IMG/VR virus record: IMGVR_UViG_3300032007_000009
Length of the DNA: 64,000 nucleotides
Reading direction: 5' to 3' (one strand)
Origin: a virus
Taxonomy: Duplodnaviria > Caudoviricetes
Shown one piece after another: positions 1-64,000 of this stretch. Position 1 is the stretch's first letter. Every line of letters begins with the position of its first letter. The notes beneath the pieces were generated by a model. That model made no database searches and had not been told where the DNA came from. It worked only from the letters and a program-made list of their open reading frames with translations. The position numbers were made by a program, and so were the translations under genes.

Positions 1-2
1 AA

Positions 3-635
3 TATATAACATGTTCTTCAAAAGTAAGAGCAAATAAACAACTTTGGGTCTTTGAAGGAGACTCTGCAAAGGCGGGCTTTAGGGGAGGTCGTAATCCAGA
101 ATTTCAAGCAGGATTGATTATGCGAGGAGTTCCATTAAATGTATATGGAATGACTCCTGTTCAGATTATGAAGAATGAAGTATTTAATGATCTTGTTACC
201 GTACTTGGACTTAAGTGGGGTAAAGAATTCAATATTAATGATCTGAACTTTGGTAAAATTGTTATTGCAACTGATGCTGACGTTGATGGTGATAAGATTG
301 CTAGTCTACTATTATGTTTCTTCAATAATTGGCCTGAACTATTTGAAAAGAATATAGTTTGTAGAAGCCTATCTCCAATTATCATATCAAGAAAAGGAAA
401 GGACTGCCAGAAATTCTATACAATGGATGAATTTAAAGAAGCTGAAAAGAAACTTAAAGGTTATTCTCATAAATATGCGAAAGGTCTTGGTGGTCTATCA
501 AATCAAGAATCAAAGGAAATGTATCAAGATCCTAAATTCTTATATTTCAAAAAAGATGAAGCTGCAGATAGTATGTTCAGAAAGTGGTTCAATAAGGGAG
601 AATCTGAAGAACGTAAAAATATGTTGAAATATTAA
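3..635 (+). CDS. Type II DNA topoisomerase large (GyrB/T4 gp39-gp60-like) subunit, C-terminal TOPRIM part; 5' end lies outside the window
   Basis: The frame is open from position 3 (YITCSSKVRANKQLWVFEGDSAKAG...). It has the EGDSA motif, MRGVPLN (PLRGK-like), TDADVDG and KYAKGLG motifs. Confidence 0.93.
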   Translation, partial: YITCSSKVRANKQLWVFEGDSAKAGFRGGRNPEFQAGLIMRGVPLNVYGMTPVQIMKNEVFNDLVTVLGLKWGKEFNINDLNFGKIVIATDADVDGDKIASLLLCFFNNWPELFEKNIVCRSLSPIIISRKGKDCQKFYTMDEFKEAEKKLKGYSHKYAKGLGGLSNQESKEMYQDPKFLYFKKDEAADSMFRKWFNKGESEERKNMLKY

Positions 636-637
636 AT

Positions 638-1471
638 ATGAAAAATTTAGGTGATTTAATAAAAGAATCATTTATTAATACAGATATTAATGAATATGAT
701 AATTATATAATTGAAGGATTAAATATTGATCCTAATGAAAAAATTGTATCATTAACAGATAATCATAATAAAGGATTAGATTTATCATTAATTAATAATC
801 CTGTATATAGTACATATAAAGGATATAATGTTATTTCTATTTTTAAAAGAACAAAATTATATGATATTAATGATGTTCAAAGAGATGGAAATCCATTTAT
901 TTATGCATTAAAAAATAAAAATGGATGGAAATTTAAAATAACTGATAAAGAAATACATAAATATATTAAGAGATTTTTAGAAATATGTAAAAAAATTAAA
1001 TCTTCATATGATACAATTATAATAACACCATCATCAAGTGATATTAATGAAAAATTTATGAAAGTAATATCTAATCAAGTTAATTGTAAAGATATTATTA
1101 ATGAATATTTTGTAAAATTATCTAAAGAAGAAATAATTGATGATGATTTAATTGATAAAGATCAAATTCAAAATGATTATGGAAATGATTATACTAAAGT
1201 TTTAGCAGAAATTAATAGAAGTTTTAGACGAATGAAAGGTGAATCATTTGAAGCTAAATATATTAAAAAGGAATATTTAAAATATATTAAATATATATCA
1301 ACAAATTCAAATGATAATATAAGAGATAAAATAGATAATAAGGATATTTTATTATTAGATGATACTATATCATCTGGAGAAACATTAAGTCAATGTATAG
1401 AAGGTATAATATCAAATTTTAATCCAAAATCAATTACAATTATAACATTATTATCACAGCTTAATGAATAA
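638..1471 (+). CDS. Type I phosphoribosyltransferase-fold protein with N-terminal capsid-targeting-like tag
   Basis: PRPP-binding loop ILLLDDTISSGETL; begins MKNLGDLIKE. Confidence 0.75.
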   Translation: MKNLGDLIKESFINTDINEYDNYIIEGLNIDPNEKIVSLTDNHNKGLDLSLINNPVYSTYKGYNVISIFKRTKLYDINDVQRDGNPFIYALKNKNGWKFKITDKEIHKYIKRFLEICKKIKSSYDTIIITPSSSDINEKFMKVISNQVNCKDIINEYFVKLSKEEIIDDDLIDKDQIQNDYGNDYTKVLAEINRSFRRMKGESFEAKYIKKEYLKYIKYISTNSNDNIRDKIDNKDILLLDDTISSGETLSQCIEGIISNFNPKSITIITLLSQLNE

Positions 1472-1498
1472 ACTTTATAGAAAATATATATCTAAATT

Positions 1499-2494
1499 AT
1501 GAAAACAATTAAAGAATATTTAGAAGATCAATTATATCAAGACTTATGCTATACATACACTGAAATAGATGAATCTGGTGGGTTATATGATGGTCAATTA
1601 GAATTATCTACTAAAATTACTAATGATATAGAAAATAAGTTATCAAATACACTTAAATATAAATATAATGACTTTAATATAAAAAATATATATTTTAATG
1701 AACTAGATATTAACATAACATATTTTGATGCAACAAATCATACAGTTAATGTCATATGTTTAATTGATTTTATATCAAGTGATAATAAGTGGGATGATTT
1801 TAAAAAATATAATTTTGATAAAGAAACAAATAGATTGAATAAAATTACTATTGATTTAAAATGCCCTAAACAAGTAAATATATATTATGATAATATAAGA
1901 TCTAGAATTTCGCATGAACTAAATCATGGATATGTATATTGGCAAATTATTAAAGATGATTTTTCAGAAAAAAATGTTGTTCCGGATAATTATCATAATA
2001 AATTACATGAATGGTCAAATAATATATATAATAAAATTACAAAACATATTAAAACCCCGACAAATAATGAAGCTGAACAAATTTGTTATAATTTAATTTA
2101 TACTTTAACAAGATATGAACGAAATGCATTTTTATCAGAAATAATTACATATCTATTTGATAGGAATAATGTTTTTAAAAATATAAATGATTTAAAAAGC
2201 GAATTAAATAAATCTACACAATATAAATTATATACTGATGAAGGACCAAAAATAATAGATATAATTAAAAAACATTGGTCTAAAGATAAACAGCAAATAT
2301 TAGCAAACGCATATAATAAAATATATAATACAAAATACACTTCAGGAAAAATTATAAATTTATTAGAATTTAAAATTGAAGAAACAATTAAAAAAATAAA
2401 TAAAAATATAAATACATTATCAAGAAAATATAAAAATGAAATAAATGAAACTATAAGTTATATACATTTTCCTGATGGGTTAGATTTATTTTAA
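1499..2494 (+). CDS. HExxH zincin-like protein, putative head internal protein
   Basis: ISHELNH motif plus a downstream E (YERNAF); begins MKTIKEYLE; paralogous to 27230..28225. Confidence 0.55.
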   Translation: MKTIKEYLEDQLYQDLCYTYTEIDESGGLYDGQLELSTKITNDIENKLSNTLKYKYNDFNIKNIYFNELDINITYFDATNHTVNVICLIDFISSDNKWDDFKKYNFDKETNRLNKITIDLKCPKQVNIYYDNIRSRISHELNHGYVYWQIIKDDFSEKNVVPDNYHNKLHEWSNNIYNKITKHIKTPTNNEAEQICYNLIYTLTRYERNAFLSEIITYLFDRNNVFKNINDLKSELNKSTQYKLYTDEGPKIIDIIKKHWSKDKQQILANAYNKIYNTKYTSGKIINLLEFKIEETIKKINKNINTLSRKYKNEINETISYIHFPDGLDLF

Positions 2495-2539
2495 TAAATC
2501 TTAAAAATAAATATATGTAAATCAAAAATAAAATAACTT

Positions 2540-2565
2540 AAGGAACTATTAAATTAGTTCTTTTT
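2540..2565 (+). terminator. Intrinsic terminator
   Basis: AAGGAACTA-TTAAAT-TAGTTCTTT stem followed by a T run. Confidence 0.55.
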
Positions 2566-2600
2566 GTTTTCTATATTATATTTAGAATATTTATATTTAT

Positions 2601-3983
2601 ATGGATAAAGTACAAAAGAGAACTATAACAAATTTTTTAAATACTGAATATCTTAATTATGCATTCAGTGTTTTGGAGGAACGTGCGATTCCTTCAGTTA
2701 TTGATGGATTCAAACCAGGTGCAAGAAAGATAATGCATGCAAGTTTATCAGGTACAACAAAAGACGGTAAGTTATATAAGTTGTTAGCATTATCTGGAGA
2801 TGCAATGCGTGTATCCCTCTACGCACATGGTGACATTTCTTTGAATGCGACAATTGTTAATATGTGTAAATCATTTAATGATAATCTTAATCCATTAGAA
2901 TCTGACTCACAGGTTGGTTCATTAAGAGATCCAGATTCTGCTGGTGCTCCTCGTTATCTTTATGTGAAGCATTCAAAATACATGGACTTAATCTATAAGA
3001 CTGACTATGACTTATTAGATTTTGTTTTTGAAGAAGGACAATATGTTGAACCAATGACATATCTTCCAATTATTCCAACCATATTATGTAAGAACAATAT
3101 TGGTGTTGCCGTAGGTTATTCAATGCATAATCAGGCATATGATCCTATTGATATTATTGACGCATGCAAAGAAGTTATTGAAGCACGAGCTGACAAGAAA
3201 GACAAGATTAAAACACAGATTCGTCCATATCTTAAGGGAATTAAGAAATCAAACTGGAGATATGAAGATGTAGCATGGTTTAATTATGGAGAATGGAAAT
3301 TGAACCAAGCAAAAGATTTTATGAATGTAACAGATCTTCCTGCTGATGTATCATACGAAGATTTTGAAAAACTGTTAAATAAGTTTGAGGAAGAAGACTA
3401 TATAAAAGGTTGGAAAAACAAGTCAGTGGATGGTGGAGTCAACTATGAGATAACATTCCCAAAGAAACAGTTAGCTATTGAAATGAAAAAGGATCGTTCA
3501 GGAAAACGTATAGCTAATAAGTTCAAATTGATTAAGCAACTACCTAATGATCTACTTTGGTTATTAGATGAAAACCATAAGTTGAAGTATTTCCAGAATA
3601 AGAATGAAGTAGTTGAGTATTTCGTAAATTATAGATTAGGAATCTATACAGAACGTAAGAAGAAATTAGTAAAGATTCTTGAAGAAAGAATTAAAAAGAA
3701 TGACGAATTGGTAAAGTTTATTGAATTAGTATGTAAAGGAAAACTTAAGATTCGTAATAGGGCTAAAGCAGAAATCAAGATAGATATGGATGGATATAAA
3801 CTTCCAATGGAATTGATTAGTACTCCAATGTCTAAAGTGACTATTGAAGAACGTGATGAACTATTGAAACAGAATCAGGAAATGAAAAAAGAACTTGAAT
3901 ATATCAGGAATACAACAGAAAAACAAATGTATTTGAATGATCTGAATAATCTAAGAAAAGAAATTGAAAAAGATTTTAAATAA
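2601..3983 (+). CDS. Type II DNA topoisomerase GyrA/ParC-like subunit (T4 gp52-like)
   Basis: RAIPSVIDGFKPGARK, YAHGD and the catalytic AGAPRY motif. Confidence 0.95.
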   Translation: MDKVQKRTITNFLNTEYLNYAFSVLEERAIPSVIDGFKPGARKIMHASLSGTTKDGKLYKLLALSGDAMRVSLYAHGDISLNATIVNMCKSFNDNLNPLESDSQVGSLRDPDSAGAPRYLYVKHSKYMDLIYKTDYDLLDFVFEEGQYVEPMTYLPIIPTILCKNNIGVAVGYSMHNQAYDPIDIIDACKEVIEARADKKDKIKTQIRPYLKGIKKSNWRYEDVAWFNYGEWKLNQAKDFMNVTDLPADVSYEDFEKLLNKFEEEDYIKGWKNKSVDGGVNYEITFPKKQLAIEMKKDRSGKRIANKFKLIKQLPNDLLWLLDENHKLKYFQNKNEVVEYFVNYRLGIYTERKKKLVKILEERIKKNDELVKFIELVCKGKLKIRNRAKAEIKIDMDGYKLPMELISTPMSKVTIEERDELLKQNQEMKKELEYIRNTTEKQMYLNDLNNLRKEIEKDFK

Positions 3984-4008
3984 GGAACCATATTAGGTTC
4001 CTTTTTTT
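3982..4008 (+). terminator. Intrinsic terminator
   Basis: AAGGAACC-ATATTA-GGTTCCTT plus a T tract right after the stop codon. Confidence 0.8.
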
Positions 4009-4046
4009 ATTTTTATATATATACAAATATATTATAATTATAATAG

Positions 4047-4445
4047 ATGAAAACTGTTTTAAAACATGAATATAAACTAAAGAAAATTATTGCAGATAAT
4101 TTAGAAAATGCAATTAATAATAGATATATTGAAATAGCTGATGACGAATATGAAAGAATAAATACAGCAATAGAATCTTATAGTAATGCAATACAAGAAG
4201 TATATGATAATTTACAAGATGTTGCATTTACTGAACCACAGAAATCTAAGTTATTATCTGATTTAGAAAAATTAGAAGCAGATATTTTAGCACTTAAACA
4301 AGATACAATATACACTATAGAAGATGGATTATATTTCACTGATGAAAATGGTAATATTGCTGCTAAATTAGATTCAAACGGATTACGTGCTGTTAATATT
4401 GGTGGATCAACTAGTTCTGGTGATATAACTGCATCTGACTATTAA
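4047..4445 (+). CDS. Hypothetical protein, possibly virion or fibre associated
   Basis: Helical N-terminus plus an EDGLYFTDENGNI beta motif; first gene of the LRR/GH2 cluster. Confidence 0.5.
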   Translation: MKTVLKHEYKLKKIIADNLENAINNRYIEIADDEYERINTAIESYSNAIQEVYDNLQDVAFTEPQKSKLLSDLEKLEADILALKQDTIYTIEDGLYFTDENGNIAAKLDSNGLRAVNIGGSTSSGDITASDY

Positions 4446-4463
4446 AAAAATTAATTAATTAAA

Positions 4464-6140
4464 ATGGGAAAAGTTAGAATAATACCTAACATATCTTATG
4501 TTTCAGATAACTTAGGAAAATTATTAGGAATTAATGTAAATATATCATCAGGTAAAGCAATTATAATTCGTAATGCTTCATTTGCATCTAATAATTTAGG
4601 ACAAGTTGAATTTATGGGAAATGAAGTTGGTGATGAATTGAAAATTACTTCTACAGAAAATATAACAATATCATTCCCAAATAATCTTGAATATAAATAT
4701 GATGCTAATGTTTGGGATAACTGGGAAACATATATAACTAATGAAACTTTAAATATTGCTTCTGGAAAAAGCATTATATTTAGAGGCAATTTAACTCCTA
4801 ATGAAAATACAGGAATAGGAACATTTGCTATATCTGGTGATTGTAATGTATCTGGTAATCCATTATCACTTATTAATTATGGGAATATTTCTAGTTATGC
4901 ATTTAAATATTTGTTTAAAGATTGTACATATTTATTAAATACAGAAGATTTAATATTACCTAATACAACTGCTATAAGTTGTTATGAAGGTATGTTTAAG
5001 AATTGTTCTTCATTAGAAACTGCTCCTATATTACCTGCAATTACATTAACCGAAAATTGTTATAAAGAAATGTTTTATAACTGTGAATCATTAAATTATA
5101 TTGAAATAAAATCAACAACATTACTTGGTGAAAACTATTCTCTTAACTGGGTATATAATGTTGCGTCTGAAGGTGAATTCAAACAACCTACAAATATTTC
5201 TAATGCATTTAATGTAAATGCCATACCTATAGGATGGACAACTCCTATAGATTATTCTCAAATGTATTTCACAATTGAATCATTAGTAGATAATAATGAA
5301 ATTAAAATGAATAGATCAGGTTCCCCAAATAATCCAACAATAGAATATTCATTGGATAATGGAGAAACTTGGACTACTAAGAATATAACGGGATCAACTA
5401 CATTCGCAACAATTAATTCTGGAGATACTATAATATTTAAAGGAAATAATACGCAGCTTTCAATTGCATATAATAAATATAATTATTTTACTGCTACTAA
5501 AAATTTTAAAGTATATGGTAATGTAATGTCGTTATTAAATGGAGATGACTTCAAGACAAACTATGAATTCAATAGCAGTGTAACAGATCATTGTGATGGA
5601 ATATTAAGATCGGGGGCTCTTGTAGATGCAAGTAATTTAATATTACCTGCGACTACATTATATGAATCATGTTATAATGGTATGTTCAGAGATGCAGGAC
5701 ATCTTGTTTATGGGCCAAAGTTATTGCCTGCTTTAGATGTTCCTCATGATGCATATAGTTCAATGTTTGAAGGTTGTGTAAAATTAGTTGAAGGTCCTGA
5801 AATTAACGCAATAACGGCAAGTGGTGACGGAGCATTAAATAGAATGTTCTGTATGAGTAGAAGCAGTAAAGTTACTTCTGCTATGACAAAATCTCCTATA
5901 TTAAGAATAACAAATCCAAGTGAATATTCAAATGTATATCAACAATTGTTCTGTGGTAATGGAAATATAAATGAAGTAACGATACTTGCTGAGGGTACAA
6001 ATTTAAGTTTTACTAACTGGTTAAATTATCATGGGGGTAGTGGTGTAATTAAGAAGTTGTCTAAAACAACTCTTACTAATGGGATTAGTGGAGTACCTTC
6101 AGGTTGGACAACGGAAACATATGTAGAATCTAATTTATAA
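4464..6140 (+). CDS. Surface/fibre protein with BspA-like leucine-rich repeats (two modules)
   Basis: Repeated LPAxTLxxxCYxxMFxxC units; duplicated IEYSxD...IIFKGN...GNxMSL module. Confidence 0.7.
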   Translation: MGKVRIIPNISYVSDNLGKLLGINVNISSGKAIIIRNASFASNNLGQVEFMGNEVGDELKITSTENITISFPNNLEYKYDANVWDNWETYITNETLNIASGKSIIFRGNLTPNENTGIGTFAISGDCNVSGNPLSLINYGNISSYAFKYLFKDCTYLLNTEDLILPNTTAISCYEGMFKNCSSLETAPILPAITLTENCYKEMFYNCESLNYIEIKSTTLLGENYSLNWVYNVASEGEFKQPTNISNAFNVNAIPIGWTTPIDYSQMYFTIESLVDNNEIKMNRSGSPNNPTIEYSLDNGETWTTKNITGSTTFATINSGDTIIFKGNNTQLSIAYNKYNYFTATKNFKVYGNVMSLLNGDDFKTNYEFNSSVTDHCDGILRSGALVDASNLILPATTLYESCYNGMFRDAGHLVYGPKLLPALDVPHDAYSSMFEGCVKLVEGPEINAITASGDGALNRMFCMSRSSKVTSAMTKSPILRITNPSEYSNVYQQLFCGNGNINEVTILAEGTNLSFTNWLNYHGGSGVIKKLSKTTLTNGISGVPSGWTTETYVESNL

Positions 6141-6167
6141 GAAATAAAATATAAATAATTAATATAA

Positions 6168-8471
6168 ATGAAAACTATACAATTACAAAAAGATAGCATT
6201 AAAGCTAGTCCATTAACATCAATAGAATCAATATATAATATATATCCTTTATTAAGATCATCTGAGCCAGTTGGCCCATGGATATATAATTTGAATGAAA
6301 TAGAATTACCATATTCATGTAATGGATTAGATGGACATTGGGGTAGTATGAGAGGAGCCAATACTTGGACTTTCAATTCTACATTTACAATACATAAAAT
6401 TCAACCAACATATTTATGGTTTACTTATGCTACGATTTATTCTACATTATACATTAATGAAGTTTTAGTAGGCACTCATACTGGAGGTTATAATGCATTC
6501 TTTTTTGATATAACAGATTATATTACAAAAGGAACAAATACAATAAAAATAATATTAAATAATCAAAGAAATAGTTCAACATATCTTCCTAAAGAAGGTG
6601 ATTTTAATTTTAATGCAACACTTGGTGAAGTAAGATTATTGACTAGTCCAGTTTTACCTGATAAAAAATATGGATATGATGGTTTTCATATTACTTCAAC
6701 AGTTACATCATCAGTAGCAACAATAACAATTGAAACATCAGTTCCTAATTATGCAGATATTATATGTCATATTAAAGATGGAGAATATAACTTTACAGCA
6801 AGAAAATTTGGAAAGGGTGTTATAACATTTGAAACAACTATTGATAATCCACATCTTTGGAATGGTAAATTAGATCCTCATCTTTATGATGTAACTCTTG
6901 AAATATATTATAATGGAGAATTATATCATAAATTAAATAGAGGATATGGATTTAGATATTATGAATATGTAATTAATGATACTGAAAAGGTTGGTACTGT
7001 TTCTGAACCATATACAGGTTTTTTATTGAATGGACAAAAATATTTACTTAGAGGTGTAAATACTCATCATGATTTAGTAGGAAAGGCTAATGCATTGGAA
7101 CCTTTAGATGTTGATAATGATTTTGATATTATAAGAGAACTTGGTTGTAATTTCTTACGTCTTGCACACTATCCACACCCTAAACAAGTATATGATTATT
7201 GTGATAAATTAGGAATCATTGTTCAAACTGAAATTCCTTGGGTTAATACTGCAGAATCTACTTTAACAGATAATCAAAAAACAAGTGCACATGAACAAGT
7301 ATATGATATGGTTATGGAACATTATAATCATCCATCTATTATATTTTGGGGTTTATGTAATGAGGTAACAACAGGTTCTGCAGCAAATACAAAAGTGTTC
7401 ATGGAAGAACTTAGAACATATATAAGAACATTAGATACATCAAGATTGGTTGGTGGTGTTATGAGTGCATCAGGTTCTGCACCATCGTATTGGGGAACAC
7501 CTAATTTAGATTGGTTTGGCTGCAACATATATGTTGGTTGGTATAGTGATCAAACATCAAATAATCCAACATCACAACTTAATAATAGAAAGACAAATTT
7601 CATAACAAACAATAATAAGCCATTTGCATATTCTGAATATGGATGTGGAGGTAATATGATATGTCATTCTAATGATCCAAGTTCAACAACAACAAGAGGT
7701 AATAATCCAAGACATGATATAGAATATCAAATGTGGTTACATGAAGGTCACATTGCAGCAATTAAAAATTTCCCAGAATTAATATTTAGTTCAATGTGGA
7801 TGTTATTTGATATAGCAGTATATAATAGACAAGAAGGATACAAAGTATGTTTAGATGGAAGTGATATTGTTGTTGATGATGATAGATTTAAGTATCTTAA
7901 TGATAAAGGATTAGTTGAAAGAGATCATAAGACAAAGAAAGATACATTCTATTTATATAAAGCATGGTGGAGTGATGAAAAGTTTGTACATATTTGTCAA
8001 AAGAATTATGTAAAGAATGTAGATAGAGTTATAAAATGTTATTCTAATGATGGTGATACATTCAAGCTTTATGTTAAGGGAATTAATGATGAATCTGAAC
8101 AACTTATTGAAACAGTAACAGCAACAAATAATATTGTATTATTTACTGCAAGAACATTTACTGAAGGTGATATTATTAGAGTTGAGGGAGAAACAACAAG
8201 TGATTCATATACATTTACTACAAAATTCTTACATATTTGTCAACATGAAGTAATAGCAAACACATCTGGTGATAACAAAACAATAAAATGTTATTCTAAT
8301 GATGGCGATACATTTAAACTTTATGTTAATGATGTTGAGATTGAAACTGTAACATCTACAGATAATGTAGCAACATTTACCCAAAGAAAGTTTTATGGAA
8401 ATGATATTGTAAGAGTTGAAGGTGCAACATTAACAGATACATTTAAATTTATTTATCCTAAAAGATATTAA
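6168..8471 (+). CDS. Glycoside hydrolase family 2 (beta-galactosidase/glucuronidase-like)
   Basis: LNGQKYLLRGVNTH, RLAHYPH, HYNHPSIIFWGLCNE (acid/base) and SEYG (nucleophile); duplicated C-terminal beta domain. Confidence 0.9.
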   Translation: MKTIQLQKDSIKASPLTSIESIYNIYPLLRSSEPVGPWIYNLNEIELPYSCNGLDGHWGSMRGANTWTFNSTFTIHKIQPTYLWFTYATIYSTLYINEVLVGTHTGGYNAFFFDITDYITKGTNTIKIILNNQRNSSTYLPKEGDFNFNATLGEVRLLTSPVLPDKKYGYDGFHITSTVTSSVATITIETSVPNYADIICHIKDGEYNFTARKFGKGVITFETTIDNPHLWNGKLDPHLYDVTLEIYYNGELYHKLNRGYGFRYYEYVINDTEKVGTVSEPYTGFLLNGQKYLLRGVNTHHDLVGKANALEPLDVDNDFDIIRELGCNFLRLAHYPHPKQVYDYCDKLGIIVQTEIPWVNTAESTLTDNQKTSAHEQVYDMVMEHYNHPSIIFWGLCNEVTTGSAANTKVFMEELRTYIRTLDTSRLVGGVMSASGSAPSYWGTPNLDWFGCNIYVGWYSDQTSNNPTSQLNNRKTNFITNNNKPFAYSEYGCGGNMICHSNDPSSTTTRGNNPRHDIEYQMWLHEGHIAAIKNFPELIFSSMWMLFDIAVYNRQEGYKVCLDGSDIVVDDDRFKYLNDKGLVERDHKTKKDTFYLYKAWWSDEKFVHICQKNYVKNVDRVIKCYSNDGDTFKLYVKGINDESEQLIETVTATNNIVLFTARTFTEGDIIRVEGETTSDSYTFTTKFLHICQHEVIANTSGDNKTIKCYSNDGDTFKLYVNDVEIETVTSTDNVATFTQRKFYGNDIVRVEGATLTDTFKFIYPKRY

Positions 8472-8498
8472 TATATACTATAAAAACGAAATTAAATA

Positions 8499-8530
8499 AA
8501 AATGGATATGGTTAAACCCATATCCATTTT
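8499..8530. terminator. Bidirectional terminator hairpin
   Basis: AAAATGGATATGG-TTAAAC-CCATATCCATTTT between convergent genes. Confidence 0.75.
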
Positions 8531-8907
8531 GTTTCTGATATTGTAGTTATTCGCATATTCTCCAAGCCTTGTGATATATATTCTTTCATTATTTGATGTA
8601 CTTCATCACTTGTTTTTGCAAACACAGGTAAAGTATATTTAATTGTTTTTATAGTACCATCTTCCTGAAATATATCTTCTGCTACTTTAACTGCAAATAT
8701 TTTACTATCTTCATACCATTCATTTGCTGCAGGTTTGAAACTTTTCATTAAACATATATCTTCAATTTCAATTCCTTTACCTATTTTATTAATTATTTTA
8801 ATACTTGCTTCAGCGAAATGAACAGCTTCAGTAAAATATGTTTCTATAACTCTTTTATCTTTACCATGAAGATTAACAGTTCTATTTAATTTAATCTTAA
8901 AATACAT
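8512..8907 (-). CDS. DUF4494-like protein (Bacteroidota family)
   Basis: ETYFTEAVHFAEA and the C-terminal ITTISETK resemble DUF4494. Confidence 0.55.
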   Translation of the reverse strand: MYFKIKLNRTVNLHGKDKRVIETYFTEAVHFAEASIKIINKIGKGIEIEDICLMKSFKPAANEWYEDSKIFAVKVAEDIFQEDGTIKTIKYTLPVFAKTSDEVHQIMKEYISQGLENMRITTISETKWIWV

Positions 8908-8945
8908 AATATTATTTTAATATAATTTAATCTTAAAATACATAA
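8887..8945 (-). repeat. 23-bp direct repeat duplicating the start of the 8512..8907 gene
   Basis: TAATTTAATCTTAAAATACATAA at 8887-8909 and 8923-8945. Confidence 0.9.
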
Positions 8946-8977
8946 CCTCTATATATTTATCTTTAATTATAATTAAA

Positions 8978-9445
8978 TTATTCACTAAATTCAACTACTT
9001 TTGATCCACCATAAGGTCCATACATCCCTAATAGTTTTTCTGAAGCACTTGCATCAAAACGTAAACTATCTTTTTTGAATAATATTTCTTTATCTTCTGC
9101 ATCACTAATAAAACTGTTTCTATTCATAACAGACATATTATTTTTTTTAAAGTCTTTAGCTATTTTATTATCTTTAAATTTATAACCTGCAAGAATAAAA
9201 TATTTAAATTTAGTAGCATCCCATTTATTCTTTGATAAGAAATCTTCAATTTTTTTTATCATTTCCTTTCCTTCTTCTTCAGTTAAAAATGGTTCTTTTT
9301 CAAGTCTCCCACTATCAGGTTCATATAACTTATCAATTTCAAAATGATCCCAGATACTTTGCATTTCTGGTGACATTGAATTATTAACTTTAGTATCCTT
9401 ATTAATTACTAATTTTTCATTTATAATGTCTTTAAGGTTTTTCAT
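8978..9445 (-). CDS. Tagged putative head internal protein
   Basis: N-terminus MKNLKDIINE-KLVINKDTK. Confidence 0.6.
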   Translation of the reverse strand: MKNLKDIINEKLVINKDTKVNNSMSPEMQSIWDHFEIDKLYEPDSGRLEKEPFLTEEEGKEMIKKIEDFLSKNKWDATKFKYFILAGYKFKDNKIAKDFKKNNMSVMNRNSFISDAEDKEILFKKDSLRFDASASEKLLGMYGPYGGSKVVEFSE

Positions 9446-9771
9446 AATATAAAATCTTTTATTTCTTTATATAATTTATCATTATATGCTTCTATATAAT
9501 CAACAAGTTCTTGATACTTTATTCCTACTTCATTATATAACTTTGGATAATCACCTAACCTATCTAATACATCACATATTTTATTATTAAATTTTTGTTC
9601 CAATAAATCTAAACCTGGTTTGTATTTTACATTTTTATATTCAAGTGTTCCTTGAAAATATCTGCATAATACTTCAGAAATTTTATCCTGTTCCTTTTGT
9701 GATAAGTAATCAAACTTAGTATTTTTATTGATAATTAGTTTTTCTGTTATAAAATTAGTTATTTGTTTCAT
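9442..9771 (-). CDS. Tagged putative head internal protein
   Basis: N-terminus MKQITNFITE-KLIINKNTK. Confidence 0.6.
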   Translation of the reverse strand: MKQITNFITEKLIINKNTKFDYLSQKEQDKISEVLCRYFQGTLEYKNVKYKPGLDLLEQKFNNKICDVLDRLGDYPKLYNEVGIKYQELVDYIEAYNDKLYKEIKDFIL

Positions 9772-9781
9772 ATTATTTATT

Positions 9782-10834
9782 TTAATTTAATATATTATCT
9801 AATTCATAAACTCCATCTTTAGGTTTGTTTGAAATAACATCAATTACTTTTTGTTCTATTTCTTCTAATAATTCAGGATTATCATTTAATAAATCAATGA
9901 CAGCTTGCTTGCCTTGTCCAAGTTTTACTTCTCCATAACTGAACCAAGATCCCGATTTATGTATGATATCATATTCAATTGATTTGTCTATTATTTCTCC
10001 AAATCTATTAATACCTTTACCAAACACAATTTCAAATTCTGCTTTTCTAAATGGAGGCGCACATTTGTTTTTTACAACTTTTACTTTTGTAAGATTCGCT
10101 ATAGCATCTTCTCCATCTTTTACTTGAGAAGACTTTCTAACTTCTAATCTTATTGATGCATAGAATTTCAATGCATTACCGCCAGTTGTTGTTTCAGGAT
10201 TACCAAACATAACACCAATCTTTTCTCTTATCTGATTAATGAATATACATAAGCAGTTTGATTTTTTGATAATACCTACCATCTTACGTAATGCTTGTGA
10301 CATTAATCTAGCTTGAAGACCAATTCTTGCATCTCCCATAGCACCTTCCAATTCAGCTTTAGGTATCAATGCTGCAACAGAATCAATAACACAAATACCT
10401 ATTTTTCCTGAACTTATTAATTTTGTTGCAATTTCCAAACAGTCTTCACCACAGTCAGGTTGAGCAAACAATAACTTATCTACATCAACACCAAGATTTG
10501 CTGCATAATCTCTATCAAATGCATTCTCGGCATCTATGTAAGCAGCCTTAAGACCCATCTTTTGTGCTTCAGCAACTGCATGAATTGCAAGTGTTGTCTT
10601 ACCGCAACTTTCAGGTCCATATATTTCAACTATTCTCCCTTTTGGGTATCCTCCAATACCTAAAGCAACATCTAAAGATAATGATCCTGAAGGAATAGTT
10701 TCAATATCCATAACTTCCGATTCTCCCAAAAGCATAACTGTTCCTTCCCCATATTGTTTTTTAATTTCCTTCAATACAGATTCTAATTCATTATCTATAC
10801 CAAATTCTTTATCTATAATATCTTTCTTTGACAT
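9782..10834 (-). CDS. recA: Recombinase RecA
   Basis: [54 protein letters not shown]. Confidence 0.97.
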
Positions 10835-11270
10835 AGGTATTAAACAAAAATTTTAATTAACTATATTATATTTAATAATATAAATTAATTTTTATAAATA
10901 TTATATAAATATAAATGAGAGAATTTTTTGAACTAGTAAATGAATATCCATTGACTACAGTATTTTTAGTTTTTGGTTGTTGTTTTATACTGCAATATAT
11001 AGGAGAAGCTATTCATGGTCCTAAAAAAATAATCATTATTGATAATGATAAAAAGAATAAAAAATAATATGTATAAAAAAGAAACAACATGTAAATGTAT
11101 TAAAGATTTAGAATTTGAAGATATTCAATTTCATAAAGGACGTGAATACCAAGTAGATATATATCCTCTATATTATCAAATATATCAAAACGGTGGATGG
11201 AATGATTATATATTTATGGAAGGAGAAGATAAATTTAATGAATATTTTAAAGAAATTAAATAAACATAAT

Positions 11271-11389
11271 ATTCATCTTCTAGACCTTTAAAAATTCACA
11301 AAATTTTCACAGTAATAAATTATATTAAAAACTAATTTTATAAGCTTAGAAGATGAATAACCGCTATCTATGAATGAATTTTAATATAG
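11271..11389 (-). ncRNA. Candidate structured ncRNA / long hairpin
   Basis: 12-bp perfect inverted repeat (11271-11282 / 11347-11358) with extended imperfect pairing; CTATATTA motif on the minus strand at 11382-11389; no ORF. Confidence 0.35.
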
Positions 11390-11420
11390 TTTATCATAAA
11401 AAATATTTTACATAAAATTA

Positions 11421-11696
11421 ATGATTAGAGAACATATAAAAAATAAGGTTTATGAATGCGTTAGAAAAAGATTTTATGACCCTAAGATATTTAATAATTT
11501 AATAAGTATTTATCCTGATAATGGAGAAGATTTACTAATATATTCTGAAATTGGTTTTGATAGTTTAGATGTAGTAGAATTTATTTTATCATTAGAAGAA
11601 ACATTTAAAATTGTTTTACCAGATTATTTATTTAATTCAGAAGTAACTTTAAGAATAATTATAGATTATATATATGAACAAAGAAAGAATATTTGA
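11421..11696 (+). CDS. Acyl carrier protein-like
   Basis: GFDSLDVVEFILSLEETFKIVLPD phosphopantetheine attachment signature. Confidence 0.8.
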   Translation: MIREHIKNKVYECVRKRFYDPKIFNNLISIYPDNGEDLLIYSEIGFDSLDVVEFILSLEETFKIVLPDYLFNSEVTLRIIIDYIYEQRKNI

Positions 11697-12771
11697 ATCA
11701 TTTAAAAACTTTAATAGTCATAGTGATGATTATTTAGGTGCATTTTTTATTAATTGTTTTAATGAATTTCCACAATTATATAGAGTATATTTTGATGAAT
11801 TAGGAAATATTGTATATCATAATGGGATGAATTCATTTTATAATATTAGAAAAAATATTAAATACCGAGTTGATAGTCGTAAGACAATTATAGAAATTAA
11901 TAAAGATAAAGAAAAATTAAATTTAGAAGTATTTAATTATTCTGCTAATGAATATTTTATATTAGGGTATTTTGAAAATATTCCTATATTAATTAATATT
12001 ACATTAGGACAAGATGGTGAGATGGCAGATTATTATGAAGAGATATATACAACAAATATTGAAGTAGTATTTGAATACGTTAAAAAATATTTCTTTAAAG
12101 CTGAACATAAAAATAATACAGAATTTGGTATTGCAGCTTCTGATGCAACTCGTCAATTATATACTTCATGGTTTGAATATACACCTCAAGAAGTAGATAT
12201 CAAAACAAATTATAATGATGATCTTCCTTATGATAGAATTTGTAATATATTAGAACAGGAACATAAACCAGAATTATTATTTTTTTATGGACCTGCAGGT
12301 ACAGGTAAGACTACTTTTATAAAACATCTTATTGGAAAGTATCCCGATAGAGATTTTGTATTTATAGATGGATCATTATTATATGAATCGTCACAAGAAA
12401 AACTCATGACATATTTCTTAGAAAATCAGAACACAATATTTATATTAGAAGACTGTGAAAAAATATTAATGAGTAGAGAAGATGGATTTAATCCTGTTAT
12501 GCCAATACTATTAAATATTACTGATGGAATTATCGGAGATGTTTTAGGAATTAAGATAATTTGTACATTTAATACAAATATAAATAAAATAGATGATGCA
12601 TTAAAACGTAAAGGACGACTTTCACTAAAATATGAATTTAAGAAATTAAATAAAGATAAGGTTAAAAATATATTACCTGATGAAAATCAAGATATGACAT
12701 TAGCAGATATTTATAATATAAAGATTGAAAATGATTATAGTAAAAAAGAAACTAGAAAAATAGGATTTTAA
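11674..12771 (+). CDS. AAA+ ATPase
   Basis: Walker A GPAGTGKT, Walker B FILEDCE, IDDALKRKGR second region of homology; C-terminal KIGF. Confidence 0.85.
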   Translation: MNKERIFESFKNFNSHSDDYLGAFFINCFNEFPQLYRVYFDELGNIVYHNGMNSFYNIRKNIKYRVDSRKTIIEINKDKEKLNLEVFNYSANEYFILGYFENIPILINITLGQDGEMADYYEEIYTTNIEVVFEYVKKYFFKAEHKNNTEFGIAASDATRQLYTSWFEYTPQEVDIKTNYNDDLPYDRICNILEQEHKPELLFFYGPAGTGKTTFIKHLIGKYPDRDFVFIDGSLLYESSQEKLMTYFLENQNTIFILEDCEKILMSREDGFNPVMPILLNITDGIIGDVLGIKIICTFNTNINKIDDALKRKGRLSLKYEFKKLNKDKVKNILPDENQDMTLADIYNIKIENDYSKKETRKIGF

Positions 12772-12776
12772 TATTT

Positions 12777-13316
12777 ATGGAAGAAAATATTTTATTAGGT
12801 AAAATAGAAAATGATAATAAAACTTGTTCATGGCCAACACCTGAACGTGAAGCTAAGACAATAGAAATTATCAATAACATGCAGCAACAAATACCGCAAG
12901 AATTATTAGATAATATAAAAAATTCTGATTTAATGAAAATAAAATCTAAATCTTTATATCAATGGGGTTTAGAAACTGCATTAACATTAGAAAATATTGA
13001 TAAAGAAATTAATTTATTTATGATTGCTCAAGATCCAAAAACAGGAGAGATCACTCATATATGTCATTCTTGCGATACTGATGATCTTGAGAAAAGAATA
13101 GATAAATTAGTAAGAATGATTAATAATGCATGTTATGGGGTAAGAGAACATAATAATGAACCAGTTGCAAATGAAATATTTACTATTATAGCTAATGTTT
13201 GTGCTGCATATTGTGCTCAGTCTGAAGATACATTCAAAAGTTTTATGCATGTAGTTAAATATTTTATAGATATTAATAAAGAAGCAGAAGAAAAAACTAA
13301 AGAATCTCAAACATAA
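12777..13316 (+). CDS. Hypothetical protein
   Basis: 179-aa ORF in operon context. Confidence 0.6.
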   Translation: MEENILLGKIENDNKTCSWPTPEREAKTIEIINNMQQQIPQELLDNIKNSDLMKIKSKSLYQWGLETALTLENIDKEINLFMIAQDPKTGEITHICHSCDTDDLEKRIDKLVRMINNACYGVREHNNEPVANEIFTIIANVCAAYCAQSEDTFKSFMHVVKYFIDINKEAEEKTKESQT

Positions 13317-13524
13317 GATTTTTCATATTTGAACCTATAGTAAGATGCTTATTAGATGGATATACAATAACTTCAAATAATATTTCATTATTTTTTTGAT
13401 GTATATCCATTATTTTGCATTTAATATCAAATTTTGGAAAAAACTCACAATCTGATTTAAATCTTACTTTTTTTAATAAAAGACTATATATAGTTTCTAA
13501 TGATAAATCTTTTATAAATTTCAT
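13297..13524 (-). CDS. Hypothetical protein
   Basis: 75-aa ORF with an ATG start that fills an intergenic gap. Confidence 0.5.
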   Translation of the reverse strand: MKFIKDLSLETIYSLLLKKVRFKSDCEFFPKFDIKCKIMDIHQKNNEILFEVIVYPSNKHLTIGSNMKNLMFEIL

Positions 13525-13568
13525 ATTATATCTATATTATATATTATATTAATTTAAAAATAAAATAA

Positions 13569-14753
13569 ATGGAACAAGAAGAACGTTTTTGTAGTTTTTG
13601 TGGTAAATCAATTAATGAAACAGATATTTTGTTTAGTGGTAATGATGGATATATTTGTGCAAATTGTCTAAAAAGATGTAATGATGAATTAGAAAAAAAT
13701 TCAAGAACAGTAAATAGTCATACATTAGCAGGTGTACCTAAACCTAAAGAAATTAAAGAATTTTTAGATAAATATGTAATTGGACAAGATAAAGTTAAAG
13801 AACGAATATCTGTAGCAGTATATAATCATTATAAACGTATTAATACTGAAACAGAAAATGATGTTGAAATTGATAAATCAAATATACTAGTTGTAGGTCC
13901 AACAGGTTCTGGAAAAACACTTATTGCAAAAACTGTAGCAAAACTTCTTAATGTACCTTTTACTATTGGAGATGCAACGGTTTTAACTGAAGCAGGATAT
14001 GTTGGTGAAGATGTTGAATCACTTTTAGTTAATCTTTATCAAGCTGCCGATTATGATGTTGAAAAAACAGAAAGGGGAATTGTATTTATTGATGAAATAG
14101 ATAAAATTGCACGTAAAGGAGATAATGCTTCAATATCTCGAGATGTATCAGGTGAAGGTGTTCAACAAGGTCTTTTAAAACTTCTTGAAGGATCTATTGT
14201 TTCAATTCCTCCTAAAGGTGGTCGTAAACACCCAGATACTCCATTAGTAAAAATTAATACAAAGAATATATTATTTATATGCGGTGGAGCTTTTGTAGGT
14301 ATTGAAGATAAAGTTAAGAATAGATGTAATAAACAGATAATTGGTTTTAATAGTCCAACAAAAAATGATTTAGATGAAACAGATTATTTAGATATGTTAA
14401 ATCCAATTGATTTAAAGTCGTTTGGACTTATTCCTGAAATTATTGGACGATTACCAATTATTACTCATACAAATGAATTAGATAGAAATGCATTAATAAA
14501 AATTCTTAAAGAACCAAAAAATGCATTAATTAAACAATATAAAAAATTATTTTCTCTTGATAATGTAAATCTTGAATTTACAGATGAGGCATTGGAATAT
14601 ATTGTAGATAAAACACTTGAATATAAACTTGGTGCTCGAGGACTTAGAAATGTTATGGAAGATATAATGAATTCAGCAATGTTTAATAGTCCTTCATCAG
14701 ACGTCAAAGAAATAATAGTTGATATTGATTATGTAAAGAATCAAATAGGGTAA
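13569..14753 (+). CDS. clpX: ATP-dependent Clp protease ATP-binding subunit ClpX
   Basis: CSFCGK...ICANC zinc finger, GPTGSGKT, GYVGEDVE pore loop, RKH loop, IGF loop, GARGLR. Confidence 0.96.
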   Translation: MEQEERFCSFCGKSINETDILFSGNDGYICANCLKRCNDELEKNSRTVNSHTLAGVPKPKEIKEFLDKYVIGQDKVKERISVAVYNHYKRINTETENDVEIDKSNILVVGPTGSGKTLIAKTVAKLLNVPFTIGDATVLTEAGYVGEDVESLLVNLYQAADYDVEKTERGIVFIDEIDKIARKGDNASISRDVSGEGVQQGLLKLLEGSIVSIPPKGGRKHPDTPLVKINTKNILFICGGAFVGIEDKVKNRCNKQIIGFNSPTKNDLDETDYLDMLNPIDLKSFGLIPEIIGRLPIITHTNELDRNALIKILKEPKNALIKQYKKLFSLDNVNLEFTDEALEYIVDKTLEYKLGARGLRNVMEDIMNSAMFNSPSSDVKEIIVDIDYVKNQIG

Positions 14754-14770
14754 CTAATGTTACCCTATTT
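14743..14770. terminator. Perfect 12-bp hairpin; bidirectional terminator and possible DGR target hairpin
   Basis: AAATAGGGTAAC-TAAT-GTTACCCTATTT. Confidence 0.8.
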
Positions 14771-14784
14771 TTTATGTATATAAA

Positions 14785-15744
14785 TTAATAAGTAATCATA
14801 GCAACAACATAGTAGCCAATGCTCTTATAGTTGCTGCCGATGGCGCCATTATAAGTATAGACGTAGTATGCGTTATAACTATCATACGCAGTAGAGCTCC
14901 AATAGTAGTGACTAGCTAACGAAGTAACACAATCAGTTGAATATATTGCAGAAATTTGTGCTAACTTAGTATTTATATCGTTACGTAAAGCAACTATCAT
15001 ACTCATTTCACCACCCGCACCAAGATACCAATCTCCTGCATTTGTTCCTACAGTATGATAGCGAGCACAACAACAAGCAGCAGGAGCATAGTTTTCATCT
15101 GAATTATTTGTTATTGATGTATCTGTCATCCATGTTGACTGTGCTGTAGCCGTAGCAAGAATCTTATCTGTTTTGTTTTTACCATCTATATCTGTTACTA
15201 CATATTGGTTTGCTGTACCTAATACAGATGTATTCCATTCGTTATTTGCATCAAATACAGATGGAATTAAACTATATGTTTGTGTTTGCCATGATGTAGT
15301 TAGATAACCATAATTATATCCACCATGATGAGTATATTTTATATTAGCAATAGTAGATATGTTTATTCCACTATTACCCCAACCCATGTCTTGTACTGTT
15401 AATGATCCAGTTTCTGGTGTTGTATAGTTCATATATTTAAGTGACATAAAACGAGCAGGTTCATTCTCACCAAAGAATCCAGTTTTAGCAACGCAGATAC
15501 CAATAGGAGTATAACCCAAGCTTGGATCTAATATAGTTGAATCAACTTTCTTTTCTCCATTAGCATTAGCATAAAGTATATCTAATATATTATATGATGG
15601 CGGTGCAATATATGTATTATAGTGTACTTCATTTTGTTGTTTACATAATGATACAGTTGGTTTACCTTCAGTTTCTGGAAATTCAGAACCAACTAAATAT
15701 TCCTCATATAAAGAATGTTCAGAAAAATGTTTAAGATATTTCAT
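14785..15744 (-). CDS. C-type-lectin-fold (DGR-target-like) protein
   Basis: DWYLGAGGEM and YYWSST motifs; Tyr/Ser/Asn-rich C-terminal variable-like segment with anomalous NNC codons. Confidence 0.75.
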   Translation of the reverse strand: MKYLKHFSEHSLYEEYLVGSEFPETEGKPTVSLCKQQNEVHYNTYIAPPSYNILDILYANANGEKKVDSTILDPSLGYTPIGICVAKTGFFGENEPARFMSLKYMNYTTPETGSLTVQDMGWGNSGINISTIANIKYTHHGGYNYGYLTTSWQTQTYSLIPSVFDANNEWNTSVLGTANQYVVTDIDGKNKTDKILATATAQSTWMTDTSITNNSDENYAPAACCCARYHTVGTNAGDWYLGAGGEMSMIVALRNDINTKLAQISAIYSTDCVTSLASHYYWSSTAYDSYNAYYVYTYNGAIGSNYKSIGYYVVAMITY

Positions 15745-15888
15745 ATAATATTTGAATATTATTTATTTTTTTACTATATTAAATTTGTAATTAATTTAAT
15801 AATTATAATTAAAAATAATCAATGATATTAATAATTTTTCTGAGTTGTAATCTTGATAAAATTATGTAAAAGTAAATAAGAAGTATAT

Positions 15889-16134
15889 ATGAAAATATCA
15901 AATGGTTCTAAAGATCGATGTCGACAAAAGTTTCAGTATAAAGGTATTGGTAAAATTATAAATAGAGTTTGTAATTTGTTTGAAAATGAAGATATTGAAG
16001 CCATTATATCTGAATGTATTTATGATTCAGATAATCCAATAATGTATAATGTTTTACTTTATTTAATTAGAGAAAATTGTAAAGATAGTAAAATTATAAA
16101 TGAATTAAAAGATTTTCAATACATCTATGAATAA
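15889..16134 (+). CDS. Hypothetical protein
   Basis: 81-aa ORF whose end overlaps the mnmA start. Confidence 0.5.
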   Translation: MKISNGSKDRCRQKFQYKGIGKIINRVCNLFENEDIEAIISECIYDSDNPIMYNVLLYLIRENCKDSKIINELKDFQYIYE

Positions 16135-17287
16135 GATAGCACTTTTACTTTCAGGTGGTGTTGATTCTTCAGTTGCATTACATATACTTTGTTCAACTGG
16201 AGAAAAGCCTGATTGTTTTTATATACATATTGGTCCTGATGAGAAGGATTCATATAGTTGTACATCTGAGGAGGATATTGAGATGGCTTCAGCAGTTGCT
16301 GCAAAGTATGGGTGTAAGTTTGAGATAATTGATTTACATAAGGAGTATTGGGATAATGTAGTATCATATACAATGGATAAGGTAAAAAATGGTTTTACAC
16401 CTAATCCTGATGTTATGTGTAATACATTAATTAAGTTTGGTGCATTTTACGATAAGGTTGGATATAAGTATGATTATATTGCGACTGGACATTATGCAAC
16501 TAAAGTGGGATATGCAAATGGTAAATGTAAAGATGTACCAGATTGGGTAACACCTAATCATTTTTTACCAAGTGAAGTCGAGTGGTGGATTTGTCCTGCA
16601 AAAGATCCTGTGAAGGACCAAGTTGATTTTATTGCAAATATTGATACAAAGAAAATTCCTATTTCAAAGATTATATTTCCTATTGGTAATCTTATGAAGG
16701 ATGAAGTTCGAAAGATTGCTGAGGAAAATCATTTAATTAATGCTAAGCGTAAGGATTCACAAGGTATTTGTTTTTTAGGCAAGATAAATTATAATGAGTA
16801 TATTAAGAAGTATCTTGGTACAAATCCTGGTGATATTATTGATATAGATACTAATAAAAAAATAGGTATTCATTATGGACATTGGTTTCATACAATAGGT
16901 CAACGTAAAGGTTTAAATCTTTCAGGTGGTCCATGGTATGTTGTATTTAAGGATATAAAAACAAATATTGTTTATGTATCTAAAAATAAGGAATGTATGA
17001 ATACAAATGAATTCTATATTAGAGATATAAATTGGTTAACAAAAAATTTATGTGAAAATATTGAAAATAATTCAAAATTTATTTGTGATATTAAATTTAA
17101 GGTTAGACATTCTCCTGAAGTATATAATGGAAAATTGATGTTAACAGATGAATCAAATATATTAAAAATTATTTGTGATACTCCTATGAAAGTTGCAAAT
17201 GGTCAATTTTGTACATTATATGATAAAGATTATTATCATTGTTATGGAACAGGTGAAATGATTCAAAAAATACAAATAAATCAATAA
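16127..17287 (+). CDS. mnmA: tRNA-specific 2-thiouridylase MnmA
   Basis: SGGVDS PP-loop, TPNPDVMCN, ATGHYA, KDQ, KDSQGICF, TIGQRKG. Confidence 0.95.
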   Translation: MNKIALLLSGGVDSSVALHILCSTGEKPDCFYIHIGPDEKDSYSCTSEEDIEMASAVAAKYGCKFEIIDLHKEYWDNVVSYTMDKVKNGFTPNPDVMCNTLIKFGAFYDKVGYKYDYIATGHYATKVGYANGKCKDVPDWVTPNHFLPSEVEWWICPAKDPVKDQVDFIANIDTKKIPISKIIFPIGNLMKDEVRKIAEENHLINAKRKDSQGICFLGKINYNEYIKKYLGTNPGDIIDIDTNKKIGIHYGHWFHTIGQRKGLNLSGGPWYVVFKDIKTNIVYVSKNKECMNTNEFYIRDINWLTKNLCENIENNSKFICDIKFKVRHSPEVYNGKLMLTDESNILKIICDTPMKVANGQFCTLYDKDYYHCYGTGEMIQKIQINQ

Positions 17288-17296
17288 AATATTATT

Positions 17297-18386
17297 ATGA
17301 ATAAAGAGAAAAAGATGCAAATTGCAAAAAATATAGCTAAGTCTATATTAATAGCATTAAAAAATGAAAACTGTTTTGATGCTTTTGTTACAAGATTTTA
17401 TACAAAAATAAAATGCATCAATTATCTTTCAGATAATATTAGTAAATATTTTCAAAAAGGTAATTCTACATTAGTAAATTGGAATAAGAATACTTGGTTT
17501 GATATATTTGATGATAAAATAATTGTAGAAGCTTTAGTATTCTATATGACTGATTTTAATCTTAATAAAGAATTTGAAGAATCATAAATATATAAATTAA
17601 TATAATGAAAAAATTTTTATTTACATTAATTTTATGTTTAGTATTAAGTTTTGGTTATACTGGGTGTAATAAACCTGACCAAAAAATAAAAGGATATCCT
17701 AAAGCCGTGTATAAAGGAGTTAAATGGGATATGGTACAAGTTAATGAAAGTATTTATACATTAGTTCCAGGAATTAATGTAGATAATTCAGTTAAACCAA
17801 TTGTATTTAATACTAAGCATTTTAACGTTTCAGAAATAATGGAATAATATGATTGAAAGAATAGAGGAACGAGTTAGAAATATGATGAATCCGTTTTATA
17901 CGGTTATTCAATTAATTAATGAAAATAGTAATGGACGTCTATCTGATGAAAATCTTTTGAAATTTATTAAATCAAAAAATATGCAATCATCAATGGATAC
18001 GTCCATTACTTATTTAATTGATATGTCTAAAATTATTGATGAAAATCTACCTGAAAATTTCGATATTAATAAACTTTTAGATAAATCAAAATATTATAGA
18101 AAAAATTAATATAATTTAGATATTTGTACTATATTTAAATATGAAATAAATTTCATAAATATTAATGAAATATAAATTTAAAGAAATTGATAATATAATT
18201 AATATATTAGATGGAGATAATGTAATTGCAAAATATATAATAGATTATCATTGGGTAGAAAAAAATATATCCGTAAAAAACGATATAATAAGTATACGAT
18301 TATTTAATAGATTAAAAGGTTATAGAGATTGTATAATTAAATTGAATAGTGATATAATACAGAAAATTCCAGAAAATGAAAAATAA
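17297..18386 (+). CDS. Four small hypothetical genes (17297-17587, 17605-17847 putative lipoprotein, 17849-18109, 18165-18386)
   Basis: Tightly packed ORFs; 17605 has a signal peptide ending TGC. Confidence 0.55.
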
Positions 18387-18999
18387 ACAATTCATATATA
18401 CAGAAAAGGACGCTGAAAAAATGTTCTTTACGTCTGATACACATTTCTGTCATGAAAATATTATTAAATATTGTAAGCGACCATTTAAGACTGTAGAAGA
18501 GAATGATGAAGAATTAATCCGTCGTTGGAATGAAAAAGTTCCTAAGGATGGTATTGTTTTCCATCTTGGTGATGTGGCATTTGGAGATCCTGACCGTGTT
18601 GATAATATTCTTGAACGTCTTAATGGTACAATTTATTTAATTATTGGTAATCATGACTGGAGAAGAATCGTATCTCAACATGCATGGAGATTTGAAAAGA
18701 TGACTCAGCAAATTAATATGAAAATCGGTAAGCGTCATATTATTTTGAATCATTATCCAATGCTTGCGTTTTCAGGAGCATGGCGTGGCGAAGATGCAAC
18801 ATATCAATTATTTGGACATGTTCATACATCTCCATATACTGATGAAGGTCTTGACCAAGCTCGTATGAAAATGTTGTTTACTTCTCAATATGATGTAGGT
18901 GTCGATAACAATGATTTTACTCCAGTATCATGGAAAGAGGTCGATAAAATTATTAATAATCAAATGATGAGTTTAGGAATGTGTCGTAATACTATTTAA
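18376..18999 (+). CDS. Calcineurin-like metallophosphoesterase
   Basis: SDTH, HLGD, GNHD, HYP and GHVH motifs. Confidence 0.92.
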   Translation: MKNKQFIYTEKDAEKMFFTSDTHFCHENIIKYCKRPFKTVEENDEELIRRWNEKVPKDGIVFHLGDVAFGDPDRVDNILERLNGTIYLIIGNHDWRRIVSQHAWRFEKMTQQINMKIGKRHIILNHYPMLAFSGAWRGEDATYQLFGHVHTSPYTDEGLDQARMKMLFTSQYDVGVDNNDFTPVSWKEVDKIINNQMMSLGMCRNTI

Positions 19000-19103
19000 T
19001 ATGAATAAGAAAATTGAAAATTTTAAAGAATGGTTATATTTGAAATATAATGCATCAAAAGAATATGGTAATGTTGAAGAGTGGAATATTTGGGAAATTG
19101 TAA

Positions 19104-19739
19104 TTGATAAATTTAATGAAGTATTTGATGAAAGCTGAAGATTATAAAATAATTAATAATGGACTATGGATTTCTGAGAAGGAATTAAATAGATTATTGA
19201 AAGAAAATATTAAGCTTAGAGATGAATCACCTGATTGGCAAATTAAAAAGAATTGGATGCATCAAGGTGCGGAATATATTTGGTTTAATCCGTGGAATAG
19301 ACATTTAAATGGTCGTATAGGAATATTACAAGAACTAAAAAAGAAATATGACGATAATAAAGTAAGATAAAATTTTTAAAGATAAACAATATATACTTTA
19401 AATAATTAAATATTTATTAAAATAAGTATTATGAAAAAAATAATTATAATTTTACTTTTTATATTAGTTACACTTACTTCGTGTTATAAAATTAATTATC
19501 AGACTCGTATTGTATATGATGTATGTTACCCTGATACAACAATTCGTTATGATACAATAGTAAATTGTATATATGTTGGAGATGTTATTTCAGATAATCT
19601 TTTAAACATAGATACTACATCTGCGGTAAAACTTTATTCATATAAAGGTAGTAATAGTATTAGTATTAGACCAGGTAATAACTATATAATGGAGACAACT
19701 GCACCAATTAGATTATATTATTATAAAAGAATTAAATAA
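19104..19739 (+). CDS. Hypothetical genes (about 19104-19370; 19431-19739 putative lipoprotein)
   Basis: 19431 has a hydrophobic signal ending LTSC. Confidence 0.5.
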
Positions 19740-19768
19740 AATATGAATAAAATTTATGTAATATTATA

Positions 19769-19909
19769 ATGATTTATTGTAGCTTAACAGATAATATTAA
19801 ATGTCCTAAATGCGGATCTTATCATGTTTATATTAAATCAGGAATGATGACTGATTTATATATATGTATGGATTGTGGATTTGAATCTCGAGATATTGAA
19901 AATGGGTAG
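19769..19909 (+). CDS. Small zinc-ribbon protein (46 aa, not in the ORF track)
   Basis: MIYCSLTDNIKCPKCGS...ICMDCGFES; ends in TAG. Confidence 0.6.
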   Translation: MIYCSLTDNIKCPKCGSYHVYIKSGMMTDLYICMDCGFESRDIENG

Positions 19910-19925
19910 ACTTAAGTCTACCCAT
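19902..19925. terminator. Perfect 24-bp palindrome, bidirectional terminator
   Basis: ATGGGTAGAC-TTAA-GTCTACCCAT at a convergent junction. Confidence 0.8.
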
Positions 19926-19974
19926 ATATATTAGATTTAATTCCAATTTAATTTTTCTATTTTATCTTTAATAT

Positions 19975-20370
19975 TTAAATATCTTTATAAAATTGAATCC
20001 AATTTTCTGGTTCATCTTCAACTTCTTGTAAAAACTCTTCAACTTTATCTAATGTTAATACAATAGCTTTAGCAAAATTATCTGTTTTTAAATCACAATA
20101 AGGGTCATCATCATAATTTATTGCACCAATTTTACCTATCCAAAGTTTCCATGTTTTTTCTTTATCAACATAACCTAACAAGAAATGAATAAATATATTC
20201 TTTTCTTTATCTTCATGTTTATATTCTATTTTCTGATATTGTTCACCATTATTAAGCCATGTTACTTTTTTATCTGGAGATTTCCAAATAGTAAATTTTA
20301 TATTGCCACGACGTGTGGTTTTCTTTTCATCTTCATCAGATTCTCTAATGTATTGTATGATTGATTTCAT
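19975..20370 (-). CDS. Tagged putative head internal protein
   Basis: N-terminus MKSIIQYIRE. Confidence 0.6.
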   Translation of the reverse strand: MKSIIQYIRESDEDEKKTTRRGNIKFTIWKSPDKKVTWLNNGEQYQKIEYKHEDKEKNIFIHFLLGYVDKEKTWKLWIGKIGAINYDDDPYCDLKTDNFAKAIVLTLDKVEEFLQEVEDEPENWIQFYKDI

Positions 20371-20375
20371 AAAAA

Positions 20376-20648
20376 TTATCTATCACCTTCTTTTTCATCT
20401 GGAGCTAAACGAACTTTAAATTCAATACTATCGCCAACTCTTGTTAAATCTTCTAAACTACGTAATGCTGATGTGATAATATGAAAACGATTTTCATCAG
20501 CTTCTAAATCAAATTTAATTGCTTTAGCACCTTCACGAATACAATTACAAAATTCATCTAATTCATCAACATTACAAAGTATTGTTCCATTAGATTTATA
20601 TCTTTTTGCTTCTCTACGTTCAGATATTAATTCTTTAATATTTTTCAT
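20376..20648 (-). CDS. Tagged putative head internal protein
   Basis: N-terminus MKNIKELISE. Confidence 0.6.
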   Translation of the reverse strand: MKNIKELISERREAKRYKSNGTILCNVDELDEFCNCIREGAKAIKFDLEADENRFHIITSALRSLEDLTRVGDSIEFKVRLAPDEKEGDR

Positions 20649-20776
20649 ATTTTACTAAATTGTATTAAGTAACATGCAGAGTTATCTTCTCTTACGGTAC
20701 CAATAATATTTTTTTTACAGTTATTAAATTTTTTTTCTTTTATATAGTATTTGCAATTAATGCATTTATCTTCCAT
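20645..20776 (-). CDS. Small Cys-rich protein (43 aa, not in the ORF track)
   Basis: MEDKCINCKYY...NCKKN...SACYL; its TGA overlaps the next ATG. Confidence 0.5.
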   Translation of the reverse strand: MEDKCINCKYYIKEKKFNNCKKNIIGTVREDNSACYLIQFSKI

Positions 20777-20854
20777 TTTATTTATCTAATCATTATATTT
20801 GATTATATATTAAAAAATAAACATTTTAATATTTTTTTATAATGATTTATAATA

Positions 20855-22516
20855 TTAAATTGTAAAATTTGAATCTGCTAATATATAATTTAATTTAGTT
20901 TCATATTTTTTACTAAGTTTTTTCATTGTAGCATTATCATTATTTGTAATGAATTCAATCATCCCATCAATATTTTTTATAAATTTATCGATTTCTTTTT
21001 CATTAATATCAAATTCAGCATCAGTTATAATAACATTTATAAGATATTCTTTTGTATGATCTTTCATATATTCTAATAATTGATGGAAAGGCATTGTTCC
21101 ACCTCCAACATTAGTTTTCTTACCAAATTGAATTTCTATCATACTAGTATCAAATGCATATATCTTAAATGTTACATCATCAACAATAGTTTCTTTAGAA
21201 TATTGTTTCTTTAATGATTCAGCTATTGTATATAATGCTTTAAATACATTATTTATTGAACTACCCATTGAACCAGATCTATCAATATAAAATGCAACAT
21301 TAATTGTAAATTTTTCTTCTTTAATTTTTCGTCCAGGTTGAATAGGTTGTCCATATTTTATAAATCCTGAACCACGTTTAACTCTTGAATATGTTGATTG
21401 ATATTCACGTTTCTTTTGAAATACTTTCTTTTTAACAAATGTATTAATAGATGAATTCATTTGTTTATTCCAACCACCTATTCCATTATTTGTATTTGTA
21501 GCTAATCCAGATTCTTTAAGTTCTACAGATTTTTTACACTTAGATATAAATGTTCCTAAATCACCACTTAATTTATTTTTATATTTTTCAATTATTTTAT
21601 CAGCCTTTTCTTTAATCTTTTTTAAATCAGCATCAGATAATTTAGCTTCTTTATGACCTTTACCTGCTTTATGTCCTTGAGCTTCTTTATTACCTTTTTG
21701 ATCGTTTCCTTGACTTTCCTTACCTTGACCTTCTTTACCTTGACCTTCTTTACCTTGACCTTCTTTACCTTGACCTTCTTTACCTTGACCTTCTTTACCT
21801 TGACCTTCTTTACCTTGACCTTCTTTACCTTGACCTTCTTTACCTTGACCTTCTTTACCTTGGCCTTCCTTACCTTGACCTTCCTTACCTTGACCATTTT
21901 GATTATTTCCTTGTTCGTCGTTTTCTTGTTCTTTATATTTAGGATCCTTTTTTATATCATCTATTTTATTTAGAAGTTTCATATATAATGTGTATTGAGT
22001 ATCGACTTTACGATCATATTTAATACCAAATTGTTCATATATATATTCTGGTGTAATTAAATTATCTGGCATATCTTTTTTACGATAATATGAAAGATAA
22101 TCATTAATTATACAATCAGATGCATAGTTTAATAATTTATGATCATATTTATCTTCACCATGTTTTTCTTTTATTTTATCACCAACTGCAAATGTATCCC
22201 AAAGCTGATGTAAACATTCATGATCATATATAAAATCCCATTGACGAATTTTTTCTCCAATACGTCCAGGACAATTTAGATATATTAAATGATCTGGTGT
22301 AGTATATGCAATACTATTATCATCAGGATGTAAAAATCTTACAAATTCAAGCATATCATAGAAGAATATATCATTATCATTATCTGCACTATCATTGATA
22401 TATTCTAATGTTTTAACTCTGAAATTTTCTTTATGATCTATTTCTGAAATTTCAATAAGACTTTCTTTTACATATTTAAAATCTTCATCATTTAAAAGTG
22501 AACTCTTTATTTCCAT
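20855..22516 (-). CDS. HExxH metallopeptidase-like + low-complexity linker + VWA domain protein (DUF2201-like MoxR partner)
   Basis: IAYTT...HECLH...NYASDCIIND; MIDAS YIDRSGSM, GGGT, IITD. Confidence 0.85.
   Translation of the reverse strand: MEIKSSLLNDEDFKYVKESLIEISEIDHKENFRVKTLEYINDSADNDNDIFFYDMLEFVRFLHPDDNSIAYTTPDHLIYLNCPGRIGEKIRQWDFIYDHECLHQLWDTFAVGDKIKEKHGEDKYDHKLLNYASDCIINDYLSYYRKKDMPDNLITPEYIYEQFGIKYDRKVDTQYTLYMKLLNKIDDIKKDPKYKEQENDEQGNNQNGQGKEGQGKEGQGKEGQGKEGQGKEGQGKEGQGKEGQGKEGQGKEGQGKEGQGKEGQGKESQGNDQKGNKEAQGHKAGKGHKEAKLSDADLKKIKEKADKIIEKYKNKLSGDLGTFISKCKKSVELKESGLATNTNNGIGGWNKQMNSSINTFVKKKVFQKKREYQSTYSRVKRGSGFIKYGQPIQPGRKIKEEKFTINVAFYIDRSGSMGSSINNVFKALYTIAESLKKQYSKETIVDDVTFKIYAFDTSMIEIQFGKKTNVGGGTMPFHQLLEYMKDHTKEYLINVIITDAEFDINEKEIDKFIKNIDGMIEFITNNDNATMKKLSKKYETKLNYILADSNFTI
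21716..21895 (-). repeat. 12 x 15-bp tandem repeat encoding (GQGKE)12
   Basis: Near-perfect GGTCAAGGTAAAGAA units. Confidence 0.97.
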
Positions 22517-22520
22517 TATA

Positions 22521-22982
22521 TTATTTACCTAAATATTTCTTTAAATTATCACGTATTCTTAATGTATATTTATCAGCTATAGAATGACGATAAGGATGAA
22601 TTTTTTTACATTTTTGTTCATAATATTGTAAAACATATTGTAAAAATTCCTTTGGTTCTTGGTCTAAATACGTTTTTAATTTTTCGTATCTACCCCATGG
22701 CATATCAAATCTACAAAAATCCCTAATATCTTTCTCATCAAATTCTTTTTTATTTTGACGGTTTTTACGTAATTTATCTAATATAACTAATTGAATATCA
22801 CGAATTTTATTAATTGTAGTATCGTATTTTACCATGTAAGGTTCTTTTTCTGATTTAGAAAATGCCATATTAACACATTCATAATCATGACGAAGTTCTT
22901 CATCAGTAAATTCCTTTTTACGAACTGTCGTATTTTTATTAATACGAAGGCCTTCTTGTATATAGTTAGTTATTTGTTTCAT
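22521..22982 (-). CDS. Tagged putative head internal protein
   Basis: MKQITNYIQE-GLRINKNT. Confidence 0.65.
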   Translation of the reverse strand: MKQITNYIQEGLRINKNTTVRKKEFTDEELRHDYECVNMAFSKSEKEPYMVKYDTTINKIRDIQLVILDKLRKNRQNKKEFDEKDIRDFCRFDMPWGRYEKLKTYLDQEPKEFLQYVLQYYEQKCKKIHPYRHSIADKYTLRIRDNLKKYLGK

Positions 22983-22983
22983 T

Positions 22984-23382
22984 TTATCCTTTTACCTTTG
23001 CTAATATTAAACCTTGTTTATTATACATTGATTTTATATAATTTTCAGTTGCTTTACTATTATCCTGATGATTAATTAAAAGAAATTCGCCTTTTATAAA
23101 TTTTTCCCAATAATAACCTGGTGAAGCTTGATAATTTCCATTGTCTAATTTTTTTAACCAATAAAATTTATCGTCATCATCTGAATCTCGTTTAATCATA
23201 ACTATTGCTTCTTCTGGAGATTCAGCATAATCATCAATAGGTTGATCTTTACCTATTGAATGATAATATTGTTCATCAGTATTTTTTATTTGAATATTTA
23301 AACCACCTTCAATATGTTTTTTTATTTTAGTATTTTTATTAATACGAAGGCCTTCTTGTATATATGATGTTATTTGTTTCAT
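22984..23382 (-). CDS. Tagged putative head internal protein
   Basis: MKQITSYIQE-GLRINKNTK. Confidence 0.65.
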   Translation of the reverse strand: MKQITSYIQEGLRINKNTKIKKHIEGGLNIQIKNTDEQYYHSIGKDQPIDDYAESPEEAIVMIKRDSDDDDKFYWLKKLDNGNYQASPGYYWEKFIKGEFLLINHQDNSKATENYIKSMYNKQGLILAKVKG

Positions 23383-23388
23383 ACAAAT

Positions 23389-23730
23389 TTATTGATATAA
23401 TTCTTTATAATAAGGTTTTAAATTAGATATTGGTTTTGATATTGTTCTATAAGATACACATCCATGTTTATAAATTTGTGAATTTTCATCCTTAATTACA
23501 AAATGTATACCATCATTAATAGCTTTATTATATTCATGAGAAAGATCAAAATCAATATAGTATGATTTTTCTCCAGAAGGATTAATATATTCTATTGTAT
23601 TTAATTGAGGTACAACACAAAACTGATAAAAATCATCATCAGTATTAAAATACATTGTATTTGATTTAATTTTCTTAAACATAAATTTATAGTTATTTCC
23701 AATTTTTAGGATGTTCAGTTTCCCATACAC
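23389..23730 (-). CDS. Hypothetical protein (true start probably downstream, at MFKKIK)
   Basis: ORF in operon context; untagged. Confidence 0.55.
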   Translation of the reverse strand: MYGKLNILKIGNNYKFMFKKIKSNTMYFNTDDDFYQFCVVPQLNTIEYINPSGEKSYYIDFDLSHEYNKAINDGIHFVIKDENSQIYKHGCVSYRTISKPISNLKPYYKELYQ

Positions 23731-24106
23731 CCCTACTTGGATTTGATAATATATTTCTTATTTTTAAATCTGTAAAAAGTTCATGATAATGTGAAGGCGT
23801 ATTTCCTTTTACTCCTTTAACAACATCTTCCTTTTTAGAAGGTCCATTATAATATAAATAACAATAGAATGAATACCAATTAACATTATTACCATATTTA
23901 GTTTTACGTTTACTATATGGATAATTTGAATTTCTATTGTTAAGTTCTTTTAATTTATCATCAATTAATTCATCTAATTCAGGAATATCACAAGTTGTAT
24001 ATAATTTAGAATCTTTTAATTCTTCATCACTATAAACATGTTTATCAAATTTAAGATTTTTATTAATTTTTAACCCTTCTTTTAAATATGTATTAATGTT
24101 TTTCAT
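23693..24106 (-). CDS. Tagged protein with probable winged-helix domain
   Basis: MKNINTYLKE-GLKINK; YLYYNGPSKKEDVV...FTDLKIRNIL...RGVWE. Confidence 0.55.
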   Translation of the reverse strand: MKNINTYLKEGLKINKNLKFDKHVYSDEELKDSKLYTTCDIPELDELIDDKLKELNNRNSNYPYSKRKTKYGNNVNWYSFYCYLYYNGPSKKEDVVKGVKGNTPSHYHELFTDLKIRNILSNPSRGVWETEHPKNWK

Positions 24107-24114
24107 AATTTAAA

Positions 24115-24429
24115 TTATACCCATTCTTCAATAGGTTTTGCTTCTAATTTTCTAGTTTTCTTATTAGGAACTATAATATTACGTTTAGATAATTTAGCAA
24201 ATTCAGTTGAATAACTAGTTACTTGTAATCCAAAATGAGATAATAAATCAACTTTAGACATAGGACCTTCATTTAATAAGTATTCCCACCATTGAGCCCA
24301 AAGATATTTTTCTCCATTCTTTTTGGTCATTTTATATTTTGCATTAGTATCGTCTACACTCATTTTTTTAAATTTTGTATCTTTACTAATGCTAAGACCT
24401 TCATCTATAAATTCAATAATGTTTCTCAT
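24115..24429 (-). CDS. Tagged protein with probable winged-helix domain
   Basis: MRNIIEFIDE-GLSISKDTK; YLLNEGPMSKVDLL...FAKLSKRNII. Confidence 0.55.
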   Translation of the reverse strand: MRNIIEFIDEGLSISKDTKFKKMSVDDTNAKYKMTKKNGEKYLWAQWWEYLLNEGPMSKVDLLSHFGLQVTSYSTEFAKLSKRNIIVPNKKTRKLEAKPIEEWV

Positions 24430-24437
24430 AATTGTTA

Positions 24438-25673
24438 TTAATCTTCTTCAGGATCTGAATATCCTTTCTTTTTCCATTCTTCATTTTTCTTAAATTTAAA
24501 TGTTATACCGTCAGCTTCAAATTTATTGATTATTCTTTCTAACATTTCAGCATTACAATCATCAGAATCTACAATTGCTCTAATATTTTCTTCAGATATT
24601 CCATATTTAACGCCGTCTTGTTCGATATATCCAAATTTCATACCTTGCTTTATGGCAGTTTTAATATTTTCATCTACCATGTTTATATCTTTTGATTTAC
24701 GACCACTTCTTCCTGATGATTCTTCTTTTTTATCATCATTTTTTGAATTCATAAAACTATATATATCGTCTGCTAATTTTTTAACATTATTTTCTTGTGT
24801 TCTAGTTAAATCTTCTTTAATTAATCCTTCAAGACGATCTAAATAATCTTCTGCATCAAAATAGTCAGTGTCACCATCTTCTTTCATTTTATAAATGAAT
24901 TTAAATATTTTTTGCTCAACTTCACGAGGATTTTCAAATACTTCTGCATTATCTTCAAATTTATCAATTAATTCTTTAGATAATTTTTCATCCCAATTTT
25001 TATGTAAATATTTAAAAGCATCTTTCCAAGAATCCCCACCAGTTTCCCAAACAATAAGTGGTTTGAAACGTGAACGTAATGGACCAGATAATTCATTAAC
25101 TGCACCATTTTCTGATTCAAAGTTACCGGCAGCGCCAACAAAGAAATTATCGAACTTACGACCACAAATTTCATGTTCTAAAACAATAGGCATAAGAGCA
25201 TTCATTACATCAGGAGCTGCCTGATTCATTTCATCAAAGAATAATAAGAATTTTTTATTAGGGTTATCTTCCATTATTTTAGCCCATGCAGGCATTGCCA
25301 TTTCTTGTACAGCACCCTTTTTACCTTGAACAGGAATAGGAATACCACCAAGGTCAGATGCAACAGCTTTATCAAGATAAACAGTAACTACATCTCTTTT
25401 AAATTTACTAGCTAAATTTTTAATAATTGATGTTTTACCCCAACCTGCTTCTCCAATAATAAAGAAATCTTCTTCAGTTTTAAACTTCATAAGAAGTCTT
25501 TTCATATTCTTACTAAGATTCTTTTTGTCTATTTCTTCGGCAGCATCATCATCTTTAGGTTCATTTACACCCCATTTTCCACCTTTTAATCCATTTTTTT
25601 CAGCTTCTTCACCCTGAACTTGTTTTAAATTAGGTTCTTTACTTTCAATAAAAAAAGAATATAAATTTTTCAT
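24438..25673 (-). CDS. MoxR-type AAA+ ATPase with N-terminal tag
   Basis: GEAGWGKT, SDLGGIP, LLFFDEMNQA, AAGN, LSGPLRSRF, NPR; begins MKNLYSFFIE. Confidence 0.88.
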   Translation of the reverse strand: MKNLYSFFIESKEPNLKQVQGEEAEKNGLKGGKWGVNEPKDDDAAEEIDKKNLSKNMKRLLMKFKTEEDFFIIGEAGWGKTSIIKNLASKFKRDVVTVYLDKAVASDLGGIPIPVQGKKGAVQEMAMPAWAKIMEDNPNKKFLLFFDEMNQAAPDVMNALMPIVLEHEICGRKFDNFFVGAAGNFESENGAVNELSGPLRSRFKPLIVWETGGDSWKDAFKYLHKNWDEKLSKELIDKFEDNAEVFENPREVEQKIFKFIYKMKEDGDTDYFDAEDYLDRLEGLIKEDLTRTQENNVKKLADDIYSFMNSKNDDKKEESSGRSGRKSKDINMVDENIKTAIKQGMKFGYIEQDGVKYGISEENIRAIVDSDDCNAEMLERIINKFEADGITFKFKKNEEWKKKGYSDPEED

Positions 25674-25760
25674 TTGTATTAATGTTTTATATTTTATATA
25701 TATATATTAAAAATAAATAATATACTTTATATAAATAAAGAATGAATGATTTAAAATCAT

Positions 25761-26219
25761 TCATTCTTCAACATCAGAGACCAATAAGAAAAATTTCATT
25801 AATTCTTCCATATCATTTACATATGTAGCTATTGCATTAGTTCCTGCTATATTTTTTACTAAGTTCATTGTTGCATCAAATGATTTAATATCGTGTTTTT
25901 TCCATTTTTTACTATATAATACAACAAATATTACTTTATTAACTGATGTACCATACATATTAGCTAAATGAGCAGAATGAATAACTTCAGCAATAGAATA
26001 TGTACCTAACATTTCTTCGGTAATAACATATAGATGAACTCCACATTTATTATTTTTTTCATCTTCTTCAATTTCTTGACATTCAGGAGTCCAATCTTCC
26101 ACTACAGGATTAAAATATGGGATTTTATGTTCTTCTAATAATGGAATCAATTTATCTCTCCATTTACTATTATTACATGTACCACCTAAAAACCATTTAT
26201 CGTTCTTATTTTTCTTCAT
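25761..26219 (-). CDS. Nucleoside 2-deoxyribosyltransferase-like protein
   Basis: FLGGTCNNSKWR...YFNPVVEDW...YSIAE; start reassigned to MKKNKND. Confidence 0.75.
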   Translation of the reverse strand: MKKNKNDKWFLGGTCNNSKWRDKLIPLLEEHKIPYFNPVVEDWTPECQEIEEDEKNNKCGVHLYVITEEMLGTYSIAEVIHSAHLANMYGTSVNKVIFVVLYSKKWKKHDIKSFDATMNLVKNIAGTNAIATYVNDMEELMKFFLLVSDVEE

Positions 26220-26226
26220 ATTAATG

Positions 26227-26409
26227 TTAACTACATATAATTGATTCACCAGGAGCAAAACCTTCATTTGTACGTTTTCCTCCACATGTAGGACATACCA
26301 AAATTGATGGAGCAATAACATTTCCACATTTTGGACATACCCACCCTTGTCCAGAATTCAAATCAATTTGTTTTCCATTATCAATAATCATATCGAATTT
26401 TTCTTCCAT
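26227..26409 (-). CDS. Small zinc-ribbon protein
   Basis: QGWVCPKCGNVIAPSILVCPTC. Confidence 0.65.
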   Translation of the reverse strand: MEEKFDMIIDNGKQIDLNSGQGWVCPKCGNVIAPSILVCPTCGGKRTNEGFAPGESIICS

Positions 26410-26610
26410 AATATTTTATTTATATTTATTTTTTATGTAATTCTCTAAATACAATATCAATACCTGTTTTAATTTTTTCTTCTTGATAATTCATACCTAA
26501 CTGTACTGCAGAAGCAATAACACTTCTTAAATTCATTGATTTATTGGAACAACTTTTATAAAGCGCTTCCATATTATTTTTTAACTCCGAATCTAACATA
26601 TTATATATTC

Positions 26611-27246
26611 TTATTTTTTAATTTTATTAAAATGTTCCGATATTCGTTTTATTTGTTCAAAACTATATTTAATTTCATCAGCAATTTTTGTTTTATCTGA
26701 TAAGAACTTAAAATCTTCTTCATATAAATGTAATGATGCAACATTCCAATATAAATAACCTGGACATATGTCATTATCCATTTCTGAAATTAGTCTATTA
26801 AGTATCATTGTAAAAATTTTACAATGCCATAATGAATCCATTGTATATTCGCAAGCATTATTTGAACGCATATTAACAATATAATCAAGTTTTTTAGTAT
26901 CTTTATGATATATAACTTGCATTCCAATTGTACATATCATATCATCATTATAATATTTATCGGGATATAACATTGCTATATATGCTTGTCTTGTGTCAGG
27001 ATCTTCTTTTATTTTATTAACAACATAATCAATTTTATCTATCATTAATGGTTCATAATTATCTATATACCATTGTTCATCAGTAACATGATGATCATGA
27101 TAAACAATATATCCAGTTTCACTTATAAAACTTGCATTAACAATTTCAATGAATTTTTGATTTGTTCGTTTATCAAACTTAAATTCTTTGTTTTGATATT
27201 TTTTCCTTAATTCTTTTTTAATATCTTCTTCAGTCAATATTTTCAT
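26611..27246 (-). CDS. dCMP hydroxymethylase-like protein (T4 gp42 / thymidylate synthase superfamily)
   Basis: EIVNASF, DPDTRQA, MICT (catalytic Cys), VNMRSN, D-x-x-W and WNVASLHLY closely parallel T4 gp42; start reassigned to MKILTEE. Confidence 0.8.
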   Translation of the reverse strand: MKILTEEDIKKELRKKYQNKEFKFDKRTNQKFIEIVNASFISETGYIVYHDHHVTDEQWYIDNYEPLMIDKIDYVVNKIKEDPDTRQAYIAMLYPDKYYNDDMICTIGMQVIYHKDTKKLDYIVNMRSNNACEYTMDSLWHCKIFTMILNRLISEMDNDICPGYLYWNVASLHLYEEDFKFLSDKTKIADEIKYSFEQIKRISEHFNKIKK

Positions 27247-28225
27247 TAGCATCAAATACTTTAATTTTTTCATTTGAATCTTTTGTCATATAAGATTCTT
27301 TAATTATGTGATCTTCTGCAATATGATATATATGATTAATAAATTTTGTCCAAAACTTACTAAATTTATTATTTAATTCTTTAATAATAGATTCATTTGA
27401 TTTTTTATTATTGTTTAACTCTCTATATACATCACAGAATTGTTCTTTATATTTTTTTGATTTTATTATATTATGATAATTTGCATAAATAGTTTTATAG
27501 TTAAAATATATTGATGTTTCAGATATATCTTTTATTGCATCTTTTATATTTTTATATTTTTTATTTTTTAATTCACCATTTAATTGTCCTATATATGCTA
27601 TTTGTTCATCTTTAAATAAATGATATATTATATCTTTACAACAATGTTTTATAAGATCTTCATTTTCTTCATGATTACTTATTATATTTGCATTTTGTTT
27701 ATTTGCTCTATTAAATAAAGAATAATCAAATCCTGATTTTTTTATATGAATATAATCATCATAAGCATGTATTAATTCATGCATAATAATTGAATATATA
27801 TTATCAACATTTGTTTTATCAAAAAATAAATTAATTTCTATAAAATCAAATTTTTTAGTATTAAAATCATATCTTATTTCATTATAATCATCATGACCAT
27901 CTGATGATATATATCCACCTTCGCCATCTTCATATTTTTTATCATATTTAATATGTAAATAACATTTATCAAAAAACTTATTTTGCATATTATCAGGAAT
28001 ACTAATAATCATATTATTATCTCCCAAATGTTCTTTCAAATAGTCAAAAATATGTTTTGTTACTTCTTTACATCCATTAAATATTCCTAATGATTCTAAT
28101 AAATTTCCATATATTAATATGGGAGAATTTTTATATCTTTCAATATTGCATTCTGTTATAATTAAACTATCAATATAATCAAAATTATAAGAATAATTTT
28201 TTATATAATTATTTAATTCTATCAT
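27230..28225 (-). CDS. HExxH zincin-like protein, paralog of 1499..2494
   Basis: IMHELIHAY; LLESLGIFNG versus IDESGGLYDG. Confidence 0.55.
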   Translation of the reverse strand: MIELNNYIKNYSYNFDYIDSLIITECNIERYKNSPILIYGNLLESLGIFNGCKEVTKHIFDYLKEHLGDNNMIISIPDNMQNKFFDKCYLHIKYDKKYEDGEGGYISSDGHDDYNEIRYDFNTKKFDFIEINLFFDKTNVDNIYSIIMHELIHAYDDYIHIKKSGFDYSLFNRANKQNANIISNHEENEDLIKHCCKDIIYHLFKDEQIAYIGQLNGELKNKKYKNIKDAIKDISETSIYFNYKTIYANYHNIIKSKKYKEQFCDVYRELNNNKKSNESIIKELNNKFSKFWTKFINHIYHIAEDHIIKESYMTKDSNEKIKVFDANENID

Positions 28226-29120
28226 AATCTGTTTTATTATCTCTATTTTTTCCTATATGGTACCCATCACAAAACAGACATTTATAATATGAAAAATGAG
28301 TATTATGTTTTGCTCCCATTTTTTCTGCCGACTTACGAGCAGTTTCAATAGTATTATACATTACTTTAGGTTTACCCGTATGTTGATTAATATGACTATT
28401 TATTGAAAATGCTCCCCATGCATTTCTAGTTATAAAGAAATTTATTATAACTCTTTTACGTTTTACTTGGTCCAAAAACCATATCCAAAAATTTCTAAAT
28501 TTTATTTTAGCCATAGTTTTTTTGTAACATTTTAATTTCTTCTGTAATAACTTTTAATTCTTCAGTATAATTAGGATCTATCCACTTAAATCTATGAACA
28601 AACAATTTACTTCGATTTTTTTTATCTATTTTACCTTCAGTATTAAATCCATAATTACACATATTAAAAATAATTTGTGTACATTCCATGTCTTTACGGG
28701 TTTCTATATGGCAATCTATAATACCAATATTGTCTGCTTGTATTTTTTGTAATTTTTTTAATACTTCATTTGGTGTCATTTTATTTCTATTTCATATATT
28801 TCAAATTCTCTATCTGGGAATTGTTTTTAAGCATCAATGCATGTATTTTAAATTTTAATTTTATGTGCATATTTTTGTAGATCATTTATATCACGTTCTT
28901 CAATAAATATTTTTGTAATTACATCACAATTTTTAATTCTATGTATTAAATCATTTTTAAATTCTTCTTCATCATCATATTCTTCAGTATATGTCCATCC
29001 GCCAATATTCCAAGGATGTTCCAAACAACTCCAAAATGAAGGGTCATCAATATTTACATAATTTTTAGGTAACCCATTATTTTCAAACATTAAATATTCA
29101 ATACAATAAATTTTCTTCAT
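28209..29120 (-). CDS. Three hypothetical genes (28209-28514 with CxxCxxxH, 28507-28779, 28848-29120)
   Basis: Overlapping or adjacent ORFs in one operon. Confidence 0.55.
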
Positions 29121-29722
29121 TATAATATTTTAGATATAATTTTGTATTTCTTTGCTTGTTCAGCAGTAATATACCAATCCTTTTTACATTTATATATCTC
29201 ATCAAGTTTATCATCAGGTATTGCAGTATTTTCTTTATAAATGTTCCACATTATTTTATGCAATCGTTTGCATTCTTCTGCATTTTCTTCAATATCTTTA
29301 ATTTTACCAAATGTTCCACCTGCTAATGTATGATACATAAATGTTGTTGAAGGATATGCAAAACGATGTTCATAATCAGCAGCTAACATTATAATTGTAC
29401 CTGCACTCATTATTTTACCAACGCAATAAATATTTACTTTATATTCATCTTTTAATGATTTTATTTCATCATATATTGATAACATATCATAAATATATCC
29501 ACCAAATGTTGATAAATAAATATTAATAGATGGACGTATAATTTGTGCTTCGATGCCAACTGACATTAATGATGCAACATTTTGATCTACAATATCATCA
29601 TCAGCACTTTTAATTTCATTTATTTTATCCACAAGAGTTTGCCACATTTCTTCGTCAACATCTCCTTTAAGATATATATTATGTATTTTAGTATCAAATG
29701 TTTTAATTGTAAATTCTGGCAT
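29120..29722 (-). CDS. clpP: ClpP-like protease
   Basis: IYLSTFGG, KIMSAG (Ser), FMYH (His), KDWYITAEQA (Asp). Confidence 0.85.
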   Translation of the reverse strand: MPEFTIKTFDTKIHNIYLKGDVDEEMWQTLVDKINEIKSADDDIVDQNVASLMSVGIEAQIIRPSINIYLSTFGGYIYDMLSIYDEIKSLKDEYKVNIYCVGKIMSAGTIIMLAADYEHRFAYPSTTFMYHTLAGGTFGKIKDIEENAEECKRLHKIMWNIYKENTAIPDDKLDEIYKCKKDWYITAEQAKKYKIISKIL

Positions 29723-29735
29723 TATATTATTTTAT

Positions 29736-30863
29736 TTATTTTTTAATATATTCTTCTATATTTTGATATTTGTTTTTTATTTCATTATATTTTTCAATAT
29801 TAATTTGATTTAAAGTTATATATCCTTTATTAATAAACTCTTCCATGAGTGGCCATGCAACTTCTTTGGCTGATGGTCTAGGAGAACCTGTTGTTCCTAA
29901 TGCCCGTAAATTAAAGAAATTACACCAGTCTGTATCAAATGCAGTATGTACTGAACAAGTCTTTGTATCAAGAGGAAGTATTAAACTACCCTTTTGTGCA
30001 GTCCAATTCTTTTCACCAAATTGAGTAGTATTCTTTATATAAGCATATTCACATGCCATATTAGCAAACATCCAATAATCAACTTGTCTAAATATATTAT
30101 CATTGCCATTTGCTATAGCTGCACACATTTCAATAAATGATAATTGTAAATCTTTATTATACAATACTTCTTTTTCTTCATCCGTAAACCAGATTGGTTC
30201 AATAATGTTTAATTCAGCTCCAAATTTTTCTTTTGAATAATTACAATAACGTGTTGATTCTTCTGCTATAGATTGTACTCTATGTCTATTAATATCTCGA
30301 GCAACAGCAAGATGATATGTAAATTCAACTGTATGTCTTTTAATATGTTCTTCCATTGGTGGAGTCATCCATTGTAATACCGATTCTTTTAAAGATTCTT
30401 TTTCTGATTTATATTGTCCCATATATTTCAAAATTTCAAAATCTTCATTTTCAACAATAACTCTCCAATTTGTAGTTATAAAATAAAAATGAGCAGATGC
30501 CTGTGTTTTCATTCCGTATCCTTTAATTTCAACATCAACAGTCTGATTTATTGTTTTTTCTTTAACAATAGAATATTTATTACTTTTAAAAAATCTAACT
30601 ATATCTGTTTTCCAAATATATTGAATGTCATCTAATGGAGTACCTATAGGAATAGTTAAATAAACCGTTCCATGTTCTAACATTGCACCATGTTTTGCTT
30701 TCATTAAATTTTCTATAAATAACTGATATGATGTATCTGTAATTTTATCTTCTGATTTATAACAATTACGACCGCATATTTCAATATGCTTAAACATATT
30801 TACTAATAAATCTCCACTAAAATTTTGTTCAATTATTTTATATTTAGGTGTTATTATATTCAT
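29736..30863 (-). CDS. thyX: FAD-dependent thymidylate synthase ThyX
   Basis: GRNCYKSE, HGAMLEH, RHRVQSIAEESTRY signature, FFNLR. Confidence 0.9.
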   Translation of the reverse strand: MNIITPKYKIIEQNFSGDLLVNMFKHIEICGRNCYKSEDKITDTSYQLFIENLMKAKHGAMLEHGTVYLTIPIGTPLDDIQYIWKTDIVRFFKSNKYSIVKEKTINQTVDVEIKGYGMKTQASAHFYFITTNWRVIVENEDFEILKYMGQYKSEKESLKESVLQWMTPPMEEHIKRHTVEFTYHLAVARDINRHRVQSIAEESTRYCNYSKEKFGAELNIIEPIWFTDEEKEVLYNKDLQLSFIEMCAAIANGNDNIFRQVDYWMFANMACEYAYIKNTTQFGEKNWTAQKGSLILPLDTKTCSVHTAFDTDWCNFFNLRALGTTGSPRPSAKEVAWPLMEEFINKGYITLNQINIEKYNEIKNKYQNIEEYIKK

Positions 30864-31162
30864 TTTGATTTATATATTATAATTTTTTGCTTTTATATAA
30901 AATAAAATTTTATTTATTTTTTTATATTTAGGTATTATTGGTTGTGTTTTCCACCAATCATTAAGATCATAATAAATAAAATTGAATATTGTGGAATATT
31001 CAATTATAATAGTTTTATTATATAATACCCATCTAGAATTACTTTTTATATAACTAAATGGATTAATCATTGTAAATAATTAATTATTTTTATATAATAT
31101 AGAACTTATGTAATATATTTTTACTAATATTTTAAAATAATTTACAAAAAAAATAAATTTAT

Positions 31163-34100
31163 ATGTTAAGACGTAGACTATTATTTGCACATGCATTAAT
31201 ACCTGCTCTTGTATCTCCTCAAAGGAAACAATTAACTTATAATACTTCTGAACAAGAATTAATAACAAGTGGTACAGTAAAACATGGTACTTTATATTAT
31301 AAGTTAAATAATGGAGAATATTCTTCAGTTATTCCAAAAGGAACTGATGCGGGTACTTATAATGTTTATTATAAAGTTATTGGGGATGAACATTATGAGG
31401 ATATTGAAGAACAATTGTTAATATGTACAATTAATAAAGCCCAGTTAAATTATACAGAACCAACACCTTTATCAATTGTATATGATAAGACAGAACATGA
31501 TTTAATAACTCCTGGACAAGGTGGTTCACCGGGTACTTTTTATTATAGAAAAAATACTGATACTTGGAATACATCAATACCAAAAGGAACTGATGCGGGG
31601 TATTACCCTGTTTCTTGGAAAATTGATGTTAATTCAAATTATTATGGGGTAGAACCACAATCATTTGAAGTTTTAATTGAAAAGGCTAATCCTATATTAG
31701 GAACTATTACACCGCGTACTTTAACTTATAATGGTAACGCTCAACAATTAATTGATTCAGTAACTACAACTGGTGGCTCAGTTGTTTATTGTAAAGATAA
31801 TCAAAACGGAACATATACTATAGATATTCCTACTGGAACTGATGCTGGAGAATATACTGTTTATGTTAAAGTTTTAGGAAATAGTAATTATAATAATAGT
31901 GAAATAAGTTCAGTTAATTGTATAATAAATAAAGCAAACATAACAGTAACTGCACCTAAACCAACATCAGGTTTAATTTATGATGGGCAATCTAAACAGT
32001 TATGTAGTGCAGGTACAACAAATTTCGGTACAATATTATATAAATTAAATAGTACAGGTACATATTCAACTATTATACCAACTGCTACAGAAATAGGAAC
32101 ATATACTATTTTTTATAAAGTAAATGGTAATTCTAATTATAATGATTATGCTGAACATTCAATAACTGCTCAAATTTCAGATAAGATTGTACCTGAAGTT
32201 ACTCCTCCACAAGCAGTAAGTACAATGACTTATAATGGATCTTCAAAAACTTTATTATCTACTGCAGCAACTACAACTGGAGGTACAATACAATATAGTT
32301 TAAATTATGGTAGTAACTGGAGTACATCAATACCTAAAGCAACAGATGCAGGTACATATAATATCTATTATAGATCTTTAGGTGATGATACATATGCGAC
32401 TGTTGAAGGAACTGATATGTATGTAACTACAACTATTAATCAAGCTGCTGCATTAAATAGTGCACCAACACGTAAATCATTAACTTACAATGGTTCTGCA
32501 CAATATTTATGTAATGCAGGTTCTACTAATAATGGCACAATGGAATACAGTTTGAATAATAGTACTTGGTCAACAACAATACCGACAGGAACTAATGTAT
32601 CATCATATACTATTTACTATAGAGTTCAATCAACAAATAGTAATTATTATGGAGATAACGGAAGTATATCATCAACTATTAATAAACGAAGTGCATTGAA
32701 ATCTGCTCCAACATCTAAATCATTAACTTACACTGGTTCTTCTCAATCATTATGTGGTGCAGGATCAACATATTCTGGAACTATGGAATATAGTTTGAAT
32801 AATAGTACTTGGTCAACATCAATACCTACAGGTAGTAGTGTACAAACATATACTATATATTATCGTATAACACAAGGAGTAGATAGTAATCATAGTACAG
32901 TAAGTGGAACAAGTTATAAAATAACATCATATATATATAACCCAGGAACAACAATTTATGTTTATCATAATGGATATGGATTATCTGATGTTACAGTTCA
33001 ACAAGGCAGTACAACACAAACAACAAATTCAGGTGGATATACAACATTTACAGGGTTAAATTCAAATCAATCTTATTATTATTCATTATCTTATAATAGT
33101 CATTCTTGGGGTGATTATGTAACTGGTAATGAAGATAAAACATATGAATTTGATGATGATTATGACATTTACGGAACAACAACTAAAACAGTTAGTGCAG
33201 ATACAACATCTGTAACATTTAGTTATGGTTTAGATTATGGATGTTCATTAGGATGGACTGCACAATCAGATACAAATGCTGTTAGTGTATCTAATTCTAA
33301 TAATGTAACTAATTATTCATTAAATCAATCAGGTAAATCTGTTACTATAACATTCCCTGAAAATACATCATATGATAATACATCTTCTCATAGTATAACA
33401 TTATCTTACCATTATGATTCTATAACATTTACAGCAACACAATCAGCAAAAGAACATATATATAGTTTACGAGTTTCACCTTATTCTATTGATACTTACT
33501 ATGGTAGTAGTTCTGATAGTTTATCTTCTGTTTATTTATATATTGATGGAGTTAAACAAAATACAAATATTAAGAATAGTTGTACTTTAAGTACTGATGT
33601 TAATTGGATTACAATAAGTGGAACTAGTTGGACAATAAGTTCATATAGTACTTATGAATCAACAAGAACTGGAACAATAACAGTTTCTTATAACTATGGT
33701 GGAAAAACAGTATATGGTTATATTGATATATCACAAAGTGGTCCAGAACATACATATAGTTTAGAAGTTTCACCTTATTCTGATAGTTATTTATACAATG
33801 GTGGGGCTCGTGGTTTATCTTCTGTTTATTTATATATTGATGGAGTTAAACAAAATACAGATATTAAGAGTAATTGTACTTTAAGTACTAGTCAAAGTTG
33901 GATTACAATAAATGGAAGAAATTGGATAATAGGTTCATATGATACTTATGATTCAAGAAGAAATGGAACAATAACAGTTTCTTATAACTATGGGGGAAAA
34001 ACAGTAAATGGTTATATTGATATATCACAAAGTGGTCCAGAACACCATTATAGTTTAGAAGTTTCACCTAGTTCTTCTAGTGTTTACTACAGTAGTAGTT

Positions 34101-35239
34101 CTGGTAGTTTATCTTCTGCTTATATATATAGTGATGGAACTAAACTAAACACAAACGTTAAGGATAGTTGTACTTTAAGTACAAATCAAAGTTGGATTAC
34201 AATAAGTGGAACTAGTTGGACAATAAGTTCATATGATACTTATGAATCAACAAGAACTGGAACAATAACAGTTTCTTATAACTATGGTGGAAAAATATTA
34301 ACCGATGATATTAGTATATCACAAAGTGGTCCAGACCATACATATAGCATTAGCTGGGTTAATTCAAGTGATAGTAATTATACAATTGATTCAGCATCAG
34401 CAGGTACAAGTGGAACTGGTAATGAATTTAAGTATGCTATTTATAGAGACGGTTCAGCTGCATCAGATAGTAGTGCTGTTAGTGTGTCTAGTGATTCATC
34501 ATGGTTAACTCCAAAGCTTTGGACAAGTTTACACGATATCGATATTTCATGGACAAAAAATACAGGTTCTACAAGAACTGCCATATTAACTCTAAGTTAT
34601 CATGACAAAACAATTACTTCTACAATTACACAGCCAGGTAGTATATCTTATGGTATTGTTGTTAATCCAGATTCTTATAGTTATAATAATGGTTCAAATA
34701 GTGGAAGTTTGGAAAGTGTTTATTTAACCGAAAATGGTAGTCAAACAGGTTCAAATATAAAAACTTATTGTACATTATCTACTAATGATAGTTGGATTAC
34801 TATTAGTAATAGATCTTGGTATATAGATTCATATAGTACTTATAATTCAACAAGAACTGGAACAATAACAGTTTCTTATACATATAATGGAGAAACATTA
34901 ACCGATGATATTAGTATATCACAAAGTGGCCGAGTACAACCTGTGGTAAGTACAATAACAGCAAACGTATACGTATTTAAAAACGGTCAGTCTTCTGATG
35001 ATGCTGATATTGAAATGACTGGTAATGATGGATACGCAATTGAGGCAATAGATGGAGGTTCTTTAACATTAAATCAAAATGAATCATATACATATGACGT
35101 TAATCCTGTTGTTGGAGTTTCGTTTGTTAGTATAGTTTTTGAAAATACAAGTTCTGGAACATATACTAGTGCTAATAGTTCTGGAACTATTACAACAGGG
35201 TCTTCAAATATGATTATACGTGTATATCTTACATCTTAA
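31163..35239 (+). CDS. Large repetitive beta-rich fibre/adhesin protein (MBG-like and BACON-like repeats)
   Basis: Repeats of LTYNG...IPxGTDAGTYxVYY, followed by WIT...RTGTITVSY...ISQ modules; Ser/Thr rich. Confidence 0.75.
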   Translation: MLRRRLLFAHALIPALVSPQRKQLTYNTSEQELITSGTVKHGTLYYKLNNGEYSSVIPKGTDAGTYNVYYKVIGDEHYEDIEEQLLICTINKAQLNYTEPTPLSIVYDKTEHDLITPGQGGSPGTFYYRKNTDTWNTSIPKGTDAGYYPVSWKIDVNSNYYGVEPQSFEVLIEKANPILGTITPRTLTYNGNAQQLIDSVTTTGGSVVYCKDNQNGTYTIDIPTGTDAGEYTVYVKVLGNSNYNNSEISSVNCIINKANITVTAPKPTSGLIYDGQSKQLCSAGTTNFGTILYKLNSTGTYSTIIPTATEIGTYTIFYKVNGNSNYNDYAEHSITAQISDKIVPEVTPPQAVSTMTYNGSSKTLLSTAATTTGGTIQYSLNYGSNWSTSIPKATDAGTYNIYYRSLGDDTYATVEGTDMYVTTTINQAAALNSAPTRKSLTYNGSAQYLCNAGSTNNGTMEYSLNNSTWSTTIPTGTNVSSYTIYYRVQSTNSNYYGDNGSISSTINKRSALKSAPTSKSLTYTGSSQSLCGAGSTYSGTMEYSLNNSTWSTSIPTGSSVQTYTIYYRITQGVDSNHSTVSGTSYKITSYIYNPGTTIYVYHNGYGLSDVTVQQGSTTQTTNSGGYTTFTGLNSNQSYYYSLSYNSHSWGDYVTGNEDKTYEFDDDYDIYGTTTKTVSADTTSVTFSYGLDYGCSLGWTAQSDTNAVSVSNSNNVTNYSLNQSGKSVTITFPENTSYDNTSSHSITLSYHYDSITFTATQSAKEHIYSLRVSPYSIDTYYGSSSDSLSSVYLYIDGVKQNTNIKNSCTLSTDVNWITISGTSWTISSYSTYESTRTGTITVSYNYGGKTVYGYIDISQSGPEHTYSLEVSPYSDSYLYNGGARGLSSVYLYIDGVKQNTDIKSNCTLSTSQSWITINGRNWIIGSYDTYDSRRNGTITVSYNYGGKTVNGYIDISQSGPEHHYSLEVSPSSSSVYYSSSSGSLSSAYIYSDGTKLNTNVKDSCTLSTNQSWITISGTSWTISSYDTYESTRTGTITVSYNYGGKILTDDISISQSGPDHTYSISWVNSSDSNYTIDSASAGTSGTGNEFKYAIYRDGSAASDSSAVSVSSDSSWLTPKLWTSLHDIDISWTKNTGSTRTAILTLSYHDKTITSTITQPGSISYGIVVNPDSYSYNNGSNSGSLESVYLTENGSQTGSNIKTYCTLSTNDSWITISNRSWYIDSYSTYNSTRTGTITVSYTYNGETLTDDISISQSGRVQPVVSTITANVYVFKNGQSSDDADIEMTGNDGYAIEAIDGGSLTLNQNESYTYDVNPVVGVSFVSIVFENTSSGTYTSANSSGTITTGSSNMIIRVYLTS
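33452..34333 (+). repeat. Three tandem 294-bp (98-aa) BACON-like repeats
   Basis: Units start at 33452, 33746 and 34040 (EH-x-YSL...ISQSGP). Confidence 0.9.
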
Positions 35240-35251
35240 TTAATCAAATAT

Positions 35252-35285
35252 AAAAAATCCTGGAATTTAAATTCCAGGATTTTTT
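35252..35285. terminator. Perfect palindrome, bidirectional terminator
   Basis: AAAAAATCCTGGAATTT/AAATTCCAGGATTTTTT. Confidence 0.85.
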
Positions 35286-35497
35286 TAATATACATTATTT
35301 GTATTTTGTAATTCTTCTATATATTTTGATTTATACATAAACTTAAACCAATTTACTACATAATATATAGAACCTCCTTTATCAGTTAAAGTTCTTAGAT
35401 AAACTTTATTAAATAATGACTGTTGCCAAACTACAACTTTCTCATTATTATATTCATATACTCTGTTAATTTTTGGAAATATCATAATTATAAAAAT

Positions 35498-36421
35498 TTA
35501 AAAAATATTTTCAATATTTTCTTCTATAATAGTTTCTCGTTTAGATTCTTCTTTAAATTCTTCAGTTTTCTTTTGTGATTCTAAAAGTATAAACTTCTGA
35601 ATAGCAAATTTATAGAAATCATTTAATACTTTTGTATCATAAGGAATTGCACCTTGATGAATTTGATAATTTTGATTACATTCAGGAATTATCTTTCCAG
35701 GTAAGTTTACAATCATTATAACAATATCTTCAGGTTTTGTATCTGTTGGGACATAACCAGATTCTATTAAAGCTTGTTTATAAAAATATAATTGTAATGT
35801 ATAACGATACCAATTAAGTTGTGGATATTTGTACATAGGGCCTAACATTTTATTAGTCCATTTTGTTGGAACTTTATCAATTGTCCCAGAAGATTTCCAA
35901 TCAATTAATATATATTTACCTGTTCTTTTATTTCTAAATAACGCATCAAAACGCCCATAAAGATAAAATACTTCTCCACCTTCATTTTCATTTTGTGGAG
36001 CAACTTTAAGATATAAATACTTTTCTCTATCAATAAACTCTGTATCTCCAGATTTACTTAATACAGAATAAAAACTATCGAAAGAATCACAAAGCCCATG
36101 TAATCTTTCATCAAAATCATATCCATTATCAAGTTTGAATAACTTTATATCATTTTCAGTGCCTGTTAATTTTGCTCCGATATAATCATCGAGTAAAGAA
36201 CCATAACGACAAGATTCTGCTCCTTTTGCTGACCATGCATCAAGAATTTGTTGTACTGACATTTGATAATACTCTGATTCAGGATTATTAAAATGTTTAT
36301 CGTGTGTCTTGGTTGCTACACCTTCAGAATCAAATGGTGAAAATAACATATCTAAAGCATTAGATATACTTACTTTTCTAATAGTTCTATCAATATTTAA
36401 ATTTGAAAAATCAATTTTCAT
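35498..36421 (-). CDS. PD-(D/E)xK exonuclease (RecB/Cas4-like)
   Basis: GRFDALF...ILIDWKSS...QLYFY. Confidence 0.8.
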   Translation of the reverse strand: MKIDFSNLNIDRTIRKVSISNALDMLFSPFDSEGVATKTHDKHFNNPESEYYQMSVQQILDAWSAKGAESCRYGSLLDDYIGAKLTGTENDIKLFKLDNGYDFDERLHGLCDSFDSFYSVLSKSGDTEFIDREKYLYLKVAPQNENEGGEVFYLYGRFDALFRNKRTGKYILIDWKSSGTIDKVPTKWTNKMLGPMYKYPQLNWYRYTLQLYFYKQALIESGYVPTDTKPEDIVIMIVNLPGKIIPECNQNYQIHQGAIPYDTKVLNDFYKFAIQKFILLESQKKTEEFKEESKRETIIEENIENIF

Positions 36422-36530
36422 AAATAATTTTCATTATATAATTTTAATTAATATAGAACTAAATGTTGATATATTTTAATAATTTATTTTTTTAAATAAT
36501 ATAAGATTTTTTATAATATTTATAAAAATA

Positions 36531-36540
36531 TACTATATTA
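36531..36540 (+). promoter_or_regulatory. Representative copy of the recurrent phage promoter motif (T/A)(A/T)CTATATTA
   Basis: Found, correctly oriented, a short distance upstream of many operon starts on both strands (see findings). Confidence 0.7.
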
Positions 36541-36560
36541 TATTTATAAAAATTAAAAAT

Positions 36561-37339
36561 ATGAAGAAATTATTTATACTTTTATTTATAATTAGTACAT
36601 TAACATCATGTAATATTACATCAAAGAAAAATGATTATGTGCTTAAATCAGATAATGAATATTATTATAAGGTATGTTTCAATATGTTTAATGAAGATTC
36701 TACAATTGTAAAAATTCATAAGCCTGTTGAATATATTACTATTATTGAAGGACGTGGTAGTAAAAGAAGAGTTTCATTTTATGGATATAATGGAAAATAT
36801 TTTACGCATCGTTACTGCCCTTGGGTTCGTTCTGTACGTGTAGGAAGTAAAGTAAAACTTCGTCATTATTTTGAACCAACAGCCAGTATATTTGATGAAT
36901 TAGTTGAAGTAATTGAATATTAATTATTATGAAATTTGGAAAAAAGAAAACAGAAGGTATTGAAGAGTTAAAGAAGAAATATGTCTCACATGGTATGTGG
37001 TCAACTGGATATCAACTTGATACAATTACTAAAAGTATTGCTGAAGTATTAGGTAAAACAAAGGTTCATATTAATGTTCCTTATTCAAATTTCAATTGTC
37101 ATGGAGAGGCAATCAAAGTTGCAAAGGATGTTAAGGGTCTGATGCCGTTTTCAACTGCTCGTGTTTCATTTGATGAAGTAACAACTTTATACTATGGAGA
37201 TAATCATATTAATCGTGGAAATTATCTTCCGTTCTTAGCAGATGTTGATTGTTTTTATATTAAGAACATTGATACAACAGGAAATTTTTGGGTTACTGTT
37301 GATTTGGAGAAAGGTCCAAGTTGGAGAACATATCTTTAA
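36561..37339 (+). CDS. Putative lipoprotein (36561-36923) and hypothetical protein (36929-37339)
   Basis: LTSC lipobox; ORFs follow the TACTATATTA motif. Confidence 0.55.
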
Positions 37340-37379
37340 TTTTTTCTATAATATTTTAAAAATTGAAAATTAAATACTA

Positions 37380-37447
37380 TATTATTTATGTATTGTAGTT
37401 AACATAAAAACTTTATTATTTATGTATTGTAGTTAACATAAAAACTT
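37380..37447 (+). repeat. 34-bp exact tandem duplication
   Basis: TATTATTTATGTATTGTAGTTAACATAAAAACTT x2. Confidence 0.95.
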
Positions 37448-37478
37448 CATTATATTTGTAATTAAATAATATTTAAAT

Positions 37479-37787
37479 ATGAAAGAAATTTGGAAACCAA
37501 TTTCACAGGATTTATATTATCTCGGTGTTAATGATTGTTATGAGGTATCTAATACAGGTAAGGTCCGTAACAAAAAGACTGGTCATATTTTGAAAACCAC
37601 ACCTACAAATGGTGATAGTCGCCGCTTGAAGGTACAACTGATGACACCATACAAGTACATCCGTATTTCTGTTCAGCTTTCACATGTTATTTATGATACA
37701 TTTGTTGGCCCAGCATATAATTGTCGTATTCGTCATCGCGATGGTAATCCTGCAAATAATTGCGTAGAAAATTTGTATGCACTATAA
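37479..37787 (+). CDS. NUMOD4 + HNH homing-endonuclease-like protein
   Basis: EIWKPI...YEVSNTGKVRN; RHRDGNPANNCVENL. Confidence 0.85.
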   Translation: MKEIWKPISQDLYYLGVNDCYEVSNTGKVRNKKTGHILKTTPTNGDSRRLKVQLMTPYKYIRISVQLSHVIYDTFVGPAYNCRIRHRDGNPANNCVENLYAL

Positions 37788-37875
37788 ATTTTCTAATTTT
37801 ATTTAAATATTTTTTATAAATACTATTTATATAACATATAATAAATGAAAAGTTAAACTTAAATTATTTTGAATT

Positions 37876-38295
37876 ATGTTTGAATATTTTAATCCAAATC
37901 CAACTTGTAAATTTTTCAAGTCTGGAAAACCAAAGAGTTGGTATCTTAATGATTCTTCTGTAAGAGCATTAGCAAAGTCATTGAATATTAATTGGAGTGT
38001 TGCATATAAATTGTTATCTGTTACTGGAGAAGAAAATTATGATGTAATGACATCTAAAACAGTTATTGACAAAGTGTTGCAAAATAATAGTTATAATTTT
38101 GTAACATTAGGTAAACCTACAAAGGGTAGTTCTAGACCAACTGTAAAAGAATTTTTGGAACAACATCAAAAAGGAACATATGTACTTAATTTGGCAGATT
38201 ATTTTGTTACTGTAATTGATAATGTAGTATATGATGTATCTGATGATTGTTTTAAGTCTTCAGTTTATAGTTATTGGGAAAAGAAATCAGAGTAA
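37876..38295 (+). CDS. Conserved phage protein, papain/C39-like fold, apparently inactive
   Basis: NPNP...DSSVRAL...W...Y...TVKEF...GTYVL...DNVVYD. Confidence 0.45.
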   Translation: MFEYFNPNPTCKFFKSGKPKSWYLNDSSVRALAKSLNINWSVAYKLLSVTGEENYDVMTSKTVIDKVLQNNSYNFVTLGKPTKGSSRPTVKEFLEQHQKGTYVLNLADYFVTVIDNVVYDVSDDCFKSSVYSYWEKKSE

Positions 38296-38391
38296 AATAT
38301 TTTTACAAAATACATTATAATGTTCTATATTAATATAATTTACATCAGAATGTAAATGAATGATATATAATAAAAATACATAGAACATATA

Positions 38392-38922
38392 ATGAATAAA
38401 GATACATTAATAATAAATCTTATAGGTGGTCCTTGTAGTGGCAAGTCAACCGTTGCAGCTGAATTATTTGCAAGACTTAAGAAAATGGGAATTCATTGCG
38501 AATTAGTTTCTGAATATATCAAAGATCGTATATATGAAGAAAATCAAACAATGCCAAAGAATCAGATTGCAATATTTGGAATGGAACATTATAACATTTC
38601 AAATAAAATAGGGAAAGTTGCTGTAATCGTACATGATGGATCTTTTATCAACAATACAATTTACAAGTCTGAAAGTAATAAATATTTTGATGATTTAATT
38701 ATAAGTGAATACAAAAAATTTTGGAATTTAGATTTCTTTATTAAACGAGGAAATATTGAATTTGAAACTTATGGACGAATACATAATTTAAAACAATCAA
38801 AAGAATTAGATAGAATTATTAAAGAAACTTATGATAGTTATAACTTAAATTATATTGAAGTTGAATCTCGAGATGCTGTAGATAAAATTATTCCAATTGT
38901 ATTAAAAGAATTAAATAAATGA
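38392..38922 (+). CDS. P-loop kinase (NadR/AAA_28-like)
   Basis: INLIGGPCSGKST, ELVSEY, GRIH. Confidence 0.8.
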   Translation: MNKDTLIINLIGGPCSGKSTVAAELFARLKKMGIHCELVSEYIKDRIYEENQTMPKNQIAIFGMEHYNISNKIGKVAVIVHDGSFINNTIYKSESNKYFDDLIISEYKKFWNLDFFIKRGNIEFETYGRIHNLKQSKELDRIIKETYDSYNLNYIEVESRDAVDKIIPIVLKELNK

Positions 38923-39244
38923 TATGTTCAAGAAAGGATGACAAAGAACTTATAAGGTATAATTATAAATTTATTCCTGAAAGTGATAAAGTCGAAATAT
39001 CAAATAAAGATTTTTATAATGTAATATCTTATGATGAATGGTTGCATGAATATTACATTGTTGATAAATGGAAAACATTAGAATGGTAATATATGAGTAC
39101 TAGAAATACATTAATGGTCCGCGATATGCTTGGGAGAACATATTCTTCAGGTGGAGGTGGTGGAATTGAACCACAATCATGGTGGATCATTGTGTTTATA
39201 ATTATTTTTATAGTTTTTGAATTTATTAAATGGAAATATTTTAG

Positions 39245-40248
39245 ATGAAAGATTTTAAATCATATCCGTTTGTTGTAGATAAGCATAATAATGTTTGGAA
39301 GTATATAAAAGACAAAGAACATTTTATTAAAGTAACTCCATGGAAAGTTGGTGAAGATCGTCGAGTTAATAAATTTGTAATTGAAAAACTTATTATTAAG
39401 AATGTATTAACTCAAATGAAAGATAAATCAAAAGTTCATGAAATAATTAATAATAGATGGAGAGAAATTAATTATTCTTGGATTCATGATGATAAAATTT
39501 ATTATGTAGAAGAATTTAATTCAAAGAATGATTGTCTAAAAGCTCCTGTTCATAAGTTTAAACACATATATAAAGATAGATACGGTAAAAAACATGAATA
39601 TTTTGAAGAATATCGTATAGGATTTTATAATGGAAATATTGTTTGGTTTAATCCTTATCATTATTTTCCACAATTATGTGTATGGGAGTTTAAAGATATA
39701 AATAAAGAACCTGTAGGATATAATCATTGGACAAGTGCAAAAATTGTTCGTCCAATTTATAATGATAAATATGAAATTATTTAATAATTATGTGGGCACA
39801 TAAAGAAAAAATAATCTATTAGATAAATGACAGAAATTAATTTCTGTCATTTTTTTATATATTATATTTAAATTTTTTTCTTAAGATACTATATTATTAT
39901 CATAATAAACAATAAATAACATATATGAATAAAGTATTTTCAAAATTAAATTCAAATGAATTCTTTGGTACATCATTTCATTTTGGTTATGTTAAAGGTA
40001 CCGCAGAAGAAATTAGTAAAGTTTTAGGTCCTTGTGAAGATTCATATGATGATAAGACTTGCCGTGAATGGGATCGTAAAGTTAATGGAATTGTTTTTAC
40101 TATTTATGATTATAAAGAATATAAAGATATTTCTGATTCAGATGTAATTGAATATCATATCGGGACGAAGACAGATAAAGAAACTGAAAGAGTTGTAAAT
40201 ATTCTTAAAGATTGTGGTTTAAATGCTTACATAATGAAATTTTTTTAA
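39245..40248 (+). CDS. Hypothetical genes (39245-39784, 39925-40248)
   Basis: ORFs with ATG starts; the second follows the promoter motif. Confidence 0.55.
39825..39856 (+). terminator. Palindromic terminator
   Basis: AAATGACAGAAATT/AATTTCTGTCATTT plus a T run. Confidence 0.8.
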
Positions 40249-40290
40249 TTTTATATTAGATTTACTATATTATATAAAAATTAAAATAAT

Positions 40291-42180
40291 ATGACAAATA
40301 AAGAAAAGTTAGATTTATATTTTAAAGCTAAAGAAGCATATTATAATGGTCAGGAAATTATGACTGACTATGAATTTGATGAACTTGAGAAAGAACTTGG
40401 TCTTGAAAATAAATCTGATGTTGGTTCTCGTCGTAATCCTTCTTATACAGTTAAGCACCCATTTGTAATGGGTTCTATTTCAAAAGTACAGATTCATAAA
40501 GATAAAGAAGGGAATATTGATTGGAATAAGTATTATAATGAAATGCTTAAATATACAAATAAGCAATGTAATTATATAATTACTCCTAAATTTGATGGTT
40601 GTTCATTTGAGGTTATTATTGCATCCGATAAAATTCAGAATATATCTTCACGAGGTGATGGAAATTATGGTAAGGATTTAACAAATCATCTTTCAAAATT
40701 TATTCCATCTAAATATATTAATCTTGGTGGTTACTATACACTTCGTGGAGAAGTATTGGTAAGTAAATCTATTTTTGAAAAAAAATATTCTGAACAATTT
40801 ACAAATCCTCGTTCATTTGTTTCTGGAGTTCTTAATCATGATTATTCTGATGATAAGGAATTTCAGGATATGTTAAATGATATTTCTATTGTAATTTATG
40901 ATTATCGTAGATTTGAAAACGGAGAATGGATTGATCATGAATGGACTGAATTACCTAGTTCGTATGAACTTCCAGGATATTATAAAATTTATCCTATTTA
41001 TAAAAATAAGGATCATCTTGCATATATATATTCTGAGTTTTCAGAGTTTCGTAAAGAATGTATTTTTGCATTAGACGGAATTGTAATTAAACCAATTGCT
41101 GAAGAGCGTATTAACAATACAACAGAACGTCGTCCTAAGGATTGTGTTGCTATTAAGTTTGTTCCAATGCTTGAAGAAACTGAAGTAATTGATATTACGT
41201 GGAATCTTGGAAAAACTGGTGAACTCACTCCAATTGTTTGGGTTAATCCAGTTGAAATGGATGGACGAATGGTTAAAAAATGCTCAGGACATAATTATGG
41301 ATATCTTCTTGAGAAAAAAGTATCTGTAGGATCAAAAATTATCATGTCACTTGCTGGTGATATTATTCCATTCCTTTATAAAGTAACAAACACCGATAAT
41401 TTTGATGAGAATAAACTTAATGTTCCTGAAAATACATATATTGATGGAGATATTCATTTGATGAAGATATTAAATGAAAAAGATTTACTTCGTAATATGT
41501 TTATTAATTCTGCAGGTACATTAAATATTCCAAATATTGGAAATGAAACTGCTAAAAAGATTTTTGAATATTTAGATTCAACAAATTCAGATGAAATAAC
41601 TGCAGATTTCTTTAATGAATCTACAAAATCATTACCAGGAAATATTCTTCTATGTTCACCTGAGGAAATATATTTTGGTACTGGTGCTGGTAAGGCTGGA
41701 CAGAAAGCAAAGAAATCATTTGAAGATACACTTAAGAATCTTTCATTAGTAGATATTATTAAATCATGTAATTTTAGATTCTGTGGTAATAAAGTTGCTG
41801 AACAATGTGCAAATTATATGTTAACTGGAAATGCTGATTTTGAACATCTTGCATCTGAAGGATATAAGTGGGTTACTGAAGAATATTCAGATGAAAAGAA
41901 TGATGTATACAATATTATTTCTGCATTAAATAAAACACTTGATGATTTTAAAGAAAGACAGATTGAATCAACAAAAACTGCATCTAATCAGATTCCAGTT
42001 ATTCTGACAGGTGAGCCTAATGATTATAAATCTAAAGGTGAATTCCTTTCATGTCACCCAGAATATAGGCTTACGGGTTCTTGGAAAGAAGTACAAATTG
42101 TATTTACTAATTCTCTTGAATCAAATACAAGTAAAATGAAAAAGGCTCGTGAAAAGGGAATAGAAATTAAATTATATTAA
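40291..42180 (+). CDS. ligA: NAD-dependent DNA ligase
   Basis: AYYNG...MTDYEFD, KFDG, SRGDG, RGE, DGIVIK, AIKF, GDIIP, HhH and a C-terminal BRCT-like domain; no obvious Zn finger. Confidence 0.92.
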   Translation: MTNKEKLDLYFKAKEAYYNGQEIMTDYEFDELEKELGLENKSDVGSRRNPSYTVKHPFVMGSISKVQIHKDKEGNIDWNKYYNEMLKYTNKQCNYIITPKFDGCSFEVIIASDKIQNISSRGDGNYGKDLTNHLSKFIPSKYINLGGYYTLRGEVLVSKSIFEKKYSEQFTNPRSFVSGVLNHDYSDDKEFQDMLNDISIVIYDYRRFENGEWIDHEWTELPSSYELPGYYKIYPIYKNKDHLAYIYSEFSEFRKECIFALDGIVIKPIAEERINNTTERRPKDCVAIKFVPMLEETEVIDITWNLGKTGELTPIVWVNPVEMDGRMVKKCSGHNYGYLLEKKVSVGSKIIMSLAGDIIPFLYKVTNTDNFDENKLNVPENTYIDGDIHLMKILNEKDLLRNMFINSAGTLNIPNIGNETAKKIFEYLDSTNSDEITADFFNESTKSLPGNILLCSPEEIYFGTGAGKAGQKAKKSFEDTLKNLSLVDIIKSCNFRFCGNKVAEQCANYMLTGNADFEHLASEGYKWVTEEYSDEKNDVYNIISALNKTLDDFKERQIESTKTASNQIPVILTGEPNDYKSKGEFLSCHPEYRLTGSWKEVQIVFTNSLESNTSKMKKAREKGIEIKLY

Positions 42181-42380
42181 ATAAATATTATTATGAAAAT
42201 AAGAGAAATATTTGAATATGAAGTACGAAATGAAGAAACTGGTGAAGACATTAAAGATTTACAAAATGTATTTCGTATTAAAGATTATGTAGAATGTGTT
42301 GATGACATGTGTTGTCCATTTTGGGATGGTATGATTAAACCAGATATTTTAGTACATAAATTAGAAATAATTAAATAAAA

Positions 42381-42545
42381 ATGCCAGAAGTAATCGGATT
42401 TGTTAAAGAACAAAAAAGTTATAAACATCGAAAAATTTGTCCTCATTGTGGTGCAATAGTTGAATTTTTTGAAACTGAAATTATTGTAGATGCAATGGGT
42501 ATGTGTATTATTTGTCCAAATTGTTATCATGATATAAAATTTTAA
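42381..42545 (+). CDS. Small zinc-ribbon protein (54 aa, not in the ORF track)
   Basis: ICPHCGAIVEF...ICPNC. Confidence 0.6.
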   Translation: MPEVIGFVKEQKSYKHRKICPHCGAIVEFFETEIIVDAMGMCIICPNCYHDIKF

Positions 42546-42790
42546 TATTATGCAAGAATTTTTAATTTATATTAGTGGTTGGATATTATTTATAATATGT
42601 TATTATATATATAATGTATATGTTATTAATAATGAAAAATATTCTAAAAAACAATTAATATATCATGGATTTAAATATGGAATATTTTCCTGGGTAGGAT
42701 TATTCATATGTTTAATTATATTTATTGTTGCAGAACTATGTTATTGGATAATATGTATAGATGAATATATTGAAAATAAACTTAAGTAAT

Positions 42791-43510
42791 ATGACAAATA
42801 ATTGGTCTCCGGTATTTGGTGAACGTAGGTACAGAGCAAATAAAATACTGGAAGAATTCTGTAATTTTTATTATAATGAAATATATTATAATGAATTACT
42901 GGAACTTGAAGAATATATTAAAGAAAATATAATTAAAGAAATTAATACATACGTTAAATATCAACATGATGGTGGATATGAAATATATGGAGATTATGGT
43001 TCAATAATTGAAGGTTTTATTGGAGATAGAATTCTTAAAACACAAAGAGAACCAAATGGTAAGAATAAATTTCCAGATTATAAAATAAATGGTGTATGTT
43101 TTGATAGTAAAGCAGTAATGTGGGATAATTATTCTTATAATAATTCTTGTGGTAGTATTCAGGAAATATCAAAACATATTATTGATCATTGGAATGGAGA
43201 AGATAATGAATTTTATAAATCATTTATTATCTTTACATATTATACAAGTGATGGAAAAATTTTGGATGTAAAAATAATGCCAATGATATCTGCTATTTAT
43301 GTTACTCATAAAAATTGGGAACCAGAAACAATGAAATTTGTTATTAAATCTGCTGGTGATAATATAAGTGGACCAAAAAATACAAATGTAACTTTAAAAC
43401 TTCCATCATTTCTAAAAAAGAATGGATATTTATATTCTATAGAAGAACAAGAATTATTAATAATGACTGCAACATATAATTATTTAATAGAACAAAATGG
43501 GATTACTTAA
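42791..43510 (+). CDS. Restriction-endonuclease-like PD-(D/E)xK protein
   Basis: GSIIE...FPDY...FDSK spacing. Confidence 0.55.
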   Translation: MTNNWSPVFGERRYRANKILEEFCNFYYNEIYYNELLELEEYIKENIIKEINTYVKYQHDGGYEIYGDYGSIIEGFIGDRILKTQREPNGKNKFPDYKINGVCFDSKAVMWDNYSYNNSCGSIQEISKHIIDHWNGEDNEFYKSFIIFTYYTSDGKILDVKIMPMISAIYVTHKNWEPETMKFVIKSAGDNISGPKNTNVTLKLPSFLKKNGYLYSIEEQELLIMTATYNYLIEQNGIT

Positions 43511-43519
43511 GTAATCCCA
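43498..43519. terminator. Perfect palindrome, bidirectional terminator
   Basis: TGGGATTAC-TTAA-GTAATCCCA. Confidence 0.8.
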
Positions 43520-43522
43520 GTT

Positions 43523-45532
43523 TTATTCTATTTCTGATATAAGTTTAAATTGTGATGAATAATAAGAATATTTTGCTCTAAATGCATCTATTGTTGTTTC
43601 TTTAACATATATATTACCACTAAATCCATTAAATGCAGTATTATTAAATCCACTTGGTAATTCATCATTTCTTAATATAATATTTACATTACAATTATAA
43701 AATACACTAGCACCAAATGTTGTAATAGAATCACCTAAATCTAATGTATTATTTACTAAATTATTACCTAAATTTGCACAGTTAAAAAATGCATCATCAG
43801 CAATTGATGTCAATTTATTTAATACTGTATTTGATGGTAATGATAAATTAGTACAATTTCTTAATGCATATTTTCCAATAGATGTTACATTATTAATATT
43901 AGATATTGTAGTTAAGTTATTACAATTATAAAAACAACACTCTGGTATAGAAGTTATTTCTGTAGATAATGTAATATTTGTTAATGAACTACAATTATAA
44001 AATGTATATCGAGATATTGATGTAATATAACTTAAATCATTATTATCATTTCCAATAATTGTTAATTTAGTACAATCAGAAAACATAGATGGACCAAGAG
44101 ATGTTATATTAGTTCCAAACTTACAAGATGTTAATTCTGTACAACCACTAAACATCCCTTGTCCATCAGCAGTTTCTAATAATGGTAAATTTACAGTTTT
44201 AAGTTTTGAACAACCGTTAAATGCATTATTATTTAATGTCTTAAGATTAATAAAATTAACGTTTTCTAATGATGTACATTGTTGAAATCCTTCATAGTAT
44301 ACTGATATAATGCTTTCAGAATTATTTATGGTAGTTAAGCTACTACAATATCTAAAATATACATTACTAATTTCTTTATTAGGATTTAATGTTACTGTTG
44401 TCAAAGAATTACAACCTTCAAATAAATTTGCGACAGATAATGCAGAAATATCAGCAGTAATTAATCCAGTACAATATCGAAATACACCTGATCCTACATT
44501 ATTAACATTAGGGCTATCTATAATAAGTGAAGTTATACCTGTACAATATTCAAAGACACTATTTCCTGTACGTATTAATTTTGATAAATGTAATTCTCCA
44601 GTTATTGAACTACAATGTGAAAAACAGTTATCTGTCATTATTTCTATATTTGATAATGTAGAAATATCTGGTGACAATTTTGTACAATTCTTAAATGCTG
44701 TACCTCCAATATATTTAATATTTGAAAAATCAAATGTTTCTAATGATGAACAATTATAAAAGCAATTAGAATTAATTCTATTAATATTACTATAATTATA
44801 TATGGTTTTTAATGATGTACAATTAACAAAACCGTTTTCTGGTAACGCATTATAATTATCAACTACTCCACCTATAAAATCAGCAGAAAATTTTATTGAT
44901 GTTAAATTAATATTATTTGCAAATGCATTTGTATCAAGTCGTATCAACGATAAAAATTCTAAATCACCAGTTAAATTACAATTTAAAAATCCTTCCTTAT
45001 TAATTCTTGATATATTATTTGTTTCTCCTAAAGAAATTAATGATGTACAATTTTTAAAAAAATACTCTGGTATATATGTAATATTACGTAAATTAATAGA
45101 TTGTAAATTTGTACATCCTTCAAATGATTGACCACCACCAGAAAATGTAGTTATTCCAAATAACGGTAATTCATCAAATGATGTTATATTGGTATTACCT
45201 TTTAGAAAACCATCATATGAACTAACTTCTGATGCCATTTGCGTCGTAACTCCAACACCATCCCCATATTTTGCCGTTAATAATGATCCTAATATAGAAT
45301 CTTTAAATCTTATATATGTACCATTTATTGCAGATATATGTAAATGAGGATATTTATTAACTAAATATTCCATTGCATCTTGAAAACAGTGATTACATTC
45401 TAATCTACCTGTTAAATCGCTATTTGTTTCGTTATCATCAAATGTTTTGGTTAATTGATACAAATATTCTATAATATTATCATTAATAGTTTCATAATTA
45501 TGTTCGTTCTGATATATTACTAAATTATTCAT
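43523..45532 (-). CDS. BspA-type leucine-rich repeat protein
   Basis: Many FxxCxxLxxI repeats. Confidence 0.88.
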   Translation of the reverse strand: MNNLVIYQNEHNYETINDNIIEYLYQLTKTFDDNETNSDLTGRLECNHCFQDAMEYLVNKYPHLHISAINGTYIRFKDSILGSLLTAKYGDGVGVTTQMASEVSSYDGFLKGNTNITSFDELPLFGITTFSGGGQSFEGCTNLQSINLRNITYIPEYFFKNCTSLISLGETNNISRINKEGFLNCNLTGDLEFLSLIRLDTNAFANNINLTSIKFSADFIGGVVDNYNALPENGFVNCTSLKTIYNYSNINRINSNCFYNCSSLETFDFSNIKYIGGTAFKNCTKLSPDISTLSNIEIMTDNCFSHCSSITGELHLSKLIRTGNSVFEYCTGITSLIIDSPNVNNVGSGVFRYCTGLITADISALSVANLFEGCNSLTTVTLNPNKEISNVYFRYCSSLTTINNSESIISVYYEGFQQCTSLENVNFINLKTLNNNAFNGCSKLKTVNLPLLETADGQGMFSGCTELTSCKFGTNITSLGPSMFSDCTKLTIIGNDNNDLSYITSISRYTFYNCSSLTNITLSTEITSIPECCFYNCNNLTTISNINNVTSIGKYALRNCTNLSLPSNTVLNKLTSIADDAFFNCANLGNNLVNNTLDLGDSITTFGASVFYNCNVNIILRNDELPSGFNNTAFNGFSGNIYVKETTIDAFRAKYSYYSSQFKLISEIE

Positions 45533-45625
45533 TAATATATAGCATTTATATTTTATAATATATTTAAAAATAAATCTATTTTATATTGTAATATTTTATA
45601 TTGTAATTATATTAATTTAATAATT

Positions 45626-46439
45626 ATGAGTTGTTGTGCAAAACCAATTAGAAAAAAACGCCAAATAAAATATAGGGAGATATACGATAAATATAAAAGA
45701 TTTTTAATTGAAGAACAAAATTTTAAAAATACTCCTGCATATTTATCATCATCTACTTATACTATATACAATAATTATAAAAATGATACTAGTTCAGAAA
45801 CTATTAAAAGTCCTTATGAACCAATTTATCATTATAAAGAAGAATTTACAAAAGAAGAAATTCGTATATTAAAAAATATTTATCATGTTATTATATGATT
45901 GATTTAATTAAAGAGCAAAAAGAATTATTTAAAAACCAGATAATAGATTATCTTAATGATGAAATTGATTCTGATAAACAACGATTAAAACATAGTATTG
46001 AAAGTTGTGATAAAAATTATTTTAGTGGTTCATTAGATACATTAGCATTAATAAAAGAATATATTAAAAGTCTATAATGAGAGAATTTAAAGATTTTACA
46101 AATAAAGATTGTTGTATCAATTGTGAGAATTTTTGTTTTTGGGACGGTGACTATTGTTGTTTTCCAAATTTCAAAATTCATCAATATGGGTATCCTCATC
46201 AAGTTTGGATGGATGTAGATATTGATAAGACAATGATATTAGGTAAAGACTGTGAAGATTATCACAAATGGGGAACTTATATGTATGTTCCTGATTGTCC
46301 TAATGATCATCTTGAAGAATATAAAAGATTTAAAGAATGGGATAAATTATGTCATCAACTTGAACAATACGTTTCAGATCCATCAGGATATTATGAGAAA
46401 ATAACAAAACCAATTTATTTTAACAAATACACAAAATAA
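45626..46439 (+). CDS. Three small hypothetical genes (45626-45898, 45895-46077, 46077-46439 Cys-rich)
   Basis: Overlapping start and stop codons. Confidence 0.5.
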
Positions 46440-46440
46440 T

Positions 46441-47100
46441 ATGATAACATTAAGAAAAAGATTATCAGTTCATGATAGAGTAGGAAAGGTTACTGTTATT
46501 GATATGCTTAACGATCCTGCTGGTAATAATATTCCATATTATCTTATAAAAGTATTTGGAAAAGATAGATATTTATATATATGTCAGCAATGTGAATCAT
46601 TAAATCAATATTGGGTTGTCGTTGATGAAGACAGAGCAGATTATTGGATTTATAAATCATTTTGGGATATTAGAGATGATTATAAAACTTTTGCAATGTT
46701 TACAAAACGAGACAGAAGTTCATTTAAATATTGGTTTGCTCATTGGTGTGGATTTAACTTAACTGCATTAAATCTTGGTATATGGAAACCTAAATATTTA
46801 TTACATGATGCTGAAAAGCCATGGCTTAAATTGTTATGGAGAGGCGATTATAAAAGAGTACAAAAATGGCATCGTACACACAATAGACATCATTTAGAAT
46901 ACGGATTAGAACATGGATGGGATGCTATTGATTGGGAAGCATTAATGATTGACTGGGAATGCTGTGGTTTGTCAAAACAAGAAGCACAAATGGATGCTCG
47001 TGAAACTCTTGAATATGAAATTAATAGGGATAAATGGAAACCTTATGCAAAAGAAATAGAAAGTAGATTAGAACAATATTTATATAAACATAATTTATGA
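46441..47100 (+). CDS. HD-domain-like (DUF5662-like) protein
   Basis: H...HDAEK...HRTHNRHHLEY...IDW. Confidence 0.6.
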   Translation: MITLRKRLSVHDRVGKVTVIDMLNDPAGNNIPYYLIKVFGKDRYLYICQQCESLNQYWVVVDEDRADYWIYKSFWDIRDDYKTFAMFTKRDRSSFKYWFAHWCGFNLTALNLGIWKPKYLLHDAEKPWLKLLWRGDYKRVQKWHRTHNRHHLEYGLEHGWDAIDWEALMIDWECCGLSKQEAQMDARETLEYEINRDKWKPYAKEIESRLEQYLYKHNL

Positions 47101-47360
47101 TTCGAGAAAAACCTTATGAATATCATCCTTTAGAAATTAAATGTAATGGTTGTGGATCAACTATTCAATATGATTATGGAGATCCTAAACCTGGTAATAT
47201 AATTTATGGATACGATTATGATGTGACTCCTTATTATATAACATGTCCATGTTGTGGTATTAAAATACAAACAGGAGAACATAGGGAACGAAGTATATCT
47301 GGTTTAAGAAGAGATTATGAGGATGAACAATATAATAAATGGTTAGATGAACATTACTAA
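47097..47360 (+). CDS. Zinc-ribbon protein
   Basis: CNGCGS...CPCCG. Confidence 0.6.
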   Translation: MIREKPYEYHPLEIKCNGCGSTIQYDYGDPKPGNIIYGYDYDVTPYYITCPCCGIKIQTGEHRERSISGLRRDYEDEQYNKWLDEHY

Positions 47361-47383
47361 AAGAGGTACTTGAGTACCTCTTT
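47360..47383. terminator. Hairpin terminator
   Basis: AAAGAGGTAC-TTGA-GTACCTCTTT. Confidence 0.85.
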
Positions 47384-47394
47384 ATTTTTAAATA

Positions 47395-47529
47395 TTATTC
47401 TTCAGGTATTAATTCTGTAAAATGTAATTCATTTTCCTGATCACATAAACTAACATTAGGGGTATTAGTATGATCTAATATTACTGCATCATATTCATTA
47501 TGATTATCATATTTTTTAATATATTTCAT
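47395..47529 (-). CDS. 44-aa protein homologous to the N-terminus of the DGR-target-like gene (not in the ORF track)
   Basis: MKYIKKYDNHNEYDAVILDHTNTPNVSLCDQENELHFTELIPEE. Confidence 0.75.
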   Translation of the reverse strand: MKYIKKYDNHNEYDAVILDHTNTPNVSLCDQENELHFTELIPEE

Positions 47530-48192
47530 ATTTTATTATCTTAATATTTTTATTAAATATTATTTAATTTTTAAATGTACATATCTATATTATTTATATA
47601 ATTAATAATAAATTAAAGTTATGATTACAATTGCAATAATTATTTTGATTATTATTTTTGGTGGTGGTATATTTGGTTGGATACTTAATATCATTGGACA
47701 TATTATTGCTTTTCTTTGGGAAGGGTGTACACATGTAATTGGATGTCTTTTTTGGATATTTGCAATTGTAATTTGTTTTTATGCATTGATATCATAATTT
47801 AATTATAAATATTTAATATGAAAATTAAAGTACCATATTTGAAATTAAAAAATTCATCATTAAAAGATTACAATGAAATATGTATTGAAGATATTCATAG
47901 TATTATTCCTGTATGTGATGAAAATAATTATCCACATTTATTGATTAATTTTTATGATCATGAATATTGTATGGATGCATCAACATTTTGTGATGAGGTT
48001 GAAGAAGTAATTATTAAAGAATTTCCTGTATGAAAAGAATTGTTCAATATACTGCATTGGATCCTTATTATTCTGATGTAACTCAAACATATATCGGGGT
48101 TGATGAATGTGAAGTAAATGACATACAATGGGAAACTGAAGAAGCAATGCAAGGAGAAAATTTATTTCCAATTTATAAAGCAAAAACTATTT

Positions 48193-48918
48193 ATGAATCA
48201 GATTGAAAGAGATAATAAAATTAAAGAAATTAAAAAATATGTTGCAGATGTAGATCCTAATCTTAAAGAACTTAAAAAATTCTTTAAAGATAAATTTAAC
48301 ATGAATATTATTAAAATTGGAGATCATGCAATATATGATTTTAATTCATTATTTTATATATCACCAAAAGTTAAAAAGAGATTTAAAAATGATCCAATTC
48401 AACCTATAACAATTACATATATTCGACAAGATGTTATTTTCTTTACTTGGGATAAACATCCTGAGTTTAGTGAAGAATATACAATGTATGATGCTGATTG
48501 GTCAAAATGGTTATATCTTAATGAAATAAAACTTAGTGAACTTTGGAAGAATAAAGAATATCTTATTGAAAAGGATTATGATGAATGGTATATTGAAACA
48601 AAATCAATGGAATTTAAATCTGAACATACAAAGATAATTAATGACATTGAATATAAAATAGATATACCAAAAAACATGGATGAAGTATTTGATTACTTTG
48701 ATAAAGAACTTACTGATGACGATAAAGAACAACTTAAACAATACCCAGCCATTGAATTTCATCATACTTTAGGTAGATGGATTAGAAATAATTTTGAATT
48801 ATGGACAACACAATCAGAATTAAAAGCTTGGTTGATTAATAAAAGTTTTACACATCCTGACGATATGTCTAATTATATCATTGAAGAATATCAAAAACAT
48901 TTAAAAAATAAAAACTAA
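48193..48918 (+). CDS. Hypothetical protein with DUF6794-like C-terminus
   Basis: HHTLGRWIRNNFELW...HPDDMS; the ITYIR motif is shared with 50778..51257. Confidence 0.55.
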   Translation: MNQIERDNKIKEIKKYVADVDPNLKELKKFFKDKFNMNIIKIGDHAIYDFNSLFYISPKVKKRFKNDPIQPITITYIRQDVIFFTWDKHPEFSEEYTMYDADWSKWLYLNEIKLSELWKNKEYLIEKDYDEWYIETKSMEFKSEHTKIINDIEYKIDIPKNMDEVFDYFDKELTDDDKEQLKQYPAIEFHHTLGRWIRNNFELWTTQSELKAWLINKSFTHPDDMSNYIIEEYQKHLKNKN

Positions 48919-49398
48919 TTTAAGTAATGAAGATAATAATTCAAATAATTGGGTAAAATATGAATTTAAATTAATGTAATTATATATATGATAGTAGAAG
49001 GAGAAAATAAATATTTTTCTGCAGAAGATGCTCGTCGTATTTCAAATGAAATAAGTACAGGACAAATGCATCAACAATTAGATTGGGTTTATAATAAAAT
49101 TAATGAAGCAAGATTTAATGGTAAAAGATCTATAACATTTTCAAATAAAACTTTATTTGAATCAACAATAGATTTTCTTAAATCTAAAGGATTTAAAATT
49201 GAATATTTCTTTGGAAATCAACGAGATCCTGCTAATGATACAACTATATATTGGTAATTATATGAGTAGAAAGTGTGTTTGTAGAGATTCTGATGATTGG
49301 TGTTTAAATCAGAGTTGTGAATGTAGGGAAGATGATCCTAATTGTCCTGATTGTACAAATGTAGATTTTTGTGGAAATTTAATAGAATAAATAATAAA

Positions 49399-49812
49399 AT
49401 GAGTGAAGTAAAACAAGTTATAGTATTTCGACATGATTTATTAAAATCATTACGAAAGGGTAAAATTGCTGCTCAGGTAGCACATGCTAGTTTGGGGGCT
49501 TTATTGAAACATTCAGATAGATATTGGAATGAAGAAATAAATCATTATAGAATTAATTTTACATTTCCTAAAGATTCAATATTAGATAAATGGTTAAATG
49601 GAATATTTACAAAAATTTGTCTTTATGTTGAAGATGAAAAGGAATTATTAGAATTACATAAAAAGATTGAAGCAGCAGGTATACCTTGTGCACTAATTAC
49701 TGATGCTGGTAATACTGAATTTCATGGAGTACCAACAGTTACATGTTTAGGAATAGGACCATGGTGGTCTGAATATATTGATGAATTTACAAAAGATTTG
49801 AAATTATTTTAA
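49399..49812 (+). CDS. pth2: Peptidyl-tRNA hydrolase type 2
   Basis: KQVIV, KGKIAAQVAHA, KI, DAGNTE, TCLGIGP; start reassigned to MSEVK. Confidence 0.92.
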   Translation: MSEVKQVIVFRHDLLKSLRKGKIAAQVAHASLGALLKHSDRYWNEEINHYRINFTFPKDSILDKWLNGIFTKICLYVEDEKELLELHKKIEAAGIPCALITDAGNTEFHGVPTVTCLGIGPWWSEYIDEFTKDLKLF

Positions 49813-50580
49813 ATGAAAAAGAGAGTTATAGTTGGTGATATGCATGGTATGTTTGGAATTGTAAAAGATATTTATAATTTGGAACAACCTGATGAGTTTA
49901 TTATGTTAGGAGATTATTTTGATTCATTTACAATTGCTCCTAATCTTCAAGAATTAGCATATAAGGATTTACTTGAACTTAGAAGATATCATAAGTCATT
50001 ACATAAAGGTAAGTTTATTATGCTTATAGGAAATCATGATTTACATTATTTAACTAATTATAATGAAAAATGCTCAGGATATAATAATGATACTGCATGG
50101 TTTGCTTCAGATTTTGTTTCTAAAGGATTAGATGATAATATATTAGTTTTTACTTATATTGATGATATTAATAAAACTATTTTTACACATGCCGGTGTAA
50201 CACAATCATGGTTTGAAAAATGGTGTTATCCTTCTTTAGGAAATATAAATACTGTTGAGCTTAATGCATTCAGACATATTGGTTCGGATTGGTATGGTAA
50301 TGATAAAAGAAATTCTCCAATATGGGTTAGACCTGAAGCTTTGGAATCAGATCCATATATTGATAATGATGGCTATATTTGGAGTCAGATATTTGGACAT
50401 ACTCATCAAAAGGAGCCATTTATGTGGTCAAAAGCAGATCCTACAGATCCTAATCAATATGGACATTCAGTATTTATTGGAATTGATTGTATTACAACAT
50501 ATTATATTGTTGAAGAACTTGATGATAATGGAAAGTTAATCAAAAGACATATAAGACCAAACAAAAATATTGTAATGTGA
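49813..50580 (+). CDS. Metallophosphoesterase
   Basis: GDMHG, GDYFD, GNHD, HAG, GHT. Confidence 0.9.
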   Translation: MKKRVIVGDMHGMFGIVKDIYNLEQPDEFIMLGDYFDSFTIAPNLQELAYKDLLELRRYHKSLHKGKFIMLIGNHDLHYLTNYNEKCSGYNNDTAWFASDFVSKGLDDNILVFTYIDDINKTIFTHAGVTQSWFEKWCYPSLGNINTVELNAFRHIGSDWYGNDKRNSPIWVRPEALESDPYIDNDGYIWSQIFGHTHQKEPFMWSKADPTDPNQYGHSVFIGIDCITTYYIVEELDDNGKLIKRHIRPNKNIVM

Positions 50581-50598
50581 TTTAATTTATAGAATAAT

Positions 50599-50775
50599 AT
50601 GAAAGTATTAAAAGGAAATATTGTCAAATGTAAATGTGGTAAATATCTTCAATATACGGAAGACGACATTGATTATGTTGAAAAAGGATATAATGTAGGT
50701 ACATATAATGGTGAAACTTATAATGCAAAAATTATAAGGTGTCCTAATTGTAAAAGAACAATAGAAGTATATTAA
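50599..50775 (+). CDS. Small zinc-ribbon protein (58 aa, not in the ORF track)
   Basis: VKCKCGKYL...IRCPNC. Confidence 0.6.
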   Translation: MKVLKGNIVKCKCGKYLQYTEDDIDYVEKGYNVGTYNGETYNAKIIRCPNCKRTIEVY

Positions 50776-50777
50776 AT

Positions 50778-51257
50778 ATGAAAATAAAGAAAATATGTTT
50801 TTCTACAATGATAAGTGATTTGTGGGGAAGAGATAGTTATCAATCCCATATTGAATTGGGTAGAGAATATTGGTATTATTTTGCTGAAAATACTAATACA
50901 TATAAAATAACCAATAAACATTGGAATAAAATAAAAATTACTTATATTAGAAGTGGATGTTTATTTTATATAATTCCTGAATTTCCTGAAGTTAAAGAAG
51001 ATTTTTGTCCAATTAGTTGTTTTATGACTGCTCAATTTATTTTAGCAGAAATAGATCCTATTAAAGATATGGGAGAAGATATGTTAGGAAATATTGAAGC
51101 AGCAAAAATAAAATACTGTTTTAATGATGAACATACAATTGTAAAAAATTGGCCTAATGAAAAAGAAATTGAAATTGATGATAATGAAATATATAATAAA
51201 TTTAGTAATTCGACAGAATTTATTTTTATTAAAGCATTAGAAAAGAGAGATACTTAA
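50778..51257 (+). CDS. Hypothetical protein
   Basis: IKITYIRSG motif shared with the 48193 gene. Confidence 0.55.
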   Translation: MKIKKICFSTMISDLWGRDSYQSHIELGREYWYYFAENTNTYKITNKHWNKIKITYIRSGCLFYIIPEFPEVKEDFCPISCFMTAQFILAEIDPIKDMGEDMLGNIEAAKIKYCFNDEHTIVKNWPNEKEIEIDDNEIYNKFSNSTEFIFIKALEKRDT

Positions 51258-51272
51258 ATGTATCTCTCTTTT
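51241..51272. terminator. Bidirectional terminator
   Basis: AAAAGAGAGATAC-TTAAAT-GTATCTCTCTTTT. Confidence 0.85.
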
Positions 51273-51593
51273 TTAGAATTTAGGAATAGAAACTTTAGGC
51301 ATTGATTGACTCATACTATTATTCACGTTCCTCATCATAGATGATGGATTATATTTTTGTTGCATCATACTATGTTCTTTCTCCTGTTGTTTCTGTTGTT
51401 CTTCTTGTTGTTTCTGTATAATATTAATTTCCTCTAAAATAATTTCATACTGATAATATGGCATTATTAATATTTCAGAAGGAGCAATGTTATATTCTTT
51501 AGCAATATAAAGATTATTTTTTACCGAACTTTCCGTGTTTACCTGATACGTTGAATAGATCGCGAATTCTATTTGGAAATCGGATATCTGAAG
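51273..51593 (-). CDS. gp51-like / tail-chaperone extension frame, probably reached by frameshift
   Basis: The frame is open for 107 codons with no ATG/GTG/TTG before MPYY; NLYIAKEYNIAPSEILIMPYYQYE resembles gp51-type motifs. Confidence 0.55.
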   Translation of the reverse strand, partial: LQISDFQIEFAIYSTYQVNTESSVKNNLYIAKEYNIAPSEILIMPYYQYEIILEEINIIQKQQEEQQKQQEKEHSMMQQKYNPSSMMRNVNNSMSQSMPKVSIPKF

Positions 51594-52668
51594 TTACCTC
51601 CTCTCCGCAAACTGGACATTCCATAATTAATTTATTTGATGGTGTAACAATAATATTACGAACTACATCATCCATAAAACTAAACATATCTGCATCCCAA
51701 GATTTATACTTCATTTCTAATTCACGTATCTGACGAGCAGCAATTGTTTCATCTTTAGAAATCTTTGGAGTTAACCAACTAACAAATCTTAAGAATGTTT
51801 GATCTATCTTACGATTACGGTTTTCTTGAAGTCTTGCTATTATCCAAGATTTAACTGCAGCATCCTTCTCAAGAGTTGGAATATAAAGTTGAATAGATGG
51901 TTGATTTTCTAAACCAAATTCTGCAGGATCAATATACCAACAACGATCTTCTTGTGAATAATACTTCATTACTTCCTCATCAGGATAATCATACATTAAT
52001 GATTGTGAATTCAATCCAAACTTAATTTCATTATCGCATTCTGGACAATAATCAGAATACTCAATCTTTTGTTCACCTTGACGGAATGTATATTCACGAA
52101 TCAATAATAAGAAGAAGAATCTATCCCATGATGAAACATTACCCCATGGAATTGGTTTACCTCCAGGCCCAATAATTGCAAGACATGATTTCAATATTTC
52201 ATTAAATACATCATCAACTGAATTGATATTTTCGTCATCAATATTTGACCAGTTACGAATTGCTTCAACTGTTGCAGGGCGAATACGGAAATTCCAATCT
52301 TCAGGATAATAAGTAGCACGTTTTCCAAGTAATACTTTATCTACTGGAATCCAACCTTCTCTTATTTCAGCGCTATCAAATAGATTCTCACCCATTCTGG
52401 TTAATTTCTTATCCTTAACCATTTTTTTATCATTTTCTTTATTTTCAAATGGGCTTTCTCCAGGAATATGACCTAATTTTGTTCCAAGATATCTTGCAGC
52501 TTCAGATTTTTGCTCTTCTTGTTGAGGTTCTTGTTTTTTTCTTAATGGTTCGGCCACTTCTCCATTTTCCATAATTGGATCTCCAGGTCCTTCAGTTTCT
52601 GTAACTTCAGGTGCTTCAGGAATTTGACTAGCTAATGCCTTTTCCATTAATTCTTCATCTGACATCAT
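51514..52668 (-). CDS. T4 gp26-like baseplate hub / tail assembly chaperone
   Basis: IRPATVE, DRFFFLLLIR, CPECD and CPVCG zinc-binding pairs, C-terminal DLF. Confidence 0.65.
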   Translation of the reverse strand: MMSDEELMEKALASQIPEAPEVTETEGPGDPIMENGEVAEPLRKKQEPQQEEQKSEAARYLGTKLGHIPGESPFENKENDKKMVKDKKLTRMGENLFDSAEIREGWIPVDKVLLGKRATYYPEDWNFRIRPATVEAIRNWSNIDDENINSVDDVFNEILKSCLAIIGPGGKPIPWGNVSSWDRFFFLLLIREYTFRQGEQKIEYSDYCPECDNEIKFGLNSQSLMYDYPDEEVMKYYSQEDRCWYIDPAEFGLENQPSIQLYIPTLEKDAAVKSWIIARLQENRNRKIDQTFLRFVSWLTPKISKDETIAARQIRELEMKYKSWDADMFSFMDDVVRNIIVTPSNKLIMECPVCGEEVTSDIRFPNRIRDLFNVSGKHGKFGKK

Positions 52669-52881
52669 ATTTTAATATTTTCTATATATTTATTATCATA
52701 TTATATATAAATATAAATAAAATAGTTAAATTATCAAAAATAATTAAAAAATATTTACATTTAAATTATTATTTTTTTTTTCTTAAATTTTTATATAATA
52801 TTTAAAAAATTTCATATATATACTATTTTAGTTATATAAATATAATATATGAATTATCTTTAACAAATTAAATTCAATTAT

Positions 52882-54989
52882 ATGAAGTACGAAGTACAGG
52901 TAGAATCAATATTTAATAAGTTCATTCAGAATACTGTTTGTGGTAAGCAATTGAACGAATATCAGTTGAATGCCGTAAAGAATTATTTTCAGAAGTGCTG
53001 GGAAACAGGTTATGCTCAGGGATATGCTGATGGGTTAAACGATAAATCATCTACATTTGAAAACATAGATAATTAATATGAGTACATTATTTGATACATA
53101 TTATGATTCATTAGGACATGAACTTCATATAGGAGATCCTGTTTTTATAAGAACTGGTGGACATGTAATATTTGGAAGTTTAGTAAAATTTGATTCTGAT
53201 AAAAAGGGAAATATAAAATATAATGTAGTACCCAGTGCAAAATATAAAGCTGTAGGTATTGATAATTTAAAAAGGTCTTATAAAGTTTCAGAAATTAATA
53301 TATTTTTAGCGGTTATCAAAAAATAAAAATTTAATATGTTTGTTTATAATTATCCAGATTCTAATATTGAAACTAAAATTGTTATATTTGGTGCTAAAGG
53401 AAACATAATAGTTTGTAATTGGCGGCCAAGTATTAGACAGTGGGTGGATGATTCACAACCTATTACAATGGGAACAATATCATATCTTGAACATGATTGT
53501 AGAATTAACCAAGGTGCAGTTCATTGGTGTTATTATTCTGAATTTGTAAGATTTATGAATAGACAACAAAATTTAAATATTAAAGAAGAAATATAATTAA
53601 AATAAATATGAGATTCTATAATTCACAGGATGCACTTAATTGGATGGTTAATCATCCATTAGAAAAACTTTATGATAAATATGGTAACTATTATTTATGG
53701 GGTCCTTATTCTAATGTAATTGAATATAATTATGAAATAGATATTGAAAATTGTATTTGGGATATGGATAGAATCGATACAGATGAATTTTTAAATTATG
53801 GAGATTATGGAGATAATTTCTTAGAAACTATATAAAAATTAAATATTATTTAAAAAATTAAATAAGATTTACTATATTATATATATAATTTAAAATTTAA
53901 AAATATGAAGAATTTAACAATACATTTCAAAAATGCTTCCGCAATGTGTTTATATTATATGGAAATGGAAGGACAAATTTCTGATGGTAAATATGAAAAT
54001 TCTCGTCCTTATGATCACTGGAAGTGGATTTGTGATGTTAACAATATGATTGTTGATGATAAATCTGGTATTGAATCAACAATTGGTAGTAATTCTCGTT
54101 TTTGGTATGCACCTTCAAAAAAATATAATTTAAATGAATGGTTCGGTTATATTAACAAATGGCGTAAGAATAATGATTCAGATTATCGTTGGGCTACAAG
54201 AATTATTGCTTTTGGAAAATTTGGTAAGATTTATCCTAAATTAACATATGAAACACTTCGTTCTTTATATGAAATTAGAATTCTGTTAGAGGATTTACAG
54301 GTTAAGTATGAAATGGGAGAACATGATCCTGAAGTATTATTTAATAAAATTACTGATTTTTCGACTTATACATGGCGACAGAAATATTACGATGCTTGTA
54401 AAGAATATTTTACTCCTGAATTTGTAAAGAAGTTTGTAGAACTTAAATATGATGTTAAGGAAGTTAAAGAAGATGTAAAATCAATGCAGGTATCAATTAA
54501 TACTGATATAAATATTTGGAATTTAAATAAATGAAACAGAAAAAAATAATAACTCCATTATCTAAATGGCCAACTGAAGCAATATTATATTTATTTCGTA
54601 AATATCGTCAATGTAAAACAAAGCTTCCGTATGATTATGTATATCGTTTTAATAAAAAATTAAATAAACCAGAATATTGGCTTCCACAGTATGGGAAATA
54701 TGAAGATGAAAATGGTTCAATTATTCGTGATATTGTAAGTTATAAAAAATATTCACAAAAGGAAATCAATACTCAGTTTACTCATACATATGGATGTAAT
54801 GGACGGGTTTCTTACTGGGATGATTGGTATTTACCTACTGATAATATTTGGTTTAGATTTGAAGGTATGTATTGGGAAGGTACAATTGATGATATAAGAA
54901 AAGAATTATCAAAACGTCCTCATTGTAATATTAAAGGTTCAAAAGAATTTAGAAAATGGAAAATTAATTGGAAAAGACAGAATCTGTAA
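52882..54989 (+). CDS. Run of six small hypothetical genes (52882, 53078, 53336, 53608, 53905, 54531)
   Basis: Packed ORFs downstream of CTAT(A/T)TTA motifs. Confidence 0.55.
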
Positions 54990-55023
54990 TACACCATATT
55001 TTATTTTAAATTAAACATTAAAA

Positions 55024-55047
55024 AAGGCAGTACTTAAGTACTGCCTT
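55024..55047. terminator. Perfect palindrome, bidirectional terminator
   Basis: AAGGCAGTAC-TTAA-GTACTGCCTT. Confidence 0.85.
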
Positions 55048-55052
55048 ATTTT

Positions 55053-56324
55053 TTAATACCAATTTACAGATGTATCTTGTACATAATTTGTAAAATTTGG
55101 ATATTTAGTTTTTATATCTTCACGTTCATCACACCATTGAAAATTTGTATTTACTGCTATCTTTGCTGTAGGATTACCTGTTTCTGCTTTAAGAGGAATT
55201 ACTTGTCTTTCTTTTAATATAGCAATATCAATATCCCAAGGTGCGATTATTCTATTAATTGTAAATGATACAGGAGAAATACCACTAATACCGTTTGATG
55301 CATTAGTATTGATCATTGTTGTTTCTGTAATACCTGCATTTGGATTTGCTTTTGCAAATAAATCATGTACTTCTTTACCATTTACATATAATGGAATTGT
55401 ACCACCTGCAGCTAATATAGTAACATATGTTTTATTAGAACCTTCTTGATATGATGCATCAAATACAACATCATTAAAATCAAAGTCTGTTCCTGTAGAT
55501 GCACTTAAATCTTCAGCAATTATTCTAACTGTATATCTATTAGGCTCAACATAATCATCTTTACCTGGAATAATCTTTATAATCCAATCATTATAAATAT
55601 AATCTCTCTTATCTTCTTCATTTGCATTAGCAGGTGCTTGTCTCCACGCTTCATGATCAAATCCTATATAATAATTTCCATTGATTTTTTCCATTCTCCA
55701 ATGATTATAAATTCTTTGACCACCTGATTGAGATGTTTTAAAACTCCATTGATTTGTAGATGAATACCACATTAACATACACCCATTCCATGCAGTACAA
55801 TTACCTGCATTAAAATTATTTACAATATCATCTATTGTATTACCTGTTTGTTCCCATTTAACTGGCCAATAACTAGTTTGTACCCAATCTGTAACACAGG
55901 CTAATTCATTCATTTTATAACCATTTGGACCTGTATAAACTTGTTGAACAAAGAATTTTTCAAAATCAAATAGTACTGTTTGAGGACCTTCTTCTTTTTG
56001 ATTAAATACTGCTAATACTGCAGTTAATTCATCATTAGTAATTGGAGATGGTTGATGCCAATCAAGATATTTATTATTATCATCATGAGTACCCCACTGA
56101 TTACCATTTGGTTGAGCAGCACGAGTTGTGTTAGGTAATACTCTTGAACCAAATCCCCAATCTTGATTAGAAGCAGGAATACCGAAAGTCTTTACAAACG
56201 CATTATTATATTGCGATTGTGTAATGTCTTCAATTGAATAAGTTTCAAAATCATTTTTATTACATGAAATAAAACTAAACCCAATCATTAATACAAAAAC
56301 TAAACTAAAAATAATTTTCTTCAT
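55053..56324 (-). CDS. Prevotella-type lipoprotein (LruC/DUF4842-like)
   Basis: Lipobox FISC; FVKTFG...QDWGF; YNDWIIKI; IIAEDL...DFDFNDVVFD; AAGGTIP. Confidence 0.65.
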   Translation of the reverse strand: MKKIIFSLVFVLMIGFSFISCNKNDFETYSIEDITQSQYNNAFVKTFGIPASNQDWGFGSRVLPNTTRAAQPNGNQWGTHDDNNKYLDWHQPSPITNDELTAVLAVFNQKEEGPQTVLFDFEKFFVQQVYTGPNGYKMNELACVTDWVQTSYWPVKWEQTGNTIDDIVNNFNAGNCTAWNGCMLMWYSSTNQWSFKTSQSGGQRIYNHWRMEKINGNYYIGFDHEAWRQAPANANEEDKRDYIYNDWIIKIIPGKDDYVEPNRYTVRIIAEDLSASTGTDFDFNDVVFDASYQEGSNKTYVTILAAGGTIPLYVNGKEVHDLFAKANPNAGITETTMINTNASNGISGISPVSFTINRIIAPWDIDIAILKERQVIPLKAETGNPTAKIAVNTNFQWCDEREDIKTKYPNFTNYVQDTSVNWY

Positions 56325-56379
56325 TTTTCAATAATTGTTTTTTTATAGTTATTAAATTAAAATAATATTAAATTGCTAT

Positions 56380-58083
56380 TTAGAATTCTTGTTCATATTT
56401 AGATGCTTGAACAATAACATCTTCTCCTTTCTTTTGTGAAGCAGATATTATTTTTTTCTTTTCAAGTTTAACTCTTATTTTATGATCAAAATAATCATCT
56501 TGCATTTCAGCATGATTAATTATAAATATTGTTTTATCATTACTTAAGTTTTCTTTTAAAAGACTTAACATAATATTTCTTGCATTAGCATCCATATTAC
56601 TAAATAATTCATCTAAGAATAATATATTAAGATCTACATTAGCTATAATATTTTGAAGTATACCAAATATAATTGCTAAATCTAATGATTTACGTTGTCC
56701 TGTTGATAAATTATTATATGATATTTCTTTATCCCACCCATCTACAAATATATGAGCTTTAAATTCTTGATCATATTCAATCTTATAATTTTGTTCAAGT
56801 TTATTAATAAAGAATTGAATAGATTTATTAATATGTGGAATCAAAGTTTCAAGAAGATTATATCTAAGTGTCTTACTAAATAAATCATTCATTTCATTCC
56901 ATTCAGCAATTTCAAAATCACATTTATCTAACTGTTCTTTAATTGCTTTTATTTTTGTTTCATATTCTTTAATTAATTCATCGTAGTTATCATTTAATAA
57001 TTGTACTGAATCATTATAAGATTTAATTTCTGCATCAATATTGTTAATCTTTTGTTTAAGATCTGACATTTTAGTATTACATTCTTCTATGTGAGATTCA
57101 TATTTATTATCTATACTAGATTTTTGTAATTCATATTCTTTCTTTTTCTTATCCCATTCTTTATAGATATTAATATATTCATCATATTTTTGTTTATGAT
57201 TATCAATATGTTCTTGATCTATTTTCTGACCACATGTAGGACATATACCAGATTTAAATGTATTATAATATTCTTTAGCTTGCTTACCTAATGTCATTGC
57301 TTCTGTCATTTTATTCTGACATTCTTTAATATTGACATCTATTACATTTTTTTCTGAAAGTATTTGTTGTTCAATTTGTTGTTTCTTTTGTTTTTCTGTA
57401 ACACCTTCAGATATATATATTTCTCGTTTCTTTTTTAAACCTTCAACATCTACAGATATAGCTAATTCTGTTGTTTGTTTAGCTTGTTTATTTTTTAGAT
57501 GTTCTATTTGTTCTAAATTTTCTTCATAAACCGATTGTAAACGAATAGCTTCATTTTCTTGAGATTTTCTTTCTAATTTAATTTCATCATTATATTCAGA
57601 AAATAATTTAAAACCAAATATATCATCAAGAAACTGTTTTGTTTCACCGACACCCATTGATGCTAAACTATTAAATGCATTAAAAGAAATAATACACATT
57701 TTAGTTACTGCAAGTTTAGGTATATCAAATATTTCTTCTTCTAATATAGCTTGTGTATCTTTCTTATTAGATGCAGATAAAGTTTTACCATTAATTTCTA
57801 CTATTAATGGTTCTCTAATATTTCTTACAATATGAACTTCTTTATTCCTTGATGTTAAATTAATTTCAACTTGACACGCTTTACAATTCCAAGCAATCAA
57901 TCCTGGATTTGTTTGTCCTTTTACTGTTCCAAATAATCCCCATATTAAAGCTTCTCCAATTGATGTCTTACCAGAGCCAATAGGTCCTGAAAGTTTAATA
58001 AGACCTTTCATTTTGTCAAAATTAAATTCATGTGTACCGTATAAACTTTTAAAATCTGTTATTTTAACATTATGTATTATCAT
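56380..58083 (-). CDS. Rad50/SbcC-like ATPase (T4 gp46-like)
   Basis: GPIGSGKT, coiled coil with CPTC hook, LSTGQ, LFLDE, H-loop. Confidence 0.93.
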   Translation of the reverse strand: MIIHNVKITDFKSLYGTHEFNFDKMKGLIKLSGPIGSGKTSIGEALIWGLFGTVKGQTNPGLIAWNCKACQVEINLTSRNKEVHIVRNIREPLIVEINGKTLSASNKKDTQAILEEEIFDIPKLAVTKMCIISFNAFNSLASMGVGETKQFLDDIFGFKLFSEYNDEIKLERKSQENEAIRLQSVYEENLEQIEHLKNKQAKQTTELAISVDVEGLKKKREIYISEGVTEKQKKQQIEQQILSEKNVIDVNIKECQNKMTEAMTLGKQAKEYYNTFKSGICPTCGQKIDQEHIDNHKQKYDEYINIYKEWDKKKKEYELQKSSIDNKYESHIEECNTKMSDLKQKINNIDAEIKSYNDSVQLLNDNYDELIKEYETKIKAIKEQLDKCDFEIAEWNEMNDLFSKTLRYNLLETLIPHINKSIQFFINKLEQNYKIEYDQEFKAHIFVDGWDKEISYNNLSTGQRKSLDLAIIFGILQNIIANVDLNILFLDELFSNMDANARNIMLSLLKENLSNDKTIFIINHAEMQDDYFDHKIRVKLEKKKIISASQKKGEDVIVQASKYEQEF

Positions 58084-58643
58084 ACTATTTCTGGGTTAAT
58101 ATAATATTTTGATTTAATTTCATTTAATTTAAAATTACTTTTAACTTCTAATAAATCTTTCGTTATATAAGGCATAAATATAGGTTCAGATTTTTCTTTA
58201 TTATTTGTTTTATATTTATGCATCATAATAATTTCATTATCTTTAAATTGATCATAAATAAAACTAATATTTTCTAATTTATCTAAAGCTATATGATCTA
58301 CATGTTCCTTACCTTCAAAATCTTTATATTTATGAGTTAAATAACCTGCTTTAATTATTTGTTTAATAAGTTTTTCTATGAATGTAAATATTACATAATT
58401 CATAGGTTTATTAACTGTAATAATTTTAAATAAATCTTTATATTTATTAGCAATTTCTAAATCTTTCTTATCATCATAATAAGGATCAAAAAACTTCTGT
58501 GAAGCTTCTTTAATATCTTTATAAATTTTATCATTTATTATTTTAGATATTTTGTTTTCCAAATCATGATTAATTTTATTTATATCATCTTCATAATCAT
58601 CTTTAAAACTATTTTTAATAACTTCATTAATATTTTCACTCAT
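58080..58643 (-). CDS. Hypothetical protein between the gp47- and gp46-like genes
   Basis: 187-aa ORF whose end overlaps the gp46 start. Confidence 0.55.
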   Translation of the reverse strand: MSENINEVIKNSFKDDYEDDINKINHDLENKISKIINDKIYKDIKEASQKFFDPYYDDKKDLEIANKYKDLFKIITVNKPMNYVIFTFIEKLIKQIIKAGYLTHKYKDFEGKEHVDHIALDKLENISFIYDQFKDNEIIMMHKYKTNNKEKSEPIFMPYITKDLLEVKSNFKLNEIKSKYYINPEIV

Positions 58644-58654
58644 ATTTTAATTCA

Positions 58655-59677
58655 TTATTGTTCTTGTAATCTAGTTTTTATTAAATTATATTTTTCATCT
58701 AAATGTTCTGGAATGTTTTGTTCAATATATGTTTCAATATTAGTATTAAATCCATTTACAGTTAGATTTTCAATATTTGTTTCATCATCAATAACATGTA
58801 ATCTAATATTTGAACTTATATACTTATTTTTAATTTCTTTAAGTTGTTCAACATATTTTGCTTTATTTACATTTTGTGTAGATATACACAACTGAACATA
58901 TGAATTTTCAAAATATGCATCATCTAAATTAAATATATCATCATTATATGCACGTTTAAATTGTGGTGTAGTTATATTTTTAATTTTCTCAACTACTTCA
59001 TACTTATTTAATATATATAAATATCTATCTTGATTAACATCATTAAATGTTAAAGGTACAGCAGCACCTAAGTTATGTAAATTACATAATTGATCTTCTA
59101 CAATAAAATGAATATGTCCTGCATATATTGGACAACCTTTAAAAGATGCAATACGAGCTCCTGGCCATGTTGTTAAATCAGCATGACAAAATATAGCATG
59201 TACATCATTGGAAAAATCATAATTATATAATAGTTCATCAATATGATCTGTATTTTCTGACCAATACCATGGTAACATTAAACATCCATCTTCAGTTAAT
59301 AATGGATCTTTATTTACTATTATAAGATTTTTATGTATAAGTAAAAATTCTTCAGGAAATAATAAATTATAAACATTATACTCATCAAACTCTTCAAGTG
59401 GTGAATAATAATCATGATTTCCTGCTATCATATAAAATATAACATTAGGAAACATATTAACCATTTCCCTTACTTTCTTTTGTAATTCTAATCCTATTTG
59501 TTGATTAATTGAATATCTTATATCACTTAAATCACCAAGGAATATTACACGTTCAATTTCTTTTGTTTTAATTGTTTCAAAAATTTGTTTATCAAAAAAT
59601 TCTAATTGAGATTCTAACCAGGTTAAAGAATTATTCTTTATACCAATATGCATATCTCCTATTACTAATGACCTCAT
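58655..59677 (-). CDS. Mre11/SbcD-like nuclease (T4 gp47-like)
   Basis: GDMHIG, FLGD, GNHD, GHIH; close to the Rad50 gene. Confidence 0.9.
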   Translation of the reverse strand: MRSLVIGDMHIGIKNNSLTWLESQLEFFDKQIFETIKTKEIERVIFLGDLSDIRYSINQQIGLELQKKVREMVNMFPNVIFYMIAGNHDYYSPLEEFDEYNVYNLLFPEEFLLIHKNLIIVNKDPLLTEDGCLMLPWYWSENTDHIDELLYNYDFSNDVHAIFCHADLTTWPGARIASFKGCPIYAGHIHFIVEDQLCNLHNLGAAVPLTFNDVNQDRYLYILNKYEVVEKIKNITTPQFKRAYNDDIFNLDDAYFENSYVQLCISTQNVNKAKYVEQLKEIKNKYISSNIRLHVIDDETNIENLTVNGFNTNIETYIEQNIPEHLDEKYNLIKTRLQEQ

Positions 59678-59866
59678 TTAGTTAATATACTTCTTATATA
59701 TTTGTGAGGTAAGATTAAAATAAAATAGTTTTACAATTAAAAATATTAAAAAATACTTATACTACAATATAAACAAACATAAATATTTTATCATAAAATT
59801 TATATATTATTGAAAATTTATATGTGAATTACTATATTATTAATATAATAATTAAATTTTAGGAAT

Positions 59867-62800
59867 ATGCATTACAATATGTTAAATGAAGTTATGAGTT
59901 GTAAAATGAGTTCAACAAATCCTTCTGTTGGAATGTGTGCTACAATGTTTGTTGGTTCTGACCGTTATGCAATGGTTGTAACTGAGGTTCTTGGAAAGAA
60001 TAAAATTCGTATAGATCATATGACTGATGAGGATTATAATGGAGAGAAATATTCAGACCAAAACGGAACAGATTTTGTTCCTGTTTTCAATATGAATAAG
60101 TATGCACGAGTAAATGATAATCAAACTGGATTTGAATCAACTGGTAAGATTTATACATACCGCAAGAATAAACGCTGGATGCCTGCTGGTGAAGGACTAT
60201 GGGGTACATGTTCAATTCATTTAGGTAAAGCAGAAAATTATAGAGATCCGAATTTTTAATTCGGATCTTTTTTAAATAATATATAAAAATATTGAATACA
60301 TTTTGAATTAGTACTATATTATAATTGTAATTAATGTTTAATATGAAAAGATATAAATTCATTAAAGATCGTACCGCTTCACCAAAGGAGGTTTTTGAAA
60401 ATCTTAAAAATGGTGGTTTGAAGTTGTTATGCTTTAATCAAGTTACGGGTTTGTGGAGCCAGGTTGCTTGGTGTGGTGATAATATAATTGAAGTTATTAC
60501 AATTAAAGATGATAAGTGTTATGGTGAGTATTTCGAACATTTTCCATATCATGATTTGTTTCAGTTGAAAGAAAACACAAAATTTTTCAAAAATAAAACT
60601 TGGTGGTTGGGTTATATTGAAGATTAATTATGGCAAAAATTACAATTGAATTTGAAGTTACTGATGATTTTATTAATCATTTAAAACGTATTCAGAAAGA
60701 ATATAATATGGATGCTCAACATTTTGCTGAAGAGACAATATATGCTTATCAGATAGAAGATTGGTCAAATATTATATCAATGACTGTTGATTCACCACTT
60801 CAAAAAAGACCTATTCGTTATATACCAAAGAAAAAATAAATGAAATATAGAATTAAATATCATGACACAAGTTGGTTGTTCTTTACACCATTTGCATTTT
60901 TAAATATGGGTGGAACAAATCATTGGGTGATACAATCTAAAAAAGGATTATTTGGCAAATGGAAAAATGTAGGATATAGTTATTCACAACCAGAAGAATG
61001 CTACATTGAATATTTCAAATTAAAATATAACATTAATATTGAAAAAAGAAAAAAATTTAAACATAATAGAAAAAAAGATAAAACTGTATGGTGTTTTTTG
61101 AATTTTCATTTTAATAACTATTCAACTGAATATAAATATTGTGTAGGATATAAACCTACTAATTATGCAAAATATTATCATTGCTGTTATTCAAGTGAAT
61201 CTTATGAAGATGCATTAATGAGACTTTATACAGAACTTCAAGTAAAAGAATTAATTAATAAATAAATTTAAATAGTTATGAGTTATTACGATACTTCATC
61301 AAGTGTTATAGGATGTCTATTTATTATTATCCTATGCGTTATTTTTGGTGCATTTAGTGGTTTTATTTTTATGCTACTTTGGAATTGGCTTGCACCTCTA
61401 TTTTGGGCGTCTGCTCCTGTGCTTACATTTTGGCAGGCGTGGGGAGTTTGTATTTTACTTTCATGGATAGGTAGTATATTTAGAAGTAAATCAAAATAAG
61501 TTATGAATAGTTCTAAAGCGGTTATACGAGTTATTGAAAAGGGAGATCTTCCTGGTGATTATGATAAGATTTTCTATGTTGAAAATGTTAATGTTGATAT
61601 TAATGGAAAACTTAATGTTGGATTAACTGGAGATATATGGAAATCAATGAAATTAAGCTCATATTATTATTTACCAACTGATATTAGCAAAAGTAATAGT
61701 ATTAATGCTTTTATTGAGTTTGTTAAATATAGTTTTACTCCAAGGAAGAAATATAATATTGAACTTATTGAAATTAAAGTAGAATATTAATATGAGGTTT
61801 TATAAGTTTGCTCGTAAGTTACAAAAATTTATTGATAAAGTTATTTATTTCTTTGAATAATGAATTGGTCGTATTTTTTTAGATTGTTTATTGATTATAA
61901 ATATCCTGATGATATTATTAAAATTTTGAATGCGAAATATAAAGTAATTCGTGTTCATAAGAAAAAAATTAAGAACATTGAAAAAAGTTCAAATATATTT
62001 ACATTATTTGGATTTAAATTTGGTGATTTATATGATTTAAATCCAAAGGATATGATACGAATTAAACGTCATAGATATATTATAAATAAGACAAAAAAGG
62101 ATATTAAAGGAATTAGAGAACATTATAAAAAAGTAATATGGAAGAAATAATAATTAAAGATTTTATGGGTAATGAAATTAATGTTGGAGATAATGTTGTT
62201 ATTTCAGATTCAACATATTCAAAAACCCCATATTTGGTTTTAGGAACAGTAACTGAAATTGGCGACCCAAGGTTGTTTAAAAATGGTAATATTGATTATG
62301 TTCCAATATATATAAATGTAATCGGACGTTCATGTCATTATCGTTCAACTCTTGAAATGAATAATTATGAACATCAATCAGGAACAAAAACAGGATTTAG
62401 ATATAGTGATAAATGCTATATTAATATATTGAAAGTAAGTTAATGTTAGTATGAGAAGTAATATTTGTAAAAATATATGAAAACTTGGAATGATATAAAA
62501 CTTAATGATTATATATATGTATTAGTATATCATAAAAATTGCTATATTGAAATTAGACGATGTAAAGTTATTAATATAAAAATTTTAACGAAAGAATATA
62601 TTAAAATATGGTATACACATCCATTAAATAAAGATTTAGATTTTTTAAAATTAGAAACTCGTGATTTATTAGTACATAAAAAACAATATGTTTCTGAAAA
62701 TGATTGGAAAAATAAAAAATATAAGTTTTTAATTATAACAGAATTTAATGAAAATATAATTAAAGAATTTGAAACAATACATGGAATATAAGAAAGAAGA

Positions 62801-63853
62801 ATTATCGAAGAAACTTTTAGGAAGATGCCAGGTCTGTATTAATGGTGGGCAGAATAAATTTCCTGATTGTTTAGATTTTGACCCAACAAAAGATTGTTAT
62901 TATTTTGATGACATTAATGATGATGATCCTCGTGAAGAAGATTATGACTGTGGAGCTTATATGCATGTTGATGATTATAATGAATTAAGAAATTTAATAA
63001 AGAAATAAATGGAAATTATATTTAACAATTTTGGATCTATTATTGGATTTTGGATATTGATTTGTATTTATATTCTTATAGGTATTGTTATTGTAGTATC
63101 GAGTGAAAGCAAATGGAAAAAGAAAAAATATAAATCATTTATTAAATTATTCTTTGTTATTTTTTGGCCTATTATAATTTTAGTATTCCCAATTTGGCTA
63201 TTATATAAAATTGTTACTTGTAAATAAATTTCATATTAATATTATTGAATATTTTAAATAATAATCTATATTATTTATATAATATTTAAAAAATAAAGAA
63301 TATGGATAATACAGCTACACCAAGACAGAGATGGGCTCTTTATTGTATAACAAAAAAGGATTATCGTAATGAAATTCTTTCAAAAGAAGAAGCTACTAAA
63401 TTAATTAAAGAACTTGGTGATCCTAATTACAAAAAGAAATCTGTATCGAAAACTCTTTCAGATGAGTTACTTAATTATCTTAAATCTCATATTGATGAAC
63501 TTTATAATGTATGTCTTAATGAGATGGGATACGGTTCAATTGTAGAAATCAATGGAAAACCTTATAATTTCGTTGGGTGTGGATGTGGAATTACTTGGCT
63601 AACATATAATAAGAATAATAAAAGGGCAGAAGAAATTAATAATGCTGCTCGTAAATATAGACATAATGAAATTGAATCAATATTAATTAAAAAACTTCCT
63701 AATAAAATATATAAAGAATTACAGAAAAAAGGATGTCCATTTGAAGCAATTTGGAGTCAAATGCAAAATTTACAATATGCATATTATGAATTGGTTATTA
63801 AATTTGCCAATGAACATGGTATTAATATGAATATTAAATCTGTTTTAGACTAA
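59867..63853 (+). CDS. Array of small hypothetical (early-type) genes, including membrane proteins 61278-61499 and 63009-63227
   Basis: Tightly packed ORFs preceded by CTATATTA motifs at about 59830, 60312 and 63266. Confidence 0.55.
60244..60272 (+). terminator. Intrinsic terminator
   Basis: AGATCCGAATT-TTT-AATTCGGATCT plus a T run. Confidence 0.8.
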
Positions 63854-64000
63854 ATATATAAATTATGTACGCATTAATCAGAAGAACAGGTAGTTTTATT
63901 GGACTTTTTTCTACAAAGAAGAGAATGCAGATGGTTATTGAACAACTTATTAAAGATGACTATGAAAAGAATGGTTCTCCTTGTGGAAATTTCAATTTTC

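Follow-up and report, generated by a model that had tools for sequence, protein, structure and literature searches.

We analysed a 64,000-nucleotide stretch of the genome of an uncultured giant phage of the cattle gut (Caudoviricetes; IMG/VR record IMGVR_UViG_3300032007_000009), hereafter the window, in which 11 of the 103 open reading frames begin with the motif M-[KR]-x-[LI]-x-x-[FYLI]-[ILF]-x-[ED]. The tagged starts lie at 638 and 1499 on the plus strand and at 9445, 9771, 20370, 20648, 22982, 23382, 24106, 24429 and 25673 on the minus strand, and in all 11 cases the longest ORF opens at this ATG. The tagged genes, an untagged neighbour and a promoter-like motif are as follows.

638..1471, plus strand: tagged, leader MKNLGDLIKE; C-terminal phosphoribosyltransferase domain in the body (Pfam PF00156)
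1499..2494, plus strand: tagged, leader MKTIKEYLED, the sole Asp10; HELNH at residues 139-143 (zincin-like, by motif)
8978..9445, minus strand: tagged, extended leader MKNLKDIINEKLVINKDTKV; body of no identified family
9442..9771, minus strand: tagged, extended leader MKQITNFITEKLIINKNTKF; body of no identified family
19975..20370, minus strand: tagged, leader MKSIIQYIRE; body of no identified family; last gene of a class-B operon
20376..20648, minus strand: tagged, leader MKNIKELISE; body of no identified family
20855..22516, minus strand: untagged VWA / DUF2201-type HExxH protein
22521..22982, minus strand: tagged, extended leader MKQITNYIQEGLRINKNTTV; body of no identified family
22984..23382, minus strand: tagged, extended leader MKQITSYIQEGLRINKNTKI
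23693..24106, minus strand: tagged, extended leader; winged-helix body, related to the winged helix of 24115-24429
24115..24429, minus strand: tagged, extended leader, disordered linker and winged-helix body (AF2 model, Foldseek)
24438..25673, minus strand: tagged MoxR-type AAA+ ATPase (AAA_5, Pfam), leader MKNLYSFFIE; first gene of its operon
25700..25720, minus strand: promoter-like motif of class B, TTATTTTTAATATA, lying 43 nt ahead of the tagged AAA+ gene

The 11 shared N-termini reported in the initial annotation were all found, and its residue counts were borne out. Residue 10 is Glu in ten leaders and Asp in the gene at 1499; positions 4, 7 and 8 are hydrophobic in all 11, position 4 being Leu or Ile and position 7 Phe, Tyr, Leu or Ile. 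Residues 8-10 read [IL]-x-E in nine leaders, F-I-E in one and L-E-D in one. Enrichment over shuffled N-termini was also evident: 2000 shuffles of the N-terminal columns gave a mean of 1.0 and a maximum of 5 motifs per 103 ORFs, against the 11 observed. None of the 346 internal Met residues in the window ORFs opens the motif, and the pattern without its Met occurs internally at 6e-4 per position. A six-frame scan of every ATG-started ORF of at least 25 residues in the window returned the strict motif at these 11 gene starts and at no other ATG. Among 151 proteins from three genomes that start MKx-phi-xx-phi-phi (phi, hydrophobic), the first Glu falls at position 10 in 121.

Where leaders lack an extension, conservation reaches no further than position 11, which holds Ser in 35% and Ala in 14%. 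Six of the 11 tagged proteins have in common a longer, 20-residue leader whose conservation continues some 10 residues beyond Glu10, so a simple cleaved 10-residue tag is an insufficient account. A Sec or lipoprotein signal peptide was rejected, since the leaders contain no hydrophobic core of at least 10 residues and are amphipathic, with polar residues at 3, 5, 6 and 9 and Glu at 10. True lipoprotein-like starts do occur in the window (e.g. at 17605 and 19431), and these differ from the tagged leaders.

The bodies behind the leader are mostly unrelated, as first described: the phosphoribosyltransferase, the AAA_5 ATPase, the HExxH protein and the winged-helix protein differ, and no alignment between tagged proteins reaches past the leader. 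The PF00156 match of 638..1471 lies just above threshold (28.8 bits; cut-off, 26.3), and its ortholog in the related genome G003 is 76% identical and retains the tag. For 1499..2494 the earlier zincin assignment stands as far as the HExxH motif goes, but no family match to the body was obtained in Pfam or PHROGs; the remaining tagged bodies likewise gave no match in either collection. The AAA+ ATPase has 812 homologs, and most of the 120 listed start MK(K/N)Lxx[FY]V. In the AF2 model of 24115..24429, residues 4-11 form a low-confidence helix, residues 11-28 are disordered and residues 33-104 exceed a pLDDT of 90; all best Foldseek matches are winged-helix domains (best E-value 0.013). The predicted structure thus shows a modular leader, a detached helix joined by a linker to a confident body, and homologs of this protein likewise comprise leader, variable-length linker and conserved body. 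Modularity is also evident from 22521..22982, because the homologous body in the relative G001 carries a different, 9-residue leader, MKVFSSINE.

Tagged genes are insertions in otherwise conserved gene orders, and homologous bodies can bear different leaders. The gene 8978..9445 is inserted between RecA and DUF4494 genes that adjoin in G001. A conserved trio, made up of 20855-22516, 23389-23682 and the AAA+ gene, is split in this phage by four tagged cassettes. The neighbours 22521..22982 and 22984..23382 are nearly identical over their first ~45 nt and unrelated beyond. The G001 ortholog of 19975..20370 is 61% identical, and its Glu has moved to position 11.

Two promoter-like motifs, A and B, lie about 42 nt ahead of start codons. 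Motif A is found before genes for polymerase and topoisomerase; in G001, motif B precedes the portal, protease-scaffold, capsid, sheath and tube genes. In the window, motif-B-headed units hold seven of the 11 tagged genes, and the copy at 25700..25720 heads a nine-gene operon running from 25673 down to 19975; the genes at 638, 1499, 9445 and 9771 follow topoisomerase or RecA genes and have no class assignment. Counted as transcription units (B:A), tagged against untagged gave 7:0 against 9:61 in the window (Fisher p = 5e-6), 49:4 against 140:179 in G001 (p = 4e-12) and 24:2 against 36:76 in G003 (p = 1e-8). Almost all tagged genes with a class assignment therefore appear to share the promoter class of structural genes, the presumed timing of which is read from the genes that the motif precedes. 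RNA-library contigs cover the tagged genes, which is coverage alone and not a transcription measurement.

The window itself is devoid of protease, scaffold and capsid genes, so we infer the prohead protease of this phage from its relatives. In related phages of 223-413 kb and in Sphingomonas phage PAU, a gp23-type capsid gene adjoins the gene for a prohead protease of the T4 gp21 family (S77), and PF03420 scores above cut-off in all three near-complete relatives (G001, G002 and G004), in PAU and in phage PTm1. PTm1 has the protease without the tags, and the protease alone is thus no predictor of the tag. Each relative has a tag version of its own, present on 7-15% of the proteins, and the leader is retained between genomes even where protein identity is only 40-60%. 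In G001, 78 proteins are tagged, about 45 of which are DUF285 repeat proteins, and an array of tagged genes extends up to the protease gene. There the protease and a scaffold-like region form a single fusion protein, and the gp23-family capsid gene comes next; the fusion has more than 2200 homologs. The G001 scaffold contains eight repeats of QNW[IV]xEEFAPEV. G001 contains 59 copies of the hexapeptide [FYW][IV]xE[EK]F, of which 46 are in leaders, seven in the scaffold and six in extra leader copies; the rest of its 124,753 residues has none. G002 and G004 combine leaders of their own with similar scaffold repeats. Across the relatives, the aromatic-aliphatic-x-Glu core of the leader is repeated in the scaffold, the capsid propeptide and the ends of the protease.

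PAU (JQ362498) is a cultured relative by its capsid protein (32% identity). About 19-23 of its 290 proteins start MK[TS][LI]xxL[YF]E[AS], and the tagged genes surround those for the portal, protease, scaffold and capsid, the scaffold itself being tagged. Two are annotated 'internal capsid protein', an annotation for which the record states no basis. KLNE[SA] occurs in PAU leaders and the capsid protein only; LYE[SA] is also found at the N- and C-terminal ends of the protease and at the portal C-terminus. N-terminal sequencing showed the PAU capsid protein to be trimmed from 585 to 520 residues (PMC5646251), and the processing point falls within one residue of LME64. PAU resembles the present phage in having a shared short leader on many proteins, but differs in placing Glu at position 9, in often having a second KLNE site and in having fewer tagged proteins. 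Our literature search found no published description of the PAU tags.

The T4 prohead protease gp21 cuts away the capsid-targeting sequences (CTS) of the internal proteins IPII and IPIII as well as the related propeptides found on IPI, Alt, gp24 and gp22 (Mullaney and Black 1996; PMC9026906, PMC3012670). The T4 record gives the leaders MKTYQEFIAE followed by A for IPIII, MAKINELLRE followed by S for gp24 and MLKEQLIAE followed by A for gp22. Mutagenesis of IPIII assigned targeting to residues 4 and 7 and processing to residues 8 and 10 (PMC9026906, section 2.6), and Asp10 in IPIII kept targeting but blocked processing (PMC9026906). The likeness to the T4 sequence noted at the outset withstood closer comparison: the conserved positions 4, 7, 8 and 10 are the IPIII determinants, the relatives have the S77 protease with a gp23-type capsid, most tagged genes appear to share the structural promoter class, and the core recurs at the head-protein sites described above. 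Both systems place a 10-residue leader directly after Met, in which positions 4 and 7 are hydrophobic, position 8 is aliphatic and Glu10 precedes a small residue, on unrelated bodies and in lineages with that protease and capsid pair. The scale differs: T4 tags about 6 of its 255 ORFs, whereas the figure is 11 of 103 in the window and reaches 15% of the proteome in relatives. So does the cargo, which comprises enzymes, an AAA+ ATPase and winged-helix proteins here and DUF285 repeat arrays in relatives. Many leaders here further have the conserved extension past Glu10, and the leader resembles a tandem repeat of the relatives' protease-scaffold fusion. The T4 leaders were defined by experiment, those of this lineage by sequence.

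The internal-protein loci of T-even phages are polymorphic, encoding diverse basic proteins with only a CTS-like leader in common (PMC9026906 section 3.1, PMC3012670). They share with the window a variable cargo behind a common leader and a cassette-like pattern, seen here as insertions between conserved neighbours and as leader DNA common to adjacent unrelated genes. T-even cassettes are confined to one or two loci, whereas those here are dispersed, including in replication-gene operons; and the T-even host is an enterobacterium, whereas the host here is probably a rumen member of the Bacteroidota. Head and ejection proteins of phiKZ, 201phi2-1 and SPN3US have propeptides that a gp21-like protease cleaves at S/A-x-E sites (PMC5694885, PMC7411985). 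These are also giant phages with many internal head proteins and a protease of the same family cutting after Glu, but their propeptides are mostly 80-130 residues long with no shared short tag, and P3 of the cleavage motif is small, in contrast to the aliphatic P3 preceded by an aromatic residue here.

The explanation we favour, and consider fairly likely, is that the leader is a T4-type prohead-targeting sequence, removed by the protease, that has been greatly expanded and is carried on swappable cassettes in conserved operons. A short amphipathic helix, through Leu/Ile at residue 4 and Phe/Tyr at residue 7, would dock the protein into the prohead scaffolding core, where the leader would resemble one unit of the scaffold's own repeat. 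Residues 8-10 ([IL]-x-Glu) would form the cleavage site for the phage's gp21-family (S77) protease, which would clip off the leader during head maturation, and the mature protein would remain beside the DNA inside the head and probably enter the host together with it. We infer docking, cleavage after Glu10, head retention and ejection by this route, and the sequences suggest that the protein payload packaged and injected by this phage is probably unusually large. An anti-defence or host-takeover role for the cargo, as the initial annotation envisaged, is unsupported. Against a targeting leader stands the scale of tagging, 10-15% of the proteome including the approximately 45 DUF285 proteins of G001, which is far beyond any documented head payload. 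The four tagged genes without a class assignment, the leaders conserved past Glu10 and the protease-bearing but untagged PTm1 also weigh against it.

An unlikely alternative is that the leader anchors proteins, especially adhesin-like DUF285 proteins, to the capsid exterior or another virion part instead of loading cargo for injection into the head. The DUF285 family is typical of bacterial surface proteins, and the many tagged members in G001 would fit such a function, as would the lectin-like and BspA-type LRR genes also driven by class-B promoters in the window; these window genes are themselves untagged, however. PTm1 bears head fibres according to the review literature (PMC7824862), yet it lacks the tags. 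The same leader also sits on a cytoplasmic-type phosphoribosyltransferase, an AAA+ ATPase and a winged-helix protein, and the elements it resembles, scaffold repeats and propeptide sites, are transient parts of the head interior.

We regard as very improbable a degradation or regulatory tag, such as an N-terminal ClpXP degron limiting the lifetime of late proteins. Flynn and colleagues reportedly described N-terminal ClpX recognition motifs in 2003, and the window encodes both ClpX (13569-14753) and ClpP (29120-29722; PF00574, 98 bits). But G001, with its 78 tagged proteins, has neither, PAU is tagged with no ClpX homolog by BLAST, and T4, likewise tagged, is not known to encode ClpX. The ClpX N-motif is Met-basic-phi-phi-phi, and the leader lacks three consecutive hydrophobic residues after Met-basic; a degron would also leave the scaffold-repeat likeness and the clustering by head genes unexplained. 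Least probable of all is a leader-coding segment of little protein function that serves as a recombination anchor for cassette swaps: the shared 5' ends of 22521-22982 and 22984-23382, the insertions in conserved gene orders and the different leaders on homologous bodies would suit it, but codons vary synonymously and Leu/Ile or Phe/Tyr are exchanged among the 11 leaders while the residue classes at 4, 7, 8 and 10 persist, which argues for selection on the peptide, the leader is kept across the divergent relatives, and cassette swapping is compatible with a targeting role and no replacement for it.

The prohead-targeting reading can be taken further, tentatively. The leader may be a single copy of the scaffold repeat, so that its carriers co-polymerise with the prohead core and are freed when the protease takes the scaffold apart, through the same cuts. 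At least a tenth of the proteome might then be loaded as an injected arsenal, with cargo gained through leader-bearing cassettes in late operons. If this is true, the arsenal of these rumen and gut giant phages would consist of enzymes, DNA-binding proteins and an AAA+ chaperone and, in the relatives, of dozens of diversified repeat-protein binders.

All 11 N-termini that the initial annotation had described as sharing a 10-residue tag were confirmed at their positions (starts at 638 and 1499 on the plus strand; 9445, 9771, 20370, 20648, 22982, 23382, 24106, 24429 and 25673 on the minus strand). Residue 10 is Glu in ten of them and Asp in one, and positions 4, 7 and 8 are hydrophobic in all 11, both as it had claimed. 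The strict pattern M-[KR]-x-[LI]-x-x-[FYLI]-[ILF]-x-[ED] starts 11 of 103 ORFs, and the expected enrichment over shuffled N-termini was found (mean 1.0, maximum 5, in 2000 trials with N-terminal columns shuffled among proteins). Among all ATG-started ORFs of at least 25 residues in six frames, the pattern occurs only at these 11 gene starts; none of 346 internal methionines carries it. Column shuffling and six-frame scanning exclude chance or composition as the source of the tag, and this N-terminal feature of 11 genes is real and strongly non-random. Leader codons vary between the genes while residue classes are constant, and thus selection acts on the leader peptide.

The window has a G+C content of 25% and a high coding density. 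Its genes include those for the two parts of a type II topoisomerase (3-635 and 2601-3983), RecA, ClpX, MnmA, a ThyX-like protein, an NAD-dependent ligase, a T4-type baseplate protein and an SbcCD-like pair; no head genes lie within it. The stretch is present in bovine and goat gut metagenomes (sequencing runs), and contigs from two RNA libraries span its tagged and untagged genes alike, and so are no sign of transcription or its timing. Matching by exact DNA pattern against the viral and metagenome contig collections did not turn up the contig of this phage. Homologs of its proteins sit on contigs of uncultured viruses, 190-440 kb long, and four related genomes were retrieved in full: G001 (410 kb), G002 (413 kb), G003 (193 kb, incomplete) and G004 (223 kb). 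By capsid protein, the lineage falls with Sphingomonas phage PAU, the Prevotella Lak megaphages, Tenacibaculum phages pT24 and PTm1, and Chryseobacterium phages.

In G001, 78 of 511 ORFs start with the strict motif, where shuffling gives 6.4 on average; G003 has 37 of 264, against a shuffled average of 2.7. DUF285 repeat proteins account for about 45 of the tagged proteins of G001. The G004 leader is MSLSxFITERLKITS with Glu at position 9, and that of G002, found on 37 proteins, is MEILKSEQYInEKLNIqPVsKDRL with Glu at position 12. About 20 of the 290 PAU ORFs start with a pattern of their own, MK[TS][LI]xxL[YF]E[AS]. The leader and its sharp register are thus specific to each genome. T4 carries tags on about 6 of its 255 ORFs; PTm1 lacks them. 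Tagged genes in PAU flank those for portal, protease, scaffold and capsid; a tag is also present on the scaffold itself (gp152) and on gp142 and gp154, the last two annotated 'internal capsid protein' on a basis unstated in the record. Literature searches on PAU, Lak and further giant phages of Bacteroidota returned no account of tags of this kind.

Among 151 proteins of the window, G001 and G003 that start with MKx-phi-xx-phi-phi (phi, hydrophobic), the first Glu is at position 10 in 121. In unextended leaders of the same three genomes, position 11 is Ser in 35% and Ala in 14%, and conservation ends there. An extended version, E-[GK]-L-x-I-[NS]-K-[ND]-T-K, is present on six window proteins with unrelated bodies. 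An AlphaFold model of the protein at 24115-24429, built from 18 homologs, has three parts: a short low-confidence helix (residues 4-11), a disordered segment (residues 11-28) and a confident three-helix and hairpin body (residues 33-104), for which the top structural matches are all winged-helix domains, with weak E-values (best 0.013). The leader-to-body linker varies from 0 to about 50 residues among its homologs, and the G001 homolog of the 22521-22982 body has a different, 9-residue leader. The detached helix, the variable linker and the differing leader on a homologous body therefore define the leader as a separable module. Family matches, leader alignments and the structure model bear out the proposal that the bodies are unrelated, which excludes whole-protein paralogy. 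Ten tagged proteins had no match in PHROGs, two tagged proteins or leaders had none by tblastn against the phage collection, and the HExxH protein met only unnamed viral clusters in the ESM Atlas.

The likeness to T4 capsid targeting put forward in the initial annotation holds at the level of individual positions. Encapsidation of the T4 internal protein IPIII needs its first 10 residues only; residues 4 and 7 mainly govern targeting and residues 8 and 10 processing, and Asp-10 blocks processing and keeps targeting (PMC9026906, a review of Black's work). The window leaders conserve exactly these four determinant positions. By analogy with IPIII, the Asp-10 protein at 1499 would be loaded without clipping. 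The N-termini in the T4 record are MKTYQEFIAE/A for IPIII, MAKINELLRE/S for gp24, MLKEQLIAE/A for gp22 and MNEPQLLIE/T for the prohead protease gp21. The same record (L072) also contains a 54-residue ORF at 18966-19130 (minus strand) with a start like the capsid-targeting sequence, MKTFKEFIKED.

PF03420 (Peptidase_S77, the gp21 family) scores above the cut-off in G001, G002, G004, PAU and PTm1; 14 control bacteria gave no such match. In both G001 and PTm1, a 565-residue protein has the protease as its N-terminal third and a scaffold-like remainder, and its gene is directly followed by a gp23-family capsid gene. The protease-scaffold fusion has more than 2200 metagenome homologs, and of the best 120 none was traceable to the contig of the window. 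In the relatives it lies as follows.

L029:2910-4607, protease-scaffold fusion of G001
290916-292859, protease-scaffold fusion of G002
214501-216414, protease-scaffold fusion of G004

The scaffold-like region consists of tandem repeats of 12-14 residues in G001 and G002 and longer ones in G004. Repeat sequence is genome-specific in the three, and every repeat holds aromatic-aliphatic-x-Glu. G001 has eight tandem 12-residue repeats, QNW[IV]xEEFAPEV; when one repeat unit, V-Q-N-W-I-T-E-E-F, is aligned with the commonest G001 leader, L-N-Q-F-I-T-E-K-F, all hydrophobic positions and the Glu coincide. The G001 proteome contains 59 copies of the hexapeptide core [FYW][IV]xE[EK]F (46 in leaders, 7 in the scaffold and 6 in second leader copies), and its 124,753 residues hold no others. 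The G002 scaffold has twelve HNDYLAE[KQ]L repeats and a leader core QYInEKL; that of G004 has WVTEEY and YLKEQF and a leader core FITERL. This co-variation of leader and scaffold repeat across the three genomes compared is suggestive only.

Of the eight KLNE[SA] sequences in PAU, six belong to leaders and two to the capsid protein; one of the capsid copies falls in the N-terminal propeptide region. The capsid protein of PAU is processed from 585 to 520 residues, as shown by N-terminal sequencing (PMC5646251); the processing point lies at most one residue from the site L-M-E64. L[YF]E[SA] is also found at the N- and C-terminal ends of the PAU protease and at the portal C-terminus. The C-terminal tails of the portal (108296) and protease (111408) both read ...K[SK]LYESIK[AS]K (records L057 and L061-L071). 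The LYE/S in these tails, which the N-terminal tags also have, suggests C-terminal processing or targeting sites. The simplest reading of the sequences is that aromatic/aliphatic-aliphatic-x-Glu would be the protease site of this lineage, similar in role to the (L/I)-x-E of T4, and that the leader would imitate the scaffold unit. Complex prediction for the G001 protease-scaffold protein and a cognate tagged 115-residue protein gave a score of zero, which speaks neither for nor against binding.

Two promoter-like intergenic motifs with fixed spacing precede start codons by a median of 42 nt.

Motif A, ACTATATTA: window positions include 2571, 13532, 36533, 40265 and 59832, before replication and nucleotide genes
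Motif B, TTATTTTTAAnTATA: window positions include 4007, 13563, 15818, 25716, 31084 and 45573, before structural, fibre-like and tagged genes

Motif B often directly follows a terminator hairpin in the window. In G001, 65 of its 74 occurrences are intergenic, and it lies ahead of the genes for portal, protease-scaffold, capsid, sheath and tube; motif A in G001 lies ahead of those for DNA polymerase and topoisomerase. From the genes that it precedes, we infer that class B is 'late'. Each gene was assigned to the nearest upstream motif within its co-oriented gene run.

Class B to class A genes (B:A) among tagged and untagged genes, with Fisher p
Window: tagged 7:0 (the seven genes of one operon, 25673 down to 19975, leaving out four tagged genes behind the topoisomerase large subunit or RecA); untagged 9:61; p 5e-6
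G001: tagged 49:4; untagged 140:179; p 4e-12
G003: tagged 24:2; untagged 36:76; p 1e-8

In G001 the RecA operon belongs to class B. A glycosidase gene of the window and its upstream neighbour look like virion fibre or adhesin parts, since both lie behind a class-B motif; they are homologous (54% and 34%, respectively) to parts of one giant G001 protein. These and two genes with leader-like starts are listed here.

6168-8471, plus strand, GH2-family glycosidase
4464-6140, plus strand, gene upstream of the glycosidase
G001 127580-133231, giant protein homologous to this pair
13297-13524, minus strand, small class-B gene kept in G001 and G003, with the start MKFIKDLSLE, a near-variant of the leader (Glu-10 present, Ser at position 8)
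27230-28225, minus strand, untagged protein paralogous to the HExxH protein of 1499-2494, with HELIH at 149-153 and the start MIELNNYIKN, leader-like without Glu-10

Tagged genes sit inside otherwise conserved gene arrangements. Those at 638 and 1499 sit between the two topoisomerase parts, and two others lie between RecA and a DUF4494 gene that adjoin each other in G001. A trio encoding a MoxR-type AAA+ protein, a 97-residue protein and a VWA protein carrying a DUF2201-type HExxH domain is contiguous in G001 and G003, and has four tagged genes inserted among its members in the window.

Window 19975-25673, MoxR/VWA trio with insertions
G001 63965-67899, MoxR/VWA trio
G003 146243-149819, MoxR/VWA trio
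Window 21708-21895, 15-nt unit repeated 12.5 times with 97% matches, encoding the central KEGQG run of the VWA/HExxH protein (20855-22516)

In G001, the conserved trio opens an array of tagged genes, near-unbroken from 63.5 to 82 kb, that extends to the protease gene. The AAA+ protein bears the leader in most of the 120 homologs listed and may be a head-assembly or cargo-loading chaperone. Two adjacent tagged genes have nearly identical leader DNA and nothing else in common. Descriptions of the variable loci for internal proteins in T-even phages (PMC9026906, PMC3012670) agree with this cassette behaviour. DNA-level recombination is compatible with a peptide function of the leader but is no substitute for it.

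An external virion anchor is a possible role of the leader for the adhesin-like cargo of relatives, but it fits neither the tagged enzymes nor the resemblance of the leader to sequences of scaffold and propeptide, both internal and transient. A ClpXP degron would suit the window, which encodes both ClpX and ClpP, but G001 carries 78 tags and neither protein.

13569-14753, plus strand, ClpX with its zinc finger; present in G003, absent from G001
29120-29722, minus strand, ClpP family (PF00574, 98 bits), inside a nucleotide-metabolism operon; absent from G001 and G003

The MoxR/VWA-HExxH operon as tag-processing machinery was rejected as a general explanation because PAU is tagged without a homolog of the operon, and no radical-SAM enzyme that might use the leader as a recognition site was seen among the window proteins scanned.

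We consider it fairly probable that the leader is a greatly expanded, cassette-borne version of the capsid-targeting, protease-clipped leader of T4. Tagging of at least a tenth of a proteome is unprecedented, and the true cargo may be only some of the tagged proteins. If the leader acts like that of T4, giant phages of ruminant and gut Bacteroidota would deliver dozens of pre-made proteins alongside their DNA, a payload far beyond that of any characterised phage, and the tag would be a simple sequence key to candidate injected proteins of uncultured phages. Injected proteins are natural anti-defence candidates because they act before phage gene expression; such a role for this cargo is speculation. 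A concrete rule for cargo recruitment is suggested by the likeness of the leader to the scaffold repeat, and phages of this group might be engineered with the short leader as a packaging handle, in the way that T4 is with its capsid-targeting sequence.

Follow-up and report, generated by a model that had tools for sequence, protein, structure and literature searches.

A gene pair encoding a MoxR ATPase and a metallopeptidase-vWA protein has already been described in the group 2.2 (T4-related) jumbo phages by Iyer, Anantharaman, Krishnan, Burroughs and Aravind, 2021 (PMC7824862), who give ASV44729.1 and ASV44728.2 as example proteins and suggest that the pair has a role in virion assembly and processing. 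The same paper cites the MoxR-vWA pair of the Acidianus two-tailed virus, which is required for tail development. Mass spectrometry of virions of Staphylococcus jumbo phage DC4 revealed an ATPase whose gene lies beside one for a metallopeptidase, a result on which the authors themselves urge caution. In bacteria, Kaur, Burroughs, Iyer and Aravind, 2020 (PMC7159879) described vWA-MoxR "ternary" conflict systems with linked zincin peptide-processing modules, the zincin cleaving small, rapidly diverging proteins that have a conserved terminal peptide. The internal proteins of T4, finally, bear the CTS MKTYQEFIAE, which is cleaved by the gp21 prohead protease (PMC8442874, PMC3012670). Our literature search found no paper tying the MoxR and metallopeptidase-vWA pair to capsid-targeting leaders. 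The statement in the original prediction that no description of the arrangement was known needs qualifying, the gene pair itself having been described.

The locus lies in a 64,000-nt stretch of phage DNA, referred to as the window, which belongs to a contig of at least 289,687 bp and encodes UvsX and a topoisomerase II. It resembles the pair of Iyer et al. in its huge T4-related phage background and in having an ATPase gene that adjoins one whose product has a zinc metallopeptidase at its N-terminus and a vWA domain at its C-terminus, as matched by layout and domains. It differs in that a conserved third gene, encoding a 97-aa protein, lies between the two; in that the N-terminus of the ATPase is extended by about 60 residues, which begin with a CTS-like leader; in that leader-bearing genes are inserted among the core genes; and in that the zincin-VWA protein has no PHROG or Pfam VWA sequence match. 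The leader itself shares with the T4 CTS its length, the M-K start, the hydrophobic positions 7 and 8, the terminal Glu and its occurrence on otherwise unrelated proteins, and relatives of the phage encode a T4-type prohead protease. In contrast to the handful of T4 proteins, however, it is found here on an AAA+ ATPase and on some 10-20% of all genes, and in many copies extends into a conserved linker, E-[GK]-L-x-I-[NS]-K-[ND]-T-K.

With the bacterial systems of Kaur et al. the locus has in common a three-part composition (MoxR, vWA and a third constant component) and a zincin peptidase accompanied by numerous small, fast-diverging proteins, all with the same short peptide at one terminus. Here, however, the third component is a 97-aa orphan without a match in Pfam, PHROGs or NCBIfam where the bacterial systems have a VMAP or iSTAND protein, the zincin is fused ahead of the vWA domain, and no effector domain follows the latter, which forms the C-terminal end of all nine aligned homologues; the shared peptide is N-terminal and T4-like, and the context is a late phage operon. 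The Acidianus two-tailed virus pair, compared through the literature only, likewise joins a viral MoxR-type ATPase to a vWA partner in virion morphogenesis, but belongs to an archaeal virus and has no peptidase domain or leader. The VWA domain is shared with the DC4 metallopeptidase (hhalign 84%), and the DC4 ATPase is weakly similar to that of the window (hhalign 18%).

Gene layout and transcription

Ten minus-strand genes fill positions 19975-25673, and all ten ORFs have been confirmed, seven of them with the leader (Table 1); the run of genes, the module and the tags that had been read from the sequence are thus real. Between 25673 and 20855 the genes are only 2-9 nt apart. A second unit, which has a promoter-like motif of its own, comprises the Cys-rich micro-ORF and the two tagged genes that come last; in one relative (L001) this unit is placed upstream of the ATPase. 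The perfect hairpin between the convergent genes, read directly from the sequence, is probably the end of the transcription unit.

A motif of the TATTTTTAATATATA type is also found upstream of the ATPase gene in relatives. In a near-complete relative (G003, 97% complete) the late motif precedes the genes for tail sheath, tail tube, tail fibre and head-tail adaptor, and tagged genes account for 33% of those in late-motif units vs 13% in the other promoter class (p = 4e-5). Some tagged genes of the window come after uvsX (8978-9771), outside any obviously late unit. With 56 occurrences in the window for 41 expected, the T4 late promoter TATAAATA shows no enrichment, and the ATPase operon has no copy of it upstream; the late motif of this phage is different from that of T4.

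Table 1. Features of the ATPase/zincin-VWA locus and its flanks. Positions are those of the window; L001, L028 and L031 are related loci.
Feature	Position	Strand	Remarks
Terminator-like hairpin, 16 pairs	25736..25770	-	ends upstream gene, bounds operon
Late-type promoter motif TATTTTTAATATATA	25701..25715	-	28 nt before ATPase ATG
MoxR-class (AAA_5) ATPase, 411 aa	24438..25673	-	Pfam, PHROG, conserved motifs
ATPase leader MKNLYSFFIE	25644-25673	-	followed by charged extension of ~50 residues
ATPase Walker A GEAGWGKTS	25428-25454	-	conserved in 11 orthologues
ATPase Walker B LLFFDEMNQ	25221-25247	-	conserved in 11 orthologues
Extended-leader gene MRNIIEFIDEGLSISKDTK, 104 aa	24115..24429	-	orthologues within module in L001, L028, L031
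Extended-leader gene MKNINTYLKEGLKINKNLK, 137 aa	23693..24106	-	paralogue of 24115..24429 gene
Untagged 97-aa core protein, motif YFNTDDDFYQFCV	23389..23682	-	conserved beside ATPase
Extended-leader gene MKQITSYIQEGLRINKNTK, 132 aa	22984..23382	-	leader DNA nearly identical to that of 22521..22982 gene
Extended-leader gene MKQITNYIQEGLRINKNTT, 153 aa	22521..22982	-	orthologues directly upstream of zincin-VWA in L028, L031
Zincin (DUF2201_N) + VWA fusion, 553 aa, untagged	20855..22516	-	domains joined by disordered linker
Zincin motif HECLH	22208-22222	-	invariant in 9 homologues
15-bp tandem repeat, (GQGKE) ~12 times	21640..21939	-	inside zincin-VWA linker
VWA MIDAS DRSGS	21269-21283	-	complete MIDAS
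Second late-type promoter motif TATTTTTTAATATATA	20804..20819	-	28 nt before micro-ORF
Micro-ORF, 43 aa, four Cys	20645..20776	-	71% identity to L001 counterpart
Leader-bearing gene MKNIKELISE, 90 aa	20376..20648	-	leader match
Leader-bearing gene MKSIIQYIRE then acidic patch, 131 aa	19975..20370	-	orthologues beside module in L001, L028, L031
Perfect 10-bp hairpin, 4-nt loop	19902..19925	.	between convergent genes

The core proteins

The ATPase matches Pfam AAA_5 (PF07728) with 35 bits, against a cut-off of 22, and the phage family phrog_1297 at 6e-31, while falling below the model for MoxR proper, AAA_3 (PF07726; 13.9 bits, cut-off 27). By these matches it is classed as MoxR-like in the broad sense, on the AAA_5/CbbQ/midasin side, rather than as MoxR proper. 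A profile built from 11 orthologues gave as best match the AAA modules of midasin (2.7e-21), and CobS was also matched. The GAAGN and PL-x-SRF motifs are conserved among these orthologues in the same way as the Walker motifs, the conserved arginine is present, and the C-terminal domain of about 90 residues is conserved as well.

That the ATPase itself is tagged, as originally reported, holds well beyond this phage: among the 120 best ATPase ortholog clusters the strict leader is present in 99, and a hydrophobic-x-E sequence within the first 28 residues in 119, mostly followed by a basic patch. The more distant ATPases of the Vequintavirinae lack the N-terminal extension entirely. The sequence of the leader varies across the orthologues and yet keeps the pattern M-[KR]-x-L-x-x-[FY]-h-x-E, which argues for selection on the peptide.

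The zincin-VWA protein matches DUF2201_N (PF13203) with 27.6 bits, against a cut-off of 23.2, and is the only one among its homologues to reach that Pfam threshold. H99-E100-x-x-H103 is invariant across nine homologues, as are D412, S414, S416 and D499 of the MIDAS, and the threonine of GGGT is retained in most; from this invariance of the zincin motif and the MIDAS Asp and Ser residues, both activities have probably been retained. The linker between the domains is hypervariable in length, the homologues ranging in total from 546 to 995 aa. By sequence the protein matches no Pfam VWA model and no PHROG, a tblastn search of 50,697 GenBank phage records at 1e-5 gave zero matches, and its profile drew only low-complexity noise from the PDB sequences; the top PDB matches of an AF2 model of its C-terminal half, in contrast, are all VWA domains (Foldseek, probability 1.00). 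The zincin motif region also aligns with the protein encoded beside the ATPase of Acinetobacter phage ABPH49 (hhalign 91.5%). Whether a conserved SLIE(I/V)SE close to the N-terminus might be a hidden cleavage site was also weighed; the sequence is part of a confidently folded helix (pLDDT ~90) and has therefore not been counted as a tag.

The 97-aa protein, whose start is the ATG at 23682 and not, as first read, the GTG at 23730, is encoded beside the ATPase in all relatives, one or two leader-bearing genes coming between them in some. It has at least 130 homologues, none of them named and none with a Pfam domain, and itself has no match in Pfam, PHROGs or NCBIfam. Its AF2 model (pLDDT 88) reached a Z-score of no more than 2.9 against 48,161 PDB representatives, too low for a fold to be assigned. 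A search of longer proteins for fused forms found none, which is weak evidence, and a prediction of its complex with the zincin-VWA protein, run without controls, scored 0.00 and speaks neither for nor against an interaction. The 97-aa protein is unrelated to the products of the small genes beside the ATPase genes of the Vequintavirinae phages FFH2 and ABPH49 (hhalign below 1%).

The leader and the genes that bear it

The leader is 10 residues long, with the pattern M-[KR]-x-[ILM]-x-x-[FYLI]-[ILF]-x-E. The exact 10-mer opens 10 of the 107 genes in the window, and seven of those ten fall in the ten-gene cluster (hypergeometric p = 5e-7). Internally, the pattern has no match in 20,031 residues, the chance expectation being 0.19. 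The leader is never present on the zincin-VWA or the 97-aa protein. The payloads of the six leader-bearing genes other than the ATPase gave nothing credible in Pfam, PHROGs or NCBIfam. Two of them had been called winged-helix-like: the products of the genes at 24115 and 23693 are indeed paralogues (E = 4e-7), while the fold is still a guess from the sequence pattern, possible for the payload of the 24115..24429 gene.

Comparison with related loci

The proposal that the ATPase and VWA genes would stay fixed in related phages while their neighbours vary was borne out. The three core genes, which encode the ATPase, the zincin-VWA protein and, between them, the 97-aa protein, occur together in 17 of 17 related loci examined (they include L001-L010, L028, L031, L070-L072 and one further place), whereas the leader-bearing genes between and around them vary in identity and in number, from 0 to 7; between core genes, 0, 1, 2, 4 or 7 genes are inserted, depending on the relative. 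Head genes are found in the neighbourhood of the module in several of these phages: a terminase gene is 4 kb away in L070, Gp23 9.5 kb in L071, and the prohead protease about 15 kb in G003. A T4-type prohead protease (PF03420) is encoded in both of the complete or near-complete relatives; within the 64,000-nt window there is no prohead protease gene, so that it is seen in relatives alone. The domain identities, the three-gene core, the conservation of the ATPase leader, the variable inserts and the promoter class are all directly established.

Possible roles of the module

The reading that we favour, with a probability of about one half for the explanation as a whole, is that the locus is a lineage-specific version of the known phage module of MoxR-class ATPase and metallopeptidase-vWA protein, one in which the ATPase is recruited to the head. 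In this lineage a conserved ATPase leader, a clade-specific third gene and leader-bearing genes inserted between the core genes have been added. The operon would be transcribed from its late-type promoter, and the ATPase would be drawn to the scaffolding core of the prohead, the T4-type prohead protease trimming it after the Glu of its leader; such recruitment and trimming are suggested by the CTS-type leader together with the basic or charged extension that follows the putative cut site. The ATPase would then act in head assembly or maturation, or remain as an internal head protein. The zincin-VWA and 97-aa proteins are never tagged, and the machine as a whole is thus not addressed to the head; they might ride in on the ATPase, or work with it before packaging. 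The inserted genes would belong to the very large leader-bearing set of the phage and would have entered the late operon through duplication and recombination at near-identical leader DNA, so that they probably share the timing and destination of the module without being specific clients of it. Head targeting, cleavage and the substrate of the machine are what we infer for an uncultured phage known from its genes; the virion-related role envisaged in the original prediction fits the late-type expression and the head-gene neighbours.

A tagged set that in G003 comprises 114 of 508 genes, about 20%, is very large for one capsid, so the leader may signify something other than packaging. It might be no address at all but a 5' end conserved throughout a gene family that is expanding, retained for its use as a recombination cassette or for its benefit to translation initiation; the module would then be an ordinary cytoplasmic assembly chaperone or a counter-defence device, located by chance where such genes accumulate. 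Along with that share of genes, the near-identity of leader DNA in adjacent genes and the tandem arrays of extended-leader genes are what one would expect from this. We nevertheless consider it unlikely, given that the leaders of the ATPase orthologues vary and still keep the pattern, that the leader is carried by unrelated proteins (the ATPase, a possible winged-helix protein and others), that the pattern has no internal matches and that tagged genes are enriched in late units.

The neighbouring genes had originally been proposed as cargo: the ATPase/VWA machine would be packaged with the products of the interleaved genes, its dedicated clients, and would refold or activate them after ejection, or would load them into the head. 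The concentration of the window's tagged genes in the operon agrees with this, and in the closest relatives every gene inserted between core genes bears the extended leader. The families of the 24115, 22521 and 19975 genes also stay within the module or next to it in L001, L028 and L031, but these are close, overall syntenic relatives, and placement kept only among such is explicable by descent. Similarly, the module of L071 is embedded in an array of 16 or more extended-leader genes, and that of G003 ranks by tag density among the top 7% of 24-kb windows, yet of the 114 tagged genes in G003, 96 are over 12 kb away from the module, and all 43 genes with the extended leader lie farther than 8 kb from it. 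At least seven of the 17 related loci have an uninterrupted core, free of tagged genes, and the zincin-VWA partner has no tag. A specific client relationship is thus quite unlikely, and the original prediction, supported in part, is not supported on this point.

The ligands of MIDAS domains are bound through an acidic residue, as is the case with midasin (Rea1). It may be imagined that the three core proteins together are a dedicated handler of the roughly one hundred leader-bearing proteins, whose invariant Glu would be recognised by the MIDAS and which would be unfolded, loaded or trimmed as prohead-bound cargo; we judge this improbable. A version in which the module reads or processes the leader of all tagged proteins independently or upstream of the prohead protease, the MIDAS binding the Glu, the AAA+ ring pulling and the zincin cutting, can appeal to midasin as the closest solved AAA relative of the ATPase, to the invariance of the zincin motif and MIDAS Asp/Ser residues and to the bacterial vWA-MoxR-linked zincin that cleaves small terminal-peptide proteins (PMC7159879), but is very unlikely in that the leader matches a T4 CTS that needs no such module in T4, where gp21 does the cutting, that relatives encode a gp21-type protease, and that the reader would itself, oddly, carry the leader.

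Implications

If the neighbours are merely co-located, a useful annotation of a known module remains. The leader of the ATPase provides a simple experimental handle, and the three-gene core a set for co-expression. Should the handler interpretation be true, these phages would encode a protein-sorting system of their own, permitting an unusually large capsid payload. The variable inserts suggest that arrays of leader-bearing genes grow in such phages through the insertion of cassette-like units, which bears on the evolution of large protein payloads. If the ATPase does enter the head, the packaged or prohead-internal protein set would include an energy-dependent remodelling enzyme, and a pair of genes common among huge phages would acquire a concrete role.

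Organization of the cluster and its leader peptides

The module lies in a minus-strand cluster of ten ORFs, from 25673 to 19975, in a window of about 25% G+C whose phage genes encode topoisomerase II, UvsX, QueC, an NAD-dependent ligase, a thymidylate-synthase-like enzyme and a ClpP-like protease; a public contig (289,687 bp) carries an identical ATPase sequence. The first seven ORFs (25673 to 20855) are separated by just 2-9 nt. Beyond a gap of 78 nt lie a 43-aa ORF with four cysteines and two more small genes. The ClpP-like gene (29120-29722; phrog_94, 4e-30), for a second phage protease, is found 3.5 kb upstream of the operon, amid nucleotide-metabolism genes; it adds to the T4-type prohead protease known from relatives.

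Features of the module cluster
Feature	Coordinates	Strand	Remarks
Hairpin bounding the late units	25736-25770
TATTTTTA motif	25701-25715		upstream of the ATPase gene
ATPase	24438-25673	-	first ORF of the cluster
Small tagged gene	24115-24429	-	paralogue of 23693-24106 (E = 4e-7); extended leader
Small tagged gene	23693-24106	-	paralogue of 24115-24429; extended leader
Untagged 97-aa gene	23389-23682	-	starts at ATG, not at upstream GTG
Small gene	22984-23382	-	extended leader
Small gene	22521-22982	-	extended leader
553-aa zincin-VWA protein	20855-22516	-	seventh ORF
Hairpin bounding the late units	19902-19925

The 10-residue leader M-[KR]-x-[ILM]-x-x-[FYLI]-[ILF]-x-E opens 10 of the 107 genes called in the window, where 0.19 N-terminal matches would be expected by chance and the 20,031 residues elsewhere in the proteins hold none; seven of the ten are in the cluster (p = 5e-7). 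It equals in length and layout the capsid-targeting sequence of T4, MKTYQEFIAE (PMC8442874), which the prohead protease removes once loading is done (PMC8442874; PMC3012670). The extended form, continuing E-[GK]-L-x-I-[NS]-K-[ND]-T-K, occurs on four cluster genes, those at 22521 and 22984 having nearly identical leader DNA, and on two genes at 8978-9771. The latter follow uvsX directly on the same strand, almost without a gap, so that some tagged genes lie outside obviously late units.

The payloads of the two paralogous tagged genes share the pattern W-x-x-W-W-x-Y-L ... G-P-M-S-K ... S-Y-S-T-x-F-A-x-L-S-K-R-N-I-I, and by this pattern may be a small winged-helix domain. Among the 56 representatives of this family at the 50% identity level (P0243-P0298), the payload carries many leader variants, or none, or forms the C-terminal part of larger leader-bearing proteins of about 230-360 aa; judged from these combinations, the leader is a modular add-on.

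A constant core with variable inserts

Seventeen related loci or places were compared (IMG/VR loci L001-L010; public assemblies L028, L031 and L070-L072; and one place without DNA). The synteny comparison proposed in the original prediction, which asked whether the machine stays fixed while its cargo varies, gave that result: ATPase, small protein and zincin-VWA protein are together in all 17, and zero to seven genes are inserted between them (L002, L004, L005, L006, L009, L010, L070 and L072 have none, L003 and L071 one, L001 and L031 two, the window four and L028 seven). All inserted genes inspected at the sequence level bear the leader, mostly in its extended form; neither the small protein nor the zincin-VWA protein is ever tagged. 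The leader-bearing families of 24115, 22521 and 19975 hold their positions in L001, L028 and L031, but these genomes are syntenic overall with the window, and shared descent suffices to explain the conserved places.

The ATPase

The ATPase, originally called a MoxR protein, matches Pfam AAA_5 above threshold and phage family phrog_1297, though it falls below the threshold of AAA_3, the Pfam model of MoxR proper. With a profile of 11 orthologues, its best solved relatives are midasin AAA modules (2.7e-21) and CobS; the orthologues keep both Walker motifs, A and B, as well as the arginine motif. At E <= 1e-20 the family counts 807 members, and the leader was counted on the 120 best clusters. The tag noted on the window protein proved widespread: the strict leader starts the ATPase in 99 of these 120, and 119 have a hydrophobic-x-Glu site within the first 28 residues, often doubled in tandem and usually with a basic patch after it. 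By these counts the leader is a family trait, and the persistence of its pattern despite varying sequence indicates selection on the peptide. In distant Vequintavirinae ATPases, by contrast, Walker A begins at about residue 40, without the leader extension. An AT-hook-like G-R-P-(R/K) motif in 14 of the 120 best clusters (P0123-P0242, first 30-60 residues) suggests DNA binding by the mature N-terminus.

The zincin-VWA and small proteins

The reading of the 553-aa protein as an HExxH-VWA fusion is borne out. Its N-terminal part matches DUF2201_N above threshold, with HECLH invariant in nine homologues. The C-terminal part matched no Pfam VWA model; nevertheless MIDAS residues D412, S414, S416 and D499 are invariant, the GGGT threonine is retained in most homologues, and all top PDB fold matches of the AF2 model (pLDDT 71 for the whole chain and about 85 within the domains) are VWA domains. 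Residues 198-290 form a disordered linker, in which a 15-bp tandem unit (21640-21939) encodes GQGKE about 12 times; homologues have linkers of about 90 to over 400 residues, low-complexity in every case.

The 97-aa protein, with the motif F-D-x-D-D-D-F-Y-x-F-C, has at least 130 metagenome homologues, none named or with a Pfam domain. Its AF2 model is confident (pLDDT 88), and a PDB fold search found no solved fold resembling it (best Z-score 2.9). Its gene always adjoins that of the ATPase, with at most two leader-bearing genes intervening in some relatives, and where insertions are absent it is coupled tightly to the zincin-VWA gene (2-16 nt gaps or overlap).

Late-type promoters and head-gene neighbours

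The motif TATTTTTA(A/T)(T)ATATA precedes the ATPase gene both in the window and in most relatives. Further copies in the window stand before the LRR gene 43523-45532, the gene at 4047 and the micro-ORF, the last of these dividing the cluster into two late units. In the relative G003 (410 kb, rated 97% complete) it precedes 38 genes, among whose annotated members are tail sheath, tail tube, tail fibre and head-tail adaptor, and from these targets it is assigned to a late promoter class. A second promoter-like motif, CTATATTA, (T/C)TATATTA(T/A), stands 20-35 nt before many small genes of the window as well as its topoisomerase, ligase and exonuclease genes (e.g. 2560-2600, 40250-40290, 53860-53900). 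The window shows no enrichment of the canonical T4 late box TATAAATA. A T4-type prohead protease (PF03420) is present in the two relatives whose genomes are complete or nearly so, and the module lies 4 kb from large terminase in L070, 9.5 kb from Gp23 in L071 and, in G003, about 15 kb from the prohead protease.

Relation of the machine to tagged proteins

The machine is only loosely tied to its tagged neighbours. In G003 the leader is on 114 of 508 genes (about 22%), compared with 15 of 388 for a control at internal Met residues; defined by the N-terminus alone, these genes make up a very large multigene family. The tagged share is 33% in late units and 13% in units of the other promoter class (p = 4e-5). 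The proposal that the tagged neighbours are clients finds some support in the tag-dense surroundings of the module, where 18 of the 32 genes up to 12 kb away are tagged (equalled by 7% of 24-kb windows), but 96 of the 114 tagged genes lie outside that area, and none of the 43 extended-leader genes, which form about eight tandem arrays, is within 8 kb of the module. The 43 are almost identical over 18 residues (MKKLNQFITEKFRLSKDN). G004 has five extended-leader genes no more than 8 kb from the module, a number reached or exceeded at 12% of genome positions, and in L071 (57% ATPase identity) at least 16 of them form an array around the module (1920-17211). The L071 leader reads M-x-x-I-N-N-F-I-Q-E-K-L-K-I-N-S-K-S-K; in several genes it is followed by Y-x-Y-H-P-K, a sequence shared with LRR/BspA-like phage proteins, and two of the genes match DUF285.

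Most likely the ATPase would reach the prohead core by means of its leader, a reading to which we give a probability of roughly one half; the products of the neighbouring genes would be made late as well and would probably go to the same place, but are unlikely to be its specific clients. That the machine itself reads or cuts the leader of all tagged proteins has parallels in midasin's MIDAS mechanism and in the zincin modules that process peptides in bacterial vWA-MoxR systems (PMC7159879), yet it is improbable, and the T4 parallel supplies a simpler reader. A weak external hint for the head location of the ATPase comes from Staphylococcus jumbo phage DC4, in whose virions the ATPase encoded beside a metallopeptidase was detected, with the authors' caution about carry-over; the DC4 metallopeptidase has the VWA domain in common with the zincin-VWA protein (hhalign 84%), and the DC4 ATPase is only weakly similar to that of the window.

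The arrangement had been thought undescribed. No paper joining capsid targeting with MoxR was found in the literature searched, but the pair itself is published: Iyer et al. (PMC7824862) described MoxR with a metallopeptidase-vWA protein in T4-related jumbo phages and proposed a role in virion assembly with peptidolytic processing. The window module is a lineage variant of that pair, differing in its third constant gene, the leader on its ATPase and the inserted leader-bearing cassettes.
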